Shown here piece by piece: positions 1 through 64,000 of a DNA stretch of 64,000 nt (position 1 is the stretch's first letter; each line of letters starts with the position of its first letter). The notes beneath the pieces are model-generated. The model was given only the letters and a program-made list of their open reading frames with translations. It had not been told where the DNA came from and ran no database searches. This stretch comes from Gemmatimonadota bacterium (GTDB taxonomy: Bacteria; Gemmatimonadota; Gemmatimonadetes; Gemmatimonadales; GWC2-71-9). Made by a program: the position numbers and the translations under genes. Location: contig JBDHAB010000014.1 of the NCBI GenBank assembly GCA_039588295.1, forward strand, positions 1 to 64,000. The letters are read 5' to 3'.

Positions 1-1917
1 GCCCGCGCCCCGGTAGTACGTCCGCATCTCCCTCGTGAAGAAGGTGTGGGTGTCCGGGTTGGTGGTGTCCTCTCCGGTGATGATGCAGCGGACCCACTTC
101 TGCGAGTCGACCGCAACCGTGGAGAGGGGCGTCGCCAGGGTGAACGTCTCGCTGCCGGCCCCGGTGCCCGTCGTCTGGGTCGTGGTCTCCTGCCACGCCG
201 AGCCGCCGCCTACCGCCTCCCAGACGGTTCCGGCCGAGGTACCTCCCGTCTTGTTGACGTAGAGGTCCGAGTCGATGCCGTCCCCGCGCAGGTAGAGGGA
301 CCCCGGGAACATCGACACGAACGTGTTGGGGTCCCTGGAACCGGTGCCGAACTGCACGACGTTGGCCGTGTTGGTGCCGGAAGCCGAGAGCTGGATGTAG
401 TGCGAGCCATCCCCGGTCCAGTCGGGGTCGAGGTCGAAGTAGCCGTCGTCGTCGGGGCCCGAGCCAAGGGTGATCTCGAAGATGCCGCCGTTGCCGGAGC
501 TCGATGCGGTACCCGTGTTGGCGATGAAACCACCTCCACCGGTGGTCCCGTCCGGAGCCGTCAGAAGGAACGAGCCACCGATGCCCGCATTGGTCGTGCC
601 GGCCGTCATGGCAATGGAGACGCCGGTGGCGTCCACCGATGCGCCCAGCGTGACGTTGAAACCTCCGCCGCCGGAACCCGAGGCGGTAGCGGACCCGGTG
701 TTGACGTTCCAGGAGCCTCCGCTGCCGACGGTCCCCCCTCCAGCCCCCATGTTCCAGGTAGCTGAACCACCAGCCCCCGATGCCCCACCGTCACCGAACG
801 CGGCCAAGATGCCGCCCCCGTTGCCCGTGGTGGAGCCGTCCCCGCCGGAGTACAGAATCCCTCCACCGGTGCCCACCCCCGCGAGGGCGCTCCCGAGGGA
901 GATGTCGAGGCCACCACCATCTCCGGCGGCCGAGCCGCCGTCGCCCGCGGAGATCTCGACGTCCACGGCGTCCGACGTGGCGACCGAAGCATCGATCCCG
1001 ATCAGGCTCGGACGGAACCTGTCCTGTTGGACGCGGTAAAGCTGACCAACCTCTTCGGCCGAGAGTTGCCGGTCATAGAAGATGACGACATCAAGGTCCC
1101 CTTCCCAAGCCTGCGTCCCACCCGTATTTCCGCCAACGAACAGGGTGTTGCCGCTGTCGCTTCCCACGGCCCCCGTGGGGTTCGTATCGACATCGATCGT
1201 GACGGAGGATGTGTTGACGTAGAAAGTAGGATCGTTGCTGAGCGACGCATCGTTGTAGACGACAACGATGTGATACCACTGTCCTACTTCCAGAGCCCCG
1301 CTGGAGGTCCAAATCCCCTGAGTGGTGGCTCCCCGCAAGAAGGTGAGGTTGACGGCGGTTCCCGTCTGCGTGTCAACGCGGAGCGTCCACCCCTCGGTCG
1401 TGGTGTCGTCGGCGGTCGTAGCGATGATTCCGCCGGCCCCGAAACCATCGCTCTCGGGGCGCACCCAAACACTGAGGGTTCCTCCGGCGGACCCTGTTGC
1501 GCCGAATACGTCCTCAGTCTCACTGGCAACGACGGTGCCGAAATTGACATCATCGGTAGCTACGTTGTAGTTGAAGTGACCGTTGACGATCTGGACGCCG
1601 TTGATCGTGCCGACCGTTGCATTGATCAGATCGGTCCAATCAGTTCCGGTGCCGGTGTAGGAGCTCCGGTCCCCCGCGTCCACGTAGAACGTGTTGCCGT
1701 TGTAGAGGATGCCCTCTCGACCAGCAGCGCCTCCGCCAGTTGCCAGCGCGTCCCATGTAGAAGTGGAAGCCGCGACACCCGTGCAGTAGTACCAGTTGCT
1801 CTGGTCTTCAGCCCACCCTACTTGCTCAACAACAATACCATCGTCTGAACCGTTGCCCGTTAGGTCGGTCAGGAGATCCGCCCAAACGAAAACGCCTTGT
1901 GAAATGACGATAGCCAT
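1..1917 (-). CDS. Partial virion/tail-fiber-like protein with LamG-like domain and Gly-rich repeats (runs off left edge)
   Basis: ATG at 1917 after GAAGGA; translates MAIVISQGVFVW...YVDAGDRSSYTGTGTDWTDL, like the adjacent gene; absent from the ORF track presumably because no stop lies in the window. Confidence 0.75.
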   Translation of the reverse strand, partial: MAIVISQGVFVWADLLTDLTGNGSDDGIVVEQVGWAEDQSNWYYCTGVAASTSTWDALATGGGAAGREGILYNGNTFYVDAGDRSSYTGTGTDWTDLINATVGTINGVQIVNGHFNYNVATDDVNFGTVVASETEDVFGATGSAGGTLSVWVRPESDGFGAGGIIATTADDTTTEGWTLRVDTQTGTAVNLTFLRGATTQGIWTSSGALEVGQWYHIVVVYNDASLSNDPTFYVNTSSVTIDVDTNPTGAVGSDSGNTLFVGGNTGGTQAWEGDLDVVIFYDRQLSAEEVGQLYRVQQDRFRPSLIGIDASVATSDAVDVEISAGDGGSAAGDGGGLDISLGSALAGVGTGGGILYSGGDGSTTGNGGGILAAFGDGGASGAGGSATWNMGAGGGTVGSGGSWNVNTGSATASGSGGGGFNVTLGASVDATGVSIAMTAGTTNAGIGGSFLLTAPDGTTGGGGFIANTGTASSSGNGGIFEITLGSGPDDDGYFDLDPDWTGDGSHYIQLSASGTNTANVVQFGTGSRDPNTFVSMFPGSLYLRGDGIDSDLYVNKTGGTSAGTVWEAVGGGSAWQETTTQTTGTGAGSETFTLATPLSTVAVDSQKWVRCIITGEDTTNPDTHTFFTREMRTYYRGAG

Positions 1918-1932
1918 AAGCTAGTCCTTCAC

Positions 1933-3888
1933 CTACGAGGTGAGGCCCCCTTCTTGTCGCTCGTACCAAAAAGAGTGCTGCCAGTTCTCGCCAGAGTTAC
2001 CGGTGATGTTGAGATCGATCTGGCTAACACTCGTAGCCACCGCATGAACGACGGTGCTCCCGGTTCCGGTGTTCGCAGTGGCAACTGTGGCGCTACTTAC
2101 CGACGTGGTACCGCCCGTCCGACGACCGAACACCGTGATCTCCGTGAATAGGAAGTTATCGCCCGTGTCCCGCTGGGAGTGGACGTAGACCTTGATCATC
2201 ACCGTGTGTTGGTCGGTGGTCAGGTCAAACAGAGTATTAGCCGAGAGCGTCGCGTCCGCAGTCGCGTCGTGACCGGTAAAGCGTTCCAACGCTTCGCCCG
2301 GGGAACCAACAGCACCGCCGAAACCGGTCGTGGTGCGCTCCGTGAACCCTCCGACGTACACTCGCTTGTGCTGGTTGTCGCGGTCGGTCTCCTCGTCCTG
2401 AACCGTGGAGTCCGACCAGATGGTGGCGCCGTTGTGGTTACACTTGGACTGTCGGCCTGCGGCGTTGCCGAAGTCGGCGCCCTCCACCACATTCTGATAA
2501 CCGCCCTCCACCCAAGAGTACGAGGAATCCGTGGTGATGCCGATGCCGTTCTGCTGTCCGCCAAGGATGGAGGAGTACAGAGCCAGTTCGATGTTGTTGT
2601 CTCGACCGCCGCCGACGACAGTGTACTCCGCGGTGGAGATGTGACCGCTCTTGCCGATGACGTTGGAGCGACCTCCGCCCATGAAGGCGTAGGTCCCGTT
2701 CCCGTAAATGACGTTCTGGAACCCGCAGACCATGCCGGCATAGGAGGGAACGACCGTGTTGCTCGTCCCGCCAACGATGCAATTCTCGTCGCCGCCACCA
2801 ATGGTATTGCTGGCGCCACCGCCGATGACCCCGGCACCGCACGAGCTGGAGACGGTGTTGTTGGTGCCGCCCGCTATCACGGAGCCGTCGCAATTGCTTC
2901 CAATCGTCCCGTCGCGGCCGGACAGCAGTGCGGCGTAGTCCGTGTTCGTGCCGGTGATGCCTTTGCCCGATGCAGTCTGCGCTTGGAAATTGATACAGCC
3001 GGAGTTGCCGTCCGCGACGCTCGGCTGGCCCAGGCCGGCTGCACGGATCAGATGGCTGGATCCCCCGAGGCCACCGTTGGGTTGCATGGTCACAACACCG
3101 GGCACGCTTCCGCGCCGGCCCATCCGTGTGATGACTGTGTTGTGGACCTGAAGGATTTCTTCCGCGGTCAGGATGCGATCCCAAATGAGGGTCACCTGTG
3201 ACTGACCATCCATGGCTTCGCTGCCCCCGTTGATATTTCCAATCACCAGGTCTTCCGAGGCATCGCTGCCAAGCGCGGAAGGGTTGGTCCCCGTCGGTGT
3301 CCCGGTGAACAGCCCGTTGGTGTAAAACGTGGGGTCGTTGGACAACACCGTTTCATCGTAAGTGACGGCAACACTGCCGTATGAAAAGCCGCCCCCGGTG
3401 GTGACCGCACTACCCCGCGGCAACGCGCCGGAACTGTTCCAAGAGCCATCTGTCCCCCCGCCAGACCTGCGGATGAACCGGGGCTGCACACCAGTCGCAC
3501 TGAACGCGGTGACGCCGTACAACAGCCATCCTTCCGTCTGCGCTGCGCTTTCGGTCGCAACAAAACGTCCGGAACCGCCGTCCCCGGGTGCGTCTGTTTG
3601 AACAAAGGTCATCAAGGTAGCGCCACCCAAAAACACGTCAGTCAGTGTGGAACTTTTCGTGAAACTGACCCCCTTGGAACCCGTACCGTCAATCTGGAAG
3701 GCACCTCCGGCCACCACGGCACCACCGTCCAGGGTGCCATTGGTGGCGAAGCCAGAGATGTCGGTAACGGTCGTACCGGTCCCTGCGTAGGAATTGGAAT
3801 CGGCCGCATCCACGTAGAAGATGATGCTGTCTGCGTGGGGGAGCCCAGGGATCCCAAGTTCACCTGCGGTGACTCTGATGATGGTCAT
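1933..3888 (-). CDS. Virion structural protein, LamG/concanavalin-like domain plus GGGxxN repeats
   Basis: 651 aa; YVDAADSNSYAGTGTTVTDIS and IWDRILTAEEILQ LamG-type motifs; repeated IGGGxxN. Confidence 0.7.
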   Translation of the reverse strand: MTIIRVTAGELGIPGLPHADSIIFYVDAADSNSYAGTGTTVTDISGFATNGTLDGGAVVAGGAFQIDGTGSKGVSFTKSSTLTDVFLGGATLMTFVQTDAPGDGGSGRFVATESAAQTEGWLLYGVTAFSATGVQPRFIRRSGGGTDGSWNSSGALPRGSAVTTGGGFSYGSVAVTYDETVLSNDPTFYTNGLFTGTPTGTNPSALGSDASEDLVIGNINGGSEAMDGQSQVTLIWDRILTAEEILQVHNTVITRMGRRGSVPGVVTMQPNGGLGGSSHLIRAAGLGQPSVADGNSGCINFQAQTASGKGITGTNTDYAALLSGRDGTIGSNCDGSVIAGGTNNTVSSSCGAGVIGGGASNTIGGGDENCIVGGTSNTVVPSYAGMVCGFQNVIYGNGTYAFMGGGRSNVIGKSGHISTAEYTVVGGGRDNNIELALYSSILGGQQNGIGITTDSSYSWVEGGYQNVVEGADFGNAAGRQSKCNHNGATIWSDSTVQDEETDRDNQHKRVYVGGFTERTTTGFGGAVGSPGEALERFTGHDATADATLSANTLFDLTTDQHTVMIKVYVHSQRDTGDNFLFTEITVFGRRTGGTTSVSSATVATANTGTGSTVVHAVATSVSQIDLNITGNSGENWQHSFWYERQEGGLTS

Positions 3889-4754
3889 ACGATGTACCAG
3901 TCCGTTCCGTCATACTGATAAAGCAGAGCGATGCCATCACCGGTCACGGACACGGTGGCAGACATGGCAAAACCACCAGGGTCTTCGACATCCCCTCCGT
4001 TGCCATCCAACGTGATCCCGATGCCCGAGTTCGTAAGATCTACGTTCTTGATCCCCACCAGATCTCCAACGGTCGCGGTGCCAGGCATATCGATGATGAA
4101 GGTCCCTCCCACTGGATCGTATTTTTGGTAGTCGCCGACGGCCAACGTGGCGGCCGTCGTCAAAGTCGTGTTCGTAAGAATCGGGTAAGTCCCGGCCGTC
4201 GCGCCGCCCCCGGCTACACCCCCGGCGAGTGTGTTGGACGTGAGGTAGCAGATCGTCCAGTCGATCGTGGTGGCGGCCTCACCCGTGACGGTGACAACGA
4301 TGTCGCTTCCTGAAACCGCCAGCGTGGCGGTCGCGGTCGTCAGCCCACGCCGACGCTCCAACCCGTTGTCCTCGATCGTCCAAAAGGCGACCCCGGCATC
4401 GTTGTAAAACGTCCAAAATTGTCGGCGGAAATACGTGTTGCTCGCGCCGTTGTCAGCTTTGATCAAAACACAAGCGGGGGTCTGCTCCCCCGCCGCGAGG
4501 CTCGACAGGACCGTGACGTTTGTCGGAGTCGCGTCTGTGGTCTGCTGTGTAGCGCAAGCCCACGACCGTCCGGTAAGGATGAAATCCGTCCCCGCATCGT
4601 CCGTGAACATCGGGAGATTGGGCGCATCGTCCCGCACCCAATACATGCCAAAACCCGCGGCCGGAACGGAGGGAACCGTTGAGGATTCCGTATGCTCGGC
4701 GCCCGCGCCAACCTGAAGTTTAACAAAGTTAAACCGCCACGGAGTGCTAGACAT
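3885..4754 (-). CDS. Putative tail-fiber-associated structural protein
   Basis: C-terminal GDLVGIKNVD..ITLDGNG..LLYQYDGTDWYI resembles phage fiber repeats; stop overlaps next start. Confidence 0.6.
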   Translation of the reverse strand: MSSTPWRFNFVKLQVGAGAEHTESSTVPSVPAAGFGMYWVRDDAPNLPMFTDDAGTDFILTGRSWACATQQTTDATPTNVTVLSSLAAGEQTPACVLIKADNGASNTYFRRQFWTFYNDAGVAFWTIEDNGLERRRGLTTATATLAVSGSDIVVTVTGEAATTIDWTICYLTSNTLAGGVAGGGATAGTYPILTNTTLTTAATLAVGDYQKYDPVGGTFIIDMPGTATVGDLVGIKNVDLTNSGIGITLDGNGGDVEDPGGFAMSATVSVTGDGIALLYQYDGTDWYIV

Positions 4755-5159
4755 CAGCACCTTCCGGGATCGAGGTAGACTTTGTTTGCGAAGGGGTCAG
4801 CATCGCCGCGCGTTCCTATCCAGGGGGGCCGATAGGCGGATTACGGCAGCAGCCATCGAGCTCGTTCGACAGCGGCCTTACCGGGCCCGGCACACCATGA
4901 AATTCTGTGAAAAGGACGCTCCGGATGCGGCACGTTCAGGCGCTCTCACCCAGGCCACCCCATAGGCAAATTGTGGATGACGCACGCAAAAAGGGACTGA
5001 AGGCGCCCTGGAAGGGGTTAGCGCGCCAGCACCGCATTTTCCGCCTATAGCGCTCCCCAGATGGGGCTACGGGAGTTTTTCGTAGTTGATCGGAGCCAGA
5101 TCAGGCACTTCGTGTAAAATTCGCAGGCCCTCCGTGTATGGTTTGGAGGCTACGTTTTG

Positions 5160-5809
5160 ATGAAACCTGTACTTTTCTCGTATCTACTGGCACTCGGGCT
5201 CACCGCCTGCGGCGGAGATCTCAGTCCGACGATTGGTGAAAATACCGGATTGGCCACGGATACGATGGAGGGCACCGGGACTGATACGGACGCTGACACG
5301 GACGCTGACACGGACGCTGACACGACACCGGAACTGACACTGGCGAGCCCATGGACAACCCGGGCCCTGGAGAGATTTGCGATCCATTCCTCGCCCTCGA
5401 TGGCACCGCTCCATGCGACGGCGACCCCGAGGAGCCCTGGGCTGAGTTCACATGCGTCCCCGTACGGACTGAACCGCTACCGAATCAGTTCCAGTGGGAT
5501 TTTCGGTGCGTGCAAATGTACGACACACAGGGGGACGGCCACGACCTCGGGGACGCCTGTAGTGACGCCGGAGGATACCTCTACCAGGGCTGCATGAACA
5601 CTTCATGCACCGACAACGGCTACGGCCAGGGCCCCGCTCCCATCAACCACCCTCCCGGAGAATGCCCGTTCGAAGACGAAAACAACTCCAACATCCAGGG
5701 CTGCTGCACACCCTTCTGCGACGCGGATAACCCCTGCGATCCAGGGTGGTTCTGCGCCATGAACTTCGTCCCCCTTGACGGCTACGGCTCTTGCATCTGG
5801 AACGGGTGA
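5160..5809 (+). pseudogene. Myxobacterial-type Cys-rich lipoprotein split by a 1-nt frameshift near 5324
   Basis: Lipobox LTAC plus DT repeats in one frame; Cys-rich domain (ICDPF...CCTPFCD) in another; restoring one G gives ...DTDTGTDTGEPMDNPG. Confidence 0.65.
5281..5324 (+). repeat. 12-bp tandem repeat CTGACACGGACG, about 3.5 copies
   Basis: Directly visible; encodes DTDA. Confidence 0.85.
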
Positions 5810-5814
5810 TCAAC

Positions 5815-6603
5815 ATGCGACATATTTTCACGATCCTTTTAGCTCTCGGACTCGCCGGCTGTGCGGGGGAATTCAACCCCACGCTTGGAGGCTCCATGAC
5901 GGGTCTCGATACTGACACCGACACCGGAGACGACGGCACGGACACCGACGATCCAACGGGCAGCACCGGAGACGATACGGACACGGATACAGACGGCACC
6001 GGAGAGACGGGGGTCCCTGACGACTGTGGAGACGGAGAAGCCCAAGGCATGGAGGAGTGCGATGGACTCGATCTTCGCGGAGCCGAGTGCAACTCCTTTT
6101 CAGCTCCAGAAAATGGGAACTACAGCGGCGGCCAGCTCGCCTGCAACGACGACTGCACCCTCAGCTACAACACCTGCACCTACTGCGGCGACGGCATGAA
6201 GAACTCACCGTCCGAGGAGTGCGACGGCGCCGACATGGGAGCCAACACCTGCGAAGAAGAAGGCTTCGACGGGGGTGACCTGGAGTGTGATGAACAGTGC
6301 GGTCTCGTGATGGCGGCGTGCGAAGACTGCGAAGGCGACGAAGCAGGCATGTACGGGAAAGCCAACGTCGGCTGCCAAGGGGGCTACTCCGGCAACGGAT
6401 ACAACGGATGCGTGGTGTCCTGCGAAGACGACTCCGATTGCGTCGATCCCGACCTGGCGATCTGCGCAAACCAACCGGTCTGCCACATCCAAGAAAACAA
6501 CGCCGATCTGTGCAAGATTTTCTGCGATATGGACGAAGACTGCCCGAACGGCATGGTCTGCGGGGAGACGCTGTACGGCGTCATCTGCACATGGGAGTCC
6601 TAG
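5815..6603 (+). CDS. Myxobacterial-type Cys-rich lipoprotein
   Basis: Lipobox LAGC, DT-rich linker, CGDG..EECDG repeats. Confidence 0.75.
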   Translation: MRHIFTILLALGLAGCAGEFNPTLGGSMTGLDTDTDTGDDGTDTDDPTGSTGDDTDTDTDGTGETGVPDDCGDGEAQGMEECDGLDLRGAECNSFSAPENGNYSGGQLACNDDCTLSYNTCTYCGDGMKNSPSEECDGADMGANTCEEEGFDGGDLECDEQCGLVMAACEDCEGDEAGMYGKANVGCQGGYSGNGYNGCVVSCEDDSDCVDPDLAICANQPVCHIQENNADLCKIFCDMDEDCPNGMVCGETLYGVICTWES

Positions 6604-6607
6604 GCCG

Positions 6608-6865
6608 CTACTCGTCCCAACCGGATAGGTCGAACTTCATGTAGACGACGCCACCTTCATCCTTGGCAAGACCAAGGGTGATGAGATCGGTGTCGCAGCC
6701 CATTGCAGCGGGGTCCACGTTCTCTTTTCCAAGACGCGGCCACGCACTCTGAGCGGTCTCCTGCGCGCGTGCACTGTTGATGGCAGCCTTGCGCGCGAGA
6801 CTCTGAAAAACGCGACAGTAGGCGCTGGGCTTGATGTCAGGGATCGGTGAAATCACGACGGCCAT
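6608..6865 (-). CDS. Hypothetical protein
   Basis: 85 aa, AGGAG RBS, follows giant gene. Confidence 0.55.
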   Translation of the reverse strand: MAVVISPIPDIKPSAYCRVFQSLARKAAINSARAQETAQSAWPRLGKENVDPAAMGCDTDLITLGLAKDEGGVVYMKFDLSGWDE

Positions 6866-6874
6866 GAGGTTCTC

Positions 6875-9800
6875 CTACGTGAACGCCACCCAGTGGATAG
6901 TGATGGGACCAGCGCCCGGAGGCGGCGGGAAAATATCGAACGTGAAGCCTGCGCCACCGTTCGACCCTGTGATGACGAACGCCGTCATGGCCGCTGCGGG
7001 GAACTCCGCAGGAGTCGCCTCGACGGTCAGTTGAATACTTCGGGCTGCATGCCCGACCGGCAATGGAGATGTATACAGAATGGGCGTCGGCCCAGGCCAT
7101 GGACCAGCCGGGATCGTGATCGACCCAAACTTGAGGGCCGGCGCATCGTCATCGAGAGCATCGTCATTCCCGGCAGCACCGAGCGTGATCTTGCCGCCCG
7201 CAGGCCCGGGACCGGCTCCCGGAGTGGCCGGAGCTCCGGCCCCGATGACCACGTCACCAGGAAGACCGTCCGCTGCCGTACCACCCCCGCCGTCTCCGGC
7301 AAAGACAGTGACGATGCCACCCGCTCCGCCAGTCTCGGTTCCAATACCGATGCCACCAGCACCCGCAATGAAGGTGACATCGCCTCCCGCACCGCCTTCA
7401 ATGTCATTGGCGATACCGTCGCCACCGTCTCCGGCATCGAACAGAACTTCACCACCGGCACCCGCAACGCTGGGCACGCCAGCGATACCCGAGGAATCTC
7501 CACCATCTCCGTTGGAGACGAGGAAACCTCCACCCAGACCGCCGGTGGCGGTCCCTGCCACCGTTGCAACGGCATCACCACCACCTCCAGGAGCGAAGGC
7601 AAAATGACCACCGGCGCCTCCTACGCCGCCGTCGCGTCCCGTACCGACGCCACCGAATCCAAGAGCTCCCTCGAAGTCACCGCCAGCACCACCGGTTCCG
7701 GTGCCCGTCGTGATAGCGGTGCCGTCGGCACCAAATCCTCCGACGAAAGCATAACTTCCACCGGCGCCACCGGTTCCTCCATCGACACCCGTACCATCGC
7801 CACCTCCGCCACCGGCGAGCGCGACACCGCCACCGAGTGCACCGACACCCGTTCCGCTGGTGACCGCGATCCCGATCCCACCGTCACCGAGAACGGCCGT
7901 GAAATCACCGCCAACTCCAGCCGTGGCGCCCGCAAATCCAGTGCCGTTTCCGCCTGGACCAGTGAGAACATCCCAAGATCCACCGTCACCGGCCGTCGCC
8001 GTCCCGGAAGCAATAGAGATTGCGTCGCCACCAGGCCCCGTGAAGGTCGTGGACACACCGCCGTCTCCAGCGACACCTCCGTCCACTCCGGTTCCGTCTC
8101 CACCGCTGCCGAGGAGCACGGCAAGATCACCCGCCGCGCGTCCCGTACCGATTCCAGAAGCGACGGCCGTCCCATCACCACCGGCGCCGCTGAAGAAAGA
8201 GAGGTCCCCACCGAACCCACCAAGACCAGCAGTCGTTCCGACACCGTCTCCACCGATTCCGAGCAACGCCGCGAAATCTCCACTGTCTCCGCCGCGCCCT
8301 TCTCCGGCACTGTGATTCCCGTCACCTCCGGACCCACCGAAAAAGATGATGTCGGTCCCGTTACCAGCGTTGTTGGGGGAAGCACCCTCATCAGCGGCGC
8401 CGCCGTTGCCTCCAAGGAAGTTGAAGGTTCCTGCAGCACCGCCATCGCCCGTCAGGTTGAGGCCGCCGCTACCGGAGAACAGAAGAAGATCAGCGCCATC
8501 GCCACCGTCAATGACACCGGCTCCAGCGCTTCCGTCAATACCTGAGCCCACAGACACGCTTGCGCCGACGTAAGTGGTACCCGCTCGTCCGCCCACCCCT
8601 GCCGTGACGGATCCAGGCGCGATGCCCACGTCGCCACCAGCCGTTCCAACACCGCCAACGGTCTCGTCACCCGCAACGACGTCTACGGAACCACCAGTTC
8701 CGGTACCGAGATCCTCACCGCGGATCTTGTCGCCATCGGTGAACTCGATATCGTTGCCGTTGGTGATGTCCCCCGCACCGAGAACATCCTCCAAAGGCGA
8801 AATGCCACCGCCTCCACCACCAAGCCCGACCACGGAATCGACCACGTCGGCACGCGTGATGATGCTGGAGAAGTAGAAATCCAGCGTTCGAGGCGTCGTA
8901 GAAACGGCACTCGCCAACCCGACGAACGGCCGCGTGGCAAGCGATAGATCAGGAAGTACGAACCCTACATCCGGCTCTGTGTGCGTTGCCAGACCGCCAT
9001 TGGAGATTGTAACGCCATCGGAGTCGAACACCGTGAAGGTGACATCTCCGCTGGAAGCACTCGCATCGATCTGGAGATAATGAACGAGCCCATCATTGGG
9101 GAGGGCAAACACGTTCACCATCGCCCCACCGGAACCCTGAGCGATAAACTCAAAGGTGACTCCGCCGAGGGACTGGTACAGGCCCATGTATTGCAGTCCG
9201 CCCACGGGGGCAGGTGATGCAAGCATCGTGGCGGGGGTCGTCAGAGAGGCATCATCGGTGAACCCGATGAAAATACGTTCATCTGTGTGGGCCGGGGAGG
9301 AGCTCTGGAACTTGAAAAGAGCCTTGAACTGTTGGTCCCGACTGATCGTCAGATCCGCAGTGGACTCGTATGCCTGCGCTCCAGCGACTGCGCCCAACGA
9401 CAGAACCAAAAGAGGACCGTCAGGATCAGTTCCGAACGTGATCGCGCCCGGAGGATCAACGTCGAAGTTGACGGAGCCGCCGTAGACGCCGTAGCTCTCG
9501 GGGCCACCAATCGGGTTGCCCGGACCCATGAACCCGTAACCGGAAATCAGCAGCGCATCGAGGAACCCGAGACCACCACCGATGGCCGTGGAGAGGTTCA
9601 GATCACCACCGGTGTTCGTGAAGATCAGTTCGCCGGAGTTGTTGACCCAGATGCCGCCTTCGCTGCCCGCTGGCGTGAAAGGCACCACCCCCGAGCTCGA
9701 CATCAAGAGCCCAGGCGGATCAATCATGCCGCCGACAGTCAGCTTGCCGCTGATGTCCACATCACCGACGACGAGGAGCTTACCGTCCACCCCGCCGCCG

Positions 9801-12800
9801 TTACCGATCCCGAGCGACACGATGAAGCTGCCACCGTCCCCACCACCAGCTCCACCGGCTCCGGTCGTGTACAGAACGCCGCCACCGTTGCCCGTGCCGT
9901 CACCAGCACCCGTGATGACGTTGAAACGACCACCGGCAGCGCCGCTACCGACGCCTCCCGATCCGGTCGTGAAATTAACGGCTCCCGCGAAACTGCCGAT
10001 GCCGGGGCCGCTGTCGCCCGCCGTCAAACTCCAGATACCGCCGGAGCCGGTGCCAGCGCCGTCACCCAAGGCGGTGAGGATGCTGCCCCCCGAACCTCCG
10101 CCAGGACCGCCGGGCCCCAGAGTGATGCTCAGGTCCCCACCGTCGCCGGTGCCGGCACCCCCTCCCGTCGCCATGACGAGATTGCCGGCTCCTCCGATGC
10201 CCGCTGGATCAGGCGCGCCACCCGTGAAAAGGATGTCGCCTCCAGCCCCGCCTCCGCCCGTTGAAGTACCGCCCGCGAGGGACAGGTCAACACCCGAGCC
10301 TGCACCGCTGTCGTCACCTTGAATGGTGAGGCCACCCGTTTCGCGGCCAAATCCAAGAACGGATGCGAGGTCTTGGTTTCCTCCACCGCCCCCGATAGCT
10401 CCCAGGAGATCAGCACGCGTGATGCATGTGACCGACCAGATCGACATGAATCGGGCGACCGCATCGCGGGACCTGACGGCAGCCATGTGGCTGAGGAGTG
10501 TCGCGGGGGACGGCAACTGCGCGTTGAACGTCGTCGCCGCCAGCAAATTCCGATCCACGTCGTACAGACTCAGGGTGATGGCACCAACCACCGTCGAATC
10601 GATGTCGATCCAAAACGCGGTTGATCCCGAGGGAAGGATCCCCGTGTCCACCGTGAGCGGTGCCCCGGACGCGTTGTCCGTGACGAAGTGAAGGTTGATC
10701 TGGCCCTGATCGTCGACGAGCTGGACGCCCACGTAGTCTTCATTCGGCGTCCCAGGGAAAGCGAGCTGATCCGCGAAAGGTGTGCCGCCGCTGGCCGTGG
10801 TGAGGCCAGCGAACATGTTGTAAGCGCCTCCAACCCCCGTCACGAATTTGATGGACGTGAAGTACTTCGAATCGTCGGCTACGGTCGAACCGGTAATCTG
10901 CAGCCCCGCATCGCTGTCAGCGACTCCTAGCGTGACATAGCTGGCCTGGACACCGTTGAGAGTTGAGACGGTGGTGCCCGGTCCTGGGGAAGGCTCCAGT
11001 GGCGGGACAGTCCCGAAAAAACCTGTGATGTTAGGAAGACCGCCCCCGATGGGAACGGCACCGGTGTCGATGGCCACCCACTGACCGAACTGCATCTGTG
11101 CAAAGGCTTCGGCGAAAGTGCCACCGCCTCCACCACCCCCGGGCTGGAAACTGAGCTGCCCAGCGCCGTTCGTCGTAAGTACCTGGCCGGCGACCCCATC
11201 AGCTTCAGGCCAAAGAAGACCGTCGATGATGACGGCGTTGCCCCCGGCCACGGCGGGGTCGAGAGTCAGATTGCCGTCCGACGTGATCCGGGACCCGAGA
11301 CTGTCCTCGACGACGATCGGCAGATTACCCGTGGTGTTACCCGCCACCAGGATCGTATCGAGCGGAGCTCCACCGAAGCCAACCGCGTTCACCCACTGAA
11401 GGGCTCCGTTGAGCATCAGGACTTCGCCGGGCGCAGGCGCAGCGATGGTCACATCCGTCAGGTCATTGAGCGCCGTGGCCCCACCACCGGTGGTGATGTT
11501 GTTGTCCCCGTCGGAGTTCGTGTAGATCAGTTGGCCGCTTGGGCCCGTGTTATCGACCCACAGGGTCCCCTGGCTGGCATTGGGAATGACCTCCGGAGGA
11601 ATGATGGCCTGTCCCTCCAAAAGGAGGGCGGTCGGATCGATCGCACCCGTGACCGTCAACTTGCCGTTGACGATGACCGCACCGTTGCCGAGACCGCCGG
11701 TGCCCGGCGTGAGGCTGATGTCGCCTCCCAACGCAGCAGCGTCAGAGGTGTCGCCCGCCGCCACCGTGATGTTCGAGCCAGCGCCGCTTGTCGAGTCCCC
11801 AACGGAAACGATGATTGTGCCGCCCGTACCGTTACCCGCCGTACCGGTCGCGATCCCGAGGAACCCCGTGTTACCGGCAATGGCATCTCCGGTTCGGATG
11901 TTGAGGAACCCCGAATCACCGGCATTTATCCCGCCGTCTCCGGTCGAGAGTTCTACCCTCCCAGAGTTTCCGTCGAGATTCACGTCGAATGTCTCGACGA
12001 TGATGTCGCCCGTATCTCCCGTAGCCCCAGAGGCTTCACCAGAGAAGATCAGGACATCACCACCGGTCACGCCAGCAAGCGACGTACTGCCGCCCTTCAT
12101 GACGATCGTGCCCGTGGTCGTAGCCGGGTTCGGAACAGTGGTGCCCGGAGCGATCAGGACGCTGCCTTGGGTGCCGCTGACCGCAAGAACACCAGTGGTG
12201 ATGAGAACGTCACCGGTGGTTCCGGTTTCGGCGTTTCCGCTGAGCAAACTGAGGTCACCGGTGTCGCCACTACCCGCTGTGAAGCCGGTGCCGACGATGG
12301 TTGTCCCGGTATCGCCAGTAGAGGGGCCATCAAACTGCCCACCGCTCAACATCTGGAGGGTGTTCGTGTTGCCGGAACCCCCGACGAAGATACGGCCAGC
12401 ACTCCCGATCGCCATGAAGCCGGTGTCGTTGCCGGCGAGGCTCGTGAACCCACTGAATACGTTGACGTTGGCGCCGTCACCACCGTTGCCGTCAAGTTCT
12501 CCAGCGATGCCGAAACTGTTACGGAAAACGATGTTGTTGAGGCCCGACTCGTTGCCGTTGATCAGGACTTCGGCGAGAGTCAGCCCACCGGTAGCCACTC
12601 CAGCGCCGTCCGCAACGGTGCCTTTTTGGTTGACGACCGTGGAGTGCCCGACAAATACATTTCCGCCACCGGGGTTGATGCGCCGGCTCCCGATGATCAT
12701 GCCCATATTGACGAGGGCGCCAGGAACGGAGGTGCTGAGGGTGTTCGACGAAAGGAGATTGAGGCTTTCGTCGAAAATGAAAAACTGGATGGTCGGGTAC

Positions 12801-14614
12801 TGCGACGTGTCGATGATGAAGTGCCAAACATCGACCGACGAAGTGGACGCAATCGTCACCCCTGTCGAAGAGGGGCCGTCCGTTGGGCCACCAGGGCCAC
12901 GCGCAATAACACGCCAGTTCGGATTCGTTCCGGGATCGGCCACGAACCCGATGTATTCCTCCGCACCCGCCGGGTCCGCGTTGTTAACCGCGAGTTGGGA
13001 GAACCCCGTTGCGGTCGAGAATCCCATGAAGATTCGCGTGTCCGAAGTGTCCGTGGTGAACAGGGAAAAATGAGCCGCGAACTTGTACGACGCGCGATGC
13101 GGGAACAGTCCAGCACCGGCATCCATGTCGAACGCCGCAAAATCGTTGGGCGCGGGGAGCGAGAACGAGTTGACGCTTCCGGACTGAAACGTATGCGCGC
13201 GACTGATCGTGCCGGCGGTACCGCCGTCATCGAACTGGATCTGATTGAGGATGCCCGAGGAATCAAACTCGAACTGAGCGCCGCCACCGACGTTCTTGGC
13301 AGCCGGGGACAAGTAGCCCCACTGCATCTGATTGAAGCTCTCGATGAAGTCTCCGGCGAACGCGAGTTGGAGCCACCCCGTCGCGGACCCGTTCTTGTTC
13401 ACCCAGAGCTCACCAATCCCCGTGTCGAGACGTTGGTAAACATCTCCTTCGTCGCCGGGAGTACCTCCCCCGGCGTTGGGGTCTCCGGTGCCGCGCTTGA
13501 TGTTGTCGGATTGGAAAATCCCGTCAGCTTGAACGATCCCATCGTCCGCGCCTCCCCCTCCGCTTCCTGGACGCAAACGAATGACTCCGCCCTCACCACC
13601 ACCCGGCCCTCCCGAGCCAGCTTGTAATACGATCCATCCTCCGTCTACAGCATCAGCCGAGTTACCTCCCCACAGGTTGACGTTGCCGCCTTGTCCGGCG
13701 TTGAAGACGTTCGAGATCGCAGGAGGAGTGGTCGCGCTACCACCGACGATGTTGATGCTGGCGCCGTCCCCTGTGCTGAGGCTATCGCCTCCCCACAGAC
13801 CAATACGTCCGCCACGATCGGTGCCCGTAGGTCCGGCACCACCGTAGAGGTTGACCTCTCCACCTTGAGCACCACCACCGCTTCGAAGGGTGATCTCTCC
13901 GCCGTTCCCACCAACGAGACTGGTGCCCGTTTGAACGAGAACCCCTCCGCTGCTTCCACTGCCTCCTGGAGTCGGAGTCGTGAACTGGAGATTCCCGGTA
14001 TCGCCCCCGACAGTCGTACCGCTCGTGAGCGTGATGCGACCGCCGTCACCGGTCACGCCGGTAGCCGGACCACCAACGATGTTGACCGTGGCACCGGCCC
14101 CACCAACCGAGTTCTCCGCACCAATGATGGAGTCACCGCTGGTGATGACGATGTTCTGGCCGCCGGTGAAATCACCGATCGCCAAGGTCTCGGAGAGGTT
14201 CTCGCCCCCGAGGTCGTCGGAGATCTGCACCCAGGTCGTGTCGTCAGCCTGGATCTGCCACAGGCTCGGGGTGCCCGTGCTGGCGTAAAACGAACCGGGA
14301 CCCACACCGGAGATCAGGCCATTCGGATCAGCCTCGACCCCGACGTGAAACCCCGCGACCGTCACCGGATTGGTGGGATCCACGCCCAGCGCCATCACGA
14401 AAATGGGCTGTCCGATGTCGTCGATCCGGTTGGCGAAGATCAGATTCGAGACGGTCTGATCGATCTCACTTTTGCCGTTCGTAACGAGTAGGTCGCACGG
14501 CAACGGAGGCGGCAGTGTTTGGTCCCCCGCGGGTACGTCATACCCACGGACCCAGGTTCCCTGGAAAATGTCGGCGTCTACGCCTGGGCGTCTATTGACG
14601 GGAGGATTGGCCAT
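6875..14614 (-). CDS. Giant Gly-rich virion/fiber protein (2579 aa)
   Basis: Uninterrupted ORF; GxGGxGG repeats and three internally repeated domains. Confidence 0.8.
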   Translation of the reverse strand: MANPPVNRRPGVDADIFQGTWVRGYDVPAGDQTLPPPLPCDLLVTNGKSEIDQTVSNLIFANRIDDIGQPIFVMALGVDPTNPVTVAGFHVGVEADPNGLISGVGPGSFYASTGTPSLWQIQADDTTWVQISDDLGGENLSETLAIGDFTGGQNIVITSGDSIIGAENSVGGAGATVNIVGGPATGVTGDGGRITLTSGTTVGGDTGNLQFTTPTPGGSGSSGGVLVQTGTSLVGGNGGEITLRSGGGAQGGEVNLYGGAGPTGTDRGGRIGLWGGDSLSTGDGASINIVGGSATTPPAISNVFNAGQGGNVNLWGGNSADAVDGGWIVLQAGSGGPGGGEGGVIRLRPGSGGGGADDGIVQADGIFQSDNIKRGTGDPNAGGGTPGDEGDVYQRLDTGIGELWVNKNGSATGWLQLAFAGDFIESFNQMQWGYLSPAAKNVGGGAQFEFDSSGILNQIQFDDGGTAGTISRAHTFQSGSVNSFSLPAPNDFAAFDMDAGAGLFPHRASYKFAAHFSLFTTDTSDTRIFMGFSTATGFSQLAVNNADPAGAEEYIGFVADPGTNPNWRVIARGPGGPTDGPSSTGVTIASTSSVDVWHFIIDTSQYPTIQFFIFDESLNLLSSNTLSTSVPGALVNMGMIIGSRRINPGGGNVFVGHSTVVNQKGTVADGAGVATGGLTLAEVLINGNESGLNNIVFRNSFGIAGELDGNGGDGANVNVFSGFTSLAGNDTGFMAIGSAGRIFVGGSGNTNTLQMLSGGQFDGPSTGDTGTTIVGTGFTAGSGDTGDLSLLSGNAETGTTGDVLITTGVLAVSGTQGSVLIAPGTTVPNPATTTGTIVMKGGSTSLAGVTGGDVLIFSGEASGATGDTGDIIVETFDVNLDGNSGRVELSTGDGGINAGDSGFLNIRTGDAIAGNTGFLGIATGTAGNGTGGTIIVSVGDSTSGAGSNITVAAGDTSDAAALGGDISLTPGTGGLGNGAVIVNGKLTVTGAIDPTALLLEGQAIIPPEVIPNASQGTLWVDNTGPSGQLIYTNSDGDNNITTGGGATALNDLTDVTIAAPAPGEVLMLNGALQWVNAVGFGGAPLDTILVAGNTTGNLPIVVEDSLGSRITSDGNLTLDPAVAGGNAVIIDGLLWPEADGVAGQVLTTNGAGQLSFQPGGGGGGGTFAEAFAQMQFGQWVAIDTGAVPIGGGLPNITGFFGTVPPLEPSPGPGTTVSTLNGVQASYVTLGVADSDAGLQITGSTVADDSKYFTSIKFVTGVGGAYNMFAGLTTASGGTPFADQLAFPGTPNEDYVGVQLVDDQGQINLHFVTDNASGAPLTVDTGILPSGSTAFWIDIDSTVVGAITLSLYDVDRNLLAATTFNAQLPSPATLLSHMAAVRSRDAVARFMSIWSVTCITRADLLGAIGGGGGNQDLASVLGFGRETGGLTIQGDDSGAGSGVDLSLAGGTSTGGGGAGGDILFTGGAPDPAGIGGAGNLVMATGGGAGTGDGGDLSITLGPGGPGGGSGGSILTALGDGAGTGSGGIWSLTAGDSGPGIGSFAGAVNFTTGSGGVGSGAAGGRFNVITGAGDGTGNGGGVLYTTGAGGAGGGDGGSFIVSLGIGNGGGVDGKLLVVGDVDISGKLTVGGMIDPPGLLMSSSGVVPFTPAGSEGGIWVNNSGELIFTNTGGDLNLSTAIGGGLGFLDALLISGYGFMGPGNPIGGPESYGVYGGSVNFDVDPPGAITFGTDPDGPLLVLSLGAVAGAQAYESTADLTISRDQQFKALFKFQSSSPAHTDERIFIGFTDDASLTTPATMLASPAPVGGLQYMGLYQSLGGVTFEFIAQGSGGAMVNVFALPNDGLVHYLQIDASASSGDVTFTVFDSDGVTISNGGLATHTEPDVGFVLPDLSLATRPFVGLASAVSTTPRTLDFYFSSIITRADVVDSVVGLGGGGGGISPLEDVLGAGDITNGNDIEFTDGDKIRGEDLGTGTGGSVDVVAGDETVGGVGTAGGDVGIAPGSVTAGVGGRAGTTYVGASVSVGSGIDGSAGAGVIDGGDGADLLLFSGSGGLNLTGDGGAAGTFNFLGGNGGAADEGASPNNAGNGTDIIFFGGSGGDGNHSAGEGRGGDSGDFAALLGIGGDGVGTTAGLGGFGGDLSFFSGAGGDGTAVASGIGTGRAAGDLAVLLGSGGDGTGVDGGVAGDGGVSTTFTGPGGDAISIASGTATAGDGGSWDVLTGPGGNGTGFAGATAGVGGDFTAVLGDGGIGIAVTSGTGVGALGGGVALAGGGGGDGTGVDGGTGGAGGSYAFVGGFGADGTAITTGTGTGGAGGDFEGALGFGGVGTGRDGGVGGAGGHFAFAPGGGGDAVATVAGTATGGLGGGFLVSNGDGGDSSGIAGVPSVAGAGGEVLFDAGDGGDGIANDIEGGAGGDVTFIAGAGGIGIGTETGGAGGIVTVFAGDGGGGTAADGLPGDVVIGAGAPATPGAGPGPAGGKITLGAAGNDDALDDDAPALKFGSITIPAGPWPGPTPILYTSPLPVGHAARSIQLTVEATPAEFPAAAMTAFVITGSNGGAGFTFDIFPPPPGAGPITIHWVAFT

Positions 14615-14619
14615 GGTCG

Positions 14620-15195
14620 CTAGGGCTCCGTCTTGGGCGGAGGCGACCCGTTGGGGGCCGTCTCCTGCCTAGGGGTGCCCATAGGCTCTTTCGCGGAACC
14701 CTCCGACTGATCGAGAAAACCCGCCGAGCTCGCCAAAACTTGACCCTGGGGGATGCCCGTCCGGGACTCGGCCACGGCCACGGCCTTCTCGCCGCTCACA
14801 GCGAGCCCACGAGCCCGGGACGTTGCCATGATGGCTTCCTGCTTGAGCGTCTCCTCCAGGGCTGAGATGGCCGACAGGGACCCCTCCTGCCTGAGAATCC
14901 CCTCCTTGGCCTGCTCTTGGAGGCTCACCATGTTTTTCACGGCCTCCTCCAGCCCTTCTTGGACCATTTTCGAAGGAGGCTCCTCAGCCGTCTCGAAGGA
15001 CTGCTTGCGTTGGGCCAGAACTTGCTGCCCCAACGTGAAAATCTCCATCATCAAACGAAACTTCGCGAGGTCCCGTTCGGCAAACTCTTTTCGTTCGGTC
15101 GCGATTTTGCGGTGACTTTCCGCAACGCCCGCTTGGGTCTCCGCGCGCAGCTTGTGCTCGTCCACTTGCTCTCGAAGTCGAGTTCCGTCTTGCAT
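14620..15195 (-). CDS. Coiled-coil hypothetical protein
   Basis: GGAG RBS before MQDGTRL; charged helical sequence. Confidence 0.65.
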   Translation of the reverse strand: MQDGTRLREQVDEHKLRAETQAGVAESHRKIATERKEFAERDLAKFRLMMEIFTLGQQVLAQRKQSFETAEEPPSKMVQEGLEEAVKNMVSLQEQAKEGILRQEGSLSAISALEETLKQEAIMATSRARGLAVSGEKAVAVAESRTGIPQGQVLASSAGFLDQSEGSAKEPMGTPRQETAPNGSPPPKTEP

Positions 15196-15280
15196 CTGTT
15201 TTTCTCCATCCGTCTGTGTGTGTGTTTGACAGCCCAAAGAGGTCCTCCACATCAATGTGGAGGACCTTCGTTCGCTATGA

Positions 15281-18200
15281 CTACGCCGTGGTGTTCGTCG
15301 CGTTCTGGGTGTAAGAGATGGTGACGACATCACCGGCCGAGAACGTGGGGCCAGCAGCCGATACATCGATCGTATTGCCAACGCCACTCGACACATCGCC
15401 GCCCGCGTTCATCAACAGCAGCCCATTCAGGTAAATCTGGGCATCGAAGTTGAAGTCGAAATCGGTTGTCGGCTTCACCGCGATCACACCTCCGGTGAAA
15501 TCCGACGCAGAAAGGTTGCCGCTCGGCCCCACCCCAGCACCCGTGATGGTGTCCTGGAAGAAGTTTTTCGTAACCGCGGTCCCAGAGGTAGTGATCGGTT
15601 CCCAAGTTGAGCCATCGTCGCCACCACCGGAAGCATCGATCTGCACGTACAGAGTGTTTCCGGTCGCACCGGCCCCTGTGTTGAGGCAGAAAAGCGATCC
15701 ACCCGGAGCGGTGTGGGTCGGAATCGTATCGCCCGCGTAAACCTTGGAGTTACCGCTGCCACCGCCCGTAGCGGCCAGAGCGATGAAGGCTTCGTCGTTG
15801 TCCTGGACACCCAGGATCTGAAACTCACCATGAGCTCCCGTCGTGAAGCCATCACCCGGAGTCATCCGGATATCAGGGCCATCGGCAGTGCCCGCCGTCG
15901 AATCTCCTGTCGTGACCGCATAGATATTGCCCGAAGCGTCGGCCGCATTGGCCGTGGTGAAAGCCATCGTGGTGCCGGCGTCCACGGACATCGCCGTCGT
16001 CGCTTCGATGGAGATGGTCGTCACCGCGAGCATGTCGATGGCGGCCCCCGCGTCGATGTCCATGCTGTCCACCGAGTTGAGGATCACGTTGCCGGTCGTG
16101 AGAGTGGCGAACGTATTGTTGCCGCTCGTGGCCGTGAAGTTACAGGCGCCGACACCGTCGGCAGTCAAGGACCCTGTGGAGTTCAGGTCCAACCCAAGAG
16201 TGCCTCCGTCCACGGTGGTGAGGGACGTCGTGTTGGTCGATCCGATGGTGGTGGTCTTGATGCCCGCACCGGTATTGAAGTTGGCGGCCTGGGTGAACGC
16301 ACCGGTACCGAGATTGAGAGTGGCGCTATTCTCTTCACCGATGTTGATCGTGGCACTCCCACCACCGACCCCGGACCTCAAAGCCTGGACCGAGACGATC
16401 GAGCTGCCCGCCGTCCCGTTAGAGTTAATAGCCTCCAACCGGGTGGTGGCGAGATCCCCGTTGGTCGTTACGTCCGTTTTGAGGGTGAGGGTGGACGAAG
16501 CCGCCCCGGTGATCGTGAAGTTCGATGCCGTGGCCGTCGAATCGAGAGACACAGGCCCCGTGGCGTCGGCCAAGATGCCGGCCGTACCACCCGCGATAGT
16601 CACCCCATTGGCGAGATTGGCCTCACCGATGTTGACAATGTCTGCACCAACGGCCGGCGCGAAACGAAGGAGCCGGTGGCCGCCCGTCGCACTGCTCCAT
16701 TCCAGGAACTCGGCATCGTTGATGAACCATTCGAAGCTGTCACCCGACACCGAACCCTGTGTGGCCGAGGAACCACCCGTCGTGGCGACCACCGAAACGA
16801 GATCACCACCCGCGGTGACGATGTTCACGTAAGTGGCCAGACCAATGTCGTTGAACGCCCGTGCGACCAAAACCTCGCCAGTCGTGTCCACGCGCTCGGC
16901 CGTGATGGTCGCGCGACGCACGGTAGCCGTGAGCCCCGTTTGTGACGTGACCTGATTGTTGAAAAACTCGAAACCGGCCCCGGGGGCCGCGTCCAAAGTC
17001 AGGGCCGTGCCTGCGATGCCAGCGACAACAAACAACCCACGGTTCTCCTCAAAGGTCGATCCGCCAGGATCAGTCACGAGGAGGACCTCACCGACCGAGT
17101 ACAGGCCGCCCGTCGTCAGGACAGCGGTGGGATTGGTGGCTGCTCCGTTATTCGTGAACGAAGTGATCTCGTCCACCGTGTCTGACGACACGACACTGAT
17201 CGTGTAGTTGTTCGTCGCGACTCCCGCGTCGTTGCCGGTTCCCGAGAAGAGGGCAACGTTTCCCTCGTTCTGGTTCTCCAGGTAGAAGGAAGAAACCTCG
17301 TGGCGGGCCACGCCAGGTGCAACAGTGTCATTACGGTCGAGTTGCGTTGCCTGTGCGAGGAACTTGTTCGGGAAATTGTAAGTCCAACCTTTCTCTGCGG
17401 CGGCGGCAGTAGAGGATCCTGCCGTCCAGTTCAAGGTCGTGTCAGCGTCCGCGTTACCGACGTTGAGCGTGTTGTCCACGCCAACACCCGTGAGGATGTT
17501 GGCCGTGTTGGCACCGACGGTGCCCGTAGCGACGTTGACGGTACCGAGTTCCTGCGTCTGAATGTTGACGACACCAGGGTCCCCGATGAGCGCGGAGGTA
17601 GCGTCGATGTTTACCGCCGGGGTGCCCCCCGCGGCATTACTAGCCGTCGCGACGAGATCGAGATTGGCGACACCAGCAGCCCCGGTGTTGTCGACGGTGA
17701 AGGTCAGTACCGCAGTACCACCAGCGGTGGTTTGCGTGATGCTCGAATCCGTGATCGAATCGATCGTGAAGTTACCACCCGAATTGAGGTCGAGATCCCC
17801 CGACCCCGCGTTGATCGTGGTGTCCGAGCTCGTGTTTTCCGATCCGAGAGTGGTGCTCTTGACCCCCGCACCCGTGTTGAACATGGCCGTCTGGGTGAAG
17901 GGACCCGTTCCGACATTGACTGCGGCACCCTGAGTGGTCGCCATGTTGATGGTGATGGCACCGCCACCAGCACCCGCACGCTCGGCCTCTAGGTTGAGCG
18001 TCGCGGTGCCGGCCGTGACGTTGGTGGACTCAGCCAGGACAGTCACCGTTCCGGTGTTCCCGTTGCCATCGGCCGAACCGGTAACCGTCACCGTCGCGTC
18101 ACCCGTAGAGGTGTTCTCGGCCTCCACGAGCATCGTAGAGGTGGTCGCGGTGCCGCTAGTGGCTTTGACGGTCCCGGTTTCGAAACCATCGGTCTCGAAA

Positions 18201-21200
18201 GCACTAGCCGCCCCGCTACCCGTGAAGGTCACGTCAGCGCCAGAATCCGGGATGACGGTGAAACCACCGTCCGCGCCGACCGTGAGGTGATTGAGGATGC
18301 CGTCCGTGCAGCGGAAAGCGTGCGAGCTCGACGTATTCAAGATGGCGACCCCTGGGCCGTCCCCGAGAAGATTGTTCACCTGGAAGGCGGTGCCCGACTC
18401 GGTCGAGTTGCCGTTGACCTCGACCAGAGAACCACTGCCGTTCGGCGTGCCCGTGATCGAGAGGGCCGTGGTCGGTGTCGGCGTCGTGTGGGTCGGCACC
18501 GTGATGGTAGCCATGTCGGCGAGGACAGAGTCGATGGTGCCCGCGATGGCGAAGGGACCATCCGCAGCCGTCGTGGTAAACGACGGAGTGTTGGGCGAAC
18601 TCGTGTTGTAGACCTCTTGGAAGGTCGAGTTTCCACTCGCCACGGTGGTGTAGGTCACAACACCGCCCGTAACACCCTCAGCAAATTCGAAGACTCCCGC
18701 GTTCTGACGCCAGATCGAGAGCTCGACCTCCCGGACAGCCGCGCTGGCGTCCGCGCCACCCACGACGTTCGAGGCCAGCCACGCCTCGGTGACGGGGGTG
18801 CCACCCACCCCGTAGAGGGTGAGCACGTCCGCGGCGATTCCGGCGATGCGGAAGATCTTGCTGTTGTTCAGGTTGGCAGACGAGAAAACGGCGATGAAGT
18901 TACCGACGGTGAAGGTGGCGCCTTCGCCCACCCCGACCGTGATGGAAGGCGCGTTCGTGGCCGGCCCGATGCCAGCAGTGAACGAGACCGAGGTGCCGGT
19001 CCCGGCCCCGGTGATGCTGACGATGTGGACGTCGCCGCTCGTGGTGTCAACGGCGGAGTCGTAGCCGTCCGAACCCGCGCCCCAACTGACGTAGGCGTCA
19101 CCGAACGTGCTGTTGTTGTAGGCCATGAAGCCAGCGGTGGCCTCGTAGGTGCCGACGGCGGTGTCCGACGTCGGGTCGTTGTTGGACATCTGGATGATCC
19201 AACCGTGTTGGCCATTCACCGCAACAGCGCCCGGGGAGGTGTCCGTGATCTCAGTCCCGGTCGTGGCATTGCCGCGGGCGATCGTGTTGGCGAAACCTCC
19301 GGTCCCGGTATTGATATCGGTCGCGGTGGTGGTACCGACGTTCACGCTGCCCGAGGGGCCTCCGGCGATATTGGTAGCCGACGTGGTCGTAACCGAACCG
19401 AGGTTCGCTGTGGTAACCGGAGCTCCGTTACCGAGGTTGAGCTCCATAGAAACAGCCAACGCCGCCGTCCCGACGTTGACCACTCCAATCCCCGACATGC
19501 TCCCACTCGTGTGGAGGTTGGCCGTAGCGGTGCCCGTGGCGTTGACGACGACAGGGTCGAAGACCAGATTGGCCTCAGTAGCCGCAGAACCCCCCGACCC
19601 GGTGACCGTGATCTCTCCCAGGGCCACGGCCGTCGCCGAATCCGACGTATTGGTGATGAGGATCCTTGTGTTGACCTCCCCCGAGCTCTCCGCTCCCGAG
19701 GTGGTGAGCGTCATGTTTCCAGTACCGGCGTTGAGGGCCGTGGACGACGGGCCGGTAATGGAGCCCATCGTGACGATGTTGGTGTTCACTCCCGTGCTGA
19801 AGTTACTCGTGTTGGTCGTGCTGCCGGTGTTGGTGTTAACGTTGACGACGCTGGCACCCGCGATACCGTTGTCGGCCTGGATGTTGACGTTCCCGGTGCC
19901 GGAGGTCGACGTCACGTTGGAGTAGACATCGAGGTTCGACGTCGTCACGGCGGTGGCGCCAGTGGCCTCCGCCGTGAACATCGCGCTGGCGACGGCCGCC
20001 GCCGTGTTGTCCGCATTGACGACCGCGATGTCGTTGGCGATGGTGCCCCCCGTGCTGCCCGAAGAGGTGACGGTGAAACCGCCGGTGACCGTCGTGAAAT
20101 CGATGGCTCCCGCGCCGAGGGCGTCGACCGTGAAAGAGGACCCTGACGTCATGTCGAAGTCGATGCCACCGGCCGCCGTCCAGACGGCGATGTTCGTGCT
20201 CCCGTCCCGGAACTCGGCGATGTTGCCGGTGCCTGTCGAATCAACGATCAGACCGATCCCATCGCCCGAGGTACCGATAACCGCGGACGCGGCACCCTCA
20301 TCGGACGGGTTCGTGATCGTGAAAAGGTCCCCGCTGTTCAGGTCGTCGCCGGCCAGGTTCAACAACGGCTGGGCGGTGGCGGCCGTCATCACACCGTTTT
20401 CGAGCCCCATGACCGTAACGGTCCCGTCGATCTCGCCTGCGATGTTGAAAGAGGAATCCGCCGCCGTCACGACGAACATCGGGTCATCGCCGGTGCTGGC
20501 CGAATAGGTTGCCGCGAAGTCCGATCCTGCGGCGGTCGCAAGAGGAACGAACGAGGTTGCGGAATCGCTGTCGCCGTCCGCTACCTCCCAAGTACCGGAA
20601 CCGGTGCATCGCATGACGCAAAGGTCGGCCTTGAGAAGGGTTCCGGACGCGGTCGCCTCTGCCTGGATAGCCGTCTTGAACCATGGGTACGTCGGGGTCG
20701 TGTCGATGGTGATGAGGCTATCGGCAATTGCCCCGACCACATACAGGCCGTTGATGCACTCGAAGTTGCTGCCGACGGCAATGATGTAGTCGCCAACCGA
20801 CAGAACCGGAGCACCCGCATCCACCGTGAAAGTCGTGGCCGTAGTTGCCGAGTAAGTGTCACCAGGCGTGTACGTGGTGGCCGCAGAAACAATCACCGTA
20901 CCACCTGAGAGACCCGTGGTGTTGGCCTGAGCGTTCAGCGTGATGAAGTTCTGACCGTTACCACCCGCACCGAAGTAGTGGTGCAGGTTGGAGTCCCGGA
21001 TGTGATCCGAAGTGTCCGACCCGACGGAGGACAGGATACAAGCCCCCGAGTCGAAAAAGATCTCTTCCCCGGACGTCAGAATAACGTCGCGGGTCGCCGT
21101 CGCCGTAACGTCCTGGCTGGCCGTAAGGGCCACGTCAGCACCGGTCGTGGCCGTGTCCCCGGTGGAGAGGATGATGCCGCCATCCACCGTCGAACCATCA

Positions 21201-23161
21201 CCGCCAGAGACGGCGAAGGTGCCTCCGAGGCCACCCGTCGATGTTCCCATCGAGACACCGATTCCGCCGCCCGTACCCGTACCAACGACATCACCAAGGT
21301 TGATGTTGAAATCACCAGCGTTGAAGTTGCCCGTGACATCACCCGTCGCCACCGTCACATCGGCGGTTGCGGCAGACAGAGCCGCCGTCGCCAACGAGAT
21401 GGTGCCACTACCAGAGGAGATGCCGACCGAGGTCGTACCGAGAAGGTTGCCGATGGCGACGGTGCGGCCCGTGGTCGTCCCCGCGCCAAGGGACACGTTC
21501 CCATCGTCCGCATCCGAGCCGATCAGGATGTTGCCTCCACTGGAGTCGACGGTCAGGGCATCCGTGGCCTGGAAATCCGCCGTTCCGGCCGAGATGAGAT
21601 TCAGAGCTCCACTCGTCACCGTCTGGAAGGTGGCGGCTGCACCGGTAGCCTGAACCGTCAACGCAGCGGCACGGTTGATGATGCCCGCGGTCTCCATGAC
21701 CTCCAGGCCCGTGGCCGCAGAACCGACCGTGATGCCATTCAGGAAATCAGTGTCGACCTGATCGAAATCAGCGACATCGACATCCACCGAGTAATGGATT
21801 GTCGTCGTACCACCACCGGAACCTTCGGTGACGGTGAAAAGATCCGCACTCAGCACATCCCCGAGAATCCACTCAAAGCCAGTACCCAGATCGATTGTGT
21901 TGCTGCTCAACGTGGTGAACGCAACGCCAGCCTGGTTCGCGTAAACCGATTCGAGGGTGTCCACCACGGCGGCGCCGTCGGTGAAGCCATCCGACAGGAA
22001 CCCTTCCTCGGGGCAGTCCTCGAACGCATCACGACGCACGTATGCGAAGTCGGCCGTCACCGTGGCAGCGAGATCGCCATCAGTGAGTTCCACGAGATCA
22101 TCGTTGGTGCCATTGCGAACCACCAAACTCATCTGGAGTTGGTCAGGGTCGATACCCGTGATCGTCGATCCATCGACGGCGCTCTGACACTGCATCAGAC
22201 CAAAGACCTGGTCACCGTTGATATCCGTCAACAGTTCGCCATCGGCCGAATTGACCAGGACCGCCAGGCTCTTGGGCTGGAGAGGATTGGGGCCCGCAAC
22301 CTCTTCAAGACCGCTGGATCCGAAAGTTCCCGCCGTGGCGCACACGAGACCGAGAGTGGTCACGGCACCGATAGCAGCGGTTGTGGCGGTGGGAAGCTGG
22401 TCCGGAGACAGCACCAATGCGCCAACCCCTCCTCCGAGAGTGCTGCCGCCGCCTGCCAACGTACCGGCACCCCACGAGAGAGTGACGGCTATCTCGGTAC
22501 TGGCGATCGAGTTACCGCCAGCTCCTTGAGTTTTTGCCGTACCGACGAGCGTCGTCGCGGTGATGGCCGACGAATAGACGGTCGGGTGAATGGTCGTCGC
22601 GAGCGCGTAGTCGGTGCCCGGAGTACCCGTAAGGTTGATCGCTCCGGCAAGGTTGGAAAGACTGAGCGCAGCGGATCCACCGATCTGCACGTTGCCGTCC
22701 ACGTTTGTCAGCGTGGTCTGGAACGTGTAAGTCTTGACGTCGATCGTGACCGTATCGCCGTTGGAAACGTTGACTCCGGTCGAAGTCAGCGTGCCTGTCG
22801 CGGCACTCGCGGTCGGGATGTCGACCCCGACCCGACTGACGCGCTTGAGGATGCGCTTGCGCTCCAGGTCATGGAGATCGTCGTTGAGAGACTGGGAACC
22901 ACGGATCGCTCCTCCCTCGAAAGTGACGGGAGCCGACAACGCTTGGTACCAATCGTTGCCCGCCTTCGTACCGTTGATGAGCATGTTGAGCTGACTGATC
23001 ACCGCCTGGAAGTTGGCGGCGAGCGAATCGCCCGTCGTCTGCATCGCCCCAATAGAGCTGACAACCTGATCGTCGTAGTTGGTTGCGCCGCCGTCACCGA
23101 GAGCACCGCCGAGGTCAACGATTTGAATGAATGGATCGAGATGGGTCTTGCCGATAGCCAT
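15281..23161 (-). CDS. Giant Thr/Gly-rich virion protein (2626 aa)
   Basis: Uninterrupted ORF; ATGTLT..NGDTVTI..TYTF structural-type motif; beta-rich repeats. Confidence 0.8.
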   Translation of the reverse strand: MAIGKTHLDPFIQIVDLGGALGDGGATNYDDQVVSSIGAMQTTGDSLAANFQAVISQLNMLINGTKAGNDWYQALSAPVTFEGGAIRGSQSLNDDLHDLERKRILKRVSRVGVDIPTASAATGTLTSTGVNVSNGDTVTIDVKTYTFQTTLTNVDGNVQIGGSAALSLSNLAGAINLTGTPGTDYALATTIHPTVYSSAITATTLVGTAKTQGAGGNSIASTEIAVTLSWGAGTLAGGGSTLGGGVGALVLSPDQLPTATTAAIGAVTTLGLVCATAGTFGSSGLEEVAGPNPLQPKSLAVLVNSADGELLTDINGDQVFGLMQCQSAVDGSTITGIDPDQLQMSLVVRNGTNDDLVELTDGDLAATVTADFAYVRRDAFEDCPEEGFLSDGFTDGAAVVDTLESVYANQAGVAFTTLSSNTIDLGTGFEWILGDVLSADLFTVTEGSGGGTTTIHYSVDVDVADFDQVDTDFLNGITVGSAATGLEVMETAGIINRAAALTVQATGAAATFQTVTSGALNLISAGTADFQATDALTVDSSGGNILIGSDADDGNVSLGAGTTTGRTVAIGNLLGTTSVGISSGSGTISLATAALSAATADVTVATGDVTGNFNAGDFNINLGDVVGTGTGGGIGVSMGTSTGGLGGTFAVSGGDGSTVDGGIILSTGDTATTGADVALTASQDVTATATRDVILTSGEEIFFDSGACILSSVGSDTSDHIRDSNLHHYFGAGGNGQNFITLNAQANTTGLSGGTVIVSAATTYTPGDTYSATTATTFTVDAGAPVLSVGDYIIAVGSNFECINGLYVVGAIADSLITIDTTPTYPWFKTAIQAEATASGTLLKADLCVMRCTGSGTWEVADGDSDSATSFVPLATAAGSDFAATYSASTGDDPMFVVTAADSSFNIAGEIDGTVTVMGLENGVMTAATAQPLLNLAGDDLNSGDLFTITNPSDEGAASAVIGTSGDGIGLIVDSTGTGNIAEFRDGSTNIAVWTAAGGIDFDMTSGSSFTVDALGAGAIDFTTVTGGFTVTSSGSTGGTIANDIAVVNADNTAAAVASAMFTAEATGATAVTTSNLDVYSNVTSTSGTGNVNIQADNGIAGASVVNVNTNTGSTTNTSNFSTGVNTNIVTMGSITGPSSTALNAGTGNMTLTTSGAESSGEVNTRILITNTSDSATAVALGEITVTGSGGSAATEANLVFDPVVVNATGTATANLHTSGSMSGIGVVNVGTAALAVSMELNLGNGAPVTTANLGSVTTTSATNIAGGPSGSVNVGTTTATDINTGTGGFANTIARGNATTGTEITDTSPGAVAVNGQHGWIIQMSNNDPTSDTAVGTYEATAGFMAYNNSTFGDAYVSWGAGSDGYDSAVDTTSGDVHIVSITGAGTGTSVSFTAGIGPATNAPSITVGVGEGATFTVGNFIAVFSSANLNNSKIFRIAGIAADVLTLYGVGGTPVTEAWLASNVVGGADASAAVREVELSIWRQNAGVFEFAEGVTGGVVTYTTVASGNSTFQEVYNTSSPNTPSFTTTAADGPFAIAGTIDSVLADMATITVPTHTTPTPTTALSITGTPNGSGSLVEVNGNSTESGTAFQVNNLLGDGPGVAILNTSSSHAFRCTDGILNHLTVGADGGFTVIPDSGADVTFTGSGAASAFETDGFETGTVKATSGTATTSTMLVEAENTSTGDATVTVTGSADGNGNTGTVTVLAESTNVTAGTATLNLEAERAGAGGGAITINMATTQGAAVNVGTGPFTQTAMFNTGAGVKSTTLGSENTSSDTTINAGSGDLDLNSGGNFTIDSITDSSITQTTAGGTAVLTFTVDNTGAAGVANLDLVATASNAAGGTPAVNIDATSALIGDPGVVNIQTQELGTVNVATGTVGANTANILTGVGVDNTLNVGNADADTTLNWTAGSSTAAAAEKGWTYNFPNKFLAQATQLDRNDTVAPGVARHEVSSFYLENQNEGNVALFSGTGNDAGVATNNYTISVVSSDTVDEITSFTNNGAATNPTAVLTTGGLYSVGEVLLVTDPGGSTFEENRGLFVVAGIAGTALTLDAAPGAGFEFFNNQVTSQTGLTATVRRATITAERVDTTGEVLVARAFNDIGLATYVNIVTAGGDLVSVVATTGGSSATQGSVSGDSFEWFINDAEFLEWSSATGGHRLLRFAPAVGADIVNIGEANLANGVTIAGGTAGILADATGPVSLDSTATASNFTITGAASSTLTLKTDVTTNGDLATTRLEAINSNGTAGSSIVSVQALRSGVGGGSATINIGEENSATLNLGTGAFTQAANFNTGAGIKTTTIGSTNTTSLTTVDGGTLGLDLNSTGSLTADGVGACNFTATSGNNTFATLTTGNVILNSVDSMDIDAGAAIDMLAVTTISIEATTAMSVDAGTTMAFTTANAADASGNIYAVTTGDSTAGTADGPDIRMTPGDGFTTGAHGEFQILGVQDNDEAFIALAATGGGSGNSKVYAGDTIPTHTAPGGSLFCLNTGAGATGNTLYVQIDASGGGDDGSTWEPITTSGTAVTKNFFQDTITGAGVGPSGNLSASDFTGGVIAVKPTTDFDFNFDAQIYLNGLLLMNAGGDVSSGVGNTIDVSAAGPTFSAGDVVTISYTQNATNTTA

Positions 23162-23193
23162 GGTGTGCTCTCCGGTACGCGCCTAAGCGCTTC

Positions 23194-23910
23194 CTACTCA
23201 GGCAGATACCTGATCGTGATGAGGTCACTCGTGGGAGGGGTGACGGTGAAAGTAATTGTCGCGCTAGCTCCGCCAAAAACGACCGTGTAATCGTCGCCGC
23301 CGCCTTCCCTCTGCAGCACGCCGTTCCAAAAAACAGCGAGGTTCTCGACCCCGAGCGCAACGGGATCGTCGAACACTGCGCGACTGGTAATGAACGACGC
23401 CGCCCCAACCGATACAAAGTTTTCGAATACCGAGGGTCCCATCGGGCACCAACCCGTGTTGCCCGCTCCGGCCTGCTTGCTGTACAGCGCGTTCCCTGCT
23501 CCGCCATCCGTGCGGCAGTAGATCGTGCTGATGGGCGCGACCTCGGAACCTTCGGGAGAACCAGATCCTTCACGAAGATGGCTCAGTGTCAGGCTTCCAG
23601 TAATTTCCAGATCGCCGTTGATCTTGACGATGCCCGGAACCCCTCCGCCGAACCCCATTCCTGGCGTGAGCTCGATGTTGCCGCCATTAAAAAGGCCGCC
23701 ACCAGCGTCACTGCCGAAAAGGTTGAGAACACCCCCCGCACCAGCCGGGTTGTCCTCCGCGACAATCCCGTCCGAGGACGTGACAACGTCGAACTGGATG
23801 TCGTTGCCGCCGGTGAAATTACCGACCCCCAACACAGTATCCAGATCTCCAACACCACCTCCGCCGGTGCTAACCAGGCGGACTGCCTCGTAGTTGGTTG
23901 CTTGGACCAT
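23194..23910 (-). CDS. Virion structural protein
   Basis: Shares LDTVLGVGNFTGGNDI and GSPEG..A modules with the giant protein; VFWNGVLQ..DYT motif. Confidence 0.65.
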   Translation of the reverse strand: MVQATNYEAVRLVSTGGGGVGDLDTVLGVGNFTGGNDIQFDVVTSSDGIVAEDNPAGAGGVLNLFGSDAGGGLFNGGNIELTPGMGFGGGVPGIVKINGDLEITGSLTLSHLREGSGSPEGSEVAPISTIYCRTDGGAGNALYSKQAGAGNTGWCPMGPSVFENFVSVGAASFITSRAVFDDPVALGVENLAVFWNGVLQREGGGDDYTVVFGGASATITFTVTPPTSDLITIRYLPE

Positions 23911-24060
23911 CAGTCGCCTCTGGTAGAGGACCCCCTATCAACCGAAAACCGAGGGTCCTTCTATTGGGGCGCCCGATAGGCAAATCAGCGACACAACACG
24001 AAAAAAGCGCACCCCGCGGTCATGCGGAGTGCGCTCGATGCGTCGAACCGGGGCTGATTT

Positions 24061-24873
24061 TTACGCGGCGATCACTTGCGGAACGTGAATCTTGTACTTG
24101 CGCAACTTTTCGCGAAGTATCTCGGTCTGCCGAGTGGTCGGAGATTTTCCATTGCGGACTCGACTACGCACGTTGCCGCTCGCGAACTTGACGGTCCACT
24201 CATCCTTGGCCCCTTCCGCCCTCGCTTCCAACCGATCCAGTGCGTGGGACAACGCCAACTGCTCACGGCCCGTCAACCCTTTGGTCGATGCGCGGGGAGT
24301 TCCCGTTTTCTTGCTCGGCTTCTTGCTGGATTTGCGTCGAGGGTTGACGAACTTCCAAACGGCCGTCTCCTGGTTCGGCGTCAGCCACTTTCCATCGAGC
24401 ACCGCGTTGCGGCAGTCCACCAGGATGTTGAAGTTGAAGTAGTCACGAACGCCTTCGATGCGAGCTACCCACTCCTGCGCGTACTCAGCCTGAGTCTGTT
24501 GCGCGAGCAGGTTGTAGTGATCGCGGTTTCGTTTGAAGGACGCGAACATCTCCTTGAGAGCGGTGCGCCAGTTGAGGAGCCACCCCTTCGTTCGGTTGCA
24601 CTTTCGGAAGTTCGCGTCGTCGGGAGCACCAGGAGCCTTGCGAAGGCTACGTCCAGTGTGCCGACTGACCAACGTCATCTTGCAGGAGGCATCTCCCGCG
24701 GCCATGACCTTGCTCGTGCGACCAATCGACGAGCTCACCTTCACGGAAACGTGACGGGATAGAGGACACAGGTAGATGCCCTGCGTCTTCTCGTCGCGCT
24801 CGAACACGGGGCAGATATCGAACAGCCAGTCCTCGAACTGGAGGCGAGTGATCTTCACGTAGGTCGCAGCCAT
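24061..24873 (-). CDS. Basic hypothetical protein
   Basis: Start MAATYVK after GAGAAGG. Confidence 0.6.
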   Translation of the reverse strand: MAATYVKITRLQFEDWLFDICPVFERDEKTQGIYLCPLSRHVSVKVSSSIGRTSKVMAAGDASCKMTLVSRHTGRSLRKAPGAPDDANFRKCNRTKGWLLNWRTALKEMFASFKRNRDHYNLLAQQTQAEYAQEWVARIEGVRDYFNFNILVDCRNAVLDGKWLTPNQETAVWKFVNPRRKSSKKPSKKTGTPRASTKGLTGREQLALSHALDRLEARAEGAKDEWTVKFASGNVRSRVRNGKSPTTRQTEILREKLRKYKIHVPQVIAA

Positions 24874-24931
24874 GCCTTCTCCTCGGGAGATACACGGAGA
24901 GACCGCAGATTTTACATGGCCTTCGTGAAAT

Positions 24932-25759
24932 TCAACGACGGCGCTGGAACGGCCCGTTTTCGGCGAATTCCTGGGCCATAGACCACCCCTGACGGGGGTT
25001 TCGCAAGCGCGGAGCACGCAACGGGAAATCAGCAAGCTCACGCGCAAGGCCCATGGGCACATCGCGCAGTATCCACAGGTCGAACGGAGGGTCGGTCTGG
25101 TACGTCCACCAGCGCGGCGTCCGGACGCCCACCTTCCGAGCGTCGCGTGCCCCCAGGAGCTCCCTGTTGGCTCTCACGGCAGCTACCATGTCCACGGTCG
25201 GAGCAGCCGTGTGGATGCAGCTCGCGTGCTTGCAACCGCACCCTCCGCCCGGTGACGAGCTTTGTTGCTGCGGGTCTTCGACCTGCGCGGATACGAACGA
25301 ACCATCGTCAAAATAGATGTCCGCCGTGCCGACCTGGCGAACGATCCGCTCTACGCGACGACCGATCTGCGGAAGACTGGTAGCGTCGTTCATGAGACAC
25401 GCGATGGCCTTGCGCACCGCGGCCTTCTTGGTGTCCATCCAGTCGGCAGCGGGCTCAGCCCAATTGGTGTCCTCACTGTCACCGCCGTCCTCAACGTCGT
25501 CTTCTTGAGGCTGGTCCTCTTCGTCGTAGGCCAACCACTCCGCTGCGACACGGCGCGCTAGTAGCTTCGGATGGTCAGACGCAGGTGACCCACTCCGCCC
25601 GGAACTCCCACCGTCGTCCGTAGCTTGTACGGATTGTTGGGGTTCATCGGAGGCACGACGATCCGCGACGGTTTCCGACGCCCTCCCACGATCTTCTTGG
25701 GCTTTTTGGATTTGGCTTCGGGCATAGCGCTCGGCCACTCGCTGAACCACGGAGGGCAT
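24932..25759 (-). CDS. Hypothetical protein, possibly internal head protein
   Basis: RVAERY/RVAAEW motifs; upstream CCTAT motif. Confidence 0.55.
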   Translation of the reverse strand: MPSVVQRVAERYARSQIQKAQEDRGRASETVADRRASDEPQQSVQATDDGGSSGRSGSPASDHPKLLARRVAAEWLAYDEEDQPQEDDVEDGGDSEDTNWAEPAADWMDTKKAAVRKAIACLMNDATSLPQIGRRVERIVRQVGTADIYFDDGSFVSAQVEDPQQQSSSPGGGCGCKHASCIHTAAPTVDMVAAVRANRELLGARDARKVGVRTPRWWTYQTDPPFDLWILRDVPMGLARELADFPLRAPRLRNPRQGWSMAQEFAENGPFQRRR

Positions 25760-25789
25760 CCTTCTAAGAGAAGCCCAGCTATAGGGGCT

Positions 25790-26398
25790 TCACCGCCCAG
25801 TGGCTTTCTTCTTCTTCTCAGTGGCTTTGCGGGCTTCTGCGGCCGTTATTTCACGAACCGCCTTCTCACCAGCCCTCGTCTGGGCAAGTAGCCGTTGGCC
25901 TTGGAGATCGAGGTGCATGTTGCCTTGGCGCGTGGTCAGACCGACCTGTTTCGCCTTCACCTCTTTGACGATGGCCGGATCGATGTGGTCAATGCCGATG
26001 TCGAGCGCGAAGTCGTTGAAAGCTCCCGCCACAATCTGGATCGGTTTGCCGTAGGACTCGGTCGGCATCCGGTGTTGGTACAAGAGATGGCCCAGTGCCC
26101 AGAGCTCCATGTCGAAGTACCAGTTCGGCGTCGGCACGGCGGGAGCGTTGTAGTCCAACCGGAACGTGAACGAGATCCGTTTATCACCGATGGTGACGAT
26201 GGACTCTCCTTGGTAGAGACCGGGCCCTGGATACTTGCCGACCTTGAACCCGGTGAGGGTGAGCCCAAGATCCTTGACGACGAGTTTGTACTCACCGGCG
26301 TCTGCGAGACGGAACAGGACTTCCATCTCGTCGTCGGTCAAAGGCACGTACATACCGTGCGGGTTCTTCCCTCCGAAGGGATTTCGTTTCTCGTCCAT
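25790..26398 (-). CDS. Hypothetical protein
   Basis: 202 aa ORF in tightly packed operon. Confidence 0.65.
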   Translation of the reverse strand: MDEKRNPFGGKNPHGMYVPLTDDEMEVLFRLADAGEYKLVVKDLGLTLTGFKVGKYPGPGLYQGESIVTIGDKRISFTFRLDYNAPAVPTPNWYFDMELWALGHLLYQHRMPTESYGKPIQIVAGAFNDFALDIGIDHIDPAIVKEVKAKQVGLTTRQGNMHLDLQGQRLLAQTRAGEKAVREITAAEARKATEKKKKATGR

Positions 26399-26847
26399 CA
26401 GTTATCTCCGGTCAATGACACGTAGCAGGCTCGTGTACGGCCCTGGCGAAATCCCTCGAAGAACGTGACCTCCATCCCCGGCATGGGGAGGCGTCCGTCG
26501 GTCATCTCCGACCTGTGCAAATAGTGAGAGCGGCCATCCTCGGTCTTGATGAAACCGTACCCACGAGACTCGTTGAAGTCCTCGACGACCCCGAAAGATG
26601 CCCTCGGCTCGCTGAGTCGGTAAATGTGTCGAGCCTTGGGAGCTTTCCCGTTGCTCGGGCCTCCGGGGTCGTACTCGACATCGACCTCCTCTCCGATGAT
26701 GGGAGGAGGGTGAGTTCGGTAGTCGCCCCACACGAAGGCGCGAATGTGAAAAAAGACCTGCTGTCCCGACTCGTCAACGGCGAATCCGAATAGTTGCTTC
26801 GGCAGGTACTTCAGCACCCGCATCCGTTGGCGGACGAGGTTTCCCAC
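26398..26847 (-). CDS. Tandem cold-shock domain protein
   Basis: FGFA..VFFH and FNESRGYGFI..HYLH RNP1/RNP2 motifs. Confidence 0.85.
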   Translation of the reverse strand: MGNLVRQRMRVLKYLPKQLFGFAVDESGQQVFFHIRAFVWGDYRTHPPPIIGEEVDVEYDPGGPSNGKAPKARHIYRLSEPRASFGVVEDFNESRGYGFIKTEDGRSHYLHRSEMTDGRLPMPGMEVTFFEGFRQGRTRACYVSLTGDN

Positions 26848-26877
26848 AGCGCAAAAAATCCGGGAGCTCCCGGCGGT

Positions 26878-27258
26878 TTAGAGCACTGCTCCGACTACCG
26901 CCTTCAAGATCGTACCGAGAGTTTGGCCAATCGCGCGGAGCCACTTACGGGCCCGCTCTTTGCGCTCCATCTCAGCTCGTTGAAGTTGAGCCACCAGGTT
27001 GCTGGCGATCAGGATGTTCTTGGTGACCTTCCGAATATCGGTGTCGTCACCATCCAACATCCTCTCCACCGCATTTTGGGCCATTTGGAAGCCCTCGGGC
27101 CCGTGGCGCCGAGCACCGTCAGCCATGAGATCGAGGATGGTTCGCTTCCAGGGTTCATCGGCCTCGGCGGCCTCTTTGTCGAGGACTCCTGCGAGCTCCT
27201 CGACTCCCTTTTCACCAATCTTCGAGGTCAGGTTCGACAATTTCCGCTTGTACGACAT
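26878..27258 (-). CDS. Hypothetical helical protein
   Basis: GGAGG RBS, start MSYKRK. Confidence 0.6.
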   Translation of the reverse strand: MSYKRKLSNLTSKIGEKGVEELAGVLDKEAAEADEPWKRTILDLMADGARRHGPEGFQMAQNAVERMLDGDDTDIRKVTKNILIASNLVAQLQRAEMERKERARKWLRAIGQTLGTILKAVVGAVL

Positions 27259-27265
27259 TGTTTGA

Positions 27266-27646
27266 TCAGCCCTCCGGGCAGAGTGAAGCCATGTCGTCCT
27301 CGGAGACGGGCGGCTCCTCGCCAGGGTTCTCTTCGGTGAGGCCACCGAGGTACATCATCGCGTCGACGTGCCACTTGAGACGCGCACGCATCGTCACGAC
27401 ATTGAGCGCAGATGTCTCACATACCTCGTTGTTCCAGTTGCCGTCCTCGTCACAGGAACAGGACCCATCCGCGATGTGCTCCGCGAGCAGTTCCGTGTCC
27501 TGCTCGATGACCATCTCGAACAGGTAAATCTCGTTCTTGTAGGTATCCGGGTCACGCAGGATGACCTTCGGCTTCTTGCAGCCGGTGGTCATCCCAAGCG
27601 ACGCCGTAACAACAGCTCCGAGCACGATGTACTTTACCCATCTCAT
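27266..27646 (-). CDS. Putative lipoprotein
   Basis: Signal peptide ending TTGC. Confidence 0.6.
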   Translation of the reverse strand: MRWVKYIVLGAVVTASLGMTTGCKKPKVILRDPDTYKNEIYLFEMVIEQDTELLAEHIADGSCSCDEDGNWNNEVCETSALNVVTMRARLKWHVDAMMYLGGLTEENPGEEPPVSEDDMASLCPEG

Positions 27647-27660
27647 GACGGCGCACCCTC

Positions 27661-28155
27661 CTACTTGGAAGCCTTTTTCTCGGCCTTCTTGATCTGTTTG
27701 ATGATCCAGTCCTTGGTGTCACGCGAGTTGACGGACAGATCGAGCTTCTTCGCGATCTTGTAGAGCTTGTCCCGCTTGTCGTCGGGCGACCACTTCGGGA
27801 ATTTCGGCTTCGCGGCTTTCTTCGCGGCCTTCTTGGCAGGCTTCTTGACGGCCTTGGCGGCTTTCTTCGCGGCCTTCTTGGCAGTCTTCTTGGCTGCTTT
27901 CTTCGTGGTCTTCTTTGCCGTCTTGGCAACCGTCTTGGCCGCCTTGTCGGTTTCCTTCTTCTTGGCCGCCTCTTCCTTCTTCTTGGCAGCGGCCCGCATC
28001 TTGTCGTCCTTGGCGCGCACTTCCGCAGCCGCCTTTTCAGCCTTTGCGGATTCCTTCTGGCGGTCCTCTTCCGACTTGGGACGAACCGTGACAGCTCGCT
28101 GTTGCGTCACACGCTTGCGAACGTTGCCGTACATGGGAGGTACAAATCGTGGCAT
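27661..28155 (-). CDS. Histone H1-like Lys/Ala-rich DNA-binding protein
   Basis: KKAAKK repeats plus small C-terminal helical domain. Confidence 0.65.
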   Translation of the reverse strand: MPRFVPPMYGNVRKRVTQQRAVTVRPKSEEDRQKESAKAEKAAAEVRAKDDKMRAAAKKKEEAAKKKETDKAAKTVAKTAKKTTKKAAKKTAKKAAKKAAKAVKKPAKKAAKKAAKPKFPKWSPDDKRDKLYKIAKKLDLSVNSRDTKDWIIKQIKKAEKKASK

Positions 28156-28156
28156 C

Positions 28157-28504
28157 TTACTTGTCTCCTTCTCCGTTGCTCATGTCGCCGTTGTTCGTGT
28201 CACCTTTGCCCATGGTGATCTTCGCGACGCGAATGTACTTGTCGAGGGCAGCTTGTCCGAGGATGTATCCTGTTGCTAGAAAACCAGAAGTGACGGCGAG
28301 GACCATGAACGCCACGTTCTCACCAATCTTGGCCATCTCCTGCTCGTAGATCATCGCCCCCATCAGGACAAAGAACCCCAGCTCGGTCGCCATGAAGGCA
28401 ATGAACTTCTTCGACTGCCACCACGCTTTCTCGTGCGCGTGGTCAGCAGGCTCGATCATCTTCTCGATGACCGTGTTGCCCGGGGAGGAGTCTTCGTCAG
28501 CCAT
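28157..28504 (-). CDS. Two-TM membrane protein, holin-like
   Basis: WWQSKKF followed by two hydrophobic helices, YILGQA. Confidence 0.5.
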   Translation of the reverse strand: MADEDSSPGNTVIEKMIEPADHAHEKAWWQSKKFIAFMATELGFFVLMGAMIYEQEMAKIGENVAFMVLAVTSGFLATGYILGQAALDKYIRVAKITMGKGDTNNGDMSNGEGDK

Positions 28505-28959
28505 CACTTGCATCCTTGCGGTTGCCGTTTGGGGGCCAGATGCGGTGGCATGTTCACGACTTGCGAGACGTGTCCCACAGGAAGCCTGAGCCCACCGCCG
28601 CGCCCGGCCGTATGGACCGGGATGTTGTTCATCCGCCGCTGGAACGTGTCTTCGTAGTCCGTCTCACAGACCACGAGCCCCGTCAGGAACGGATTGTCCT
28701 CGAACAGGATATCGAAACGTTCCTTCTCACACGGAAATAGCGACGGATACAGCAGACAGAAGTCGTCGCGAGCTTTTTGCGAATGCTGAATCGCGTGGAG
28801 AATGAAGCAGTCTTGGAGCCGGATGGGGTTATCCGGGTCGCACTCGCAGCCTTTGAGCTCGTTACGCCCCGACTCCGGCAAAATCCAGAAGTTCGATATG
28901 CAAGTGCATGGATGCTGCGTGCACTGGGCGCAGACCCGGCAGTTGTTTATCAACGCCAT
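28504..28959 (-). CDS. Cys-rich hypothetical protein
   Basis: CxxCxxC N-terminus. Confidence 0.55.
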   Translation of the reverse strand: MALINNCRVCAQCTQHPCTCISNFWILPESGRNELKGCECDPDNPIRLQDCFILHAIQHSQKARDDFCLLYPSLFPCEKERFDILFEDNPFLTGLVVCETDYEDTFQRRMNNIPVHTAGRGGGLRLPVGHVSQVVNMPPHLAPKRQPQGCK

Positions 28960-28988
28960 CTACCAAATAGGGGCCCATAGGACGATTC

Positions 28989-29834
28989 TCACTGCTTGGG
29001 CGGATCAGAGTTCAGGAGCTCCCCGATGTCCACGCCTTTGCTCTCCTTGTGGAGCTGACGCAGATTCGGCTTCGTCCCCTCTTCGGCCTGTAATTTCGCA
29101 GGTTTGGCCGCTTTTGCCGGGGCCGGCTCGACCTCCTCTGCGGGCTCGGCACTGACCACGACCGGCTTCGAAACCGCTTCCGACGTTTTCACGAATCCAC
29201 GCTTTTTGGGCGCCGGCTTCGGAGATTCAGGAACGGGAGACACCCGGGTCTCATCGGGCCCGGCAGACATCGGTCCTGGATCATCGTCCGGAGGGTCGTT
29301 GGCCGTCTGGATCGCAACGTCCTTCTTCTTGGTCTTTCGCTTGGAGCCCTTCTTGGCTGCTTTCGCCTTGATCTCCCCGCTTTCGACCTTCTCCAGATAC
29401 TCCGCGATGCTCTTGCGCTTGATCCCGAGTTCCTCGGGAATCTCGACCCCGAGCTTTGCCGCTTTGGCCCGCAGCTCGGGCATCAACGGCACCTTGCGAC
29501 TAGGCTCCTGGGGGGCCCGGATGTGCCGCGCAGGGTGCTCCTCGTAGCTGATGTAGAGCTCGACCTGGCCGTTCTCGGTGACCGCGATCTCGGCGTTCCC
29601 ACGCCGGTTCAGCTTGGTAGCGAGGTGCTCGGCGATGATGGCCGCAAACTCGTTCCCTTCGAGCAAAAGATTGGCCCGTTGGACTACAGCCTCAAGTTGA
29701 GCGGCAGCGCGGAACAGAGCATCTCCGAGGAGAAGTTCTTCGTCACCGATGGTTTGATGTTCGCCGGTGCTGTTGAGCACCTGACGAGCAAGAGCTTCAT
29801 CGACCGGACCAGAGTATGGTTTTGCCTTCGGCAT
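28989..29834 (-). CDS. Hypothetical protein
   Basis: 281 aa, GAGG RBS. Confidence 0.65.
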   Translation of the reverse strand: MPKAKPYSGPVDEALARQVLNSTGEHQTIGDEELLLGDALFRAAAQLEAVVQRANLLLEGNEFAAIIAEHLATKLNRRGNAEIAVTENGQVELYISYEEHPARHIRAPQEPSRKVPLMPELRAKAAKLGVEIPEELGIKRKSIAEYLEKVESGEIKAKAAKKGSKRKTKKKDVAIQTANDPPDDDPGPMSAGPDETRVSPVPESPKPAPKKRGFVKTSEAVSKPVVVSAEPAEEVEPAPAKAAKPAKLQAEEGTKPNLRQLHKESKGVDIGELLNSDPPKQ

Positions 29835-29840
29835 TTTTCC

Positions 29841-30329
29841 TCACACGATTCTGACGCGGGCATCAAGCTCGACGAGGAACTCGTACAGGCGTCTGGTCAC
29901 TTCGCCGACCACGGTAATAGGAGTTGCTCGGGTCCGAATTTTTGAGATCCTCTCCACGACATCCGGATTGGTCGTATCGAAAAACCCCGACCATCCCTGC
30001 GTGGTACGGAAATCCACGCGAAAACACAGCCGGTTGTCTTTCTTCATCCGGGTCATCCTCGTAACGGTGATGGGGAACGATCGACGCTCCCCGTCGCCAG
30101 GGGGCGGAGTCACCGTACCGGCCCGCGTCGCCCTGTGATGACCTTCCAACGCTTCGGCAAAGCGATGGAGATCGTCGATAGCCGGGTCCTCGGGCCGGTT
30201 GCCCAAAACGGCTGCCAGGACGCGCACATGCAGGTCGTCCGATTCTTCCAGTTCTTGTAAAGCCCACCACTGTTGCGGATTTTCTTTCCTCCACGTTTCT
30301 ACCCGGTCATCCTGGAGGAGAGTTTTCAC
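29841..30329 (-). CDS. Hypothetical protein (possible C-terminal OB fold)
   Basis: GGAGG RBS before GTG; overlaps upstream stop. Confidence 0.55.
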   Translation of the reverse strand: MKTLLQDDRVETWRKENPQQWWALQELEESDDLHVRVLAAVLGNRPEDPAIDDLHRFAEALEGHHRATRAGTVTPPPGDGERRSFPITVTRMTRMKKDNRLCFRVDFRTTQGWSGFFDTTNPDVVERISKIRTRATPITVVGEVTRRLYEFLVELDARVRIV

Positions 30330-30964
30330 GATGGTGCCCTCCAGCAAGTTCGGTGAATCCACATCAAGTTCGCGCCGGCCCAAATTGGAGGGTCCTCGAA
30401 GCGGTGAGCCTTCCGACAGAAGGCACAGTGAGGAGTTTCGGCCAGTGGGATGGCCTCCTCCATCGGTAGGACGGACGGCACCGGGAGCCCCGTCCGAGAA
30501 AACCGCTCCGGCGGATCGAACAACTTGGAAACGGGGAGCTTGTCGCGGCGAGGATCACCCCAACGCCAACCGATCCTCGGGTCGGCTTCGTAGAACTTGT
30601 GCGCGCTCCCCAGTAACCCTTCCCTCAACCACGTCGCAAACATCTCGGGGACACGTTTCCGGAACTCCACGACCACCGAATCTGGTACCGAGAAATCCAG
30701 CACGAATTTCCGGCCGTGCTTGAGCCCCACCATCCGAACGTGACGGTCGTGCTCGACACGTCGCTGGTGGACCTCTAGCTTCACCGTCATCGTGAAAAGA
30801 AAACGGGCTTCGACCATATCCCGCGCAGCCGTGGCCGTGAACTTCATCCACGGCTGACGTTTCACGCTCCCAAGCAGGTCGTCTATGACCGCTTGCGCCA
30901 GTGTGGAGAAGTGAAACTCCCTCAAAAACCCGTTTGGGCTCTTAAACGTCTCGACTACGGACAC
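30326..30964 (-). CDS. Hypothetical protein with C-terminal CxxC..HxxC
   Basis: ORF 212 aa. Confidence 0.55.
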   Translation of the reverse strand: MSVVETFKSPNGFLREFHFSTLAQAVIDDLLGSVKRQPWMKFTATAARDMVEARFLFTMTVKLEVHQRRVEHDRHVRMVGLKHGRKFVLDFSVPDSVVVEFRKRVPEMFATWLREGLLGSAHKFYEADPRIGWRWGDPRRDKLPVSKLFDPPERFSRTGLPVPSVLPMEEAIPLAETPHCAFCRKAHRFEDPPIWAGANLMWIHRTCWRAPS

Positions 30965-31032
30965 AAAAAGGCCCCTTCAAGCACTATACGCACGAAGGGG
31001 TCTCCTCGAACGGGAGGTTTTTCCTCCCTAGA

Positions 31033-31239
31033 CTAGCCGTTCAAACGCGGAACGTAGAAAAACTGCGTGTTGCTGTTGTTGGGGACCGGGGCCGTGCACA
31101 TGTTCGGGCCGACCGGCCTCTGCGTCGCTGGATCGCTGTTGATGGCCTTGTAGCGGCCGATGTTGTGATACGCGCCGGCCTGCGTCGTGTAGTTCGGCGG
31201 GATGGGCTGAAACTGGGAAGTGGTGGATCGTACGGCCAT
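31033..31239 (-). CDS. Small hypothetical protein
   Basis: GAGGAG RBS and CCTAT motif upstream. Confidence 0.6.
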   Translation of the reverse strand: MAVRSTTSQFQPIPPNYTTQAGAYHNIGRYKAINSDPATQRPVGPNMCTAPVPNNSNTQFFYVPRLNG

Positions 31240-31301
31240 GTGAGCTCCTCTTGCTGATCAGGGTCAGCTATAGGGGCGCTACCGCTGCGATCCCCGAGGC
31301 T

Positions 31302-31685
31302 TCACGAATCCCGGAACTGAGCCTCTCGCCATTCCCAGAGTTTCACAAAGAGCTGTCCGCAAACTTGGAACTCAACTGCGTCCCGGAGACGAGGCACCGG
31401 TGGCACCGGCAACTGCTGCGTCAACTCGTCGCGTAACCACGCAACACGACGATGTGGAGCTCCCTCCCTGAGCTTGTTGAGTTCCGCCGTGAACCCCTTC
31501 TTCCACTCTTCGGTCGCAGCCACATACTTCAGGTAAGGCTTGCGTTCCCGAGCAGCAGCGTACTCGACCTCAAGATCCGCGCGAGCCACCGCAACTGACC
31601 GTTCGGCAATCCGTTTCTCGCGTCCACGAGCTCGGTCCCAGAAATCCAGGACCACGTAGTTCCAGAAATTGCGTGCGAAGCTCAC
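31302..31685 (-). CDS. Hypothetical protein
   Basis: Overlaps stop of M50 gene. Confidence 0.55.
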   Translation of the reverse strand: MSFARNFWNYVVLDFWDRARGREKRIAERSVAVARADLEVEYAAARERKPYLKYVAATEEWKKGFTAELNKLREGAPHRRVAWLRDELTQQLPVPPVPRLRDAVEFQVCGQLFVKLWEWREAQFRDS

Positions 31686-32419
31686 GACTCTTGCTGACGC
31701 TTGTGGTGCTTGGCCCAGTCGTCCATGTAGTCGAAGGGGTCTCGACGATTCCGGATTCGTTCTTCGACTCGGAGCGCCCTGACACAGTCATGCAGGTAGG
31801 GCAGCATCAGAAGTGCCGACAGTCGTTTGTTCTTGAACCAGAAAATCCCGGCCATGGCAGCCCCCACCCCGAGACCTACGTTCCGGGTCAGCATGCTCCC
31901 CCGGTCCCATCCGTACTTCTTGATAGCCCACGCACGGAAAACGCGACCACCGTCCAGAGGGTAGATCGGCAGCATGTTGAACAGAAACAGGAGCAGGTTG
32001 ATGGCGCACGCTCCCACGATAGGGAGGAACGCAGAGGACCCGTCGAAACCGCTGTAGTACAGGATCACGGCAACGGGGAGCAGAACGATCCCAACCACCA
32101 AATTCACGACGGGCCCCGCGAGCGAGATCCACATATCGTCCGAAGCAGTCTGTGGACGCGGCTCCATCACGGCGCGTGCCCCCATCGGTTCGAACAAGAC
32201 GAAGTGCGCGGTGTACTTGAGCCTCTGCCCCATGATGACGTGGCCGTACTCGTGCACGCCCATGGAAACCATCAGCACCACGGGGAGCCACCAGGGTGCG
32301 AGCCATCCCAACATCAGAAACCACCCGATCGCCAACGGCGTGATGGCGAGTTGGATGCCACGGACCTTCCCCATCGGGAGTGGGTCGCTCACTTTCTGGA
32401 TGATGTCTATCAGGAGCAC
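31682..32419 (-). CDS. Site-2 protease (peptidase M50)
   Basis: HEYGH, AGPVVN and NMLPIYPLDG motifs; TM segments. Confidence 0.9.
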   Translation of the reverse strand: MLLIDIIQKVSDPLPMGKVRGIQLAITPLAIGWFLMLGWLAPWWLPVVLMVSMGVHEYGHVIMGQRLKYTAHFVLFEPMGARAVMEPRPQTASDDMWISLAGPVVNLVVGIVLLPVAVILYYSGFDGSSAFLPIVGACAINLLLFLFNMLPIYPLDGGRVFRAWAIKKYGWDRGSMLTRNVGLGVGAAMAGIFWFKNKRLSALLMLPYLHDCVRALRVEERIRNRRDPFDYMDDWAKHHKRQQES

Positions 32420-32739
32420 TTTGCCCCCTCTGGCTTCGGCACCGTCACGTCATGCACCCAAAAGGCGGCATCGTAGAGTTTGAACATGGCAAGGACCTGC
32501 ATCAACGGGTGACCGACCATGTTGTGGACGAACCATTTGTGCTTGGCCCATCGAAGTCGCTTGCTTTCCAGGGCCGAAGGTCGCAGAGCCATCGCGGACT
32601 CCAACGCGTCGATGCCGGTGATGCGAATCTTCTGGCCTTGAAACCCAACGACAAGAACGAGCTCCTCGATGCTTGAATAGTCCGCCCAGTCGATGCGGTC
32701 TACTGCGATCAGGTGCGTACCGTTCTTGACGAATCTCAA
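32410..32739 (-). CDS. Hypothetical protein
   Basis: HNMVGHPLM motif; GGAGG RBS. Confidence 0.6.
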   Translation of the reverse strand: MRFVKNGTHLIAVDRIDWADYSSIEELVLVVGFQGQKIRITGIDALESAMALRPSALESKRLRWAKHKWFVHNMVGHPLMQVLAMFKLYDAAFWVHDVTVPKPEGAKCS

Positions 32740-32780
32740 TATCTATCCCTCCAAGAGACGGAACAGCGGACCCCGAAGGG

Positions 32781-33227
32781 TTATTCCACGAAGGTAATCT
32801 CTTTCCCCGTCAGAGCCATAGCGATGTCCCTGGCGACGTTTTCACACACGAGGTCGGCCTCGCGTGTGAGCTCTTCCTCGCGGTCGAGCATTTCCTGCGA
32901 CGGCTGGCGATCCCAGTGCGGTCCTTGCTGCCGGCCCCCCAGGTACGGCATCGCAGTGTCGATGCGCGTGATGAGATGCTCGATTTTGGCTCGGGTCACG
33001 TCGCCCGCGCCGCAGAACAGCATCTCGGTGAAGTGCCGGTCGGTGTCCTTGAGCCCCATCCAGGTAGCCTGCGTTTTAAGAAGTTCGAGACGCCTCCGAT
33101 ACGCGTGCCGTTGCTCGGCAGTTGCAGGAGGGGGAGGCTGACACCCCTTGTGACACGGCATCTCTTGAGAGGTACGCCAATCGATGAATCCCGTGTTGTA
33201 GCAGTCCTTGCAAATCTGGTCGCTCAT
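32781..33227 (-). CDS. Hypothetical protein with N-terminal CxxCxxxG
   Basis: ORF, GGAGG RBS. Confidence 0.6.
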   Translation of the reverse strand: MSDQICKDCYNTGFIDWRTSQEMPCHKGCQPPPPATAEQRHAYRRRLELLKTQATWMGLKDTDRHFTEMLFCGAGDVTRAKIEHLITRIDTAMPYLGGRQQGPHWDRQPSQEMLDREEELTREADLVCENVARDIAMALTGKEITFVE

Positions 33228-33685
33228 ACATCCTCCGTCTGCACTCGTATTCGTTCGTCCGCCATGACCTTCTTGGCCATCTGGTCAACGCGCCTGTTGA
33301 GCCACACATCAACCCCGGCGCCTTCACGGTGACCCTTCACCCACCGCGAAATGAGCCTCACGTCGTGCCCGTCTTGGATCTTCTGGATACGCTCCACAAG
33401 CCGACGACCAGCGTCGCTCCGAGGTCGGTAACGACCCTCCATCCAATGAAGGGCAGTCGTGCAGTCCGACCGCACGAGAACTGCCTCCGTTTCGGGCCAC
33501 TTGGTGGCAGCCCGATAGATACCTGCGTAAATGGCCGCAAGCTCGGCGTGATTGGAGAAACGGCAATAATCGGGCGTCGGGCCGCTCTCGACGTGTCGAC
33601 CGAGCTCACTACGAAGCCACACGGCCCACCCACCAACGCGGGTGTGAGGACAGAACGAAGCGTCGCAGTAGAGCGTGGTCAGCAT
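33224..33685 (-). CDS. Ribonuclease HI-like protein
   Basis: YCDAS, AELAA, RSDC, WVKGH, N..VD catalytic motifs. Confidence 0.85.
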   Translation of the reverse strand: MLTTLYCDASFCPHTRVGGWAVWLRSELGRHVESGPTPDYCRFSNHAELAAIYAGIYRAATKWPETEAVLVRSDCTTALHWMEGRYRPRSDAGRRLVERIQKIQDGHDVRLISRWVKGHREGAGVDVWLNRRVDQMAKKVMADERIRVQTEDV

Positions 33686-34182
33686 GAGGCGCCCTTGAAC
33701 GCAGCCAGAGCCTTCTCCAACCGTGCCGTGGGGTCGAGTAGATTCTCGGGCTTGGGCTCTCCCAAACGCCACCAGACGCTCTCTCGCGTCCCGTGTGTGT
33801 AGAGCTCGAAATGCAGCATGGTCCGGGGACGCCCTTTGTCCTGGCGCAGTACTGCTTTTACCCCTCCCAGGTACTGTTCGAACTCGATGGGGCTCCCGAT
33901 TTTGAGCCCTTTCTCCACTGTGAGCTCGCCATAGCAGACTACGCCCGATTCTCCCTCGACCAGGATTGCCTGGGTGTCGTTCCACCACGGTGATCCCGCT
34001 TTGGGGCCAGTGAACTTCTCGATGCCGACCACGACGCCGGGCTCGACAGCGAGCACGGACATCCCAGGGTACGTGTAGAGATCGACGCCCGTGTGAACGT
34101 CGTGTTTGCGAATGGCACCGAACCGGCCGGGCTCGTCAGGAAGCTCGGCCGGTCCAGCCCACAAGGGCCAGCGCCACGACAT
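33679..34182 (-). CDS. M23 family metallopeptidase
   Basis: HTGVDL and LHFE motifs. Confidence 0.85.
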   Translation of the reverse strand: MSWRWPLWAGPAELPDEPGRFGAIRKHDVHTGVDLYTYPGMSVLAVEPGVVVGIEKFTGPKAGSPWWNDTQAILVEGESGVVCYGELTVEKGLKIGSPIEFEQYLGGVKAVLRQDKGRPRTMLHFELYTHGTRESVWWRLGEPKPENLLDPTARLEKALAAFKGASC

Positions 34183-34634
34183 CAGCAAATCTCACGCACG
34201 CTGTTGGACAGTTTGACCAGCAGCTTCTCTTGTTCACGCCACGAGGGCATCGCCGAGATACGGCGGAATGCCGTGTCCCGTTGTTCCCCGAGCATGTAGC
34301 TCCCCAGCGTCATCCTCTGCCGCGGGTTAAGAAACAGGACGTTGATGGGCTTTTGCGTCCCCGGCTCCTTGTAGATGAAGGCCCCGGCGACTTCGACGAG
34401 CTGGCAATCCAGCAGATCGAGAAGACCACGGTGCGGACAACCGGGCTCCGTTTCGAGAAAGTCCACGAGCATCCGGATCTGGGGTGGGGTTGGCAGAAGA
34501 TCATCTGCCAACCACTCCGCAGTCTCGGTCCACGTCACGGCGAGAATGTCGATCAACTGCTCGCCCCACGTCATGAGGTCACCGGGACTCGGCGTTTGGA
34601 ACAGGGGACTCAGGGCTTCGGAGAGAGGACTCAT
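34182..34634 (-). CDS. Hypothetical protein
   Basis: ORF 150 aa in operon. Confidence 0.55.
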   Translation of the reverse strand: MSPLSEALSPLFQTPSPGDLMTWGEQLIDILAVTWTETAEWLADDLLPTPPQIRMLVDFLETEPGCPHRGLLDLLDCQLVEVAGAFIYKEPGTQKPINVLFLNPRQRMTLGSYMLGEQRDTAFRRISAMPSWREQEKLLVKLSNSVREIC

Positions 34635-36070
34635 ACGGGCGCCTCCAGACTGACGGGACCACCCGTCTTGGCTTCAAGGTCCCAGTGCCTCTCGATGAGC
34701 TCGATCACGAGATCGGGATTCGTCGTCCGCGAGAAGCAGATATTGGGGCCGTGTTCGTCGAGCATCACCACTTTGATGTGGTCTTCATCGGACATGTGGA
34801 GAGGATGTCCGCCAGGCCGTACCAGGACTCCGGGCACCCACTGGAATTCTCGTAACCCTTCCGACGTGTTCCGACCACACTCGTGGCTCCCGCACTCGTA
34901 AGGACGCTGCTCACGAACAGGCACCACGCCAACGCCATTATCCTCACGCTCATCGATAGGACGTAACGGAACGTGGGCGTGAACGATGCAGTCCACGTCG
35001 GGGTGCTGGTCGAAAATGATGCGCTGGCTCTGCCCACCCACACTCGGTTTGGCACCGTGCGCGATCACCTGGTCCGCACCCACCGTGTCGATACGGAGCA
35101 ACCCATCCTTGGCGAGCTTGTTGAAATCCGATTTGCGGCGGCTCGTGTAGATGATGCCGTCCTTCGGACCCCGGGTAGCAAAGTGCCCGACCGTCTTCCC
35201 TTGGAACGGTTTGTAGGCCCCGCGCTTGATGCAGTGGTCCACGACGGCCCGGAGATTCTCCGGAATCTCGTCGCCATCCCACGGGATGGGATCCCCTTCG
35301 ACCACGGTAGATCGGGTAAAGTGCAGCTCAGATCGCATCACGATCATCTGGCACAGCCCCTCGATGGCCTCGGCCCTGTCCTTGGTGACGTGATACTTGG
35401 CCTCTTCCGGCGTGATCACCATGTTCCGGTGCTCCTGCACGTCGTTGGCAAGCACGAGATTGCACGAGGCGTTTTTAAGCAGGTGGAGCCCGGTGATGTA
35501 CTGCTCCTGTTCGGACTGGCCTGTGGTGGCTTTGAAGCCCACGAGGAAGATGTCCTTGCGTGCCTGCCGGACCTTGCCGATCAACTTGTCGGTCGGGTCC
35601 ATCCACATGAAGCGCTGTCCCCCCAGGGTACGAAGCCGCTGCGTTTTCTTGCCAAACTCCGTGACCCTATCGATCTCCTGCGGGAGGTGGACCGAATCGA
35701 TCTGCGCAGGCTGCCAATCGCAGACGGCCACAGCCAGGACGATGCCCTTCGTCTCCGGTTGCCGAACCAGGTAGTCGATGACCTTCAGCAGGTCCTCGTT
35801 GGTTTCCAGGTACGGGATCCCTGCGCCTTTGAACACAGCAGCTTCGCCGGGCAGTTTCTCCTCCCGGCCGAATGCCATCTTCGTTCGGATCAGATGGACC
35901 TCGTGGTCTGCCTCAACTCCGTTGGCTTCGGCCTCCAACATGAACGCCTTTTCCAGGCCATGTTCGAGGTCGTAACCTACCTTGCCGTATGCAGGTGCGC
36001 AGAGTGAGAAGTGCGGGGCGACGTGGACCATGGTCCCGCCGCTGATGACGTAGAAGCGTCTTGCTCCCAT
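34631..36070 (-). CDS. CoaB/DFP-like domain fused to class II aldolase/adducin-like domain
   Basis: ISGGT, AVCDW, LVGFK, LVLAND (CoaB-like); C-terminal PDVDCIVHAH, ECGS, EHG (aldolase II-like). Confidence 0.75.
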   Translation of the reverse strand: MGARRFYVISGGTMVHVAPHFSLCAPAYGKVGYDLEHGLEKAFMLEAEANGVEADHEVHLIRTKMAFGREEKLPGEAAVFKGAGIPYLETNEDLLKVIDYLVRQPETKGIVLAVAVCDWQPAQIDSVHLPQEIDRVTEFGKKTQRLRTLGGQRFMWMDPTDKLIGKVRQARKDIFLVGFKATTGQSEQEQYITGLHLLKNASCNLVLANDVQEHRNMVITPEEAKYHVTKDRAEAIEGLCQMIVMRSELHFTRSTVVEGDPIPWDGDEIPENLRAVVDHCIKRGAYKPFQGKTVGHFATRGPKDGIIYTSRRKSDFNKLAKDGLLRIDTVGADQVIAHGAKPSVGGQSQRIIFDQHPDVDCIVHAHVPLRPIDEREDNGVGVVPVREQRPYECGSHECGRNTSEGLREFQWVPGVLVRPGGHPLHMSDEDHIKVVMLDEHGPNICFSRTTNPDLVIELIERHWDLEAKTGGPVSLEAPV

Positions 36071-36129
36071 TTTGCTTTCCTCCGTGGCCGTCTTGGCCGG
36101 TGAGTAGTCGTCTGACTATTTGGTTGTTG

Positions 36130-36357
36130 TTACTGAGACAGTAGCATCTCGATCAGGCTGTAGCCCGCGCCGACCGTGAGGCCGGCACATACGAACGCGA
36201 GGATGGCCCCGAAAGGCTGCATCACGCGATGGTGGAACTTCTGCATACGGGTGTCCGGAAGCTGCACACGACGCCCTCCGAGCACTGACTGCGCGACCGA
36301 GTAGGTCAGCCATCCGAACACGATCGTCCAACCGAACTGCCACAACACCGGAGTCAT
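36130..36357 (-). CDS. Small membrane protein
   Basis: Two hydrophobic segments; GGAGG RBS. Confidence 0.5.
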   Translation of the reverse strand: MTPVLWQFGWTIVFGWLTYSVAQSVLGGRRVQLPDTRMQKFHHRVMQPFGAILAFVCAGLTVGAGYSLIEMLLSQ

Positions 36358-36704
36358 GCTTTCCCTCCGAAGATGCGGAACACGGCCCCGGCACACAGAG
36401 AGCTCAAGGCCACGAGCGCGAAGTAACTGACGATCAGGTCGGGCCACTCACGCCCGGTCGAGATCAGCAGCGGCTTGTAGACAAACATGGCCGCGAGGGC
36501 GATCCAGTGCGCCATGCAGTACGGGCAGTCGAACAGCTCGTTCAGCCAGCCGAACGGCCGCCGCAGGAACCCACGCGGTTTCCGGGCCCGACGGTCGATC
36601 CACGCTCGGAGCCATTCGAAGACATTGGCCTTCGTGATGGTGAGAGACACAGCCCCGATGGCGAGCGCCAGGACTCCGAGCTCTCTGTAGGCCAGGATCT
36701 CCAT
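36354..36704 (-). CDS. DUF1360-like membrane protein
   Basis: LFDCPYCMAHW motif. Confidence 0.7.
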   Translation of the reverse strand: MEILAYRELGVLALAIGAVSLTITKANVFEWLRAWIDRRARKPRGFLRRPFGWLNELFDCPYCMAHWIALAAMFVYKPLLISTGREWPDLIVSYFALVALSSLCAGAVFRIFGGKA

Positions 36705-36965
36705 CTACGCAGCCATGCCGTTCTCGGCGAAGAACTCCCGGAGGGTCTTGTCGCCGTCACACTCGATCGCGAATCCGTACTTGGGGGGCTTGCCCTCCCG
36801 AGGACACACCTTCGCCTTGTCCAAAAGTTCATCGACGGTGCTCGTCGGTTGCCATTCGGGATCTGCGAAAGCTGCCTTCACCTTCTCCCAATCCTCGGGG
36901 CTGTTCACGTAGTTGAAGAAGCGGTTGCTCTCAAACCAGAAACGGGTCCATGTTGGTGTGGTCAT
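36705..36965 (-). CDS. Hypothetical protein
   Basis: GGAGG RBS. Confidence 0.55.
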   Translation of the reverse strand: MTTPTWTRFWFESNRFFNYVNSPEDWEKVKAAFADPEWQPTSTVDELLDKAKVCPREGKPPKYGFAIECDGDKTLREFFAENGMAA

Positions 36966-36998
36966 CGTAGTCAGTACCTCCGGAAACCGAGCTCTATT

Positions 36999-37271
36999 TC
37001 AGCCGCACGTCTTCACTTCGCGCTGGTAGATCTCGTCGCACGTCTTGATGCGCTTGGAGGTTGTGAACACCGCTCCGACCCCACCGTTGAGGCATCGTTC
37101 CTTCTCGGCGTGCGCCCGTTCGATGCACTCGGCTCGAATCTGAGCGGGGTCGGGGCCCCAGATGTGGTCAGCCATGCTGGAGCCGAACCCGTACAGGAGA
37201 GCCCCGATGCCCAGGAGGATGAGGATGACCCACGTAGCGGGGTGAAAGAGTGCTTCAATCTCAGCGACCAT
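36999..37271 (-). CDS. Small membrane-anchored protein
   Basis: N-terminal TM helix. Confidence 0.5.
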   Translation of the reverse strand: MVAEIEALFHPATWVILILLGIGALLYGFGSSMADHIWGPDPAQIRAECIERAHAEKERCLNGGVGAVFTTSKRIKTCDEIYQREVKTCG

Positions 37272-37280
37272 GACTGACTC

Positions 37281-38027
37281 CTAATCGTTGCTGACGGACG
37301 ACCCGCCGGGCATGAAGCGCAGCAGGTAAAGAAAGAGGTTCACGAAATCGAGGTACAGCGACAGCGCACCCCAAATGGCGAGGCCGTGATGGGCCCCGTT
37401 CTTGTAGTAGTAGCCCTTGATCTTCTGCGTGTCGTAGGCGGTGAGACCCGCGAAGATCACGACCCCGATCAGGTGGTAGGCGAAACTCACCGACGCACTC
37501 TGGAACACGAAAGCGTTGAGGATGCTCACCGCGATCAGCCCCCACAGGGCGGCGATGAAGAAGTTCCCCATCGCGCTCAGATCTTTCTTGGTGATCCATC
37601 CGGTGAAGGACATCCCCACGAACATGACGACCGTCACCGCCAGGGTTTCGAACACAGCGGTGGCGAACGCGGGATCTTCACTGGCCTGGACGGCGATGCC
37701 GGTCAACCAGGTCCCCATGATGCCGGTCATCAGCAGATACCAGAACGTGATCTCAGCCGGTGCGCCCTTCTCCATGCGAGCAGCGAGCACGAAGATCAAC
37801 ACGAACGGCGTGAACAGAAGAACCCATCCCAGGGCGCCCCCGAACAGGGCGGTGATCAACTCAGGCTGTGTGCTGAGCCAGTACGCCACGATAGTCGAGA
37901 GACCGAGGCCCGTAGCCATCCAAGCGTAGACGGTCCCCATGAAGGCACCGACACCCGCCCGGACCTCCGGGGAAGCGTTGCGTGCTTGTTTGACGTAGTC
38001 GCGTCGTGCGTCTGCTCCGAGTTGCAT
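37281..38027 (-). CDS. Bax inhibitor-1/YccA family membrane protein
   Basis: VYAWM, TKKDLS, YDTQKIK, ALSLYLDFVNLF motifs. Confidence 0.9.
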   Translation of the reverse strand: MQLGADARRDYVKQARNASPEVRAGVGAFMGTVYAWMATGLGLSTIVAYWLSTQPELITALFGGALGWVLLFTPFVLIFVLAARMEKGAPAEITFWYLLMTGIMGTWLTGIAVQASEDPAFATAVFETLAVTVVMFVGMSFTGWITKKDLSAMGNFFIAALWGLIAVSILNAFVFQSASVSFAYHLIGVVIFAGLTAYDTQKIKGYYYKNGAHHGLAIWGALSLYLDFVNLFLYLLRFMPGGSSVSND

Positions 38028-38067
38028 TTGAAAATCCTCGTGTTACCGAACAGTGGCGATCGTGAAC

Positions 38068-38283
38068 TTATTCCGAGTCATCGTGACCGAGTTCTTTGGC
38101 GCGCTCTTGCAGAGCGGCCCCGATGGCAACCATCAGGATGCCAAAGGCCGCCACCATGGCGCACATGAAAATCAGGACGTTGATCGGAAGCATCAGTAGA
38201 CTCTTGGTTCTCTCGGGTTTTACGGGGAGAACCGGCCGACCGTCCTGGTCGAGCACTTCGACCTGCACGGGTTCCTCGGCCAT
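38068..38283 (-). CDS. Small membrane protein
   Basis: Single TM segment. Confidence 0.5.
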   Translation of the reverse strand: MAEEPVQVEVLDQDGRPVLPVKPERTKSLLMLPINVLIFMCAMVAAFGILMVAIGAALQERAKELGHDDSE

Positions 38284-38305
38284 GCCCCCATTCTACCCCC
38301 ATTCG

Positions 38306-38677
38306 TCAGTCTCTCTTGGTCGGGTCCTTCGGCGTCACCACCGTGGTGCCCGTGGTTTCGGCCGTGGGCTTCTGGATCTCATCCACGAGAATCCCCATCA
38401 GACGGTTCAGGAGGACCTCCTCGTTGGGAGGCTCAGGCCCCAACCCTTTCTGTGAAAAGCGTGTGAGAGCTCCGTGATGGGCTCTGACAACGTGCCGAAC
38501 AGCGTCGGCGAGGATGATCCCCCACACGCCGGGGTCGCCGTTCGTTGCACCGTCCGGGTACATGGCTGTGAACATCTCCTGGACATTGACGATCACGGTG
38601 GAGTTTTGCCCCTCCATGAAAATCTCGATGATCCGGGGCTTTGAAGTGAGATCTTGGATCTCGGGCTTGTCGTTCAT
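38306..38677 (-). CDS. DUF5076-like protein
   Basis: WGIILADAVRHV motif. Confidence 0.6.
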   Translation of the reverse strand: MNDKPEIQDLTSKPRIIEIFMEGQNSTVIVNVQEMFTAMYPDGATNGDPGVWGIILADAVRHVVRAHHGALTRFSQKGLGPEPPNEEVLLNRLMGILVDEIQKPTAETTGTTVVTPKDPTKRD

Positions 38678-39480
38678 GCTGCTTCCTCTGCCTTCTTGCG
38701 CTGGACGATATACCGGTCCTGGGTGCGGATAGGCCAGCCATGCGTGTCGCTTTCCCTGGTCTTGACGTGCGCACCCCAGTAGGGCTCCGTGCGGCCCCGC
38801 TCCTTGTCGTCCTTGGTGAGGCGATCCGGGACGGGCTTGTCGGAGGGTTTGCCCTTCTTCGTGAAGAAGCCGAGCACTTCAATCCATCGACCGTGGTTCG
38901 CGATACGGTCGCCGATGCGAATGTCTTTCGGGTGCAGTTGGAGATACTCGACACCGTCACGGAACTCGCGGGCCCCCACGATCTCGCGCATCAAACTGAG
39001 AGCCCGCATGAAGGGCAGGATCTTCTTCCCGGGCTCACTGCCCAGAAGGAAGATGGCCTCGTCACGGAGGATGCACTCCAGGCCGTCGATGTCGTCTTGG
39101 TCTGGAAGATCCTTGGCGGCGCGCTTGGGCTTCTTGAACTCCCTGTCCTGCTCGACGCGCGAGAACCCGAGGGATTCTCCGAGCTGGTGCAGGAGTGCCA
39201 ACACGGTGCGCGCGTTGTCCTTTCCTAGCAGTGAGTACAGAGCCATCTCGCTAAAAAACGGAAGGTCGTCCTGCTTGCCGCCGCGCTCCTTCCACTCCTT
39301 TGCGAGCTCCTCGTTCTCGATCCACTCCAGTTGCATGGTGGCGAGCTTCTTGAACTTCTCGCGTGCGGCTCCCATACCGCCGTCGAGCAGGTCGCTCATT
39401 TCACGGGAGTGTCGAAGTGCCAGGGCGGCGATTGCTGCTTCTCGTCGTTGATCCATTTTAGGCGCTTTCCAGGTCCGCAA
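38674..39480 (-). CDS. Hypothetical protein
   Basis: ORF in operon; start uncertain. Confidence 0.6.
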   Translation of the reverse strand: MRTWKAPKMDQRREAAIAALALRHSREMSDLLDGGMGAAREKFKKLATMQLEWIENEELAKEWKERGGKQDDLPFFSEMALYSLLGKDNARTVLALLHQLGESLGFSRVEQDREFKKPKRAAKDLPDQDDIDGLECILRDEAIFLLGSEPGKKILPFMRALSLMREIVGAREFRDGVEYLQLHPKDIRIGDRIANHGRWIEVLGFFTKKGKPSDKPVPDRLTKDDKERGRTEPYWGAHVKTRESDTHGWPIRTQDRYIVQRKKAEEAA

Positions 39481-40147
39481 AGACCTCCTTCATCTTCTTG
39501 CGCAACTTGACGGTGTCCGAGAAAGGATGCTTCTCGTTCCACGTCGCGTAGGACACGTCCGGCAAATCCGCTTTGCCAAACCGCTTGTCCAGGTCTTTCA
39601 GGATTCGTTTGGCGAGTCGCTGGTTGCGAGCGAGATCTTTGCCTTCCGTTTCCTCGAAAGGACACGCCAGGATCAGAGCGCACATCTCCCGAGCGCCCAT
39701 GACCCAATCGGCGGGGCAGTCTTTCGGGACATGTTGGATCGGTGCCGTCCCCTTGTTCAGGAGGCCATAGAAATGGTGCTCGACCAGACAGGGTTCCCCG
39801 CTGGCGCGCTCTTCCAGGTTGTCGAGCACGTCCTTGATGGTGGCGACCTTCTCCTCGTAGAATTCGTCACACCACGCCAGATCCCTCTTGAGGGACTCCG
39901 GGTCTACATTTTCCAGCCTCTCGGCCCTTGATCTCTCGTACTGCTCCTTGGCCCGAACCAGAGGATGCTTGGCCGCATAGGCGGCCTCACTCTCCACGTT
40001 TTCGTAGGCGTTGCCGATGTCACCATCGTCGGTCCAGTAGGTACCGCTGCCGAAGTGCATGAACAGGCCATCGAGCGCGCGGGCTCGCGTCCAGTACAGG
40101 CTCGGATGGGTGCGCATCAAATGGCGCACGGATTCTTCGAACGTCAT
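39458..40147 (-). CDS. Hypothetical protein
   Basis: 229 aa, GGAGG RBS. Confidence 0.6.
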   Translation of the reverse strand: MTFEESVRHLMRTHPSLYWTRARALDGLFMHFGSGTYWTDDGDIGNAYENVESEAAYAAKHPLVRAKEQYERSRAERLENVDPESLKRDLAWCDEFYEEKVATIKDVLDNLEERASGEPCLVEHHFYGLLNKGTAPIQHVPKDCPADWVMGAREMCALILACPFEETEGKDLARNQRLAKRILKDLDKRFGKADLPDVSYATWNEKHPFSDTVKLRKKMKEVFADLESA

Positions 40148-40548
40148 GGAGCCCTCCGACTACCCACCGCCAGGTCGGCCAGGTCTTTGTGCGGGTCGAG
40201 CAGTCGCACGCGCTCGCCATCGACCTCGACGGTGAACGCTTCGTGAAGCTCGTGAATGATGATCTGCTGGATGGCGAGCCACGCCGTGAACACCACTCCG
40301 GTGTCCGGAGTGCCCGATGCGATGAACCACTCGCGCCCGTACCCGACGCCCTGCTCGGAGAATTCTCCGTTCACATCGGGGCGTTCGAACGAGCAGCGAA
40401 CGAGCCATCCCCGCTCGCCATCTTCGTAGTTCATCTCGGTCACCGTCTCCATCGCCCACCCGAAGCGCCAGTCCTCCAGCCGAGTACCGACCATCTGGAT
40501 GCTCTCCAGGAGATCCATCAGTTGCGTGCCGTCGGTGATTGCCTTCAT
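40144..40548 (-). CDS. Hypothetical protein
   Basis: GREW and HELHEAF motifs. Confidence 0.55.
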   Translation of the reverse strand: MKAITDGTQLMDLLESIQMVGTRLEDWRFGWAMETVTEMNYEDGERGWLVRCSFERPDVNGEFSEQGVGYGREWFIASGTPDTGVVFTAWLAIQQIIIHELHEAFTVEVDGERVRLLDPHKDLADLAVGSRRAP

Positions 40549-41222
40549 ACCGGCAACACCCCCGTTACGGGCAACTTCCCCGGCTGCCACAACGGGTCAC
40601 TGGCACTCAGCTTCTCGCCGGCTTTGAACTCGGCGTTCACATGTTTGCCTACGAGCGTCGCGAAGAACTCGTTGTCGAACGCCTGCAACGGACGCACGAC
40701 GACACCTTCGACTCGCGGGCCCCAATGGGAGCGCGTCGAAGCGTAGTAGATAACGCGATCTCGTAGCTCGTCCCCGGTGTCGAAAACGCCGACCTGCATC
40801 AACGGTGCGACGGCACAGTTGAGACGGCCCGCCCACTGATATAGGTACTGCCAGTCGGTCCAGGTTCCGCGCTCGTCGTGACGTGCTCCGATGATGAACA
40901 ACCGCGGAAATTCGTCGCCGACGTACTCGATCGAGTGGACGGCGTAGCACCACTCCGCGAAAATCGAATAACCCTCGGGGATCAAATGCCGAACGTTCGC
41001 GTGGTACGCCTTGAGCTCATTGAACTGGCGTCCCGTCGCGGGTCCCGAATGGGAACGAGCGAACACCTGCTCGTTGGTGAGACAGACGTTGGCGCCGTCC
41101 ATCTTCTCCATGAGGACCACTGGGTAGCCCAGGAACTTGCCCCACCTCTCCATCCGCACGTCGTCGGGCGTCGCGCCCGGCGAGGACGGCAAATGCGCGA
41201 TTCGCGGAAACTTGTCACTCAT
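40545..41222 (-). CDS. RNA ligase family nucleotidyltransferase
   Basis: FPRIAHLP.SPG..DD, EKMDGAN (motif I), ARS, EGVVVR. Confidence 0.8.
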   Translation of the reverse strand: MSDKFPRIAHLPSSPGATPDDVRMERWGKFLGYPVVLMEKMDGANVCLTNEQVFARSHSGPATGRQFNELKAYHANVRHLIPEGYSIFAEWCYAVHSIEYVGDEFPRLFIIGARHDERGTWTDWQYLYQWAGRLNCAVAPLMQVGVFDTGDELRDRVIYYASTRSHWGPRVEGVVVRPLQAFDNEFFATLVGKHVNAEFKAGEKLSASDPLWQPGKLPVTGVLPV

Positions 41223-41297
41223 GGCATAGGAGGCACGGAGCCTCTGCACTTTTTACACAAACCGGGCCCCCAAACTTCACGAAAGAGTAGAAACCCT

Positions 41298-42092
41298 GTG
41301 AGCACCAAGGTCTATACGGCATATCGGGTCCAGAAGGGCGTTGATCCCTTTACGCTGCTTTGGGACCTCAAACAGCGCGGTCAGCTTGAGGCCAAAAAAC
41401 GCCTCAAGTTGATCTTCGACGACATCCTCAACGGCAAAGCGGAGGAAGCTGCCCGCCGAATCCACCAGCAGAATGTGGAGTTCCGCGAGTGGGCCGAAGC
41501 CAACGACCATGAGATCACCAAGGCAAATCTGTTCCCGCTGTTCAATACCTGGGTGGAGGAACACTGCGCGCCCGAGCTCAAGAAAAAGAACGGGGCCGTG
41601 ATGGCAGTGACGCACCAGAAAATCCTGACGGACATCGGACGTGAAGAGGATGCCAAAGGAAACGGTGTGAAAGCGGGTGCCTTCGACATCGACCGATGGA
41701 TCCACCTGAACTACGGCCAGCAGCTCACCAATCTCCAACGGAACCCGTGGGCGCTCGACGTGACGATCACACTGCGTCGGTACCGGACGCGCTACTACAT
41801 CATCCCGTACTGCGACACCGCCTGCGCCGTAACGGGTAGCCTCGACTTCCTCGCCACTGACGAACGGCTGGAGGAGTTCGGGTACTGGGACAACTCCGAC
41901 AAGCCCGACGAAGTGACCGATCATGAATGGGCTTGGCGAAGTACCGTTTGGAACGATCTCACCAAACCCGAGCTATGGGGTCAGTTCGTCGCGGTCGACG
42001 TGGTGAGCTGGACCGGCTACGACGCCGTGAGCCCAGCTCTGGAGATCGCACAAGAGCTGGCACGACCGGAGACGCAGGACGTCCCCGAGTGA
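41298..42092 (+). CDS. Hypothetical protein
   Basis: GTG start STKVYTAYR; YWDNSDKPD motif. Confidence 0.6.
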   Translation: MSTKVYTAYRVQKGVDPFTLLWDLKQRGQLEAKKRLKLIFDDILNGKAEEAARRIHQQNVEFREWAEANDHEITKANLFPLFNTWVEEHCAPELKKKNGAVMAVTHQKILTDIGREEDAKGNGVKAGAFDIDRWIHLNYGQQLTNLQRNPWALDVTITLRRYRTRYYIIPYCDTACAVTGSLDFLATDERLEEFGYWDNSDKPDEVTDHEWAWRSTVWNDLTKPELWGQFVAVDVVSWTGYDAVSPALEIAQELARPETQDVPE

Positions 42093-42428
42093 GATGCGTT
42101 TCGTGAAAAGCGCCCGACGGTAGCTGGCCTATCTGCTCCCCCTCAGTAGATGACGGACAAAGGCAAAGAGACGGACGCGGCGACCAAGGCGAAGTTCGCT
42201 CAGAAGTTCCCGGCCCTCGTACGCAACATCGCAAAAACCGCTGGCGGGGCCCAGGAACAGGCGGACCAATTCGGGGCCAAAGCCGACGCCATCTTCGCGG
42301 GCTACGCGCCCCAAGAGTAGAGATCTCCCCTGGGGGTCATGTGACAAATTTCCGAAGGGGCGTTCTTCGGGGGTTCATGGTCTTTCTGCGGACGTCGCGC
42401 TCAGTCTCCCGGCGGTACAAGTGAAGGT

Positions 42429-42617
42429 ATGGGGATGCCCGCACCTTCCCACGGTCGAGCTCGAAATCGGGCGAAAGAGATCGTGGAATTCTGGCGCAAC
42501 CGAGCATGGCTCTCAGGTAGCTCGGCACCTCTGCATGTTCATCCGCTCGATCTCGACAAGCTCGAAGAGCTGATCGCGACGGCGCTGATTCCCGAGTTCG
42601 ACCCCGACGGGAAGTGA
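42429..42617 (+). CDS. Small hypothetical protein
   Basis: Short ORF. Confidence 0.35.
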   Translation: MGMPAPSHGRARNRAKEIVEFWRNRAWLSGSSAPLHVHPLDLDKLEELIATALIPEFDPDGK

Positions 42618-42618
42618 C

Positions 42619-43356
42619 CTACTCGGTGTCGGTGCCCTTCGTGAGTTCCTCACGCTTGAGCATCGAACGAACCTGTTTGCGCGTGAGAGGGTTCCGACCA
42701 TCCCACGGAAACTCCTTGCTCCACAACAAACCCCATTCGAGGTCCAGTCCTTTGCCGCGCGAGTAGGGCGTCATATCCGACACGGAACGGAAGGTCGTGT
42801 CCCCCTTGGGGTCCACGATGATCCGTGCTCGGGGTTCACCCTTCGTGTAGTAGAAGCCCATGATGCCCGCCGCAGCCTGGTAGATCACGAATTCCTGATT
42901 GTACTTGTGACCGAGTTGGAACAGGTCCTCGGGACGAACATTGTTTACGAGCAAGGAATCATCAGGAACCAGATTCCACTCACCCCGAAGAGGCGACACC
43001 TTGCGGTATCCAAGCCGGCTCAGATCAGCGATGAGCTGTGCACGCAGGATTTTGTTTTTGTCGCCGGACCCACCTTGATTCGCGGAGATAACCCCGAAGC
43101 GTGGACCGTACTCCATCAGCTTCGTGAACTCCTTCTGGTCCATCTGTTTCGTGTCTTGCTTCTTGGCCGCGATGACGTAGAGCAGCGGCTGCAGCGAGTC
43201 ACGAAACTCAGGACGCTCGTTGGCAAGACGGATGATCCGAGAGGACAGCGCAGTGTCGATCGTCCCGACCACGACTGGGCTATTTTCACGCTTCGTGAAA
43301 CTCGTCGCGCCTGGCTCGCGGCCTCCAGGTGAAGTCGGCGTCTTCATCTGCATCAT
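42619..43356 (-). CDS. Hypothetical protein with DUF3293-like region
   Basis: FGVISAN..L..LGY..G.W..S..LGHKYNQE. Confidence 0.55.
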   Translation of the reverse strand: MMQMKTPTSPGGREPGATSFTKRENSPVVVGTIDTALSSRIIRLANERPEFRDSLQPLLYVIAAKKQDTKQMDQKEFTKLMEYGPRFGVISANQGGSGDKNKILRAQLIADLSRLGYRKVSPLRGEWNLVPDDSLLVNNVRPEDLFQLGHKYNQEFVIYQAAAGIMGFYYTKGEPRARIIVDPKGDTTFRSVSDMTPYSRGKGLDLEWGLLWSKEFPWDGRNPLTRKQVRSMLKREELTKGTDTE

Positions 43357-43378
43357 GAAAGGCCCTGGGATAGGACGA

Positions 43379-43726
43379 CTACCGCTCCGAGCGACGCACG
43401 AGGACCGATCCTGCGCTGGAAGTGATCCCACTCCTGGGACGCAAGATCGTGACCTCGGGCATCGTAGGGTTCACCTGAACGACCTCCGGGGCGTCTTTCT
43501 CGGGCTCTTGGAGGTGGCCCAGGACTCCCTTGAGGTGTCGAAGGCGCTCGGTCTCCCCGCGAACGTACTGATCTAGCAGACGAATCCCAAGCTCGCGAGC
43601 TTGGAGCTCCTCCTCCAGCTTGGTCCCAGTTCGGTTCAAAGCACCGGTCAAAGCCCGAATTACGGTCTTGAACTCGTGGCCGGCCAAATCGAGCTGAACA
43701 TGTGGTTTTGGTATGGCGTGACTCAT
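43379..43726 (-). CDS. Hypothetical protein
   Basis: AAGGAG RBS before MSHAIPK. Confidence 0.6.
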   Translation of the reverse strand: MSHAIPKPHVQLDLAGHEFKTVIRALTGALNRTGTKLEEELQARELGIRLLDQYVRGETERLRHLKGVLGHLQEPEKDAPEVVQVNPTMPEVTILRPRSGITSSAGSVLVRRSER

Positions 43727-43837
43727 CGTGAAACTCCTTTCTTGGTAGATGTGCGGGTCGACCCCGAAGTGTAAAAACGGAGTCCAAAAAACATGGGACA
43801 GCTCGACCCCCAACGAGCCGATCTCCCACTTACATAC

Positions 43838-43909
43838 ACACCGGCACGGCCGGTTCTGTTAACCCCTCCCTCAGATAAACACCGGCACGGCCGGTTTTGA
43901 TAACCCCTC
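43838..43909. repeat. Two 31-bp direct repeats with quasi-palindromic core ACCGGCACGGCCGGT
   Basis: 43838-43868 and 43879-43909, 2 mismatches, in a divergent intergenic region. Confidence 0.85.
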
Positions 43910-44117
43910 ACTACTAAGGGGGGTGTCACGGGGCCGAAGCGGACATCGACCCTCACCTTTTCAAGGGGGTCAAGAGACCGGTTTCGTTACCGAGGGCTGC
44001 TCCCTTTCTCCTATGTACGCGACAACGCTGAGAATTGCAGACGTGAGGAAAAAACCGTGCCTGGTGGGTAATGTGACTCCAGGCCCGAGGGGGCCGATCC
44101 AACAGGAGACACACCAC

Positions 44118-44537
44118 ATGCCACAGATCACCATCAAAGAGGCCATCCAGGAAATCGGGAGTCTGACGGACGACAAGCCCATCATCGACATCCTCCGACC
44201 ATGGATGGCGATCACGGGGCTCACGTTCAAAGACGCCCTACACCTGTCACACGGCGAAGCCATCGAGGGGCTGAAAGCCGTCCACAACAAACTCGGTGAA
44301 GTACTCGACGTGCTCGACGAGGACCAGCTTCAAGAAGCTGCGTGTCGGTGCCTCAAGGACATCACCGTGTACGGCGAGATGATGAGTCACGGGGACGTGA
44401 CCGTGCGCCACGGGCAGAATCTCAACTGGGACGGGACGGCGTGGATCTACATCTCCGACCCGAAACTGCGCCAACGCGACTCATCGAAGTCGTACGCCGA
44501 AGCTCTGAAGATCGTTCGCGAGATCGTCGACAGCTAG
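44118..44537 (+). CDS. Hypothetical protein
   Basis: AGGAG RBS before MPQITIK. Confidence 0.65.
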   Translation: MPQITIKEAIQEIGSLTDDKPIIDILRPWMAITGLTFKDALHLSHGEAIEGLKAVHNKLGEVLDVLDEDQLQEAACRCLKDITVYGEMMSHGDVTVRHGQNLNWDGTAWIYISDPKLRQRDSSKSYAEALKIVREIVDS

Positions 44538-45571
44538 GTTCGAAGCAGGTCGTAGGTCAGGGCCCACCAAGTGTCCCAGTCCATCACGGTGTCAGCCGGG
44601 AGCGCATGCTTCGTCTTGAAATCCAAAAGGTAGCTCTCGGTCTTGTCACCCATCAGGCCATCGGGCAAACCGTTCGAGCCGGTGAGCCCCTTGGGCCCGT
44701 ACTTGTGGGACAGCAGGAGCCCCTGCACGCGTGCCACGTAGTCCGAGTAGGATCCCCGTAGGGTGTTCAGGTCGATCTGCTCCGGCGGTCTCGGCCACGA
44801 CACCGGCTCCACGGGCGGTGGCTCGACGCCTTCAGCGTTGGCGAGTTCACGGAGACGTTCGTTGTCTCCGTTGAGACGGTTCACGTCCGCGATGCCACTG
44901 GGGATGCCAGCGATGGGCCCAAACTGCCGGTAGTAGTACGCGTAGTCGCCCCCGCCGCTCCACTGCCACAGAGTCCAATTCCAGTAGGGCTCATCAGGCT
45001 CGTTCTTCGGCATCCGAATCGGGTTCGAATCGGGGTTCGTTCCCTGCGAACTGTACGTGACCTCCCACAACGGCCATGCGTTGAACTGGGTGGTGTTGCT
45101 GACCTCGTACATCCACACGTTCGGGCCCGTGTAGATCATCCCTTCGCGGCCGGTCTCGTTCTGGAGGACATCGAGGAAGCCCTCGATCCACGGGATGTTG
45201 GTGGTGCCGTTCTCGTCGGTGTACTTTTCGAAATCCAGCGCGGGCTCCAAAAAGTCCTCTTGGATCGAGAAGCCAAACTGCTCGGCAGTCTCGTTCAGAA
45301 CCTTGGAGAACCAACGTCCCTCAGTCTCGCCACCGGAACGCCCGGTGCGATTGTCGGGTCGGGCGAAGTGATAGGCCCCTGCGTAGAAGGAGGGATCAGT
45401 CGCCCGGAGCTCGGCGATCTTTTCCATGTTTTCACGAAATCGAGGATCCTCGTAGTCGGCGCCTTCCGTAGCTTTGCAGATACAGAAGCGAAAGCCGTCT
45501 CCTGCGACCTCCGAGAAGTTGATGTTCCCCTGGTGGTGCGCAACGTCCAAACCCTGAATCAATTCGGCCAT
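44534..45571 (-). CDS. Endolysin: GH25 muramidase plus peptidoglycan-binding domain
   Basis: GLDVAHHQG, KATEG, GAYHF, LDFE, WQWS, DVN; C-terminal DGLMGDKT. Confidence 0.9.
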   Translation of the reverse strand: MAELIQGLDVAHHQGNINFSEVAGDGFRFCICKATEGADYEDPRFRENMEKIAELRATDPSFYAGAYHFARPDNRTGRSGGETEGRWFSKVLNETAEQFGFSIQEDFLEPALDFEKYTDENGTTNIPWIEGFLDVLQNETGREGMIYTGPNVWMYEVSNTTQFNAWPLWEVTYSSQGTNPDSNPIRMPKNEPDEPYWNWTLWQWSGGGDYAYYYRQFGPIAGIPSGIADVNRLNGDNERLRELANAEGVEPPPVEPVSWPRPPEQIDLNTLRGSYSDYVARVQGLLLSHKYGPKGLTGSNGLPDGLMGDKTESYLLDFKTKHALPADTVMDWDTWWALTYDLLRT

Positions 45572-45605
45572 CAGTCACCGAGGACCGATAGGCGTATAAT
45601 CAGGG

Positions 45606-46139
45606 ATGGCCGAACCCGCCGAAAATCTGGAACCCTCCGAAGTCACCTACACCACAGGCGACGCGACGAAGCCCGAGGGGGAAGGACTCAAGATCATCGC
45701 CCACTGCTGCAACAACATAGGCGGCTGGGGGAAAGGATTCGTCCTGGCTTTGAGCAAAAAGTGGCCGCGCCCCGAGCAGGAATATCGGGAGTGGTACGAG
45801 CGCCACGGAACTGTGAAATTCCGCAAGATGCTCGGTGCCATGCAGCTCGTCCCCGTCGAGAACGACATCTACGTCGCCAACATCATCGGGCAGCACGGCA
45901 CCGGGGGCGGCGAAAAGCCTCCCATCCGCTACGAAGCAATCGGCAAAGGCTTCAAGTTCATCGCGCAGCACGCCATGGCGCACCCCGAGAAGAAGGTCAG
46001 CGTGCACATGCCACGCATCGGGTGCGCGCTCGCAGGGGGCTCCTGGTCAGAAATCGAAATCCTGATCGACCAGTACTTCGTGACGAACGGAATCCCCGTG
46101 ACCGTCTACGACTGGCCCGGCGGGACGTTCAACCCCTAG
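45606..46139 (+). CDS. Macrodomain (ADP-ribose processing) protein
   Basis: GDAT, HCCNNIGGWGKGF, MPRIGCALAGGSW. Confidence 0.9.
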   Translation: MAEPAENLEPSEVTYTTGDATKPEGEGLKIIAHCCNNIGGWGKGFVLALSKKWPRPEQEYREWYERHGTVKFRKMLGAMQLVPVENDIYVANIIGQHGTGGGEKPPIRYEAIGKGFKFIAQHAMAHPEKKVSVHMPRIGCALAGGSWSEIEILIDQYFVTNGIPVTVYDWPGGTFNP

Positions 46140-46444
46140 TCCTTCCAACCGGTCTCGGGGTCCCAACGCTCGTCGGGCTTGTAGGGACCCCACCCCATGA
46201 TCTCGTTTCGCTTGTTGCACGCCTCGATGTACGAGGATGCCATGAAGCGATGCAGGACGACGTGCCGCTCCTCGAAACTCAACAGCTTGTGGCCACCAGG
46301 CTTCGTCGAACACAGGGAGAGGTTGTTCGGTTCGTCGTCGGGGTCCCCTTTGAGGTATCCCTCGCAGACGAGCCATTCGACCGGTGATCCGTCGTGTTCC
46401 TCGGCAAACCACCGGTCGAATTCAGAGTAGTAGCGGTCGCTCAT
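46136..46444 (-). CDS. Hypothetical protein
   Basis: Overlaps RNase Z stop. Confidence 0.5.
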   Translation of the reverse strand: MSDRYYSEFDRWFAEEHDGSPVEWLVCEGYLKGDPDDEPNNLSLCSTKPGGHKLLSFEERHVVLHRFMASSYIEACNKRNEIMGWGPYKPDERWDPETGWKD

Positions 46445-47289
46445 ACTCGATCCCCTCCATCGAAGAAATGGATTCGATCAAGCATCGCCGCAGGAAACCG
46501 CTTCTTGGCGATCTCCTCGATCTCGGCCCGCTTGTACCGCATGGAGCGGTGACACAACACGAGAGCTTCGCCTTCGAACTTCTCGCAGTGCTCCACCATC
46601 TCAGCGATGTGGGTGTGGCCGAAGTTCCGACACCCTTCGACGTTGTTGAAACCCTCGTCCCAGACGGTGACCTCGTGAACGAGGATCTTGGCCTTGCGGG
46701 CGAGCTCCTGATTGAGCAGGAACTCGATCTGCGTGTCACCGGGAACAGCGAGGATCGGAGCCGTCTTGGCGTCCGTGATCTCGACTCCATTCTTGCGGAG
46801 ACGGCCGAGCTCTTGGCCTTCGACCCCGACGAACTCCGGCTTGATCTTGCGAGTGGTGCGCTCGATGACGTACCCGACCGAGGGTGCACGGTGGATGGTT
46901 TCGAGAACCTGGGCCGTGTACTCCTTGTCGATCTTGATGGAGTCCCCAGGCTTGACGCCCACGACCTCCAATGTGGAGTCAGGATTTCGGTCACCGAACA
47001 AGGTGCCCAACGTGTTGAGCACAGTCTGGACCATCTCCAGGATCTGCTCTGGCACGTAAACGGTCAGAGGAGTCTTTGCACTCCTGGTGCTTCTCTTCCC
47101 CACGATGTGGGGAAGCGCCATGAAGTGGTCGGGGTGACTGTGCGTGATGAAGAAACGATCAGCAGTCACGCCCGGAAGGACGCAGCCGGCATCGAACACC
47201 GAACGCACTTCGGGGCAGTAGACCGAAGTCTGCACGCCTCCTTGCGCAAACCCCTGTAGGGTCACGCCTGCTACGGTGAATTTCTCCAT
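46441..47289 (-). CDS. rnz: Ribonuclease Z (tRNase Z)-like MBL-fold hydrolase
   Basis: THSHPDH, H..PSVGY, GDT, HEVT, H.S.RY motifs and flexible arm. Confidence 0.8.
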   Translation of the reverse strand: MEKFTVAGVTLQGFAQGGVQTSVYCPEVRSVFDAGCVLPGVTADRFFITHSHPDHFMALPHIVGKRSTRSAKTPLTVYVPEQILEMVQTVLNTLGTLFGDRNPDSTLEVVGVKPGDSIKIDKEYTAQVLETIHRAPSVGYVIERTTRKIKPEFVGVEGQELGRLRKNGVEITDAKTAPILAVPGDTQIEFLLNQELARKAKILVHEVTVWDEGFNNVEGCRNFGHTHIAEMVEHCEKFEGEALVLCHRSMRYKRAEIEEIAKKRFPAAMLDRIHFFDGGDRV

Positions 47290-47328
47290 GACGGTACTGC
47301 ACGATGCTCATGTAAATTTTACAGGGAT

Positions 47329-47425
47329 TGGTGCCCAGGGACTGGATTCGAACCAACGACGCACGGTGGTTTAGGACCGCCGCTCTACCACGAAGACCCG
47401 AAAGTCCTCTCTGAGCTACCTGGGC
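47329..47425 (-). tRNA. Atypical tRNA with D-loop hairpin insertion; anticodon ambiguous (8-nt loop, or CUA in an alternative register)
   Basis: GCCCAGG/CCTGGGC acceptor, TTCGAAT T-loop, ACCA end. Confidence 0.6.
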
Positions 47426-47646
47426 AGGTGAGTCGCTCTTTATACGCCAACCGGTTCACCGGTTCGAGGATCGACCCAATACCACCCGATGAACTCCTCC
47501 GGATACATGTAGCCGCGGGCTCGCTGTTCTGGCGTGGGCCGACGTTTCACGTAACCAACCTCGATCAGATGCTCACGGCACCAGATCGATCTGGGCATCG
47601 TTGGGTGGCTACATGCTCTGCAAATCCCGGCATTGTGGTGATCCTT

Positions 47647-47722
47647 TGGTGGTCAGACCTGGAATTGAACCAGGGACACGCGGATTTTCAGTCCACTGCT
47701 CTACCAACTGAGCTACCTGACC
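47647..47722 (-). tRNA. tRNA-Phe(GAA)
   Basis: Cloverleaf, loop CTGAAAA, CCA. Confidence 0.9.
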
Positions 47723-47940
47723 ATACGGGTGGGACGCCGACCAGCCATTTGGCTGACCGGCTCCGTAAAGGTCTCGGTGTTGCGGACAGGCTTGCTATCG
47801 GGTTGCACGGTTCGGCCGCAGCGTACGCATGTACGACTCCCGTCCTCGGCAGTTTTACTGCCGAGCATCCCGTCGTGGTTGCACGCGTGCGTGCGATCGT
47901 AGTGAGTGAAAATTAGTGACATCGTTCTGTTCTTTCGACT

Positions 47941-48018
47941 TGGTGCCTCGGGACGGAATCGAACCGCCACCTTCCCGGCTTCAACGGGACGCTTGCGTAC
48001 CAAGTCAGCTTCCGAGGC
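47941..48018 (-). tRNA. tRNA-Phe(GAA), divergent
   Basis: Loop TTGAAGC, ACCA end. Confidence 0.75.
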
Positions 48019-48074
48019 GTGCAGATATGGCTTAGGCCGGGACGGCTCGCTCCAACAGGAACAAGCAGCCTCGG

Positions 48075-48239
48075 CTAGCTAAACTGCACGCCAACGGCGT
48101 TTTTGGGGTGCGTGACGGGATTTGAACCCGCGACCTCTGCATTCACAGTGCAGCGCTCTACCTGCCGAGCTCCACGCACCATAGGATGGTGATGGTCTTC
48201 GCCCTCAGAGAGGGGCTCGGTATGGAGTTGCGTCAACAT
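48075..48239 (-). CDS. Putative His-sensing leader peptide MLTQLHTEPLSEGEDHHHP..., reading into tRNA-His
   Basis: CAT CAC CAT codons (48186-48194) immediately upstream of tRNA-His; promoter upstream. Confidence 0.55.
   Translation of the reverse strand: MLTQLHTEPLSEGEDHHHPMVRGARQVERCTVNAEVAGSNPVTHPKNAVGVQFS
48104..48180 (-). tRNA. tRNA-His(GTG)
   Basis: G-1:C73, loop CTGTGAA, CCA. Confidence 0.9.
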
Positions 48240-48258
48240 GGTGAACCTTGAGATGGGC

Positions 48259-48286
48259 AGAATACTCGTGTGAGACGCCCTGTCAA
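48259..48286 (-). promoter_or_regulatory. Sigma70-like promoter for His/Phe tRNA unit
   Basis: TTGACA-16-TATTCT. Confidence 0.6.
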
Positions 48287-48335
48287 GAGGAGATGTTCAA
48301 AAACAGGCCCCGACCGGTACGATTACACAGAGGTC

Positions 48336-48710
48336 ATGCGGAACTTCGTCTACTGGAACATCTACGACAAGGTGTTCACCGTCCAGAACCGAGAGACCGG
48401 TCGAGTACGTCGGCACACCCCGAACATCACCCTCCGAGATGTCGATTTTGAGATCGACCAAAAGGAGCGGGAGCGGATGCTCAGAGAAAATCGGAAGACC
48501 CTCCACGCCGGGGTCCGGGGGGAGATCATCCCAACCGACCCGGAAAACCTAGAAGGCTGGACACAGGTGATCTACGACCCCGGCAGACACACCACCTTCG
48601 TCACCATCGAGGACGAGAAGCCGGTGTTCAGAGCCGAGCTCGTGCACATGTTCGTGAAGAACCAGCGAGCCCAGGTCTACGCGAAGGGCCTCACCTACGA
48701 GTTCGTGTAG
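48336..48710 (+). CDS. Hypothetical phage protein
   Basis: VYWN....FTV, LHAGVRG, YDP motifs; GAGG RBS. Confidence 0.65.
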   Translation: MRNFVYWNIYDKVFTVQNRETGRVRRHTPNITLRDVDFEIDQKERERMLRENRKTLHAGVRGEIIPTDPENLEGWTQVIYDPGRHTTFVTIEDEKPVFRAELVHMFVKNQRAQVYAKGLTYEFV

Positions 48711-49028
48711 CTCGCCTTCGGGCGACACTTCCACATCACGTCACGCAGGAGGTGGCGTCGAGTGGGCCTCGTGGTGCATGCCGGGCACGGAGAGGAACGT
48801 CCGGCGCTATGGTGTATGACGAGCTCGTCATCGCAGCGCCAACAGACGACACCCGGAGGGGATGCCATCTCCTCCGGGTGTTCGTAGTCATCCATGAAAT
48901 TGGCGGCCCGGGATCCCGTACAAGGTTGGGCGTCCCCTAGCCCCGAGCGGCCCTCGACATTCCCCGCAAGCCGTCGCCTGCGGGTTCCGTCGGGAGCATC
49001 GTGGGCCTCCCTGGCCATATTGTGTAGG

Positions 49029-49105
49029 TGGTAGCGGGAACGAGATTTGAACTCGTGACCTCCGGGTTATGAGCCCGGCGAGCTACCTGACTGCTCCATC
49101 CCGCA
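49029..49105 (-). tRNA. tRNA-Met(CAT), initiator-like
   Basis: 1-72 mismatch, GGG/CCC anticodon stem. Confidence 0.85.
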
Positions 49106-49231
49106 TCAGGTTGAGAAAATACGAGACCAGCCTGTCACGTCGCCCATCGGCGGCTGTTCTCGGGATTGTGATTTGCTACGAAAGGGGTTCCCCGGGCGCT
49201 CCTGTGAGCGCCGCGCGGGGAGGGAAAAGTT

Positions 49232-49382
49232 GATCAACGCCGAGTGAATAACCTTGAGTTGCGTTTTCACGCCAGATTTACATGTCTGGTGGCTTTACCA
49301 ATTTGCCTATCTGCCCTTAGTGGTGGGCAGAGTTGGACTCGAACCAACAATTGCTTGTGAGATTGTTCTGTTGGCGTTGATC
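49232..49382 (-). ncRNA. Y-RNA-like ncRNA A with circularly permuted tRNA domain
   Basis: Terminal stem GATCAACGCC/GGCGTTGATC enclosing T-arm, loop-closed acceptor stem, D-arm, anticodon-like arm; followed by AACTTTTC. Confidence 0.7.
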
Positions 49383-49390
49383 GAAAAGTT

Positions 49391-49522
49391 ACGAAGCGAC
49401 CGAGTTGAAGAGCTTGTTTGGTTGCAAAGCTGGAATCGAACCAGCGACCTACTGTGTCATTGACAGTTGCTCTAACCGAATGAGCTACTTGCTTGTGAGC
49501 CCTGCTGTGGTGGTTGCTTCGT
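49391..49522 (-). ncRNA. Y-RNA-like ncRNA B: tRNA body enclosed by outer stem
   Basis: ACGAAGCAACC/GGTCGCTTCGT stem, CACAAGC, cloverleaf with non-canonical loop CAATGAC. Confidence 0.7.
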
Positions 49523-49653
49523 GGCGCCGGATCCAGGAGTCGAACCTGGCAGTTGCTTGTAGACATTCACCCGTGAGCTCCCCGGAGGGAGCGAGTGGCG
49601 GTGTCGGATCTAGCCGATCTGAAAAATCGGTGACCCCCACGGGTCAATCCGGC
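49522..49653 (-). ncRNA. tRNA-like ncRNA C with about 60-nt structured variable-arm insert
   Basis: GCCGGAT/ATCCGGC-GCCA acceptor, T-arm, insert ending ACAAGC. Confidence 0.65.
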
Positions 49654-49730
49654 AAGTGGGGTGTTCGCTTGAGGGAGTTCCCTCTTCTCCCCCGAAGGGA
49701 AAGGGCAGCGAAACGGTGCCCTGAAAAAGT

Positions 49731-49866
49731 TGCGAAGTGACCGAGGGGAGAGGCTGTTTTGGTGCAAGGAGCAGGATTTGAACCCGCGACCTTCTGGTTA
49801 TCGACCAGACGCTCAACCGACTGAGCTATCTTTGCTTGTGAGCCTAACTGGAGTGGTCACTTCGTA
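49731..49866 (-). ncRNA. Y-RNA-like ncRNA D, paralog of B
   Basis: TACGAAGTGACC/GGTCACTTCGCA stem, CACAAGC, tRNA body with loop TCGATAA. Confidence 0.7.
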
Positions 49867-49867
49867 G

Positions 49868-50003
49868 TGGAGGACCCTGGATTCGAACCAAGAGTTGTTT
49901 AGCTTGTGGACATTCGCCGAGAGCTCCCGTGAAGGAGCGAGTGGTGGTGTCGGTTTCTACCGATTTACCGTCGGGTTGACCCTCCATTAGGGCCGTGTCC
50001 TCC
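49868..50003 (-). ncRNA. tRNA-like ncRNA E, paralog of C
   Basis: GGAGGAC/GTCCTCC acceptor; insert conserved with C. Confidence 0.65.
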
Positions 50004-50118
50004 ATGTTGTTCAGGGTAGTTCCGAGTACGTGGTCTGGGGGGCTTCAAGGTCCCGACCGCTACTGGGTCGGGGTTGTGCTTGTTAGACCTGCGTGTATGG
50101 AACAGCCGTGAGTTCGGG

Positions 50119-50147
50119 ATACTGCGCGCAGTCATACACGCTGTCAA
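50119..50147 (-). promoter_or_regulatory. Candidate promoter for ncRNA array
   Basis: TTGACA-N4-GTATGAC-N6-CAGTAT; similar element at 62284-62313. Confidence 0.4.
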
Positions 50148-50156
50148 GACCCTTTC

Positions 50157-50729
50157 TCAGATTTTCTCAACTCCGGCCGGCGAAATCGAGTAGCCGGTCT
50201 TGCGGCCGGCCTTGATGAACCGCTGCGCCGCGTAGGCGATGTAGGTCGCGGTGAGCTGGATGAACGGCAGGAACTCCCCGTCCTCGCAGGTCGGAGCTCC
50301 AGCGTCGCCCACGTCGTCGATGACGAAGTCCTCGTCCCAAATGGCCCGCCCAAAGCCCCCATCGGCCGCAAGAGCCCCGTGGAGGCACGGGACCCCGTGC
50401 TCCCGAGCGAACTTCTGAACGATCCTACGGGCCTCTCCGTTGTCCAGGCAGTCGATGAGTAGATCCGCCCCGCCGAGAAGCTGATTCTCGTTGTCGGCCG
50501 TCAGCTTGTTGCTCACGACCTCGATCTTACGGCCATAGCAGAACTGCATGGCCGCCTTGAGAGCCTCAGTCTTCTTCTTGCCCACCCCATTCTTGAAATG
50601 GAACTGAGAAGCGACGTTCTTCATCTCCACCCGGTCGAAGTCGATGACCTTGATGGTCACCTCCTCGTTCCGGAGGGTCTGCACCAGATGGGAACCCAGT
50701 GCGCCGACGCCGATGATCGTGATTTTCAT
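50157..50729 (-). CDS. ThiF/E1-like adenylyltransferase
   Basis: GVGALGS, DFDRVEMKN..SQ, GKKK, DCLDN; candidate catalytic Cys in APTCE. Confidence 0.9.
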   Translation of the reverse strand: MKITIIGVGALGSHLVQTLRNEEVTIKVIDFDRVEMKNVASQFHFKNGVGKKKTEALKAAMQFCYGRKIEVVSNKLTADNENQLLGGADLLIDCLDNGEARRIVQKFAREHGVPCLHGALAADGGFGRAIWDEDFVIDDVGDAGAPTCEDGEFLPFIQLTATYIAYAAQRFIKAGRKTGYSISPAGVEKI

Positions 50730-50743
50730 GATGAGGTCTCCTT

Positions 50744-51103
50744 TTACTTGTCGCCCTTTTTCTGCTTCAGGATCTCGTCGGCCACCATCCCCAGGAATTC
50801 GTCCTTGCGTTGCTCTCGACGAACCTCACCCCTCCGAAGGGTCTCTCGCAAGAAATCCACGGTGGACTCGCGAGCCTGACTGACCGCCTGTTGGAGACGA
50901 TCCGTATTCTTGATGGCATCCAGGACCGAAGTGGACGGCCCCTTGGCAGTGAACGTGAACTTGTCCCCGTCCTTCACCAAACGGGAACTCCCTCCCGCGG
51001 ATTGGTGGAGCTTCCGCAGAGCTCGGAACCCCTCCATCGTTTTCGACCACATCGACTCCGGAATTTGGAGGGTGACGGTGTGTTCGATTATGTCGTTGCT
51101 CAT
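50744..51103 (-). CDS. Hypothetical protein in Ub-like operon
   Basis: 119 aa ORF between Ubl and E1. Confidence 0.6.
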   Translation of the reverse strand: MSNDIIEHTVTLQIPESMWSKTMEGFRALRKLHQSAGGSSRLVKDGDKFTFTAKGPSTSVLDAIKNTDRLQQAVSQARESTVDFLRETLRRGEVRREQRKDEFLGMVADEILKQKKGDK

Positions 51104-51139
51104 CGGGATCTTGAACCGGGTTTGTTACCTCTATTCCCG

Positions 51140-51403
51140 TTAGCCCCCGAACGGAGTCTTCGGACGAACCTGAATCAGGTTGTAGTCCCGATCGGCGTTC
51201 GCCGAAAAACGGTCCACCACGAAATCGGCGAAATCCGGATCCGCGTCGGCCGGAATGCCCGGGATCGACCCATTGGAAACGGCCTCCGAAACCCAGGTCT
51301 TGATGTCGCCATCGACGGCATCGAAGAACACAGGATCCGGGAGATCCCCGTTCTCTCCCTTGTAGGTGATGTTGAGACGTGCTTGCGTGTTATCCATGTC
51401 CAT
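51140..51403 (-). CDS. Ubiquitin-like (beta-grasp) protein
   Basis: 87 aa, ends RPKTPFGG-stop; lies between JAB and E1. Confidence 0.75.
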   Translation of the reverse strand: MDMDNTQARLNITYKGENGDLPDPVFFDAVDGDIKTWVSEAVSNGSIPGIPADADPDFADFVVDRFSANADRDYNLIQVRPKTPFGG

Positions 51404-51788
51404 GACGATTCTCCTTTGAGTAGTCGCGGAGCTGTGCAGCCCAGTCGGGCTCGTCCGCGAGAAAATGGTTGTAGTCGTGCTTCTTGGGTCCTTCGTAGTT
51501 CAAGCCGATCACACGATCGGAACTCGTGATCCACCAGGTCAGGCGTCGCCCGAGCCCGAGCTCTACGGCGGCGAAGGTGGTGATGTCGGTCCAGGAAGGG
51601 CCGGGCAGACCCGACCCCGGGTGACTGTGTGCGAACCCCAGGAATGCTTCCCTTCGGTGCTCCCACAGAACGTCCCACAGATCCCGACTGTCGGGGAGAC
51701 TGCCTCCCGTTCGGCCGTTTGGCAAATGCCAATGGACGACTCCTGCACCCGTAATGACTGCGCCTGCTTCGATCATCGCTTCCTCCAA
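51390..51788 (-). CDS. JAB/MPN (Mov34) metallopeptidase
   Basis: N-terminal E, then HSHP......PS..D JAMM motif. Confidence 0.85.
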   Translation of the reverse strand: MEEAMIEAGAVITGAGVVHWHLPNGRTGGSLPDSRDLWDVLWEHRREAFLGFAHSHPGSGLPGPSWTDITTFAAVELGLGRRLTWWITSSDRVIGLNYEGPKKHDYNHFLADEPDWAAQLRDYSKENRHGHG

Positions 51789-51855
51789 GGAACATGCGTG
51801 AACGCCAAAATGAGCACGCAGATCAGCATGAACACGAGCACTACGGGTGAAAAAT

Positions 51856-52449
51856 TCATCGTTTCCTCTTCTTGATAACTCGTGGAATCTCGTCGAGAGT
51901 CGCCAGAACTTCCTCGTTCTGACGTTTCTGCCATCCCTGGAGCCTTACCGAGGTCTTCAGGTAGTAGGGATGCTTGAGCCAGTCAGCGTACTGAATGTTG
52001 CCTCGCACCTTGTTGCACTTGCGGCAAGCCGACACGAGGTTGGCTTCGGTGGACGGCCCTCCGTCCTCCCAGAGCACGAGGTGGTCCACGGTGAGCGGGA
52101 CCTCCTTGTTGTTGCAGTAACGGCAGGCGTACCCATCACGCCGATAGACGTTCCAGGAGACACCCTGCTCGATGTTGCGTTGGCACTTGCGGGCGACGGA
52201 CTTGTACAGCTTCCCGTCCTCGGCCTTCTCCAGCACTTCGGTCTCGACGAGGTCGGACTGACGGATGAGTTTTTGCCATTCCTCGGTCGTCGGGGTGAGG
52301 ACACGGATGTCCCCTTCATGCTCTCCGAATTCGGGGAACACGACGACGAGGGTCTGATCGTTGCCAGCCCACACCCCACCCACCAGGAGAATCTCCTGGC
52401 CAACGGTCTTGATATCGAGGTCTTTGAATTCCATCAGACATGCCTCCAT
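51856..52449 (-). CDS. HNH endonuclease with N-terminal extension
   Basis: RDGYACRYC..LTVDH..GG..NLVSACRKCN. Confidence 0.9.
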   Translation of the reverse strand: MEACLMEFKDLDIKTVGQEILLVGGVWAGNDQTLVVVFPEFGEHEGDIRVLTPTTEEWQKLIRQSDLVETEVLEKAEDGKLYKSVARKCQRNIEQGVSWNVYRRDGYACRYCNNKEVPLTVDHLVLWEDGGPSTEANLVSACRKCNKVRGNIQYADWLKHPYYLKTSVRLQGWQKRQNEEVLATLDEIPRVIKKRKR

Positions 52450-53366
52450 ACGACGAGCTTGTGCTCGCGGATCGCTTGGCGAATAACTGCGGGCAGAGAT
52501 TCCAGAGTGAAGTAGGTGTCGCCCTTCTCATCGGTGCCGTGATCTGTAAGACAAACACCGGCATCGATGATTTGGAGGTTCGTGTCGCACACGCACTCCA
52601 GGCGCTGCCCATCGACGCGGTACTTCACGGTCCACTCATTCTTGCGACCACTCTTACGGTGGTCCAGATACTGCGCACCGCCGACCGTGAGAGCCGCCTT
52701 GGCAGCCTCCTGGAAATCCTCCTTGGCCAGTTCACGCCGACCAGCACCATCCCCGAGCTTCTCCAGGAGCTCCGCACGACGAGCCACCTTGGCGAGACGG
52801 GCCTCCTCCTCGGCACGACGACGGATGAGCTCCTGACGACGAAGCTCTGCCTGCTGACGCTGGTAGACCTCCATGCGGAAGGCTGCATCGAGCGCGGGCA
52901 CCACACTGCGGATACCGAACGTGCTGATCTGGTTGTCGAGAAAAGCGTTCATGACTTCCTCTTCGGGACCGAGGGGAAAATCCTGCTCACAGAAAATGAG
53001 AGGCCCCTCGGGGTAAATGCGGCCAGCTCGCACACGCGAGAACCGGTCGAGGTCTTCGGGAAGGAGATAGACCTTCTCCGAGTAGTTGATGATCTTGCCC
53101 GGGTCGGGGTCGATCCGGGTGTCGTCGGGGACCAGACGGTCCCCGACCAGGTAGCCCTTGACCGAGCTCTTGAGAAGTTCAGGAGCCGGGTCAGCGGGCT
53201 TCGGGTCCTCGGCCTTGTTGCCTTCGATCTGGAAGGCGTACCAACCAAAATCCCGAGGCCGAGTCCCGAGCTTGAAAGTTCGGGACTCGGAGTGGAGAGA
53301 CCCACCACCCGTCCAAGGAAGAGTAGTGGTCTCCCCCTCGGCCGTGAGTAGATCTCTCCAACCCAT
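52434..53366 (-). CDS. Hypothetical protein, candidate E2-like
   Basis: C-terminal IIDAGVCL resembles the E2 GxICL active site; operon context. Confidence 0.55.
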   Translation of the reverse strand: MGWRDLLTAEGETTTLPWTGGGSLHSESRTFKLGTRPRDFGWYAFQIEGNKAEDPKPADPAPELLKSSVKGYLVGDRLVPDDTRIDPDPGKIINYSEKVYLLPEDLDRFSRVRAGRIYPEGPLIFCEQDFPLGPEEEVMNAFLDNQISTFGIRSVVPALDAAFRMEVYQRQQAELRRQELIRRRAEEEARLAKVARRAELLEKLGDGAGRRELAKEDFQEAAKAALTVGGAQYLDHRKSGRKNEWTVKYRVDGQRLECVCDTNLQIIDAGVCLTDHGTDEKGDTYFTLESLPAVIRQAIREHKLVVWRHV

Positions 53367-53375
53367 GGGGTCACC

Positions 53376-55268
53376 TCATGCCCATGCGGGCTTCTGGAGA
53401 AGCTCCGTTTGAAGGATTTGGTCCACGAGCGTCACACGAGGGCGCGCGCGACCAGCCACCGCTTCCCCAACCGGGGTTGCAGCGATCAGAGCCCGAATCG
53501 TCCGAGTGATCGCGTAGGGATCCTCGAAGGTACGGTCATCGAGCATGAGGCACGGGATACCGAGCCGGTTGGCCGTCTCTCGCACCGCGGTGCTGTTGTC
53601 CGCGCCATAGTGACGCGCACGCCAACCCGCGGCTCCCCCGAACGCAACCGTCTTGAGGAACCCGAAAGCGACCGGGCGCAGGCCCGAAGCCTCGACGGCC
53701 GTGTGGAAGGGACGTGCCTCCTCATCACCAATGAAGATGATCAGAGAGTCCTCGTCATCCGCGGGCTTGTACTTCTGGAGCACACGGATCCCGGCACCGT
53801 AGTCAGTACCACCGCCAGCGCCGATGCCACGGAAAGCCGCCTCCACACCCTTCGTCGAAGCGTGCTTGATGGTGACCTCCCGACCGTTCGTGTTGAACAC
53901 GGCGACCTTCACCTGGTCGAGCGGGAACGACTGGAGGAACTTGGCGATCAGAGGCTTTGCAGCATCCAGAGCACCCTGCATCGACCCCGAGATATCCACG
54001 AGGAACTTGATCGACAAGCCACGGATGGTCTCCTCGACCACCTTCTGAGCCACCTTGTCGGCACCCTCCTCCATCGTCTCCTGGAGCTCCTTGGACCGAA
54101 CGTTGCGGGCGATGTTAGCCGCACGCATGTCGTCCGCCTTGGCGAGAGCCGCAGCGTGGCGCTCCTTGATTTCCTGGATCTTGAACAGGCCCAGGTCCTC
54201 CAGGGTCGGAGTCATGATGATGATGTCCTTGTCCGAAAGGGACCCGGCCTCGATGGCCGCAACCATCACTGCACGAGTGACTCCCACCTTCGGAGGAAGG
54301 AGACCCACGATCCGCTTCCAGTTCGGCTTGGTCTTCTCGATGAGCTGGCAGATAGCCGCCTCGTTGAGATCGTCCCACGACTCGGCAGCCTTGACCGCCT
54401 TACCGATCGCCATGCCACGCCGGCCGTCGTCGGCCTGCTTCTGCTTCCAGCGCAGAGCCTCGAAGAACTTGTCCGAGGTCGGCTTGTAGCCGATACGCCG
54501 AGCCATGGTCATGACCGTGGTACGGAACCCGGCCTTGACGAGACCCTCCAGCATCTTGGGGTTCTCCTCACGGAACCGAAGCCACTTCTCGATGGCCTTG
54601 GGCCATCGACCGAGGAACGGACGCTTGGCCGACTTGCCGAAGCCGAGCTCGCGGTTGATCTCCGCGATCTCGGGCAGCATGAGCACGTCGTAGATCCGAA
54701 GCAGGAGCTTCGGGTTCAGATCCTTGCCCTTCTCCTGGAGAAGAAGCATGGCCTCACCGACGTTCCGGTAGTCGTCATCGTCGAACAGGTGCTCACCGCC
54801 GTCCATGACGGGGTCCCCCTTCCGAGACTGAACCAGAAGGAACGCAGCGAGCACGACCTTGAGGTCACGGTGCTCCTGACGGAAGGCGAACGAAGCCCAC
54901 TTCGCAGCGAACTCGTTGTCCATCTTCCAGACCTCAGCGACCTGCTTGTAGAACCACACCGCGACCTCGGGGAACAGACCGCTCTTGCGGTACAGCCCCA
55001 CCTCGTTACGGCCGTTCCGAACGGTGTTGTCGCCGTTCATCGTGCCGATCTCGGTACGAACGTTCTTCTTCCCCGCCTTGCTGAGACGGAACACCTTCTT
55101 GACGCCGTCCGCCTCCTTGTGCGTGACGGGATCCCACCGCACGCCAATAGTGGCACGCGCGTCGGGAACCACAACGCCAGGGCGGTTGTGAACCATGTGA
55201 TCTGAGTACGCCAGGAGAGACTGGATGATGGTCTCAGCGGGCCCGAGGTTTTCCTTGTTGTTCTCCAT
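53376..55268 (-). CDS. VWA-domain protein, divergent TROVE/Ro60-like
   Basis: Helical N-region with FAAKWASFA..RDLKVVLAA; C-terminal MIDAS DISGSM, GGTD, GDEE. Confidence 0.7.
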   Translation of the reverse strand: MENNKENLGPAETIIQSLLAYSDHMVHNRPGVVVPDARATIGVRWDPVTHKEADGVKKVFRLSKAGKKNVRTEIGTMNGDNTVRNGRNEVGLYRKSGLFPEVAVWFYKQVAEVWKMDNEFAAKWASFAFRQEHRDLKVVLAAFLLVQSRKGDPVMDGGEHLFDDDDYRNVGEAMLLLQEKGKDLNPKLLLRIYDVLMLPEIAEINRELGFGKSAKRPFLGRWPKAIEKWLRFREENPKMLEGLVKAGFRTTVMTMARRIGYKPTSDKFFEALRWKQKQADDGRRGMAIGKAVKAAESWDDLNEAAICQLIEKTKPNWKRIVGLLPPKVGVTRAVMVAAIEAGSLSDKDIIIMTPTLEDLGLFKIQEIKERHAAALAKADDMRAANIARNVRSKELQETMEEGADKVAQKVVEETIRGLSIKFLVDISGSMQGALDAAKPLIAKFLQSFPLDQVKVAVFNTNGREVTIKHASTKGVEAAFRGIGAGGGTDYGAGIRVLQKYKPADDEDSLIIFIGDEEARPFHTAVEASGLRPVAFGFLKTVAFGGAAGWRARHYGADNSTAVRETANRLGIPCLMLDDRTFEDPYAITRTIRALIAATPVGEAVAGRARPRVTLVDQILQTELLQKPAWA

Positions 55269-55411
55269 GGTGTCTCTTCCTCTCTAGTTTCGTGAAAAGT
55301 CGGGGCTGGCCCTTGTACCCCTGAGTTACGTGAAAATATGGGCCTTGCACGAAAGAGCCAAGGAACCTCAACTTTCCGGCCTTTTTGACCGGGCGCCGTT
55401 GATCCTTAGCT

Positions 55412-55488
55412 TGGTTGCGACGGTGGGAATCGAACCCACGACCTCTCCCTTATGAGGGGAATGCTCTGCCGGACTGAGCTACGTCGCA
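55412..55488 (-). tRNA. tRNA-Met/Ile2(CAT)
   Basis: Cloverleaf, loop CTCATAA, ACCA. Confidence 0.85.
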
Positions 55489-55545
55489 AAAATGCCCGTT
55501 GCTGCACTGCGCTCGACTGGTACGGGCGGCCCGTCGAACTGAAAA

Positions 55546-55623
55546 TGGTAGCGGGTCTCGGATTTGAACCGAGGTCTCGGGATTATGAGCCCCGCGGGGA
55601 CAACCGGACTCCCCCAACCCGCA
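55546..55623 (-). tRNA. tRNA-Met(CAT), initiator-like
   Basis: 1-72 mismatch, G-rich anticodon stem. Confidence 0.8.
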
Positions 55624-55776
55624 AAATTTAGTGAACCTGTGACAGCGTGAGGTTCTTGCGCCCACGGATGCGGCGAAGTGCTCGACTAGGGCTCTGCTTT
55701 TTCCCGAGTCCTAGTTGAGCTCGGACGAGCTGTTCGAGACGGAGGAACTCGTCCTCCGTCAGCTCGTCCTCCGTCG

Positions 55777-55812
55777 TTAGTAGATCTTGAAAACTTCGTT
55801 CGTCATCCCCAT
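55777..55812 (-). CDS. Possible leader peptide MGMTNEVFKIY
   Basis: GAGGA RBS; followed by alternative hairpins, upstream of the CAT tRNAs. Confidence 0.35.
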   Translation of the reverse strand: MGMTNEVFKIY

Positions 55813-55832
55813 CGTGTCGTCCTCGACTTTCT

Positions 55833-55910
55833 TGGTGGACGTAGGTGGATTTGAACCACCGACCTTCCGCTTATCAGGCGGCTGCACCGACCAGGCTGTG
55901 CTACACGTCC
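55833..55910 (-). tRNA. tRNA-Ile(GAT)
   Basis: Loop CTGATAA, ACCA. Confidence 0.9.
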
Positions 55911-55914
55911 TCGG

Positions 55915-55988
55915 TCGGCCTGGAAGGAGTTGAACCTTCGACCTCGCACTTATCAGGCGCGCGCTCTAACCAACTGAGCTACAGACCG
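55915..55988 (-). tRNA. tRNA-Ile(GAT), no encoded CCA
   Basis: Loop CTGATAA. Confidence 0.9.
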
Positions 55989-56031
55989 AGTAGATAATCG
56001 GTCCAATGTCACTCTCGTCTTCGTTTTCCAT
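55966..56031 (-). CDS. Putative Ile-sensing leader peptide MENEDESDIGPIIYSVCSSVG
   Basis: AAGGAG RBS; ATT..ATT ATC just before tRNA-Ile. Confidence 0.6.
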   Translation of the reverse strand: MENEDESDIGPIIYSVCSSVG

Positions 56032-56062
56032 CTCGGTCTGCTCCTTTCTTGGTTGATGTTCT

Positions 56063-56137
56063 TGGTAGCCTCGGACGGGATTGAACCGACGACCTTCACC
56101 GTGTCGAGGTGCTGCTCTGCCACTGAGCTACGAGGCT
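56063..56137 (-). tRNA. tRNA-Val(GAC)
   Basis: Loop TCGACAC, ACCA. Confidence 0.85.
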
Positions 56138-56142
56138 GTGTT

Positions 56143-56216
56143 TGGTACCGAGTGAAGGACTCGAACCTTCGCTTCCATCGTGTGAAAATGGCACTCTACC
56201 TCTGAGTTAACCCGGC
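56143..56216 (-). tRNA. tRNA-Val(CAC)
   Basis: Loop TTCACAC, ACCA. Confidence 0.85.
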
Positions 56217-56882
56217 ATAGTTTTTGAGTTGGTCCATCCATCCTTCGATGCGAGCTCGGAAAAGTGTGTCGTGAACCGCGACCTCCAAACACCCGTAGGG
56301 ATGCCCTTTCCGTTTTCCTTTGTTGGTTTTGTTCAAATTCTTCGTGGCCTTGATCTTGGAAGACGCCACTCCAGACACCCGGCTCCAGTACCGTTTAGCT
56401 TTGCTACCGTCCAGCGACGGGTGCAGACGAACCCGCAGTCTAATTTTGTCTTCGGGGACCTCACACTCCTCCCGTAGAAACTGGAGCACGAATCGAATCA
56501 TGTCCGGGTCCGTGTTGCTGATTGAAAACGAGTTCCTTTCCTTTTTACCTTCACCCCAGTAGAGCGCAGCCATCACTCCCCGGAGGGTGCGACTGGAAAG
56601 GTCAACGGGAATTTCCCTTCGACCTCGTACCCGAGCCTCTTCTCGTTTCTTGGCCCAGATTTGCTTAGGGGAGTTGGGGTGGGATGCTGCGGCGATGCGT
56701 CCTTTCAGACGCCCTTGTTCCTCCTTGTCTCGTAGTTGTTCGACCTGTTGCTTGGTAAGGGGGATGTCTCGGGTCCAACGACTGATTGAACTTTTGGCGC
56801 ATCCCGTGTGATTGGCGATCTCGGTGAGGGACTGTCCCTGACGACGCAGGTCTCTTGCTTCTTCTCGTTGATCAGGCTTCAC
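56196..56882 (-). CDS. HTH plus LAGLIDADG-like domain protein (putative homing endonuclease)
   Basis: N-terminal HTH (SLTEIA..GCAKSSISRW); ALYWGEG..F.ISNTD. Confidence 0.7.
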   Translation of the reverse strand: MKPDQREEARDLRRQGQSLTEIANHTGCAKSSISRWTRDIPLTKQQVEQLRDKEEQGRLKGRIAAASHPNSPKQIWAKKREEARVRGRREIPVDLSSRTLRGVMAALYWGEGKKERNSFSISNTDPDMIRFVLQFLREECEVPEDKIRLRVRLHPSLDGSKAKRYWSRVSGVASSKIKATKNLNKTNKGKRKGHPYGCLEVAVHDTLFRARIEGWMDQLKNYAGLTQR

Positions 56883-56945
56883 CGTTTCAGTATGGCAGAA
56901 ATGGAACCGACGGCCAAGGTGTCCTGTGCGGACCAGTGTAAAAAG

Positions 56946-57021
56946 CGGGGCGTACGGGATTTGAACCCGTGACCTCCTACGTGACAGGCAGGCGTCCTAA
57001 GCCAGACTAGACCAACACCCC
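56946..57021 (-). tRNA. tRNA-Asp(GTC), no encoded CCA
   Basis: Loop CTGTCAC. Confidence 0.9.
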
Positions 57022-57152
57022 ATGTTGGCGGAGCAGACGAGAATCGAACTCGCAACCTTCGGACAGACAATCCGTTGCGCTACCAATTGCGCCACTGCTC
57101 CGTACATATCGTCGGTATCGTCCGCATCATCGCTTTCGCTGTTGGTGTTCAT
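56997..57152 (-). CDS. Putative Asp-sensing leader peptide MNTNSESDDADDTDDMY..., reading through tRNA-Asp
   Basis: AAGGAG RBS; 6 Asp in 8 codons just before tRNA-Asp. Confidence 0.65.
   Translation of the reverse strand: MNTNSESDDADDTDDMYGAVAQLVAQRIVCPKVASSILVCSANMGCWSSLA
57026..57101 (-). tRNA. tRNA-Asp(GTC), divergent
   Basis: Loop TTGTCTG, GCCA. Confidence 0.8.
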
Positions 57153-57394
57153 CGTGCTGCTCCTTTCTTGGGGTGAGTGGGTGTCTGGAAAGTTCGGCTG
57201 TTTGATCCCACAGGCCGTCCGGTCGCCTGCTGTATCGCCCCTCGGTGCGGTGCGCTGTCGTGCACCTCGCTTCATCGAGGCGCGTTAGGATGGGATGGAA
57301 AAGTTGAGGCTTTTGTGTCTACCGGTCAGCCTCGGTGGCCGGCCATCACGGATCCTTGATCAGGGGACAACCTGGGACAGGATTGGAAAAGTTA

Positions 57395-57546
57395 GGGATG
57401 CAGGTGAGTGTGCAAGGTGGGTGTGCAGTCATTTGACCACTCCGGCATAAATGGAGCCGGAGCCTGGATTCGAACCAGGAGTCTTCTGTGAATGAAACAG
57501 ATGTCTTTACCTTTTGCTTGTGACCTTAAACGGGGACCTGCGTCCC
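57395..57546 (-). ncRNA. Y-RNA-like ncRNA F with permuted tRNA domain
   Basis: GGGACGCAGGT/ACCTGCATCCC stem, TCACAAGCAA, T-arm then CTCCGGC-loop-GCCGGAG then mini D-arm; AACTTTTCC. Confidence 0.65.
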
Positions 57547-57587
57547 GGAGCCCACGGAGGGATTCGAACCCTCGACCTCAGACGTAC
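57547..57587 (-). pseudogene. 3' half of a tRNA-Thr-like gene
   Basis: AGGTC GAGGG TTCGAAT CCCTC CGTGGGC TCC without 5' half. Confidence 0.6.
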
Positions 57588-57589
57588 GG

Positions 57590-57664
57590 AGCCCGCGAGA
57601 GGATTCGAACCTCCGACTCCCTCATTACGAATGAGGTGCTCTAGCCGGACTGAGCTACACGGGC
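57590..57664 (-). tRNA. tRNA-Thr(CGT)
   Basis: Loop TTCGTAA. Confidence 0.9.
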
Positions 57665-57701
57665 GATTGATGTTGGTGTTCTCCTGTTGAAGTGAAGTGC
57701 T

Positions 57702-57775
57702 TGGAGCTGGCGGTGAGAATCGAACTCACGTCTTCGGGTTACAAATCCGGAGCTCTGCCATTGAGCTACGCCAGC
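57702..57775 (-). tRNA. tRNA-Thr(TGT)
   Basis: Loop TTTGTAA, TCCA. Confidence 0.9.
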
Positions 57776-57874
57776 GATAAGGCCGGCGTGGCCAGTCCGT
57801 GTCGAGCAACCCTTCCGGGCTCCCCGGCGGGTTTCTTCACTCAGTTGGAGTTCGGTAAATCCGCCGGGAAATGC

Positions 57875-57970
57875 TCAACACGGGGTCATATCGCCCATAA
57901 TGGGCAATACGACGGCCACGACGACCAGATTGGTCGTTGTCGTGGCTGTGTATGTCGTGGAGCGTTTCAT
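57875..57970 (-). CDS. Attenuator-type leader peptide MKRSTTYTATTTTNLVVVAVVLPIMGDMTPC
   Basis: 8 Thr and 5 Val codons, thrL-like start; between promoter and tRNA operon. Confidence 0.75.
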   Translation of the reverse strand: MKRSTTYTATTTTNLVVVAVVLPIMGDMTPC

Positions 57971-58018
57971 GGCGAAAAATCCGAAGCCGCTTTCCTGCCA
58001 AGGGAGGCGACCTGTCCA

Positions 58019-58047
58019 GGTGTACGCGCGCTTCGACGGGCTGTCAA
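58019..58047 (-). promoter_or_regulatory. Sigma70-like promoter of tRNA operon
   Basis: TTGACA-17-TACACC. Confidence 0.65.
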
Positions 58048-58071
58048 GCACCCTTGTTCACTTTTTTTGAA

Positions 58072-58851
58072 TCACCATCGCCACACGAACTCGTCGAGCC
58101 ACTGCTTGCGGCTCTCGTCGTCGAGCGCGAGGAAAGCCTGCTCCTCCGCCATCATCTCCACGTTGAAAGCGTCGGCAATCTTGCGGTGTGCGGTGCCGGG
58201 GTCGAACGCCCAAGGCTGCCAGGGGTAGTGGGCCCCCAGGCGATACTGGTTCTCCACCTCGATGATGCAGTCGATCCACGGCTTCATAGACGCCCACGTC
58301 ATCGTCTCACGGTCCATCTCGCGCTTGGCGAACTCCTGCCGGTGCAGGAGCTTGAGCGGGAGCGGGCTGTGCCCGAGGTTGTCGTTGATGGAACGCCCCG
58401 CGATGACGATGTTCGACTGGCCGTTACCGAGGCCGTTGTTGCGCTCGCATACGAGATGCTCCCGAGAGCACTCCCACGGAACGTAGTAGTGAAGAGCAAT
58501 CCGGAGGTCCGTAGGGACGAGGTACATCTGGACGCCCGTGTACCAACATCGCTGGGGGAGGCCCGCATCGAGGCCGAACCGCTTAGCCATCTTCACCGAG
58601 ACCCAGTCCCGGTTTTTATTGCGCTTTGCGATCTCGTCGTAGTGCATCCACACGAGCTCGGGGTCGTGCTGATCGCCCCCGGTCATCACCAGGAGCTCCC
58701 GGTCAGCGTACTTCTTGTAGCGAAGGAGGCGTCCGGTCTCGGGGTCAACACGGTTTAACGCGGCAACGCGCATCCGCTCTTGAAATTCGGGATCGTGTTT
58801 CCCTTTCCACTCGCGGAGCTTATCCCGGTTCTTTCGACCGTGACGGCCCAT
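58072..58851 (-). CDS. Hypothetical protein, degenerate HNH-like
   Basis: CWYTG..SREHLV..NIVIA..IN. Confidence 0.55.
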   Translation of the reverse strand: MGRHGRKNRDKLREWKGKHDPEFQERMRVAALNRVDPETGRLLRYKKYADRELLVMTGGDQHDPELVWMHYDEIAKRNKNRDWVSVKMAKRFGLDAGLPQRCWYTGVQMYLVPTDLRIALHYYVPWECSREHLVCERNNGLGNGQSNIVIAGRSINDNLGHSPLPLKLLHRQEFAKREMDRETMTWASMKPWIDCIIEVENQYRLGAHYPWQPWAFDPGTAHRKIADAFNVEMMAEEQAFLALDDESRKQWLDEFVWRW

Positions 58852-60128
58852 CAGTGTCGGGGAACATTCCCGGGGTCGACAGCGATCTTCGCCACGATCC
58901 TCTTGCACTCGGAACACGAAACCGTGAGGGCTCCGTTCTCGTAGGAGCACCAGGTGGGGGCACCGATGTGGCACTGGGGATGCAGGAACATCTCGGTGCT
59001 GTGGCTCTTGTGGTCACACCCCTCCACGGCGCACGTCATACCGTCGAGCGTCACCTGGGTCAGCGGCGGGAGGTTTTTGCGGCGCCCATTCTCCGCCTCG
59101 ACCACTTCCTCGTCGTCCCCCTCGTGGTCATGGCTCCCATGCTTGTGGGACAGTATCGGCCCCAACGCCGGATAGAATTTCATGGCGTCGTTGGGCATCT
59201 GCGGAAACCCAGAGACCTGACCGTCACCGATCTCCATGATGATCCACTCGCCGTCTGCCGTCTGTGCGAGGTCCATGGAGAAGAACTGGCTGTCCACCTT
59301 CGCCGCCAGCGCGCCGAGAGTTTCGAACGAAGGGAGATCCTCGATGGATTTCGGGGCCGAAAAACTGCGAGGCATACTCTCCTCCCAACCACCGTCGGGC
59401 TCCGGGACCTCGTGGGTGACACGCTCGTAGGCGTCCTCGTCCCAGTACTCGCTGATGTTGATGCTGTGTCCGTTGAGCCAGAAGATTCGGAACTCCTCCG
59501 ACATCGGCATCCCCGACTGAGGATGCTTGCCGATGGATTTGAGCGGCACGAACTGACGCAGGATCACACCCCCCTGGAGATCGTCACCCTGGCGCTCCAG
59601 GAAATTCGAGATCACGGTCTGGGCCTTCTCCATGTTGGGGATGAAGCACGCCTCCTCCCACTCGTGTTTCCTACTTTTCACGTAGTCCTTGATGAGGATG
59701 CCGTGCTCGTAACGACCGAGCATCTCCTGGGCAGTACGGAGGATCCTCTCGACACTGATCTCATGCTTCTGGATGATTGCGGAGTCGGGCGTCGAATCGA
59801 CGAGATCGAGGTACCAACCGGGGAACTCGTGAGCCTTCCGATACTGGTGGGGGGTGTTGATGAGGTCCACCAGGCAAACCTGGAGCTTCTCGTAGAGCTT
59901 CTCGTACTGATCGGACGTGAGCATCCACCCCCGGTAGATAGCCGGTGTGGGCTCCTCGAAATCAGGGACGTACTTCACGGCCGCTGCCGCATCGTCGTCG
60001 TTGACCAGGGACTCCCAGTGCACGAAAGCGACCTGATAGCCACACTGCTTGGCGATGTCGGCTTCGGTGGCCCAATCTGGGTCGGGTTTTTTGGGCTCGA
60101 AGGGATCGGATGGGAACAGGACGAGCAT
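58851..60128 (-). CDS. ATP-grasp domain protein (R2K-like clade) with C-terminal Cys/His cluster
   Basis: YRGWML, KDYVKS.KHEW, EFRIF, MDLA, EIGDGQVSG. Confidence 0.8.
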   Translation of the reverse strand: MLVLFPSDPFEPKKPDPDWATEADIAKQCGYQVAFVHWESLVNDDDAAAAVKYVPDFEEPTPAIYRGWMLTSDQYEKLYEKLQVCLVDLINTPHQYRKAHEFPGWYLDLVDSTPDSAIIQKHEISVERILRTAQEMLGRYEHGILIKDYVKSRKHEWEEACFIPNMEKAQTVISNFLERQGDDLQGGVILRQFVPLKSIGKHPQSGMPMSEEFRIFWLNGHSINISEYWDEDAYERVTHEVPEPDGGWEESMPRSFSAPKSIEDLPSFETLGALAAKVDSQFFSMDLAQTADGEWIIMEIGDGQVSGFPQMPNDAMKFYPALGPILSHKHGSHDHEGDDEEVVEAENGRRKNLPPLTQVTLDGMTCAVEGCDHKSHSTEMFLHPQCHIGAPTWCSYENGALTVSCSECKRIVAKIAVDPGNVPRH

Positions 60129-60163
60129 TACCTCGATTTTACCCCTATCGGGCCCCGTATCTG

Positions 60164-61180
60164 ATGGCACACGTCCATAAAGCACTCATTGTCCTGCTGT
60201 TTGCGCCTGCGTGCGACAAACAGGCTGACGACTCCGCAGCCAAGACTGATCCCGCTGCGAAGCTGGATGTCGGCGCAAAGCTCGATGTCGGGACCCCTGG
60301 GACGCACACGGTCAACTTCGTCAACCAGTGCTCCAGTGACATCTGGGTTGGATCAGTCGGCAATACCGGGTTCAGCGGTCTCAACAACGGCGGTTGGCAG
60401 ATGGGAGCCAAGGGCTCCGGCACCGACAAGACCACCCTCCAAGTTGAAGTGGGATGGAGCGGTCGTTTCTGGCCACGTACCGGGTGCACGTTCAACGATA
60501 AGGACCTCTGCGACGGGTTCACGCCCTGCTGCACGAGTGGCTCTTGTCTGACTGCGGACAACAAAACCTTCGGCCTGGAGTGCGCATATTCTGGGAAAGC
60601 CCCGGTGGGGATCGGCGAGTTCACGTTCGACGCCGCTGGAGGTCTCGGCCCCTATGACACCTACGATGTGAGCTTCGTTGATGGATGGGGGGAGTCCCTC
60701 TCTGTCGTGGCTGTGGCCGGCACCTTCAACCCGAAACCAGACCCAGGGTTGAAAGCTCCTTGGTGCACGGTGTCAGGATGCACTTCGGCGCCGACGTGTC
60801 CGAAGGGGCTCAGTGCCGGTGGCGATAGCTGCTGGAGCCCCTGTCAGAACGCGGTCAACAGCGGGGACCCCGATAGCACGCAGGCGAAACTCTGCTGCTC
60901 GTGCTCAATGACGAGTCCCATCACCTGCGGAGAGGCCACATGCGCTGGCGGCTACGGCTGCTCTCCCTACACGCAACCTCCGTGGCCGGCGGACCAGGTG
61001 TGCAATCCCTGGAACACGGACAAGAGCCGAGCGTGGGACACCACGAGCCAGGACTACATCGCCAACGTCCACAAAACGTGCCCCGGGGTCTACGCCTGGC
61101 AGTTCGATGATGTCAACGGAACGTACAACTGCCGCAAGACCAACGGCCTCGTGGACTACACCGTCACCTTCTGCCCGTAG
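60164..61180 (+). CDS. Thaumatin-family (PR-5-like) lipoprotein
   Basis: Lipobox-like APAC; VNQC..IWVG, WSGRFWPRTGC, YDVSFVDG, CP..YAWQFDD, YTVTFCP. Confidence 0.9.
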   Translation: MAHVHKALIVLLFAPACDKQADDSAAKTDPAAKLDVGAKLDVGTPGTHTVNFVNQCSSDIWVGSVGNTGFSGLNNGGWQMGAKGSGTDKTTLQVEVGWSGRFWPRTGCTFNDKDLCDGFTPCCTSGSCLTADNKTFGLECAYSGKAPVGIGEFTFDAAGGLGPYDTYDVSFVDGWGESLSVVAVAGTFNPKPDPGLKAPWCTVSGCTSAPTCPKGLSAGGDSCWSPCQNAVNSGDPDSTQAKLCCSCSMTSPITCGEATCAGGYGCSPYTQPPWPADQVCNPWNTDKSRAWDTTSQDYIANVHKTCPGVYAWQFDDVNGTYNCRKTNGLVDYTVTFCP

Positions 61181-61196
61181 CGGGTAGAGTGACGGC

Positions 61197-61886
61197 ATGC
61201 ACATCGTCGAACCTGGCTGGACCGTCCGCGCGTTCAGGCTCGACGGTACCTCTGTAGTAGGCACCGTCGAGTCAGGCCCTTACCGGGCCCAAGACGGGAA
61301 GATCGTGGACAAGACTGTCCGTCTGCACGACGGCTCCGAGCACCGTTCACATCTGTGCGAGCCCGCAGGAGAGACCTTGCGGACGTGGCCCGACAGCCAT
61401 CCAACGAAGGTGCACTTCGACCCCATCGCGTACGGGGCCATCGACAAAATACTCGGAGGACACTGGAGCAGCCACCTCACCGAGTACGTCGACATCGACT
61501 GGGAGCGGCGTACGATGAAGACCAATCAGCTCTCCACGTTTGTCGGGTCCACCAGGGTCTACGACAAAGACGGCTGCCTGGTGAAGGACGATGGTGATGT
61601 TCGGATGCCTGCAGAGGAGGTACTGGAAAAGCTGGCTCCGATTGCGTGGGCTTTCCAGGACGACGAGGTGGAGCGTCTCAAAGGCCCCATCACGGATGCC
61701 TTCCAAAACCTGCAAGCGCAAGGGATTGCCGTAGCCCACATCCATCTACCCCGATGGGCCAAAGGGATCTGGCCCGGGGAACGGGTCTTCGGAGTGCCCT
61801 TCTGCAAAGCGCCGTTCCCCATGGTCCTGTCACAGAAACACTACGGCCGCTTCGCAGCGATCATCGGCATCTTCGGGGCGCCCTAG
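61197..61886 (+). CDS. Hypothetical protein
   Basis: 229 aa ORF. Confidence 0.55.
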   Translation: MHIVEPGWTVRAFRLDGTSVVGTVESGPYRAQDGKIVDKTVRLHDGSEHRSHLCEPAGETLRTWPDSHPTKVHFDPIAYGAIDKILGGHWSSHLTEYVDIDWERRTMKTNQLSTFVGSTRVYDKDGCLVKDDGDVRMPAEEVLEKLAPIAWAFQDDEVERLKGPITDAFQNLQAQGIAVAHIHLPRWAKGIWPGERVFGVPFCKAPFPMVLSQKHYGRFAAIIGIFGAP

Positions 61887-62269
61887 AACAGACGGAGCTG
61901 GGCTCCCTCTTTGGTGAGCTTGTGGCTCGGGTCGTGGGCCTGGAGGGCAACCTCGACATCGTCCACCTGGGGCCAGTCAGACATTCCCTGATGGTTCTTG
62001 ATCGAGTGCGCGGCCATCCACTCGGCGGCGGTATCGAACACCTCCTCGGCCACGACCTCGTAGTAGCCCTCCTGACCGACGATCTCGCACATCAACTTGA
62101 GATCCTCTGCGAGATCTCCGTCCCGCATCCAGAGCTCGCCGTTGAGCTTCATGATGTCGTTCATCCACGCGGCAACGCGGTCAGCCTTGGCTTTATCGGT
62201 GAAGACCCCTGCGGTCCAATAGCCGTCTCCGGTCTGCTCTCCGTGGAAATTGATACTGTAGATCTCCAT
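61883..62269 (-). CDS. Hypothetical protein
   Basis: 128 aa ORF. Confidence 0.55.
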   Translation of the reverse strand: MEIYSINFHGEQTGDGYWTAGVFTDKAKADRVAAWMNDIMKLNGELWMRDGDLAEDLKLMCEIVGQEGYYEVVAEEVFDTAAEWMAAHSIKNHQGMSDWPQVDDVEVALQAHDPSHKLTKEGAQLRLF

Positions 62270-62320
62270 ATCGCTTCTACCCCTTGACAGGGGTATGACA
62301 GAGGGGTCAGTATTTTCACG

Positions 62321-62572
62321 ATGGCCGACGTGCTCAACACCGGGCTCCTAGAGCTCGACGAAATCCTCTCCGGGGAGGGGACCTTGCGCCGTGGTGAGCT
62401 GTCGGTCTTCGTGGCAATGCCACCGACCTCCAAGACGATCTTCTGGCGACAACAGCTCGAACGCGCGATGGAGGACGGCAAGACTGCCGTCTACATCGAC
62501 TACGAGATGAAACCGACGGACAGCCTTTCGGACCTGGGGGCCACACCCCCGGACAAGCCGATCAAGGTCTAG
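62321..62572 (+). CDS. Short DnaB/RecA-like fragment
   Basis: TGLLELDEIL..LRRGEL..AMPPTSKT..VYIDYEM; degenerate Walker A. Confidence 0.55.
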   Translation: MADVLNTGLLELDEILSGEGTLRRGELSVFVAMPPTSKTIFWRQQLERAMEDGKTAVYIDYEMKPTDSLSDLGATPPDKPIKV

Positions 62573-62623
62573 CCCAGTCCGGAGCATAGAGCTGACAGGA
62601 CTGGGCGGGCCGGAAAGGCCGTC

Positions 62624-62887
62624 ATGTCCAAGAGAGCTCTACGTCGTCATCACCGTGAGCGCATGCTTCAGCACTGCGCTCGCATCCTCAAGATCCGTTG
62701 GGACGAGTCACTCGCCACCGGGGACATCACCTTCGATGACATCGAGCGGTGGTCTCGGCTTCGTCGGGACAACTTCTCGTTCTGTTCCTGCTGGATGTGC
62801 TGCAACCCGCGGCGCCTTCGGAACTCGAACGGTCCTTCACGCACCGTGCAGGAACTCCGGGCGATGCAGGAGGTGGATGATGAGTAG
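62624..62887 (+). CDS. Basic Cys-motif protein (paralog 1)
   Basis: RALRRHH..CSCWMCCNPRR..RTVQE. Confidence 0.65.
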   Translation: MSKRALRRHHRERMLQHCARILKIRWDESLATGDITFDDIERWSRLRRDNFSFCSCWMCCNPRRLRNSNGPSRTVQELRAMQEVDDE

Positions 62888-63146
62888 GGCACTACGCCGA
62901 CACCACCGGCAACGGATGGTGAACAGGGCTCGTGCGCTCTTCCGACGGTGGGGGGACACCGAGGAGAGGATCCGACACACGGCGCCTCGACTCGCGGACA
63001 ACCTCTGCTGGTGCTCGTGCTACTCGTGCGGCAACCCGCGACGCCACTTTGGGTTCTGCATCTACGGCAAGACCAACAGTGTCCGAACCCGACAAGAGGT
63101 TTTCGCTGACCTCCAACTCCAAGAACAACTCGAAGAAATTGAATGA
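62880..63146 (+). CDS. Basic Cys-motif protein (paralog 2)
   Basis: RALRRHH..CSCYSCGNPRR..RTRQE. Confidence 0.65.
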   Translation: MSRALRRHHRQRMVNRARALFRRWGDTEERIRHTAPRLADNLCWCSCYSCGNPRRHFGFCIYGKTNSVRTRQEVFADLQLQEQLEEIE

Positions 63147-63151
63147 CTCGC

Positions 63152-63180
63152 TTGACACGAACGTCGAGCACGACTACAAC
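63152..63180 (+). promoter_or_regulatory. Sigma70-like promoter of Lys tRNA unit
   Basis: TTGACA-17-TACAAC. Confidence 0.65.
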
Positions 63181-63189
63181 GGCAAGACC

Positions 63190-63222
63190 ATGTTCTGCAT
63201 GAAACGCAAGACCAAGCTGTAG
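63190..63222 (+). CDS. Putative Lys-sensing leader peptide MFCMKRKTKL
   Basis: AAA, AAG, AAG codons right after the promoter, upstream of Lys tRNAs. Confidence 0.55.
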   Translation: MFCMKRKTKL

Positions 63223-63274
63223 CCCGAGGGGACGGACGCAATCCGCCTCTTGGGCGTCGATAGCGTTTATCCCC

Positions 63275-63352
63275 GGGCCGGTAGCTCAGTCTGCGCAGAG
63301 CGGTGGGTTCTTACCCCATAGGTCGAAGGTTCGATTCCTTCTCGGCTCACCA
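63275..63352 (+). tRNA. tRNA-Lys(CTT), divergent
   Basis: Loop TTCTTAC, ACCA. Confidence 0.8.
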
Positions 63353-63442
63353 ACGGGACCACGAACGGTACGAAAGACCGGCCGTGACCCGGGTGCCAGG
63401 ACACGCCCACTGATCGTGGGACCGTCACCCTGACACCACCCT

Positions 63443-63519
63443 GGGCCCATAGCTCAACCCGGCAGAGCGGCTGACTCTTAATCAGTAGGTTGTAGGTTCG
63501 ATTCCTACTGGGCTCACCA
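63443..63519 (+). tRNA. tRNA-Lys(CTT)
   Basis: Loop CTCTTAA, ACCA. Confidence 0.9.
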
Positions 63520-63580
63520 AGAAAGATCATCATGTTTCCAGCACACGACACTCTCAAACGCACCCTCGCTCCATCCCTTT

Positions 63581-63673
63581 GGGCGAGTTAAGCGTAGCCT
63601 GGCCGAACGCACCGGACTTTTAATCCGGAGGACGAAAGTCCCACCGGGGGTTCGAATCCCTCCTCGCTCTCCA
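63581..63673 (+). tRNA. tRNA with TTT anticodon and long variable arm
   Basis: Loop CTTTTAA, GGAC-GAAA-GTCC arm, TCCA. Confidence 0.75.
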
Positions 63674-63674
63674 A

Positions 63675-63751
63675 GGGCCACTAGCTCAACCTGGTAGAGC
63701 AGCGGGCTTTTAATCCGCGGGTTCCGAGTTCGATTCTCGGGTGGCCCTCCA
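63675..63751 (+). tRNA. tRNA-Lys(TTT)
   Basis: Loop CTTTTAA, TCCA. Confidence 0.9.
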
Positions 63752-63755
63752 ACAA

Positions 63756-63837
63756 GGAAATAGGATGCACAAAGGGGTATGCCCCTGGGCATTGGGTGGG
63801 CGGGACACCGTCTGGGGTTCGACTCCCCCTGTTTCCG
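63756..63837 (+). tRNA. Non-canonical 8/4 tRNA-like RNA with long variable arm
   Basis: GGAAATAG/CTGTTTCC acceptor, GGGG-TTCGACT-CCCC T-arm, G discriminator. Confidence 0.5.
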
Positions 63838-63961
63838 CAAAACGTCATGTCACTCTCCAAACACATCTTCTTCGGTTAGCCAGGTTCCAGCTTCGTTCAC
63901 AAGAGCAGGAACCTGAAACAGCTACTTGCGTTCACGCGCAAGAGGAAGTAGACAAATCGAC

Positions 63962-64000
63962 ATGGAAACGATCCTAGTAGAGATTCGCGCTGCGGAAGGG
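63962..64000 (+). CDS. Partial peptide chain release factor-like protein
   Basis: METILVEIRAAEG matches the class I RF EIRAGxGG motif; GAGGA upstream; only 13 codons visible. Confidence 0.55.
   Translation, partial: METILVEIRAAEG

Follow-up and report, generated by a model that had tools for sequence, protein, structure and literature searches.

Short open reading frames carrying cognate codons directly precede tRNA genes in a giant uncultured phage

A giant uncultured phage carries tiny ORFs, enriched for codons of the next tRNA, directly 5′ of several of its tRNA genes. Five of these ORFs lie in the window—the whole 64,000-nt stretch of DNA analyzed here—and rereading the sequence located all five where a sequence-only reading had placed them (Table 1). 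Three enter the tRNA itself: The Asp frame reads through tRNA-Asp (from 57101) to a stop at 56997, the Ile frame runs into tRNA-Ile (55988) and stops at 55966–55968, and the His frame reads through tRNA-His (48179) to a stop at 48075.

Table 1. Features of the five leaders and the tRNA genes that follow them
Feature	Position	Strand	Details
Promoter-like site, Thr-Asp-Val-Ile-Met tRNA operon	58019..58047	-	TTGACA (58047-58042), 17 nt, TACACC (58024-58019)
Hairpin P1 (GTCGC/GCGGC)	57986..58011	-	Invariant loop CCCTTGGCAGG; stem 80.6% paired, one-sided changes
Thr leader ORF	57875..57970	-	31 codons, MKRSTTYTATTTTNLVVVAVVLPIMGDMTPC then stop; no Shine-Dalgarno
Thr run (region 1)	57946-57932	-	Within the 31-codon leader ORF
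Val run (region 2)	57926-57914	-	Within the 31-codon leader ORF
3′ domain of Thr leader	57797..57883	-	11-bp helix P4 (CCGTGTTGAGC with stop codon, plus GCTCGACACGG) enclosing P5 and a small GGAA-loop hairpin; RNAalifold
Region 3	57781..57793	-	GGCCACGCCGGCC; 5′ part complements Val run (CGTGGCC)
tRNA-Thr(UGU)	57702-57775	-	ARAGORN; Rfam 65.4 bits
tRNA-Thr(CGU)	57588-57664	-	ARAGORN; Rfam 64.3 bits
Asp mini-ORF	57102..57166	-	MNTNSESDDADDTDDMY; SD AAAGGAG (57166-57160), ATG 57152
tRNA-Asp(GUC), first	57026-57101	-	ARAGORN, Rfam; unusual anticodon loop TTGTCTG
tRNA-Asp(GUC), second	56945-57021	-	ARAGORN, Rfam; different from first
Ile mini-ORF	55989..56047	-	MENEDESDIGPIIY; SD AAAGGAG (56047-56041), ATG 56031
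tRNA-Ile(GAU), first	55913-55988	-	ARAGORN, Rfam
tRNA-Ile(GAU), second	55833-55910	-	ARAGORN, Rfam
His leader	48180..48286	-	MLTQLHTEPLSEGEDHHHPM; ATG 48239; His codons 48194-48186
His leader promoter	48286-48259	-	TTGACA-16 nt-TATTCT; promoter scan 10/12
tRNA-His(GUG)	48104-48179	-	ARAGORN, Rfam
Lys leader	63152..63255	+	TTGACA (63152-63157), 17 nt, TACAAC (63175-63180)
Lys ORF	63190-63222	+	MFCMKRKTKL then stop; 52 nt before tRNA-Lys (63275)
Hairpin starting at Lys ORF stop codon	63222-63255	+	Two-sided changes GAG/CTC vs GTG/CAC
tRNA-Lys(CUU)	63275-63352	+	ARAGORN, Rfam
tRNA-Lys(CUU)	63443-63519	+	ARAGORN, Rfam
tRNA-Lys(UUU)	63581-63673	+	93 nt; ARAGORN, Rfam
tRNA-Lys(UUU)	63675-63751	+	ARAGORN, Rfam

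The cognate-codon pattern is real and well beyond chance, and it owes its strength to conservation of the ORFs in relatives rather than to the window alone. The short ORFs carry codons of the following tRNA, as had been claimed, and related viral and metagenome contigs keep them. Among close giant-phage relatives, the Asp ORF is conserved in 9/9 contigs (plus one distant contig), the Ile ORF in 7/7, the Thr leader in 8/8, the Lys leader in 6/6, and the His codon triplet in 5/6. An unbiased scan of 454 nonredundant tRNA upstream regions, counting as a hit any short ATG ORF in which one amino acid supplied three or more residues and no less than 25% of the total, yielded 36 cognate-rich short ORFs; 5000 permutations of the labels gave 11.7 ± 3.2, with a maximum of 23. 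Relatedness among loci inflates this figure. Rich ORFs stood before the matching tRNA in 10/12 cases for Asp, 10/12 for Lys, 2/2 for His, 2/3 for Ile, and 6/16 for Thr; across the same 454 regions, Ala, Glu, Gly, Pro, and Val showed no ORF–tRNA cognate link.

Taken by itself, the window gives a modest signal. Permuting the labels of its 19 tRNAs, 7 of which sit at most 10 nt behind another tRNA, gave P = 0.02 for raw counts and 0.06 for standardized ones, and cognate enrichment was absent at the window's Phe, Val, and Met tRNAs and at the Ile tRNA at 49835. It counts against a sensing role for the ORFs that many array tRNAs (Val, Met, Phe, and the second tRNA of each pair) lack one and that contigs beyond the close clade show weak enrichment overall (P = 0.04–0.09). 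The ORFs also prefer the rarer synonymous codon, with GAT 40 vs. GAC 18 (36% GAT in genes), AAA 18 vs. AAG 6 (12% AAA in genes), and ATT 14 vs. ATC 5 (13% ATT in genes); this bias speaks for sensing, although short ORFs that never adapted their codon use could show it too.

No ribosome-binding site in the window is of a stronger class than those of the Asp and Ile ORFs: A strict AAGGAG-N-ATG occurs six times on its coding strands, four times at the start of real genes and twice at the start of these two ORFs. The Asp ORF, with Shine-Dalgarno (SD), ATG, and 5–8 Asp in 9–17 codons, recurs in W, L010, L014, L017, L044, L048, L054, L058, and L071, and also in L011, where the SD falls off the locus. 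Its ATG-to-tRNA distances are 51, 48, 45, 39, 36, and 33 nt, and length differences among relatives are multiples of three for both the Asp and the Ile ORFs. Peptide length and order vary while 5–8 Asp are retained, which favors sensing; the last Asp codon always lies two codons before the tRNA; and GAAAGGAG plus ATG is kept in 7/8 Asp ORFs whose upstream sequence is visible, a sign of translation. The Asp ORF travels with its tRNA, as the distant L071 has MDAPDDCDDR before tRNA-Asp. The Ile ORF (2–4 Ile in 12–14 codons) is present in 7/7 close-clade arrays and absent from L054; in L048, a relocated tRNA-Ile is still fronted by MDDDISDIIRH, so that here too the ORF moves with its tRNA, again in favor of sensing.

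The Lys ORF has a near-leaderless start, its ATG (63190) lying only 9 nt after the −10 hexamer; the KRKT(K) core, the promoter, and the 8–10 nt spacing are retained in 6/6 relatives. A second clade has a homologous K-rich ORF before tRNA-Lys(UUU), sharing the nucleotide string ATGAAACGYAAGAMCAAGC with the Lys leader, and the UUU tRNA is always the next one; of 27 pattern matches, 5 adjoin a tRNA, each time Lys(UUU). Against sensing, the GenBank relative Rctr197k has MTYKRSGHA (then stop), with a single Lys, before Lys(UUU). The HHH reported before tRNA-His is in place in 5/6 relatives, whereas in L058 it is out of frame and the nucleotide hairpin is retained.

The Thr leader is the most structured of the five. 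Its promoter-like site, TTGAC(A/T)-17 nt-TA...., occupies the same position in 8/8 relatives; the consensus promoter scan passed over it, since the second hexamer lacks a T at position 6. The frame is open in 8/8 relatives, its ATG start and TGA stop unchanged, with 7–10 Thr per 30–31 codons. Conservation is largely at the nucleotide level. The open frame is weak evidence of coding; by our own, uncomputed estimate, its staying open by chance would be unlikely though readily conceivable. The ORF has no SD, and its start codon may base-pair with the loop of P1, whose TTGGC can pair with GCCA there (RNAalifold; the 8 sequences are identical at this point and show no covariation), both of which count against sensing.

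The same leader had been read as a sensor of five amino acids (Thr, Val, Ile, Met, and Asp), and this interpretation is not supported. Hairpin P2, with compensatory changes at three pairs, is formed by the Thr run as its 5′ strand and the Val run as its 3′ strand; the most diverged relative lacks the Val run, although its hairpin and 7 Thr codons remain. Because the two runs are strands of one hairpin, part of the Thr and Val codon content is forced by structure. Ile, Met, and Asp contribute one or two codons each, inside another hairpin and without enrichment. Farther downstream, helices 5 and 6 are 92% and 85.7% paired, and the 3′ domain matches no Rfam family. Pairing between regions 2 and 3 reaches 98% in a nearly invariant helix. 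The 3′ part of region 3 (CGCCGGC) complements the first 7 nt of tRNA-Thr (GCTGGCG, 57775–57769); this leader:tRNA helix is 100% paired in 7/8 sequences (those aligned there), with 4/7 pairs varying on one side, and inspection by eye found in L048 a 5-bp equivalent, CTAGC/GCTAG, matching its changed tRNA.

We give about an even chance to the reading in which the short ORFs are cis sensors of the capacity to decode with a single tRNA species, acting on tRNA genes that the phage itself carries. Since parts of the leaders are able to base-pair with the tRNA 5′ acceptor strand, what such a sensor controls would be how the neighboring tRNA folds and is processed at its 5′ end. Ribosomes would start at a strong SD (Asp and Ile), at a weak AAGG (His), at or next to the transcript 5′ end (Lys), or, for Thr, without an SD. 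With charged cognate tRNA plentiful, the ribosome would run into the tRNA sequence (Asp, Ile, and His) or reach the leader stop (Thr and Lys), and the precursor would then be held unfolded or a leader segment would refold onto the 5′ acceptor strand. When cognate tRNA runs short, be it at rare A/U-ending codons, under starvation, or after a nuclease has removed the host tRNA, the ribosome would stall at cognate codons just upstream and cover or redirect the competing segment, so that the tRNA folds, RNase P cuts, and the tRNA is released. For Thr, this would be a four-segment relay of Thr run (1), Val run (2), region 3 (3), and tRNA 5′ strand (4), with the acceptor stem standing in for the terminator of classical attenuators. 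If correct, the phage tunes the supply of these tRNAs by how well ribosomes read their codons.

The sequences show the ORFs, their ribosome-binding sites, the conserved cognate-codon bias, and the conserved pairings; translation, stalling, an output in folding or processing rather than transcription, and the sign of control are what we infer. Folding predictions point both ways; they are thermodynamic, treat the tRNA as unmodified, and are unreliable. With a ribosome footprint masked on the Thr codons, 5/8 leaders reached a predicted acceptor-stem formation of 0.5 or more, a rise that masks at the Val run or stop codon did not produce in the 6 leaders closed in the free state. The effect failed in L017, L048, and L058, and in L054 it appeared with the codon-6 mask only, the codon-11 mask lowering acceptor-stem formation. 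The Ile 5′ acceptor strand is predicted to pair with the leader at a probability of at least 0.97 in 5/7 cases, vs. 0.16–0.44 for shuffled leaders. The Thr leader:tRNA helix and the complementarity of the His codons to the 5′ end of tRNA-His in 6/6 relatives likewise speak for sensing. Counting against sensing, the corresponding values for Asp are only 0.01–0.70, and for Lys(UUU) they are high in only 2/7; leader-to-tRNA pairing is thus not predicted to be general. Furthermore, because the last cognate codons lie 6–9 nt from the tRNA, a stalled ribosome would cover the RNase P site, which counts against the proposed sign.

A rival reading takes the leaders as RNA-only elements: folded 5′ segments of tRNA precursors that act in processing, folding, stability, or antitermination, their codons a by-product of pairing and their ORFs unread. 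This is a rather unlikely account overall, though one with several points in its favor. Over 437 pair cells the Thr leader is 90.2% paired, vs. 35–48% for slid partners, and the P2 compensation, the complementary Thr and Val runs, and the missing SD point the same way. The His codons, CACCAT, complement ATGGTG at the 5′ end of tRNA-His in 6/6 relatives, including L058, and two-sided hairpin changes occur within the His leader, whose inner hairpin covaries, and within the K-rich ORFs. The Asp ORFs are harder to accommodate: Across 10 contigs their sequences turn over freely and pair with the tRNA inconsistently, yet SD, ATG, frame, and 5–8 Asp are kept. Asp-, Lys-, His-, and Ile-rich frames before their own tRNAs, and indels in threes, are likewise left unexplained. 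Classical attenuators mix structure and coding, so structure is compatible with translation.

The strong, conserved ribosome-binding sites could instead mark ORFs that are translated without cognate sensing, their ribosomes blocking Rho or nucleases or opening the 5′ leader for RNase P, with the codon bias of other cause. In the arrays, 2.4 kb of RNA that is not translated precedes same-strand protein genes, and the free spacer before the SD is C-rich and G-poor, like Rho loading sites (Asp: C 17–21 and G 2–6 of 42 nt in W, L010, L044, L048, and L058). We judge this unlikely: It does not explain the cognate link or the rarer-codon preference, each ORF spans only 30–50 nt whereas spacers reach 490 nt, and most array tRNAs have no such ORF. 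Transcription attenuation of the thrL/hisL type, proposed in the sequence-only reading, would have the leader peptide choose between terminator and antiterminator hairpins before the tRNA genes. Its sensing half has support, in that cognate ORFs, binding sites, and indels in threes fit a ribosome sensor; the Thr and Lys leaders have conserved hairpins after the stop codon, and Thr regions 1-2-3 share complementarity. Its terminator half is hard to maintain, and the mechanism as a whole is quite improbable, as a stem plus T-run is absent from the leader strand in 5/5 leaders (the scan covered the intrinsic type) and the Asp, Ile, and His ORFs adjoin the tRNA, leaving no room for a terminator. 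Chance, low-complexity (GAY)n/(AAR)n repeats near tRNAs, or small acidic or basic peptides with their own function are very hard to credit: The window's own P values are modest and GAY repeats can change length in threes through slippage, but the match between ORF and tRNA holds for four amino acids across contigs whose neighboring vWA protein is only 55–87% identical, and on other, bacterial contigs of the same assembly only 2/43 regions are cognate-rich, both Arg or Leu and none Asp, Lys, His, Ile, or Thr.

The literature searched contained no precedent for leader peptides fronting tRNA genes, and no Rfam leader family matched. The closest known systems include the Escherichia coli leader-peptide transcription attenuators of amino acid operons (thrL, hisL, ilvL, pheL, and trpL), which likewise combine a short cognate-codon ORF, alternatively pairing leader RNA, and a promoter-proximal position. 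The thrL peptide starts MKR, as does the phage Thr leader (ATGAAACGC). Those attenuators control biosynthetic enzymes, whereas the phage leaders front tRNAs without an intrinsic terminator, three of the five ORFs enter the regulated RNA itself, and the final pairing step appears to involve the 5′ acceptor strand of the tRNA itself. In pheM-pheST, a leader peptide that senses charged tRNA likewise controls a decoding component for the same amino acid; its target is the mRNA of phenylalanyl-tRNA synthetase and it acts via a terminator, whereas the phage leaders have none and would act on the tRNA gene. T-box riboswitches also report the state of one tRNA species in cis to genes for the same amino acid, binding uncharged tRNA directly without an ORF; Rfam scans found no T-box match. 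In translational attenuation of the erm and cat resistance genes, a stall within a short leader ORF similarly remodels downstream RNA structure; the stall there requires a drug, and what it controls is how a protein gene is translated.

A tested analogue supports the sensing reading by comparison. In mycobacteria, the stalling of ribosomes within leaderless short ORFs that carry poly-Cys runs reportedly prevents the mRNA from forming structures that would sequester a site farther downstream (bioRxiv 10.1101/834739). This Cys "ribulon" shares with the phage leaders a leaderless or near-leaderless ORF with a one-codon run, a stall that blocks a sequestering structure, no need for a terminator, and several loci under one signal. 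There the sequestered site is the ribosome-binding site of a cysteine-metabolism protein gene, whereas the phage would sequester a tRNA 5′ acceptor strand, and the phage signal would be the tRNA's own availability (bioRxiv 10.1101/834739).

Five tRNA groups of the window are each preceded by a short ORF rich in codons for the amino acid of the following tRNA, and all five ORFs are present where the sequence-only reading had placed them. Two lie inside the main array, the Thr-Asp-Val-Ile-Met tRNA operon: The Asp ORF (MNTNSESDDADDTDDMY) and the Ile ORF (MENEDESDIGPIIY) run directly into tRNA-Asp and tRNA-Ile, each with AAAGGAG 6–8 bases ahead of its ATG. The other three follow promoter-like sites. 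The His ORF (MLTQLHTEPLSEGEDHHHPM), with AAGG 8 nt before its ATG, continues into tRNA-His; the Lys ORF (MFCMKRKTKL*) has its ATG 9 bases past the −10 hexamer, a near-leaderless start; and a 31-codon Thr/Val-rich ORF has an ATG without a Shine–Dalgarno (SD) sequence. Three of the five abut their tRNA, and ORF and tRNA together form a cassette of ~130 nt. The strict motif AAGGAG-N-ATG occurs six times on the window's coding strands, four times at real gene starts and twice at the starts of the Asp and Ile ORFs. Cognate codons account for 6 of 17 codons in the Asp ORF, 4 of 20 in the His ORF (three consecutive), 3 of 14 in the Ile ORF, 3 of 10 in the Lys ORF, and 8 of 31 in the Thr ORF. Taken by itself, the window shows a modest cognate excess (P = 0.02 raw, 0.06 standardized; 19 tRNAs), with none before its Phe, Val, Met, third Ile, and later Lys tRNAs.

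Positions of the short ORFs and of further features, in the window unless stated otherwise
Feature	Position (strand)	Remark
Thr leader ORF	57970-57875 (−)	
Asp short ORF, ATG	57152 (−)	
Ile short ORF, ATG	56031 (−)	
His short ORF, ATG	48239 (−)	
Lys short ORF	63190-63222 (+)	
C-rich, G-poor tracts	57105-57170 and 56050-56075 (−)	relatives L010, L044, L048, L058
Thr-operon promoter spacer	58025-58041 (−)	17 nt
Same-anticodon tRNA neighbors	55833-57101, 63275-63751, 47647-48018	
tRNA-Lys(UUU) with long extra arm	63581-63673	93 nt
YrlA-like Rfam match, weak	63622-63726	31 bits, below threshold
tRNA halves and tRNA-like genes with long insertions	49265-50010 and 57102-57587	
~60-nt element, two copies	around 49900-49960 and 49550-49610	
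"tRNA-His(atg)"	49420-49494	loop CAATGAC
3′ half of tRNA-Thr(GGU)	~57540-57585	
228-aa helix-turn-helix protein	56196-56882 (−)	
Two ORFs of >2,500 codons	6875-14614 and 15281-23161 (−)	2,579 and 2,626 codons
Thaumatin-family protein	60110-61180 (+)	Pfam E = 1e-27
Bax1-I family membrane protein	37281-38027 (−)	E = 1e-47
M50 peptidase	31682-32419 (−)	
ThiF-like E1 gene	50157-51788 (−)	
CTTGGCAGGA site in Virus Rctr197k	6596-6730	

The source contig, C14, comprises 72,311 bases, of which the window is the initial 64,000, in a parent assembly of 4.5 Mb and 160 contigs. It carries phage-like genes (GH25 lysozyme, Phage_L5_gp82, HNH, ThiF and JAB domains, an R2K ATP-grasp, and a vWA protein), has a G+C content of 0.604 vs. 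0.625–0.66 in the 29 other contigs listed, and holds 19 of the 68 ARAGORN tRNAs of the whole assembly; viral contigs as long as 618,736 bases encode relatives of the 630-aa vWA protein, whose gene lies directly downstream of the main tRNA array. C14 is therefore a piece of a very large phage binned with a bacterium. A Ro60-type role for the vWA protein, with Y-RNA-like partners, was considered and set aside, as a profile search of PDB sequences returned generic vWA domains only.

The vWA protein served to collect 80 related loci, with 617 nonredundant tRNAs and their upstream DNA; sediments are among the habitats of relatives. The array Thr-Thr-(Thr)-Asp-Asp-Val-Val-Ile-Ile-Met-Met is common to nine contigs, and in all nine, as well as in a distant locus (L071), the first tRNA-Asp is preceded by an Asp ORF. 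The Asp peptides vary (MNDNDSDDADDSDDTY, MDSDDSDDRDLY, MADDDDDDRL, MPDDDDDDDDRL, MDDDDDVHDPN, and others), with 5–8 Asp residues in each; GAAAGGAG is found at seven of the eight Asp ORFs with visible upstream sequence. Spacing from ATG to tRNA takes values of 51, 48, 45, 39, 36, and 33 bases, and the final Asp codon invariably stands two codons ahead of the tRNA. An Ile ORF with 2–4 Ile codons is present in 7/7 arrays; it is absent from locus L054, where an insertion lies ahead of the tRNA, and in L048, where tRNA-Ile has been relocated, the ORF (MDDDISDIIRH) is still beside it.

For the remaining families, the Lys leader keeps its KRKT(K) core, promoter, and 8–10-base spacing in 6/6 relatives, and the HHH run noted before tRNA-His holds in five of six, the exception being L058, where indels of +2 and −2 put it out of frame. 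Conservation of control codons at homologous loci, which the sequence-only reading had named as a test, is thus found for Asp, Ile, His (5/6), Lys, and Thr. A second clade (vWA identity 55–62%) has an SD-driven K-rich ORF abutting tRNA-Lys(UUU), e.g., MKRKNKPGKAGPKR and MKQKSMPVKDGPKQY, at 8 of 18 such tRNA genes inspected, and these ORFs share the nucleotide string ATGAAACGYAAGAMCAAGC with the window's Lys leader. Scanning IMG/VR for ATGAAACGYAAGAMCAAGC gave 27 stretches: five adjoin a tRNA, all 44–48 bases before Lys(UUU) and four of them on new contigs of 114–513 kb, and the remaining 22 form the beginnings of unrelated, longer proteins. GenBank phage DNA searched with the tRNA region yielded matches to tRNA genes only. 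The sole GenBank relative by vWA protein, Virus Rctr197k (KX853510), has a tightly packed tRNA array with no cognate-rich ORFs. Ahead of that array, downstream of a TTGAC promoter-like site, lies CTTGGCAGGA, identical to the invariant loop in the first hairpin of the Thr leader; this may be coincidence.

Permuting labels over all 617 tRNAs gave P < 2e-4. A cleaner test counted ATG-initiated ORFs of 5–40 codons with at least three residues and 25% of one amino acid, ignoring ribosome-binding sites. The enrichment across related phages, proposed earlier as a check against shuffled controls, emerged here as 36 cognate-rich cases among 454 upstream regions vs. 11.7 ± 3.2 (maximum 23) over 5,000 permutations. 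Kinship inflates the permutation results; the units that can be counted as independent number about five, one per ORF family with its matching tRNA. Rich ORFs stand before their own tRNA in 10 of 12 cases for Asp, 10 of 12 for Lys, 2 of 2 for His, 2 of 3 for Ile, and 6 of 16 for Thr; the corresponding counts are 1/34 for Ser, 3/28 for Arg, and 2/20 for Leu, and zero in these regions for Ala (0/8), Glu (0/6), Gly (0/13), Pro (0/7), and Val (0/11). Beyond the close clade, overall enrichment is weak (P = 0.04–0.09) and rests on Lys. Bacterial contigs of the same assembly gave 2 cognate-rich cases in 43, both Arg or Leu.

Cognate codons of the tRNA-abutting ORFs are mostly the synonym avoided in the phage's long genes. 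GAT/GAC stands at 40/18 in short ORFs (36% GAT in long genes), AAA/AAG at 18/6 (12% AAA), ATT/ATC at 14/5 (13% ATT), and CAT/CAC at 6/6 (33% CAT). This bias would fit a sensor made from slow codons; it also fits a mere lack of codon adaptation.

With ~240 bases, the Thr leader is a structured RNA that nhmmer, run against every locus and the full assembly, found in the close clade only. Its 16-nt pattern matched 83 stretches in IMG/VR, six of them real and all on contigs already in the locus set; the 300-aa protein encoded upstream retrieved no related locus as a query. Rfam gave no T-box riboswitch: Positions 44000-64000 at E ≤ 1 returned tRNA matches and tRNA-derived noise only, and the Thr leader at E ≤ 10 returned no family, with one meaningless match (E = 7.8, opposite strand). 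In contigs of four DNA runs, low-depth relatives cover the leader with a few substitutions, at sites also variable among loci. The spacer of the Thr-operon promoter contains a short inverted repeat whose arms covary in relatives (RNAalifold columns 39–54) and which could serve a DNA-binding protein as operator.

RNAalifold and pair counts define 57 pairs in this leader, 90.2% paired vs. 35–48% with partners slid. The two strands of hairpin P2 are the Thr run (GCCACGACAACGACC, region 1) and the Val run (GGTCGTCGTGGC, region 2), with two-sided changes at three of the hairpin's pairs. In L048 the whole of P2 is replaced by other paired bases; the Val run is lost and seven Thr codons remain. The Val codons are therefore explained by structure, and the single Ile, Met, and Asp codons sit in hairpin P3. 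On these observations, the earlier claim that the 31-codon leader senses Val, Ile, Met, and Asp along with Thr is rejected. The ORF is open in 8/8 sequences; it lacks an SD, several sites of its peptide are free to vary, and its coding status is therefore putative.

The predicted pairing wiring of the Thr leader nonetheless speaks for a sensor; this leader was compared with the mutually exclusive 1:2, 2:3, and 3:4 hairpins of a classical attenuator, for which it offers possible counterparts. The region 1:2 helix shows compensatory changes; the 2:3 helix is 98% paired and near-invariant, hence uninformative. The 5′ part of region 3 (GGCCACGCCGGCC) can pair with the Val run, and its 3′ part with the first seven bases of tRNA-Thr, the latter helix (3:4) being 100% paired in the seven sequences aligned there, with one-sided changes. 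In thermodynamic folding of the free transcript, the leader holds the tRNA-Thr 5′ strand in six of eight sequences. Masking 30 bases on the Thr codons raises the predicted acceptor-stem probability to at least 0.5 in five of eight, as the attenuator analogy would have it: A codon-11 mask does so in the window's copy, L010, L014, and L044, and only a codon-6 mask in L054, where the codon-11 mask lowers the probability. L017, L048, and L058 do not show this rise, and under masks on the Val run or stop codon the six closed leaders stay closed.

Similar pairing is predicted for two other leaders. The His codons CACCAT complement ATGGTG (G-1 and the first bases of tRNA-His) in 6/6, an invariant sequence, and the predicted probability of pairing between the His leader and the tRNA 5′ strand is 0.56–0.84 vs. 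0.32–0.63 with shuffled leaders. For Ile the predicted probability is at least 0.97 in five of seven vs. 0.16–0.44 with shuffled leaders. Predictions for Asp and Lys(UUU) are inconsistent and give no support to leader-to-acceptor pairing as a rule for all families.

The cognate link, conservation despite turnover, ribosome-binding sites, frame-keeping indels, and an ORF moving with its tRNA are best explained if the ORFs are read by ribosomes and their cognate codons matter. The short leader ORFs, with a start codon and predicted ribosome loading (the Thr leader lacking an SD) and a conserved cognate codon run linked to the cognate tRNA, resemble classical leader-peptide transcription attenuators. 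They differ in that no intrinsic terminator (a G+C-rich hairpin with a U-run) lies between leader ORF and tRNA genes; none of the five leader strands carries a terminator-like hairpin, and classical termination cannot be the output. The sequence-only reading, which had leader peptides of the thrL/ilvL/hisL type sense decoding and control phage tRNA genes, is accordingly supported in part: The cognate ORFs are conserved, some with ribosome-binding sites, whereas a classical terminator is lacking and Val/Ile/Met/Asp sensing falls away.

The arrangement of the leaders suggests as output how the neighboring tRNA folds and is processed at its 5′ end; from the sequences at hand, we infer translation, output, and sign of control alike. 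A running ribosome would invade the tRNA, or let the leader close on it, and a ribosome stalled on hungry cognate codons would keep the competing strand covered. Tentatively, and with rather less than even confidence, we suggest a tRNA-folding attenuator in which every sensor ORF ties the supply of a single phage tRNA to demand: A ribosome starved for the tRNA would stall on the cognate codons and free the tRNA's 5′ acceptor strand, the output helix would be the acceptor stem rather than a terminator, and RNase P would release the tRNA.

Two alternatives bear on this proposal. In the 42 nt ahead of the Asp-ORF SD, C is frequent, G is scarce, and CAACC-like repeats occur (C 17–21 and G 2–6 of 42 where the spacer is free), which resembles a Rho loading site or a structure-free spacer. 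Because such tracts precede ribosome-binding sites, Rho-dependent control is a possible alternative. Control could also have the opposite sign, because the last cognate codons lie so near the tRNA that a stalled ribosome would hide the RNase P site.

Release of the acceptor strand by a stalled ribosome would parallel sequestration of the erm/cat and Cys ribulon type to the extent that the leader hides the tRNA 5′ end, a pairing predicted for His (6/6), Thr (7/7 aligned), and Ile (5/7) and inconsistently for Asp and Lys(UUU); the difference is that the downstream element here is a tRNA, not the ribosome-binding site of a protein gene. In mycobacteria, ribosomes stalled on poly-Cys leaderless ORFs block a sequestering structure (bioRxiv 10.1101/834739), and the proposed phage leaders mirror this stall-blocked sequestration. 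The literature searched, with subscription journals outside its scope, contained no description of tRNA genes controlled by leader peptides or cognate-codon ORFs, in line with the earlier statement that no described precedent was known. Leader-peptide sensing aimed at tRNA genes, with the terminator apparently absent, would appear to be a new form of this control.

Growth rate and the stringent response are usually held to control tRNA genes, rather than any feedback from how well the tRNAs themselves decode. If the proposal is true, the leader-peptide principle extends from amino-acid and synthetase genes to tRNA itself, RNA folding and processing replace termination as output, and a phage with a large tRNA set adjusts individual tRNA species through the same decoding in which they take part. 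It would amount to an autonomous, per-anticodon phage answer to rare-codon load or host anticodon nucleases, of which tRNA-Asp, tRNA-His, and tRNA-Lys(UUU) are typical targets. It would also bear on the long-standing question of why phages carry tRNAs—codon supply or replacement of tRNAs lost to host defense—and the codons chosen in each sensor could provide a testable marker of the decoding steps that limit a phage in its host.

The tRNA complement has further peculiarities. To the 19 ARAGORN tRNAs of the window, Rfam adds two above gathering score, and tRNAs for the same amino acid adjoin one another (Thr-Thr, Asp-Asp, Val-Val, Ile-Ile, Met-Met, and four Lys). Same-anticodon neighbors of quite different sequence occur as pairs of Asp GUC, Ile GAU, Met CAU, Lys CUU, Lys UUU, and Phe GAA (the second Phe by Rfam only), and the pairs are kept in relatives; one copy may be a variant escaping host nucleases. 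An odd anticodon loop, TTGTCTG (U at position 37), marks the first tRNA-Asp. One tRNA-Lys(UUU) carries a long extra arm, unusual for tRNA-Lys, and its L014 counterparts measure 93 and 87 nt. Two stretches hold tRNA halves and tRNA-like genes, motif CACAAGCAA precedes several tRNAs, and of the third tRNA-Thr(GGU) found in relatives the window retains a 3′ half alone. The window's phage is the only one to encode a 228-aa helix-turn-helix protein between its Asp and Val tRNAs, which are adjacent in relatives; the stop of its gene overlaps tRNA-Val, and the gene looks like a mobile insertion into the array.

Among other genes of the contig, the two longest ORFs tabulated have no Pfam match. The ThiF-like E1 gene lies near a JAB-domain gene, with two small ORFs in between, and a Bax1-I family membrane protein and an M50 peptidase are also encoded. 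This phage contig further encodes a member of the mostly eukaryotic thaumatin family with a signal-like N-terminus.

Follow-up and report, generated by a model that had tools for sequence, protein, structure and literature searches.

Six tRNA-derived RNAs built on one shared module flank a Ro60-like gene in a phage-like contig

We identified a family of tRNA-derived RNAs in a 64,000-nucleotide stretch of Gemmatimonadota DNA (GCA_039588295.1 JBDHAB010000014.1:1-64000; hereafter the window), and our analysis establishes it as a real, structured and conserved family built on one common module. Its six members, elements A to F, are carried on a phage-like contig, where A to E lie 3.4 kb downstream and F lies 2.1 kb upstream of a gene for a protein with a predicted Ro60 fold. 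On balance, we favor the explanation that the module docks this co-encoded Ro60-like protein (TROVE fold plus vWA), with A to F as its Y-RNA-like partner RNAs, and hold it with modest confidence. Co-occurrence and fold point to the protein as a candidate partner. Y-like RNAs of this build are a kind without an entry in Rfam.

A sequence-only reading of the window had described six elements containing (C/T)ACAAGC, and these were recovered. YACAAGC has 25 matches in the window against 9.5 expected (sd 3.0), at least 25 being reached in none of 100 shuffles, and six of the matches, all on the minus strand, mark elements A to F (Table 1). AACTTTT occurs nine times against 2.9 expected, a count reached in one of 100 shuffles. 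Four of its copies follow the terminal stems of A, B, D and F, which, as that reading also held, differ from one another, no two sequences being alike. These stems are 10-11 bp long, with 10/10 pairs in A (49373-82 with 49232-41) and in D (49855-64 with 49733-42; script search) and 10/11 pairs in B and F. A fifth AACTTTT (57299-57305) lies 3' of a short hairpin, and the final base of C is also the first base of the terminal stem of B.

The module consists of four parts: stem S, which covaries, then an internal loop, the short helix P2 and a single-stranded YACA(A/C)GC. Stem S is free in sequence, with a closing C-G pair and then ...CUC on one strand and CA-N-C... on the other; P2 is a helix of 4-6 bp, next to which single-stranded YACA(A/C)GC(AA) faces an A-rich strand. 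The (A/C)CTC internal-loop element noted earlier is present, but it is really part of a CUCG that is invariant in all six elements and whose G closes stem S. Likewise, the grafting of tRNAs onto one module stands, whereas three ways of doing so had been counted and there are four, because F is permuted at the D-loop. In type V (C and E), the module is the variable arm and S is closed by a loop, and some elements of this type have an NCCA 3' end. In type T (B and D), a whole tRNA is clamped at its ends by the module. In type P (A), the tRNA is opened at the variable arm and its acceptor stem is sealed, and in F it is opened at the D-loop, again with a sealed acceptor stem. A further form of the element, found in locus L036, lacks the tRNA and retains the module.

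Table 1. Positions of the RNA elements and neighboring genes in the window
Feature	Coordinates	Strand	YACAAGC	AACTTTT 3' of stem	Description and basis
Element A, type P	49232..49382	-	49353-59	49225-31	tRNA in circular permutation, running S(b), linker, P2, CACAAGCAA, T arm, acceptor stem (sealed; 8-nt loop starting ACCA), D arm, arm resembling an anticodon arm, P2', CACUCG, S(a), then AACUUUU; sequence read, alignment A4 (8 such elements)
Element B, type T	49391..49522	-	49491-97	49384-90	tRNA-like body clamped by P2 and 11-position S, then AACUUUU
tRNA-like body of B	49420-49494				Anticodon AUG, weak acceptor stem; ARAGORN; Rfam tRNA 44.3 bits, model positions 3-68
Element C, type V	49522..49653	-	49555-61		Complete cloverleaf as E, 3' GCCA; R1 98.2 bits, alignment A2
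Element D, type T	49733..49864	-	49834-40	49725-31	Whole tRNA clamped at acceptor end by P2 and 10-bp S
tRNA body of D	49760-49835				tRNA-Ile GAU; ARAGORN; Rfam tRNA 64.9 bits
Element E, type V	49865..50003	-	49902-08		Cloverleaf: acceptor of 7 bp, then a D-like hairpin, an anticodon-like arm and a T arm, ending 3' ACUA; the module forms the long variable arm (P2, CUCG, S closed as a hairpin, linker, CCACAAGC); 80.6 bits with covariance model R1; consensus fold and alignment A2
Element F	57395..57546	-	57516-22	57387-93	Module (S 10/11 pairs, P2 UAAGG/CCUUG, UCACAAGCAA, ACUC) plus tRNA permuted at D-loop (sealed 7-bp acceptor stem, T arm, anticodon-like arm), then U+AACUUUU
Candidate promoter of RNA cluster	50113..50147	-			Perfect TTGACA (50147-50142), 17-nt spacer, weak CAGTAT; read by eye
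Ro60-like protein, 630 aa	53376..55268	-			N-terminal beta insert (~31-94), helical ring region (~100-415), vWA domain (418-600)
p310, no known family	52434..53366	-			Directly downstream of Ro60-like gene in related loci
JAB/JAMM-type peptidase (HSHPGSGLPGPSWTD)	51390..51788	-			ORF translation; conserved in 53/80 loci
87-aa protein, Gly-Gly C-terminus	51140..51403	-			ORF translation; conserved in 53/80 loci
ThiF/MoeB/E1-type adenylyltransferase, 190 aa	50157..50729	-			Pfam ThiF E 3.8e-25; NCBIfam; 59/80 loci
RNase Z-like gene	46441-47289

The fold is supported by covariation in the alignments. Among 32 type V sequences, compensatory changes occur in 30 of 31 pairs, paired cells reach 85.8% compared with 55.5% in shuffles, and the covariation score is 0.715 against 0.209, a value reached by none of 500 shuffles and by no slid control (at most 0.213). 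The type T alignment (A3, 21 sequences) has compensatory changes in 9 of 10 S-stem pairs, with GC..ACA.G and CUCG invariant, and the type P alignment (A4, 8 sequences) has them in 18 of 33 pairs; the helices of F are recovered in its minimum-free-energy fold (z -2.6). This conservation of structure argues against the elements being selfish tRNA-derived repeats, spread by homing endonucleases and lacking a function of their own, an explanation that we consider highly improbable. It draws on an HNH gene inside the conserved gene cassette of the window and on GIY-YIG endonuclease genes that alternate with elements in L045, L049 and L054. However, HNH genes occur in only 10 of 80 loci, and the elements keep a strict strand and position relative to the Ro60-like gene across phyla and down to 36% protein identity.

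Elements A to F belong to no Rfam family. The tRNA model (RF00005, gathering score 29 bits) is passed only by the bodies within D and B, with A (23.5 bits) and F (22.9 bits, a partial match) under the threshold and C and E not called. The YrlA model (RF02553) has a gathering score of 69 bits, and its best score, 23.1 bits for element A, and second best, 15.3 bits, are both far below it; the match on A aligns the T arm, sealed acceptor and D arm to the model, and a Corallococcus element gave no match at E up to 10. The YrlA-type domain (T arm, loop-closed acceptor stem, D arm) is present in A and in type P generally, and in permuted order in F, while C/E and B/D differ in having open acceptor stems. 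The sequence-only reading had proposed a new Y-RNA-like class: a conserved family foreign to Rfam is indeed what we find, but its module looks unlike the known Ro60 site, and GNCGAAN0-1G/CGAA, the Ro60-binding motif of YrlA, is not conserved. ACGAAG alone was found, in B and D, and is not kept in A3, and across the 21 type T and 8 type P sequences stem S is free to vary with no fixed GNCGAAN0-1G. A tmRNA reading was rejected, as ARAGORN reported none and a reading frame seen by eye in C is lost in E.

In another explanation, the elements are chiefly devices for tRNA supply or decoy with no dedicated protein partner. In the supply version, RNase P/Z processing of the tRNAs embedded in types T and V would be delayed or regulated by the module acting as a clamp; in the decoy version, the module would shield tRNA mimics whose role is to titrate host anticodon nucleases. 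The elements lie inside a phage tRNA array, the tRNA-Ile in D scores highly, some type V elements carry NCCA ends, and the phage encodes an RNase Z-like enzyme. Type T has a predicted RNase P site inside YACAA|GC; in D, the tRNA 5' end falls inside CACAA|GC, and C+AACUUUUU follows 3' of the element. The anticodon-like loops are also free to vary, even among near-identical Corallococcus copies. Nevertheless, the module is kept where there is no releasable tRNA (the sealed acceptors of types P and F and the tRNA-less L036 form), many bodies have anticodons unsuited to the scaffold, and in bacterial chromosomes a single copy sits beside the gene, not in phage tRNA arrays. Furthermore, the invariance of the unpaired segments of the module is suggestive of specific recognition, and we regard the supply or decoy explanation as unlikely.

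The 630-aa protein had been described as a divergent TROVE-VWA protein. A confident structural model gives it the Ro60 fold, a helical-repeat ring closed by a C-terminal vWA domain, although it has no match to the TROVE profile (Pfam PF05731). Pfam returns VWA_2 only, and TROVE was absent from the 25 families, out of 40, that were listed for 50 homologs (E up to 1). Comparison by hhalign with two TROVE proteins gave E 0.02 (probability 2%) for one and a vWA-only match for the other. D425, S427 and S429, which we take to be the MIDAS-type DxSxS of the vWA domain, are invariant in 50 sequences. For the predicted structure (pLDDT 86.9, pTM 0.82), the nine best Foldseek matches are all Ro60/TROVE structures (513-576 alignment columns, E 2.5e-8 to 2.1e-5), headed by the Ro60 of Thermus phage phiLo (9kop, E 2.5e-8). 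VIA-align gave Z 12.2-13.1 over 416-437 residues against Ro60 structures, including human Ro60 (13.1, 431 residues), 9kop (12.9, 417) and D. radiodurans Rsr (12.2, 416). The fold match comes with moderate TM-scores (0.34-0.51) and rmsd >5 Å, and Ro60 structures alone align with the model over its full length.

The expectation that RNAs and gene would co-occur in other genomes was borne out across phages and bacteria. Module-bearing elements lie near Ro60-like homologs, on the same strand, in most of the phage, metagenome and bacterial loci examined; the pairing extends down to 36% protein identity and includes Corallococcus chromosomes. A covariance model, R1, finds elements near these homologs, with 38 sites that score at least 54 bits, spread over 13 of 29 sources; its own seed sequences make up 32 of these sites, and ordinary tRNAs reach at most 39 bits. 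On whole records it matches near the gene only: in the 4.5-Mb genome of the window it finds C and E and nothing else, in a 200-kb phage its matches are confined to the RNA cluster, and a complete 221-kb phage has a single match, 12 kb from the gene. Among 80 bacterial or MAG loci, many loci being mutually related so that the counts are not independent, R1 has 44 matches in 30 loci, every one on the strand of the gene, at 201-1453 nt upstream or 375-6133 nt downstream. Open-stem elements, never on the opposite strand, occur in 44 of the 80. Of 25 loci still without an element, 17 carry, near the gene, a T-loop with the X motif next to it. Corallococcus accounts for nine of these 17 records, and its elements, which lie immediately upstream of the gene, can be aligned as type P. 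The other eight of the 25 yielded no element by the R1, open-stem or X motif/T-loop searches. A pattern scan of viral contigs for the RNA gave 13 loci, seven with true elements by R1; the gene lies within 10 kb in three of them and 21 kb off on the same contig in one, and the other three are fragments (6-31% complete). In two phage genomes the RNAs are thus 12 and 21 kb from the gene, a point against the proposed partnership. A search of 150 further genomes from the phylum returned no copy of the protein and no R1 match. Because this Ro60-like gene is accompanied by module-bearing RNAs in many large phages, as well as in cultured myxobacteria, the RNAs are likely to be partners of its product.

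The Ro60-like gene belongs to a conserved cassette that also encodes the 310-aa protein p310, a JAB peptidase, a likely ubiquitin-like protein (Ubl) and an E1. By tblastn, p310 was found in 21 of 30 and 62 of 80 loci, with no Pfam, PHROG, NCBIfam, PDB or Atlas match. The JAB peptidase matches Prok-JAB at E 9.3e-5 (22.7 bits, under the cut-off of 25), and a Pfam search of the 87-aa Gly-Gly protein gave no match. No E2 was recognized in the cassette. Loci L062-L092 (n=31) contain p310 in 27, Ubl in 24, E1 in 23 and JAB in 14, and loci L093-L141 (n=49) contain p310 in 35, JAB in 39, E1 in 36 and Ubl in 29.

The RNAs co-occur equally with p310, JAB, Ubl and E1, and co-occurrence therefore cannot name the partner. 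The module might instead be recognized by p310, E1 or Ubl, the RNAs belonging to the ubiquitin-like/E1 part of the cassette, which we consider possible though doubtful. TtuB/TtuC and Urm1/Uba4 thiolate tRNA through a sulfur-carrier relay, and a relay of this kind could thiolate the tRNA-like RNAs; alternatively, the RNAs could be a substrate or cofactor of a tagging reaction. The genes for Ubl (GG end), JAB and ThiF/E1 sit between the Ro60-like gene and the RNA cluster, which in the window begins right after the E1 gene, and Ubl, JAB, E1 and p310 are conserved with the Ro60-like gene in both protein groups. E1 also has a weak NCBIfam match to the tRNA-modifying TcdA, among many ThiF-type models. 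However, no tRNA thiolase (PP-loop ATPase) was recognized among the cassette proteins, and in the bacterial loci the RNA immediately precedes the Ro60-like gene, whereas Ubl and E1 can be 9 kb farther on, as in Corallococcus. Moreover, in the portions of PMC4201824 consulted, Ro60-fold proteins are the only cassette members with documented binding of tRNA-like RNA.

With the Ro60-like protein as the favored partner, the cluster would be transcribed as a single precursor from a promoter at about 50147. The consensus scanner made no call at this candidate promoter; TTGACA also lies 5' of the RNA clusters in L008, L011, L012, L024, L027 and L036. The precursor would be cut into units by tRNA-processing enzymes (the window carries an RNase Z-like gene), and S plus the U-run would define the 3' ends of the open types. 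The Ro60-like ring would bind the module, and the tRNA-like half may present itself as a tRNA to a second factor, a role that YrlA plays for Rsr. Given the ubiquitin-like protein, E1 and JAB peptidase encoded in the cassette, the RNA-protein particle probably cooperates with this tagging machinery.

According to the consulted parts of PMC4201824, tRNA-like Y RNAs adjoin Ro60 genes in bacteria and phages, YrlA/Rsr being known from S. Typhimurium, M. smegmatis and mycobacteriophages; YrlA conserves GNCGAAN0-1G on the 5' strand of its Ro60-binding stem, and in M. smegmatis it is cleaved by RNase P and has CCA added. The elements resemble YrlA in placing a tRNA-like domain on a terminal stem with an internal loop, next to a Ro60-fold gene. 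In element A, the T arm, sealed acceptor stem and D arm also follow one another as in YrlA, and the sealed loop starts ACCA, which recalls M. smegmatis YrlA as that source describes it. In contrast, the elements have an invariant YACA(A/C)GC, CUCG and the P2 helix in place of GNCGAAN0-1G, their tRNA bodies retain an anticodon-like arm, their four graft topologies include whole cloverleaves and whole tRNAs, and they reach five or more tandem copies per phage. The protein differs from Rsr in that the TROVE profile does not capture it and its gene sits in a Ubl/E1/JAB cassette instead of an RtcB operon.

In phage phiLo, Ro60 binds two upstream Y-like RNAs, Yrl1 and Yrl2 (PMC12135203, as consulted in part; PDB 9KOP, 9L5Y), and this phage-encoded Ro60-fold protein with partner RNA genes nearby is the best structural match of our model. 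However, its sequence identity to the 630-aa protein is 14-16%, its RNAs are described there as plain stem-bulge-stem Y RNAs with a CGAA motif, and the parts of PMC12135203 consulted report no Ubl cassette. D. radiodurans Yrn1 is likewise a Y RNA with a tRNA-like part, which includes an anticodon-like arm and is oriented unlike that of YrlA (PMC4201824, same parts), and it shows that such grafts of tRNA have more than one origin. As portrayed there, Yrn1 differs from the elements in that both strands of its Ro60-binding helix resemble metazoan Y RNAs and in lacking the YACA(A/C)GC/CUCG module.

The cassette itself recalls other systems. Bil and type II CBASS Cap2/Cap3 are bacterial ubiquitin-like conjugation operons, and TtuB/TtuC is a sulfur-carrier pair; these share with the cassette a GG-ending Ubl, an E1/ThiF and a JAB peptidase in one operon, and we know of no Ro60-fold protein or dedicated tRNA-like RNAs in them. 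Long variable arms are a feature of class II tRNAs, and circularly permuted tRNA genes are known. Type V resembles the former as a cloverleaf with a long variable arm, but the arm here is ~60-75 nt and has a conserved internal loop. Types P and F are also permuted tRNAs, but their acceptor stems are sealed, and they are therefore not precursors of ordinary tRNAs.

A single module recurs in the six tRNA-like RNA genes of the window (elements A to F, all on the minus strand) and in their relatives when the elements are read side by side. Its outermost part is a stem, S, which is free in sequence and has an innermost pair that is almost always C-G, the G being the final letter of an invariant CUCG. 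Inside S lies an internal loop of about 8-10 nt, whose 5' strand starts CA-N-C and whose facing 3' strand reads N-C-A-C-U-C, then a helix of 4-6 bp, P2, and innermost a second loop in which YACA(A/C)GC(AA) stands opposite an A-rich strand. The sequence-only reading had noticed YACAAGC in every element, and its six sites are indeed among the 25 matches of this motif in the window (9.5 expected; 25 reached by 0 of 100 shuffles). It had also described AACTTTT directly after terminal stems of different sequence in A, B, D and F. We confirmed both points: the stems pair at 10/10, 10/11, 10/10 and 10/11 positions, all four differ in sequence, and they are followed by four of the nine AACTTTT copies in the window, where 2.9 are expected. 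A short hairpin (GAGGCU...AGCCUC) immediately downstream of F precedes a fifth copy; the surrounding 89 nt fold no better than shuffles (z -0.2).

The proposal that a tRNA is grafted onto one module was borne out, although in four ways, not the three first suggested. In type V (C and E), the module is the variable arm of a full cloverleaf, with S closed by a small loop; the acceptor stem has 7 bp and the 3' end is NCCA or NCUA. In type T (B and D), a whole tRNA is clamped by its 5' leader and 3' trailer, which make P2 and S, and the tRNA 5' end falls within the conserved strand, between ACAA and GC; the body of D is a tRNA-Ile(GAU) (64.9 bits) and that of B is tRNA-like with anticodon AUG (44.3 bits). 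Type P (A) is type V circularly permuted, with S open and a loop starting ACCA that seals the acceptor stem. Element F has a sealed acceptor stem as well, with the module entering at the D-loop. Types V and T form the tandem units E+D and C+B, the final base of C being the first base of B's stem. One protein-sized recognition module in four tRNA topologies amounts to a natural experiment in which tRNA shape and module are separable. Between the putative promoter and E lies a possible seventh element, a stretch (MFE -33.1 kcal/mol, z -3.4) with stems GUUCC/GGAAC and GGUCU/AGACC and the motifs AUACACGC, AACAAGC and ACGUACUCG, which may be a module-like hairpin without a tRNA. A clear tRNA-less form is found in a related locus at about L036:1405-1497.

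Each of the three types is supported by compensatory changes. For type V (32 sequences from 13 sources), RNAalifold gave a consensus made up of the cloverleaf, P2 and S, and 30 of its 31 pairs show compensatory changes; 85.8% of cells are paired, compared with 55.5% after shuffling, and the covariation score of 0.715 (0.209 shuffled) was reached by none of 500 shuffles, the maximum with slid 3' partners being 0.213. Among 21 type T sequences, nine of the ten S pairs show compensatory changes, while GC..ACA.G and CUCG are invariant. The eight type P sequences share S, P2, the T arm and the sealed acceptor stem, and 18 of their 33 pairs change in a compensatory manner.

These RNAs constitute a second, large Ro60-linked family without an Rfam match. 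At gathering and E-value thresholds, Rfam 15 returned tRNA only, plus a weak hit to the bacterial Y RNA family YrlA (23.1 bits against a cut-off of 69). When YrlA is compared with A, the T arm, the sealed acceptor stem and the D arm align, whereas the Ro60-binding stem does not. By blastn, the RNA cluster matched GenBank phages in tRNA-sized pieces only. A tmRNA identity for C and E was rejected, as ARAGORN called none and the tag-like frame of C is not conserved in E. Our literature search returned no description of these RNAs, although the supplements of PMC4201824, which cover candidate Y RNAs including those of phages, may list relatives.

The product of the gene associated with these RNAs (630 aa) is predicted to be a divergent Ro60-fold protein. 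Pfam, PHROGs and NCBIfam recognize only vWA profiles in it, and TROVE, the Ro60 Pfam domain, appeared neither for the protein nor among the families listed for 50 homologs. At the sequence level, the profile search of PDB sequences, the Atlas and hhalign against two single TROVE proteins gave no more than weak hints of Ro60: phmmer and the profile search gave vWA, a weak RO60 match confined to the vWA part (E 6.7e-4) and the TROVE protein of Thermus phage phiLo (E 0.18), and the TROVE clusters to which the Atlas pointed, at 0.85-0.86, serve as a lead only because they fall under the 0.9 line. The AlphaFold2 model, built from 50 sequences, is confident (pLDDT 86.9, pTM 0.82), and when it was compared with the PDB by Foldseek, each of the nine top matches was a Ro60/TROVE protein whose alignment covered almost the entire chain, headed by phiLo Ro60 (E 2.5e-8). 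In VIA-align, the Ro60 proteins of human, Xenopus, Deinococcus and phiLo scored Z 12.2-13.1 with 416-437 residues aligned, the remaining high rows covering the vWA domain only. The agreement is moderate by TM-score (0.34-0.51) and by rmsd (more than 5 Å), for which an additional beta unit at the N terminus (residues 31-94) is partly responsible. Residues D425, S427 and S429 are invariant. The family is large, with 1442 proteins at E <= 0.001 among the 8000 candidates scored, and 280 representatives at 50% clustering.

We examined co-occurrence from the side of the protein with R1, a covariance model built from type V. Thirteen of 29 sources yielded 38 R1 matches of 54-117 bits, 32 of them being sequences of the model's own seed; ordinary tRNAs score no higher than about 39 bits, and many of the 16 sources without a match are short contigs. 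In whole records, matches occur near the gene only: C and E are the two in the 4.5-Mb genome of the window, a complete 221-kb phage contains a single match 12 kb downstream of the gene, and in a 200-kb phage they are confined to its cluster. Virus Rctr197k has no type V element and a type P variant 8.6 kb downstream. Additionally, R1 scores 30-39 bits over stretches of about 150 nt in tRNA arrays (L027:5411-5561, L018:3599-3757, L016:1730-1882, L012:3666-3820, L014:376-536 and others), which may be pairs of neighbouring tRNAs or a further class of oversized tRNA-like RNA.

When one genome of each species was scanned, 138 relatives came to light, from which 80 loci were kept. In 31 loci, mostly Myxococcota genome bins, protein identity is 51-61%; in the other 49 it is 36-42%, and this group includes complete chromosomes of Corallococcus and another Myxococcaceae strain, Hyalangium, and bins of Verrucomicrobiota, Terriglobales and Leptonemataceae. 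R1 gave 44 matches in 30 loci, every one on the gene's strand, 30 of them 201-1453 nt upstream and 14 at 375-6133 nt downstream. A script for open-stem elements (YACA(A/C)GC-type motif, T-loop, CUC and a stem of at least nine pairs) found them in 44 of 80 loci, with none on the opposite strand and one case, L106, that looks false. Together, the two approaches place elements near 55 of the 80 homologs, as the sequence-only reading had proposed to check, in counts that are not independent trials because the loci are related to each other. In 17 of the other 25 loci, a T-loop adjoins the YACA(A/C)GC-type motif near the gene, and nine Corallococcus records and three more of these 17 align as type P just upstream of the gene; in L126, read by eye, some 110 nt separate the end of the element from the tblastn match that follows. 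In eight of the 80 loci, R1, the open-stem script and the motif/T-loop inspection gave no element. The association between RNA and gene holds down to 36% protein identity, across host phyla and from phage to chromosome. The near-identical Corallococcus elements (L121, L125, L126, L128, L130, L132, L134, L136 and L138; alignment A7) differ in the anticodon-like loop and upper stem, for example UUCGUAAUU, CUCCAGUUU and CUUGGGUUU, and are almost invariant elsewhere; this part is a hypervariable spot.

From the side of the RNA, 13 loci in viral contigs fitted a three-motif pattern, seven of them with R1-positive elements; the other six were attributed to chance since R1 did not match. The gene is within 10 kb in three of the seven and 21 kb off on the same 288-kb contig in one, and the remaining three are fragments rated 6-31% complete. 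In the phage fragments L045, L049 and L054, type V-like elements of 50-71 bits alternate with genes for SegE-like GIY-YIG homing endonucleases.

The Ro60-like gene and the RNA cluster are separated by a ubiquitin-like cassette (window 50157-53366, minus strand), in the order, from the Ro60-like gene, p310, HNH, JAB, 87-aa protein, 119-aa ORF and ThiF/E1. The 310-aa protein p310 follows the Ro60-like gene in 21 of 30 and 62 of 80 loci; Pfam, PHROGs, NCBIfam, the Atlas and PDB sequences gave no match for it. E1 is kept in 59 of the 80 loci and JAB and the 87-aa protein, which is probably ubiquitin-like (Ubl), in 53 each, in both protein groups, whereas HNH and the 119-aa ORF are not conserved; the conserved unit is therefore the RNA(s) with the Ro60-like protein, p310, JAB, Ubl and E1. 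Since the RNAs co-occur with the whole unit, co-occurrence alone does not identify the RNA-binding protein. Our literature search found no account of a Ro60-like protein with a Ubl cassette.

Features of the window, with positions and strand
Feature	Position	Strand	Remark
Large ORF, 2579 aa	6875-14614	-	no Pfam family
Large ORF, 2626 aa	15281-23161	-	no Pfam family
RNase Z-like metallo-beta-lactamase, probably phage-encoded	46441-47289	-	NCBIfam RNase_Z E 3.2e-24, under equivalog cut-off
Over-long tRNA call	47332-47425	-	94 nt, 33.2 bits
Elements A-E	49232-50003	-
Possible seventh element	50004-50110	-	tRNA-less, module-like
ThiF/E1 enzyme	50157-50729	-
119-aa ORF	between 87-aa protein and ThiF/E1		0/80 loci
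87-aa protein (probable Ubl)	51140-51403	-	ends GG
JAB/JAMM peptidase	51390-51788	-	HSHPGSGLPGPSWTD; Prok-JAB E 9.3e-5, under cut-off
HNH gene	51856-52449	-	kept in 10/80 loci
p310	52434-53366	-
Ro60-like protein	53376-55268	-
Hairpin before fifth AACTTTT	57299-57340	-
Element F	57395-57546	-
Over-long tRNA-Lys(UUU) call	63581-63673	+	93 nt, 40.7 bits

Ro60 and its Y RNAs occur in animals, some bacteria and a few phages. We favour a Y-RNA reading, in which the Ro60-like protein likely binds the RNA at the module and the tRNA body would be the half that is presented. Three observations argue for it. Within the cassette, it is for Ro60-fold proteins that pairing with neighbouring tRNA-like RNAs is known, both in bacteria and in phages (PMC4201824, PMC12135203); the bacterial RNA sits directly before the Ro60-like gene, while Ubl and E1 can be 9 kb off; and the module's conserved single strands, flanked by helices whose sequence is free, resemble a protein site. 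Transcription would start from a TTGACA box at 50147, a promoter read by eye only, since the sigma-70 scanner called none there; TTGACA also stands ahead of the clusters in six other loci. The transcript would be processed by RNase P and RNase Z, and S with the U-run may set 3' ends. Sites that a scanner reported as terminator-like are arms of the elements, not terminators.

It seems improbable to us, if attractive, that the RNAs are working parts of an RNA-dependent Ubl tagging machine, in which a Ro60-like ring would hold a tRNA-shaped RNA by its module while E1, Ubl, JAB and p310 act on or through the RNA. Adenylated Ubl might then be loaded onto the tRNA-like end as an amino acid is onto a tRNA, or interchangeable anticodon-like loops might select the tagged target. 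If true, this would be the first tie of Y-RNA particles to ubiquitin-like conjugation, in cultured myxobacteria and their large phages. Independently of that reading, the tie of the RNA family to a divergent Ro60 clade kept with Ubl, E1 and JAB points to an unexplored link between RNA surveillance and protein tagging, and the presence of the same locus in cultured, genetically tractable Corallococcus makes the idea directly testable at the bench.

The contig, one of 160 in a 4.5-Mb genome bin, looks like a large phage. It also encodes an R2K ATP-grasp protein, RNase H, an HNH protein and an RNase Z-like protein, and its sole relative among GenBank phage records is Virus Rctr197k (protein identity 58%). 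Because neither the Ro60-like protein nor type V RNAs turned up in 150 other genomes of the phylum, of which three belong to the same genus, this is probably a phage contig that was binned together with the bacterium. The RNase Z-like enzyme could trim those elements that end in NCUA in place of NCCA. ARAGORN called 19 tRNA genes in the window and Rfam gave 21 tRNA matches; the two over-long tRNA calls may be tRNAs with insertions.

What the first reader, a model, noticed from the sequence alone, without database searches (positions are those of the whole stretch)
56997..57172. Asp-rich leader running into tRNA-Asp; its RBS duplicates the acceptor strand
Seen: AAGGAG RBS, then MNTNSES-DDADDTDD-MY continuing into tRNA-Asp. 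The RBS region GGAGCAG is identical to the tRNA 5' acceptor strand, so the 3' strand CTGCTCC has two possible partners. Inference: a ribosome stalled on Asp codons leaves the tRNA free to fold, whereas translation through it disrupts folding.
Basis: partly seen in the sequence, partly recalled or inferred. Interest (0 to 1): 0.75.

Follow-up and report, generated by a model that had tools for sequence, protein, structure and literature searches.

The report
Aspartate-sensing mini-gene running into phage tRNA
A giant phage places a tiny gene packed with aspartate codons directly in front of, and reading on into, its aspartate tRNA gene, one of a set of such matched mini-genes for most of its tRNAs, so a ribosome slowed by a shortage of one tRNA probably lets more of that tRNA be made.

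Summary
The Asp-rich uORF is real and conserved. SD AAGGAG (57165-57160) and ATG 57152 give MNTNSESDDADDTDDMY, read in frame through tRNA-Asp(GUC) to a stop inside a second tRNA-Asp. In related phage contigs, 11 of 43 tRNA-Asp(GUC) genes and 0 of 1006 other tRNA genes have such a leader. In 11 of 11 the last Asp codon ends 5-6 nt before the tRNA. That puts the acceptor stem at the mRNA entrance of a ribosome waiting on that codon. His and Ile tRNAs have similar overlap leaders. In a 619-kb relative, most tRNA operons begin with a leader spelled in the operon's own amino acids (permutation p=1.5e-5).

The RBS-acceptor duplication exists here (11 bp with a bulge) but occurs in only 2 of 11 loci, so it is accessory at best.

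Best reading: a terminator-less leader-peptide switch in which ribosome position decides whether the pre-tRNA folds and matures (0.55). That it is a translated Asp sensor of some kind: about 0.9. There is no expression evidence. I found no paper on it. The scan earlier noted terminator-type leaders before tRNA genes on other DNA, but not this overlap type.

The parts
57160..57165 (-). Shine-Dalgarno AAGGAG of the Asp leader
   Evidence: AAAGGA(G)-type SD in 10 of 11 homologous leaders, AGGAAA in L125
57152..57163 (-). GGAGCAG-C-ACGA: possible alternative partner of tRNA-Asp positions 62-72 (accessory, not conserved)
56997..57152 (-). Asp leader uORF, 51 codons: 17 codons before the tRNA, the rest inside tRNA-Asp1 and the 5' part of tRNA-Asp2
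57108..57131 (-). Asp run DDADDTDD (6 GAY codons); the last ends 6 nt before tRNA position 1
57026..57101 (-). tRNA-Asp(GUC) 1; atypical (G9, GCGC/GCGC D stem, U32, U37 in the window, A27-A43 mismatch)
56945..57021 (-). tRNA-Asp(GUC) 2; holds the uORF stop codon in its D arm
57170..57180 (-). C-rich stretch that can pair with the 5' end of tRNA-Asp2 (weak, post hoc)
57875..57970 (-). Operon-head leader MKRSTTYTATTTTNLVVVAVVLPIMGDMTPC* for the Thr-Asp-Val-Ile-Met tRNA operon
58019..58047 (-). TTGACA-N17-TACACC promoter-like site ahead of the operon (below the scanner's threshold)
   Evidence: read; picked by the looser rule; not counted
55412..57775 (-). tRNA operon Thr, Thr, Asp, Asp, Val, Val, Ile, Ile, Met, Met
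   Evidence: same order in L028, G001-G003, L094
55966..56031 (-). Ile overlap leader MENEDESDIGPIIY reading into tRNA-Ile(GAU) 55988
48075..48239 (-). His overlap leader MLTQLHTEPLSEGEDHHHPM reading through tRNA-His(GUG) 48179
47713..47922 (-). Conserved 69-codon uORF ending at the U8-A9-G10 of the second tRNA-Phe; only 2 Phe codons (weak member)
   Evidence: read by eye
63190..63222 (+). Lys operon-head leader MFCMKRKTKL* ahead of four tRNA-Lys genes

Best explanation
The uORF is a cis-acting gauge of Asp-tRNA supply whose output is the folding and maturation of the tRNA it overlaps. SHOWN: a strong SD, an Asp run, no stop before the tRNA, and a last Asp codon 5-6 nt before position 1 in all homologs, with sister leaders for His and Ile and operon-head leaders for other amino acids. 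INFERRED: when charged tRNA-Asp is plentiful, ribosomes follow RNA polymerase through the Asp run into the tRNA and keep unwinding its acceptor and D arms. The precursor is then a poor substrate for RNase P and 3' processing, and it misfolds (here helped by the SD:3'-strand duplex) or decays. When Asp-tRNA is scarce, through starvation or host cleavage of tRNA, ribosomes wait on the Asp codons with the tRNA just outside the mRNA channel. The cloverleaf forms and is cut out, which raises the missing tRNA. A folded stem at the entrance may lengthen the wait. This is negative feedback for one tRNA family, nested inside a longer operon that has its own multivalent leader.
For: 11 of 43 tRNA-Asp(GUC) genes versus 0 of 1006 other tRNA genes carry an SD-led Asp-rich ORF entering the tRNA (Fisher p=1.4e-16). 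A label permutation over all 37 overlap uORFs among 1046 tRNAs was never matched in 100,000 trials. The spacing is 5-6 nt in 11 of 11 despite leader lengths of 9-17 codons and at least four different acceptor stems; shuffling codons reproduces the spacing with probability 0.05-0.28 per locus. PMC7282821 (passages) says the channel holds 11 nt downstream of the first P-site base and that stem-loops 11-12 nt downstream hinder A-site tRNA binding. With the last Asp codon in the A site, tRNA position 1 is 11-12 nt downstream. His leaders end 6-7 nt and Ile leaders 4-7 nt before their tRNAs. There is no terminator-like site on the minus strand from 55300 to 58100. In the Thr leader a conserved helix sequesters the tRNA-Thr 5' end in 5 of 6 homologs, and it is released with a ribosome in the Thr run in 4 of 6.
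Against: There is no RNA or ribosome data. Footprint folding rescues the acceptor stem clearly in only 2 of 6 Asp loci, and foreign leaders also disrupt it in 14-60% of 80 controls per locus. Leaders are not generally more complementary to their own tRNA than to others (Fisher p=0.32 for 13 heads in G004, 0.56 for 6 in the window). A ribosome on the last Asp codon would cover the RNase P site's 5' leader, so processing must wait for release or use earlier stalls (inference). tRNA folds are stable and could refold after the ribosome leaves. 19 of 30 loci with tRNA-Asp lack the leader. One relative's His leader lost its HHH (L091), and another's first tRNA-Ile has no such leader (L090). The homologs are related, so counts are not independent, and the Asp threshold was set.
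Confidence: 0.55

Rival explanations
1. The sensor is the same but the output is transcription. Ribosome position decides whether the tRNA folds, and an unfolded, C-rich, ribosome-free stretch lets Rho load or polymerase stop, so the downstream Asp/Val/Ile/Met tRNAs are made only on stalling.
For: Some sister leaders have intrinsic terminators: G004 Trp/Cys, Rctr197k and L010. The Thr head leader holds Val, Ile and Met codons whose effect is not explained by tRNA-Thr folding (acceptor probability 0 to 0.2 with a ribosome on those codons, except the last Met/Asp position in one homolog), which points to polarity. C/A-rich spacers surround the leader.
Against: No intrinsic terminator follows the Asp leader. 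The stop position varies from tRNA position 8 to 298, whereas the 5' spacing is fixed.
Confidence: 0.2
2. The stalled ribosome acts on stability or with the opposite sign. Parked at the tRNA's 5' edge it shields the precursor from 5' decay, or it blocks RNase P, so that an uncharged tRNA is not overproduced in starvation.
For: The last Asp codon places the ribosome directly over the 5' leader next to position 1. With a footprint on the last Asp codon the acceptor stem probability was 0-0.18 in 6 of 6 loci.
Against: Operon-head leaders with terminators have the usual sign in the folds: terminator with the ribosome at the stop, antiterminator at one of three cognate positions tested. Most Asp codons lie further upstream and leave the site free.
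Confidence: 0.1
3. One reading: the switch works through the RBS copy of the acceptor strand, which captures the 3' strand unless a ribosome is stalled.
For: Duplex of -18.6 in the window and -16.4 in L090/L072, each p=0.014 against 137 RBS regions; Fisher p=0.014 over 6 related loci. It is the minimum-energy fold in the window.
Against: The duplex is weak in 7 of 11 loci. Any GGAG SD pairs with CUCC/UUCC. The same SD-spacer occurs in the Ile leader.
Confidence: 0.07
4. The peptides themselves act, or the ORFs are minigene sinks or vestiges with no control over the tRNA.
For: The leader is absent or degenerate in many relatives. The Asp and Ile leaders share acidic N-termini and SD-spacer ancestry.
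Against: Peptide length and non-Asp residues are not conserved; only cognate codons and spacing are. The amino acid tracks the tRNA across operons.
Confidence: 0.07
5. Chance.
For: AT-rich SD-plus-ATG strings arise by chance: about half of the 37 overlap ORFs show no clear cognate enrichment.
Against: 11 of 43 versus 0 of 1006; permutations.
Confidence: 0.01

Closest known systems
Leader-peptide transcription attenuators of amino-acid operons (trp, his, thr, ilv; pheM-pheST for a synthetase). Principle read in PMC1183508 (passages); the names of individual leaders are recalled.
   Same: A short translated uORF with codons cognate to the regulated function. Multivalent leaders for multi-amino-acid operons. 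In G004 one internal Trp/Cys leader has a terminator and a competing helix.
   Different: The regulated genes are tRNAs, on a phage. The Asp, His and Ile leaders have no terminator and no stop before the regulated gene; the ORF overlaps the tRNA itself.
Translational attenuation by a stalled ribosome (ermC/cat type; recalled)
   Same: No terminator; ribosome position on a leader decides a downstream RNA fold.
   Different: The signal is a codon run rather than a drug-peptide arrest, and the downstream fold is a tRNA cloverleaf rather than an RBS hairpin.
Stem-loops at the ribosome entrance that hinder A-site binding (dnaX, HIV; PMC7282821, passages)
   Same: The same 11-12 nt offset from the first P-site base.
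   Different: There is no slippery sequence or frameshift product here; the structure is a tRNA acceptor stem. Pausing was not tested.
T-box riboswitches (recalled)
   Same: They report shortage of one charged tRNA.
   Different: A T-box binds uncharged tRNA directly and needs no translation. No T-box match in the window (only tRNA matches reached Rfam's gathering score).

Membership tests
Leader-peptide transcription attenuator | Short uORF with a ribosome-binding site | tested here: met
   SD and ATG in 11 of 11 loci; translation itself not shown
Leader-peptide transcription attenuator | Run of codons cognate to the regulated function, conserved in homologs | tested here: met
   3-8 Asp codons per leader; 11 of 43 versus 0 of 1006
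Leader-peptide transcription attenuator | uORF stops before the regulated gene | tested here: not met
   Stop at tRNA position 8 to 298 in 11 of 11
Leader-peptide transcription attenuator | Intrinsic terminator and competing antiterminator between leader and gene | tested here: not met
   Only 5-6 nt separate the Asp run from the tRNA; no minus-strand terminator-like site. A terminator is present for the sister Trp/Cys leader in G004
Leader-peptide transcription attenuator | Output depends on amino-acid supply | not testable with these tools
   Needs in vitro or in vivo assay
Translational-attenuation type (ribosome position controls a fold) | Two mutually exclusive folds switched by the ribosome footprint | tested here: inconclusive
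   Clear switch in 2 of 6 Asp loci, partial in 2, none in 2; Thr leader 4 of 6
T-box riboswitch | Stem I with specifier loop and T-box antiterminator (Rfam model) | tested here: not met
   No match at gathering score in the window or at E<=5 in 57160-57600

The most novel reading that the evidence does not exclude
These megaphages run a genome-wide 'tRNA on demand' regulon. Each tRNA family, down to rare codons (TTA/TTG for tRNA-Leu UAA/CAA; ATA and AGG for the CAU-anticodon tRNA and tRNA-Arg CCU), is gated by its own codon-matched leader. In the overlap class the pre-tRNA is itself the mRNA, and a translating ribosome directly vetoes its maturation. The phage could thus detect which tRNA a host anticodon nuclease or starvation has removed and replace only that one.
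Probability: 0.45. Interest if true: 0.92.

Novelty: new variant of a known kind. Interest (0 to 1): 0.82.

Why it matters
I know bacterial tRNA synthesis as controlled globally (promoters, ppGpp; recalled), not tRNA by tRNA, and my searches found no paper on leader-peptide control of tRNA genes. A ribosome that reads into a tRNA and thereby decides its maturation would be a new output for attenuation. It also bears on why large phages carry tRNAs. A supply that is switched on per codon fits compensation for host tRNA depletion or starvation better than constitutive codon-bias matching, and the leaders make this testable with a construct of about 150 nt.

Tried and rejected
1. RBS duplication as a required element: rejected.
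2. A general anti-tRNA helix in all leaders: not found (only the G004 His leader stood out, p=0.01 of 19 tests).
3. Pairing of the region upstream of the SD with the 5' end of tRNA-Asp2: p=0.03-0.25 against 142 spacers but 0.015-0.72 against shuffles, post hoc; left as a weak lead.
4. Footprint folding of 17 operon-head or stop-before-tRNA leaders: switch-like for Thr (4 of 6), Leu-UUR and the CAU/Arg leader; none for Lys (4), Glu/Asn, Arg-Ser-Gly-Ala, Pro or Gln.
5. Expression: no RNA holder listed. Contigs of four runs covered the stretch only in pieces; one 73-nt piece over the leader matched with a 6-nt gap and no other letters.
6. Pattern searches: the Ile-tRNA junction found nothing in viral contigs, and the Lys leader pattern found 1 contig. 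Of 22 hits to the first Asp pattern, 3 showed an Asp leader; the other 19 were not pursued.
7. The strict sigma-70 scan found no promoter; the looser rule mis-picked the start for the Glu/Asn and Gln operons, and these were left uncorrected in the test.
8. The window alone has only 3 testable operons (p=0.17).
9. Rfam names nothing for the conserved structure at 57195-57295.
10. Literature searches (listings and abstract starts only) showed no paper on this. The library lacks most subscription papers, and no supplements were read.

Full report
Context. The window is bases 1-64000 of contig C14 of a 4.5-Mb assembly. C14 holds 19 of the assembly's 68 tRNA calls and has lower GC (0.604) than the other large contigs (0.625-0.656). 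It encodes endolysin, RNA ligase and RNase H homologs. Around a vWA-domain protein (I call it Ro60-like from recall) it is syntenic with IMG/VR virus records, among them G004, 618,736 bases and 92% complete. I read it as a piece of a megaphage binned with a bacterium; the host is unknown.

The observation. On the minus strand, AAGGAG (57165-57160) precedes ATG 57152. Seventeen codons, MNTNSESDDADDTDDMY, end exactly at position 1 of tRNA-Asp(GUC) (57101). The frame stays open through this tRNA and stops in the D arm of a second tRNA-Asp at 56997. Six of 16 codons are Asp (p=3.4e-4). GGAGCAG after the SD equals tRNA positions 1-7 and extends to an 11-bp bulged duplex with positions 62-72 (-18.6 kcal/mol). 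Only 1 of 137 background RBS regions did as well (p=0.014).

Conservation. Homologous loci came from the Ro60-like neighbour and from tRNA patterns. I scanned 1049 distinct tRNA genes after dropping three duplicate loci (L077, L093, L121) and genes within 120 nt of a locus end. An SD-led ORF with at least 3 Asp and at least 25% Asp enters 11 of 43 tRNA-Asp(GUC) genes and 0 of 1006 others; 11 of 30 loci with a tRNA-Asp have one. Examples are MNDDNDDDADDTY, MDSDDSDDRDLY, MEDDDDADDSY, MDDDDDVHDPN, MPDDDDDDDDRL and MDAPDDCDDR. The threshold was set, and the loci are related. A threshold-free permutation of amino-acid labels over all 37 SD-led ORFs that enter any of 1046 tRNAs gave 8.90 against a mean of 3.10 and a maximum of 6.96 in 100,000 trials. 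Only L063 depends solely on a pattern that included the upstream TAY; L089-L091 were found again through the protein. Five leaders precede tRNA-Asp genes with other acceptor stems (CCCGCGT, GGGGTG, GGCCTCA twice, GCCCTGT).

What is conserved and what is not. Peptide length (9-17 codons before the tRNA), non-Asp residues, reading register and stop position (tRNA position 8 to 298) all vary. Two things do not: no stop before the tRNA, and 5-6 nt from the last Asp codon to position 1 in 11 of 11. PMC7282821 (passages) states that the mRNA channel holds 11 nt downstream of the first P-site base and that stem-loops 11-12 nt downstream hinder A-site tRNA binding. With the last Asp codon in the A site, position 1 lies 11-12 nt downstream. 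I infer that this codon is the last at which a waiting ribosome leaves the acceptor stem intact. The RBS duplication is not conserved: exact in 2 of 11 loci, moderate in 2, weak in 7. The window's Ile leader begins with the same AAAGGAGCAG.

The wider system. In the window, tRNA genes are grouped by amino acid and each group has a matching leader. MKRSTTYTATTTTNLVVVAVVLPIMGDMTPC* heads Thr-Asp-Val-Ile-Met, MENEDESDIGPIIY runs into tRNA-Ile, MLTQLHTEPLSEGEDHHHPM runs into tRNA-His, and MFCMKRKTKL* precedes four tRNA-Lys. His leaders keep HHH 6-7 nt before the tRNA in 6 of 7 loci and Ile leaders end 4-7 nt before it in 6 loci; one His leader lost its run, and one contig's first tRNA-Ile lacks a leader. 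For G004 I fetched 7 stretches (about 121 of 619 kb) chosen to cover its 55 tRNA matches. A fixed rule (first ATG after a TTGAC-type promoter) yielded 11 leaders. Their content of the operon's amino acids was 2.99 against 1.47 +/- 0.34 by permutation (p=1.5e-5), although the rule picked the wrong start twice and one pick was uninformative. Examples are 36 of 47 residues for Arg/Ser/Gly/Ala/Trp/Cys and 22 of 40 for Pro/Arg/Leu. By eye, the missed frames are MALWLQQQQI* before two tRNA-Gln and a Glu/Asn-ending ORF before tRNA-Glu/Asn. The Leu(UAA, CAA) leader uses TTG and TTA, and the CAU/Arg(CCU) leader uses ATA once and AGG three times. TTA, ATA and AGG make up 0.09%, 0.12% and 0.5% of 7751 phage codons. 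An internal leader with W-C-N-W-C precedes a GC hairpin and U tract directly before tRNA-Trp and tRNA-Cys. It folds as a terminator with the ribosome at the stop, and as an antiterminator with the ribosome on the second Trp codon but not on the first Trp or the last Cys codon. Two more distant phages with mixed arrays, GenBank Rctr197k (not annotated there) and L010, have 52- and 55-codon leaders holding all 20 amino acids followed by terminators; 24 of 861 windows of that size in phage proteins hold all 20. Other array heads listed showed no such leader.

Mechanism. The sensor follows from established attenuator logic (PMC1183508, passages). The output cannot be an intrinsic terminator between leader and tRNA (6 nt of space). 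The simplest reading is steric: elongating ribosomes unwind the nascent tRNA, and stalled ones let it fold and be processed. Folding support is mixed. With a footprint on Asp codons the acceptor stem rose above 0.9 in L041 and L046 (free: 0.52 and 0.09), to 0.85-0.93 at two codons in L072, to 0.42 at best in the window, and stayed at 0.02 or below in L028 and L052; foreign leaders also broke the stem in 14-60% of controls. The Thr head leader gives independent support for folding control: an 11-bp helix with the tRNA-Thr 5' end is kept in 5 of 6 homologs and opens with a ribosome in the Thr run in 4 of 6, but not on most Val/Ile/Met codons. No general leader-tRNA complementarity exists. I put the folding/maturation output at 0.55, transcriptional polarity at 0.2, stability or opposite sign at 0.1, the strict RBS-capture version at 0.07, no cis role at 0.07 and chance at 0.01.

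Comparison and novelty. It works like a leader-peptide attenuator but fails two defining features of the transcriptional family (stop before the gene, terminator), so I do not file the Asp leader as a member. Nine searches (listings only) showed no paper on leader control of tRNA genes; PMC4810235 (passages) discusses phage tRNAs as supplements and host tRNA depletion as defence, without such control in the passages seen. Subscription papers and supplements were not visible. Earlier notes of this scan describe terminator-type leaders before tRNA genes on other DNA. None matched this sequence, this place or the overlap design; they are unchecked leads and did not set my score.

Verdict. A real, conserved and probably regulatory feature: a new variant of attenuation with a possibly new output, embedded in a phage-wide codon-matched tRNA regulon. 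Function is untested. Interest 0.82.

Noticed in passing
window 47332-47425 (-): tRNA-like gene with an extended D arm that ARAGORN at relaxed threshold calls Pyl (anticodon CUA); a similar call in L062. Possible amber suppressor.
   Followed up: no
window 49265-50090 (-) and 57400-57530 (-): Repeated CACAAGC-bearing, partly permuted tRNA-like elements near the vWA/Ro60-like gene; weak YrlA (Y RNA-like) match at 49265-49378, 23 bits, E=0.085, far below the gathering score of 69.
   Followed up: partly
window 50157-55268 (-): Gene cluster between tRNA operons: vWA-domain protein, unknown 310-aa protein, HNH, JAB-like (below cut-off), 87-aa protein ending in GG (ubiquitin-like, my inference) and ThiF/E1-like protein; the vWA protein lies beside tRNA arrays in many phage contigs.
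   Followed up: partly
window 57195-57295 (-): Conserved structured stretch upstream of the Asp leader in six loci (hairpin CAGGC...GCCTG; 2 of 16 pairs with changes on both sides), no Rfam match; not seen in L092 or L094.
   Followed up: partly
window 57026-57101 (-): tRNA-Asp1 has a tRNA-Pro-like D arm (G9, GCGC/GCGC; likeness recalled), U32, and in the window U37, where the five homologs have A37.
   Followed up: no
L088 6641-6870 (GenBank KX853510, Virus Rctr197k): Unannotated 52-codon ORF with all 20 amino acids plus a strong terminator ahead of a mixed tRNA array; the same design in L010 about 240 nt before 5550.
   Followed up: partly
L078 5968-6220 (G004): Trp/Cys leader with terminator and competing helix directly before tRNA-Trp.
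   Followed up: partly
L077 2343-2412; L041 5075-5144; L046 5074-5147: Odd tRNA-like element with a variable anticodon loop just upstream of the Asp leader; absent in the window, L028 and L052.
   Followed up: no
window 56196-56882 (-): 228-aa HTH-containing ORF inserted between tRNA-Asp2 and tRNA-Val; a similar ORF sits at other points of the operon in L052 and L072. Possibly a mobile endonuclease.
   Followed up: no
window 55630-55812 (-): SD-less short ORF MGMTNEVFKIY* followed by a 50-codon open frame in another register, as if one small gene were frameshifted (read by eye).
   Followed up: no
L080 8040-8114 (G004): tRNA-like gene whose loop reads as anticodon UCA (possible opal reader).
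   Followed up: no
window 60110-61180 (+): Thaumatin-family protein in a phage contig (E=1e-27).
   Followed up: no
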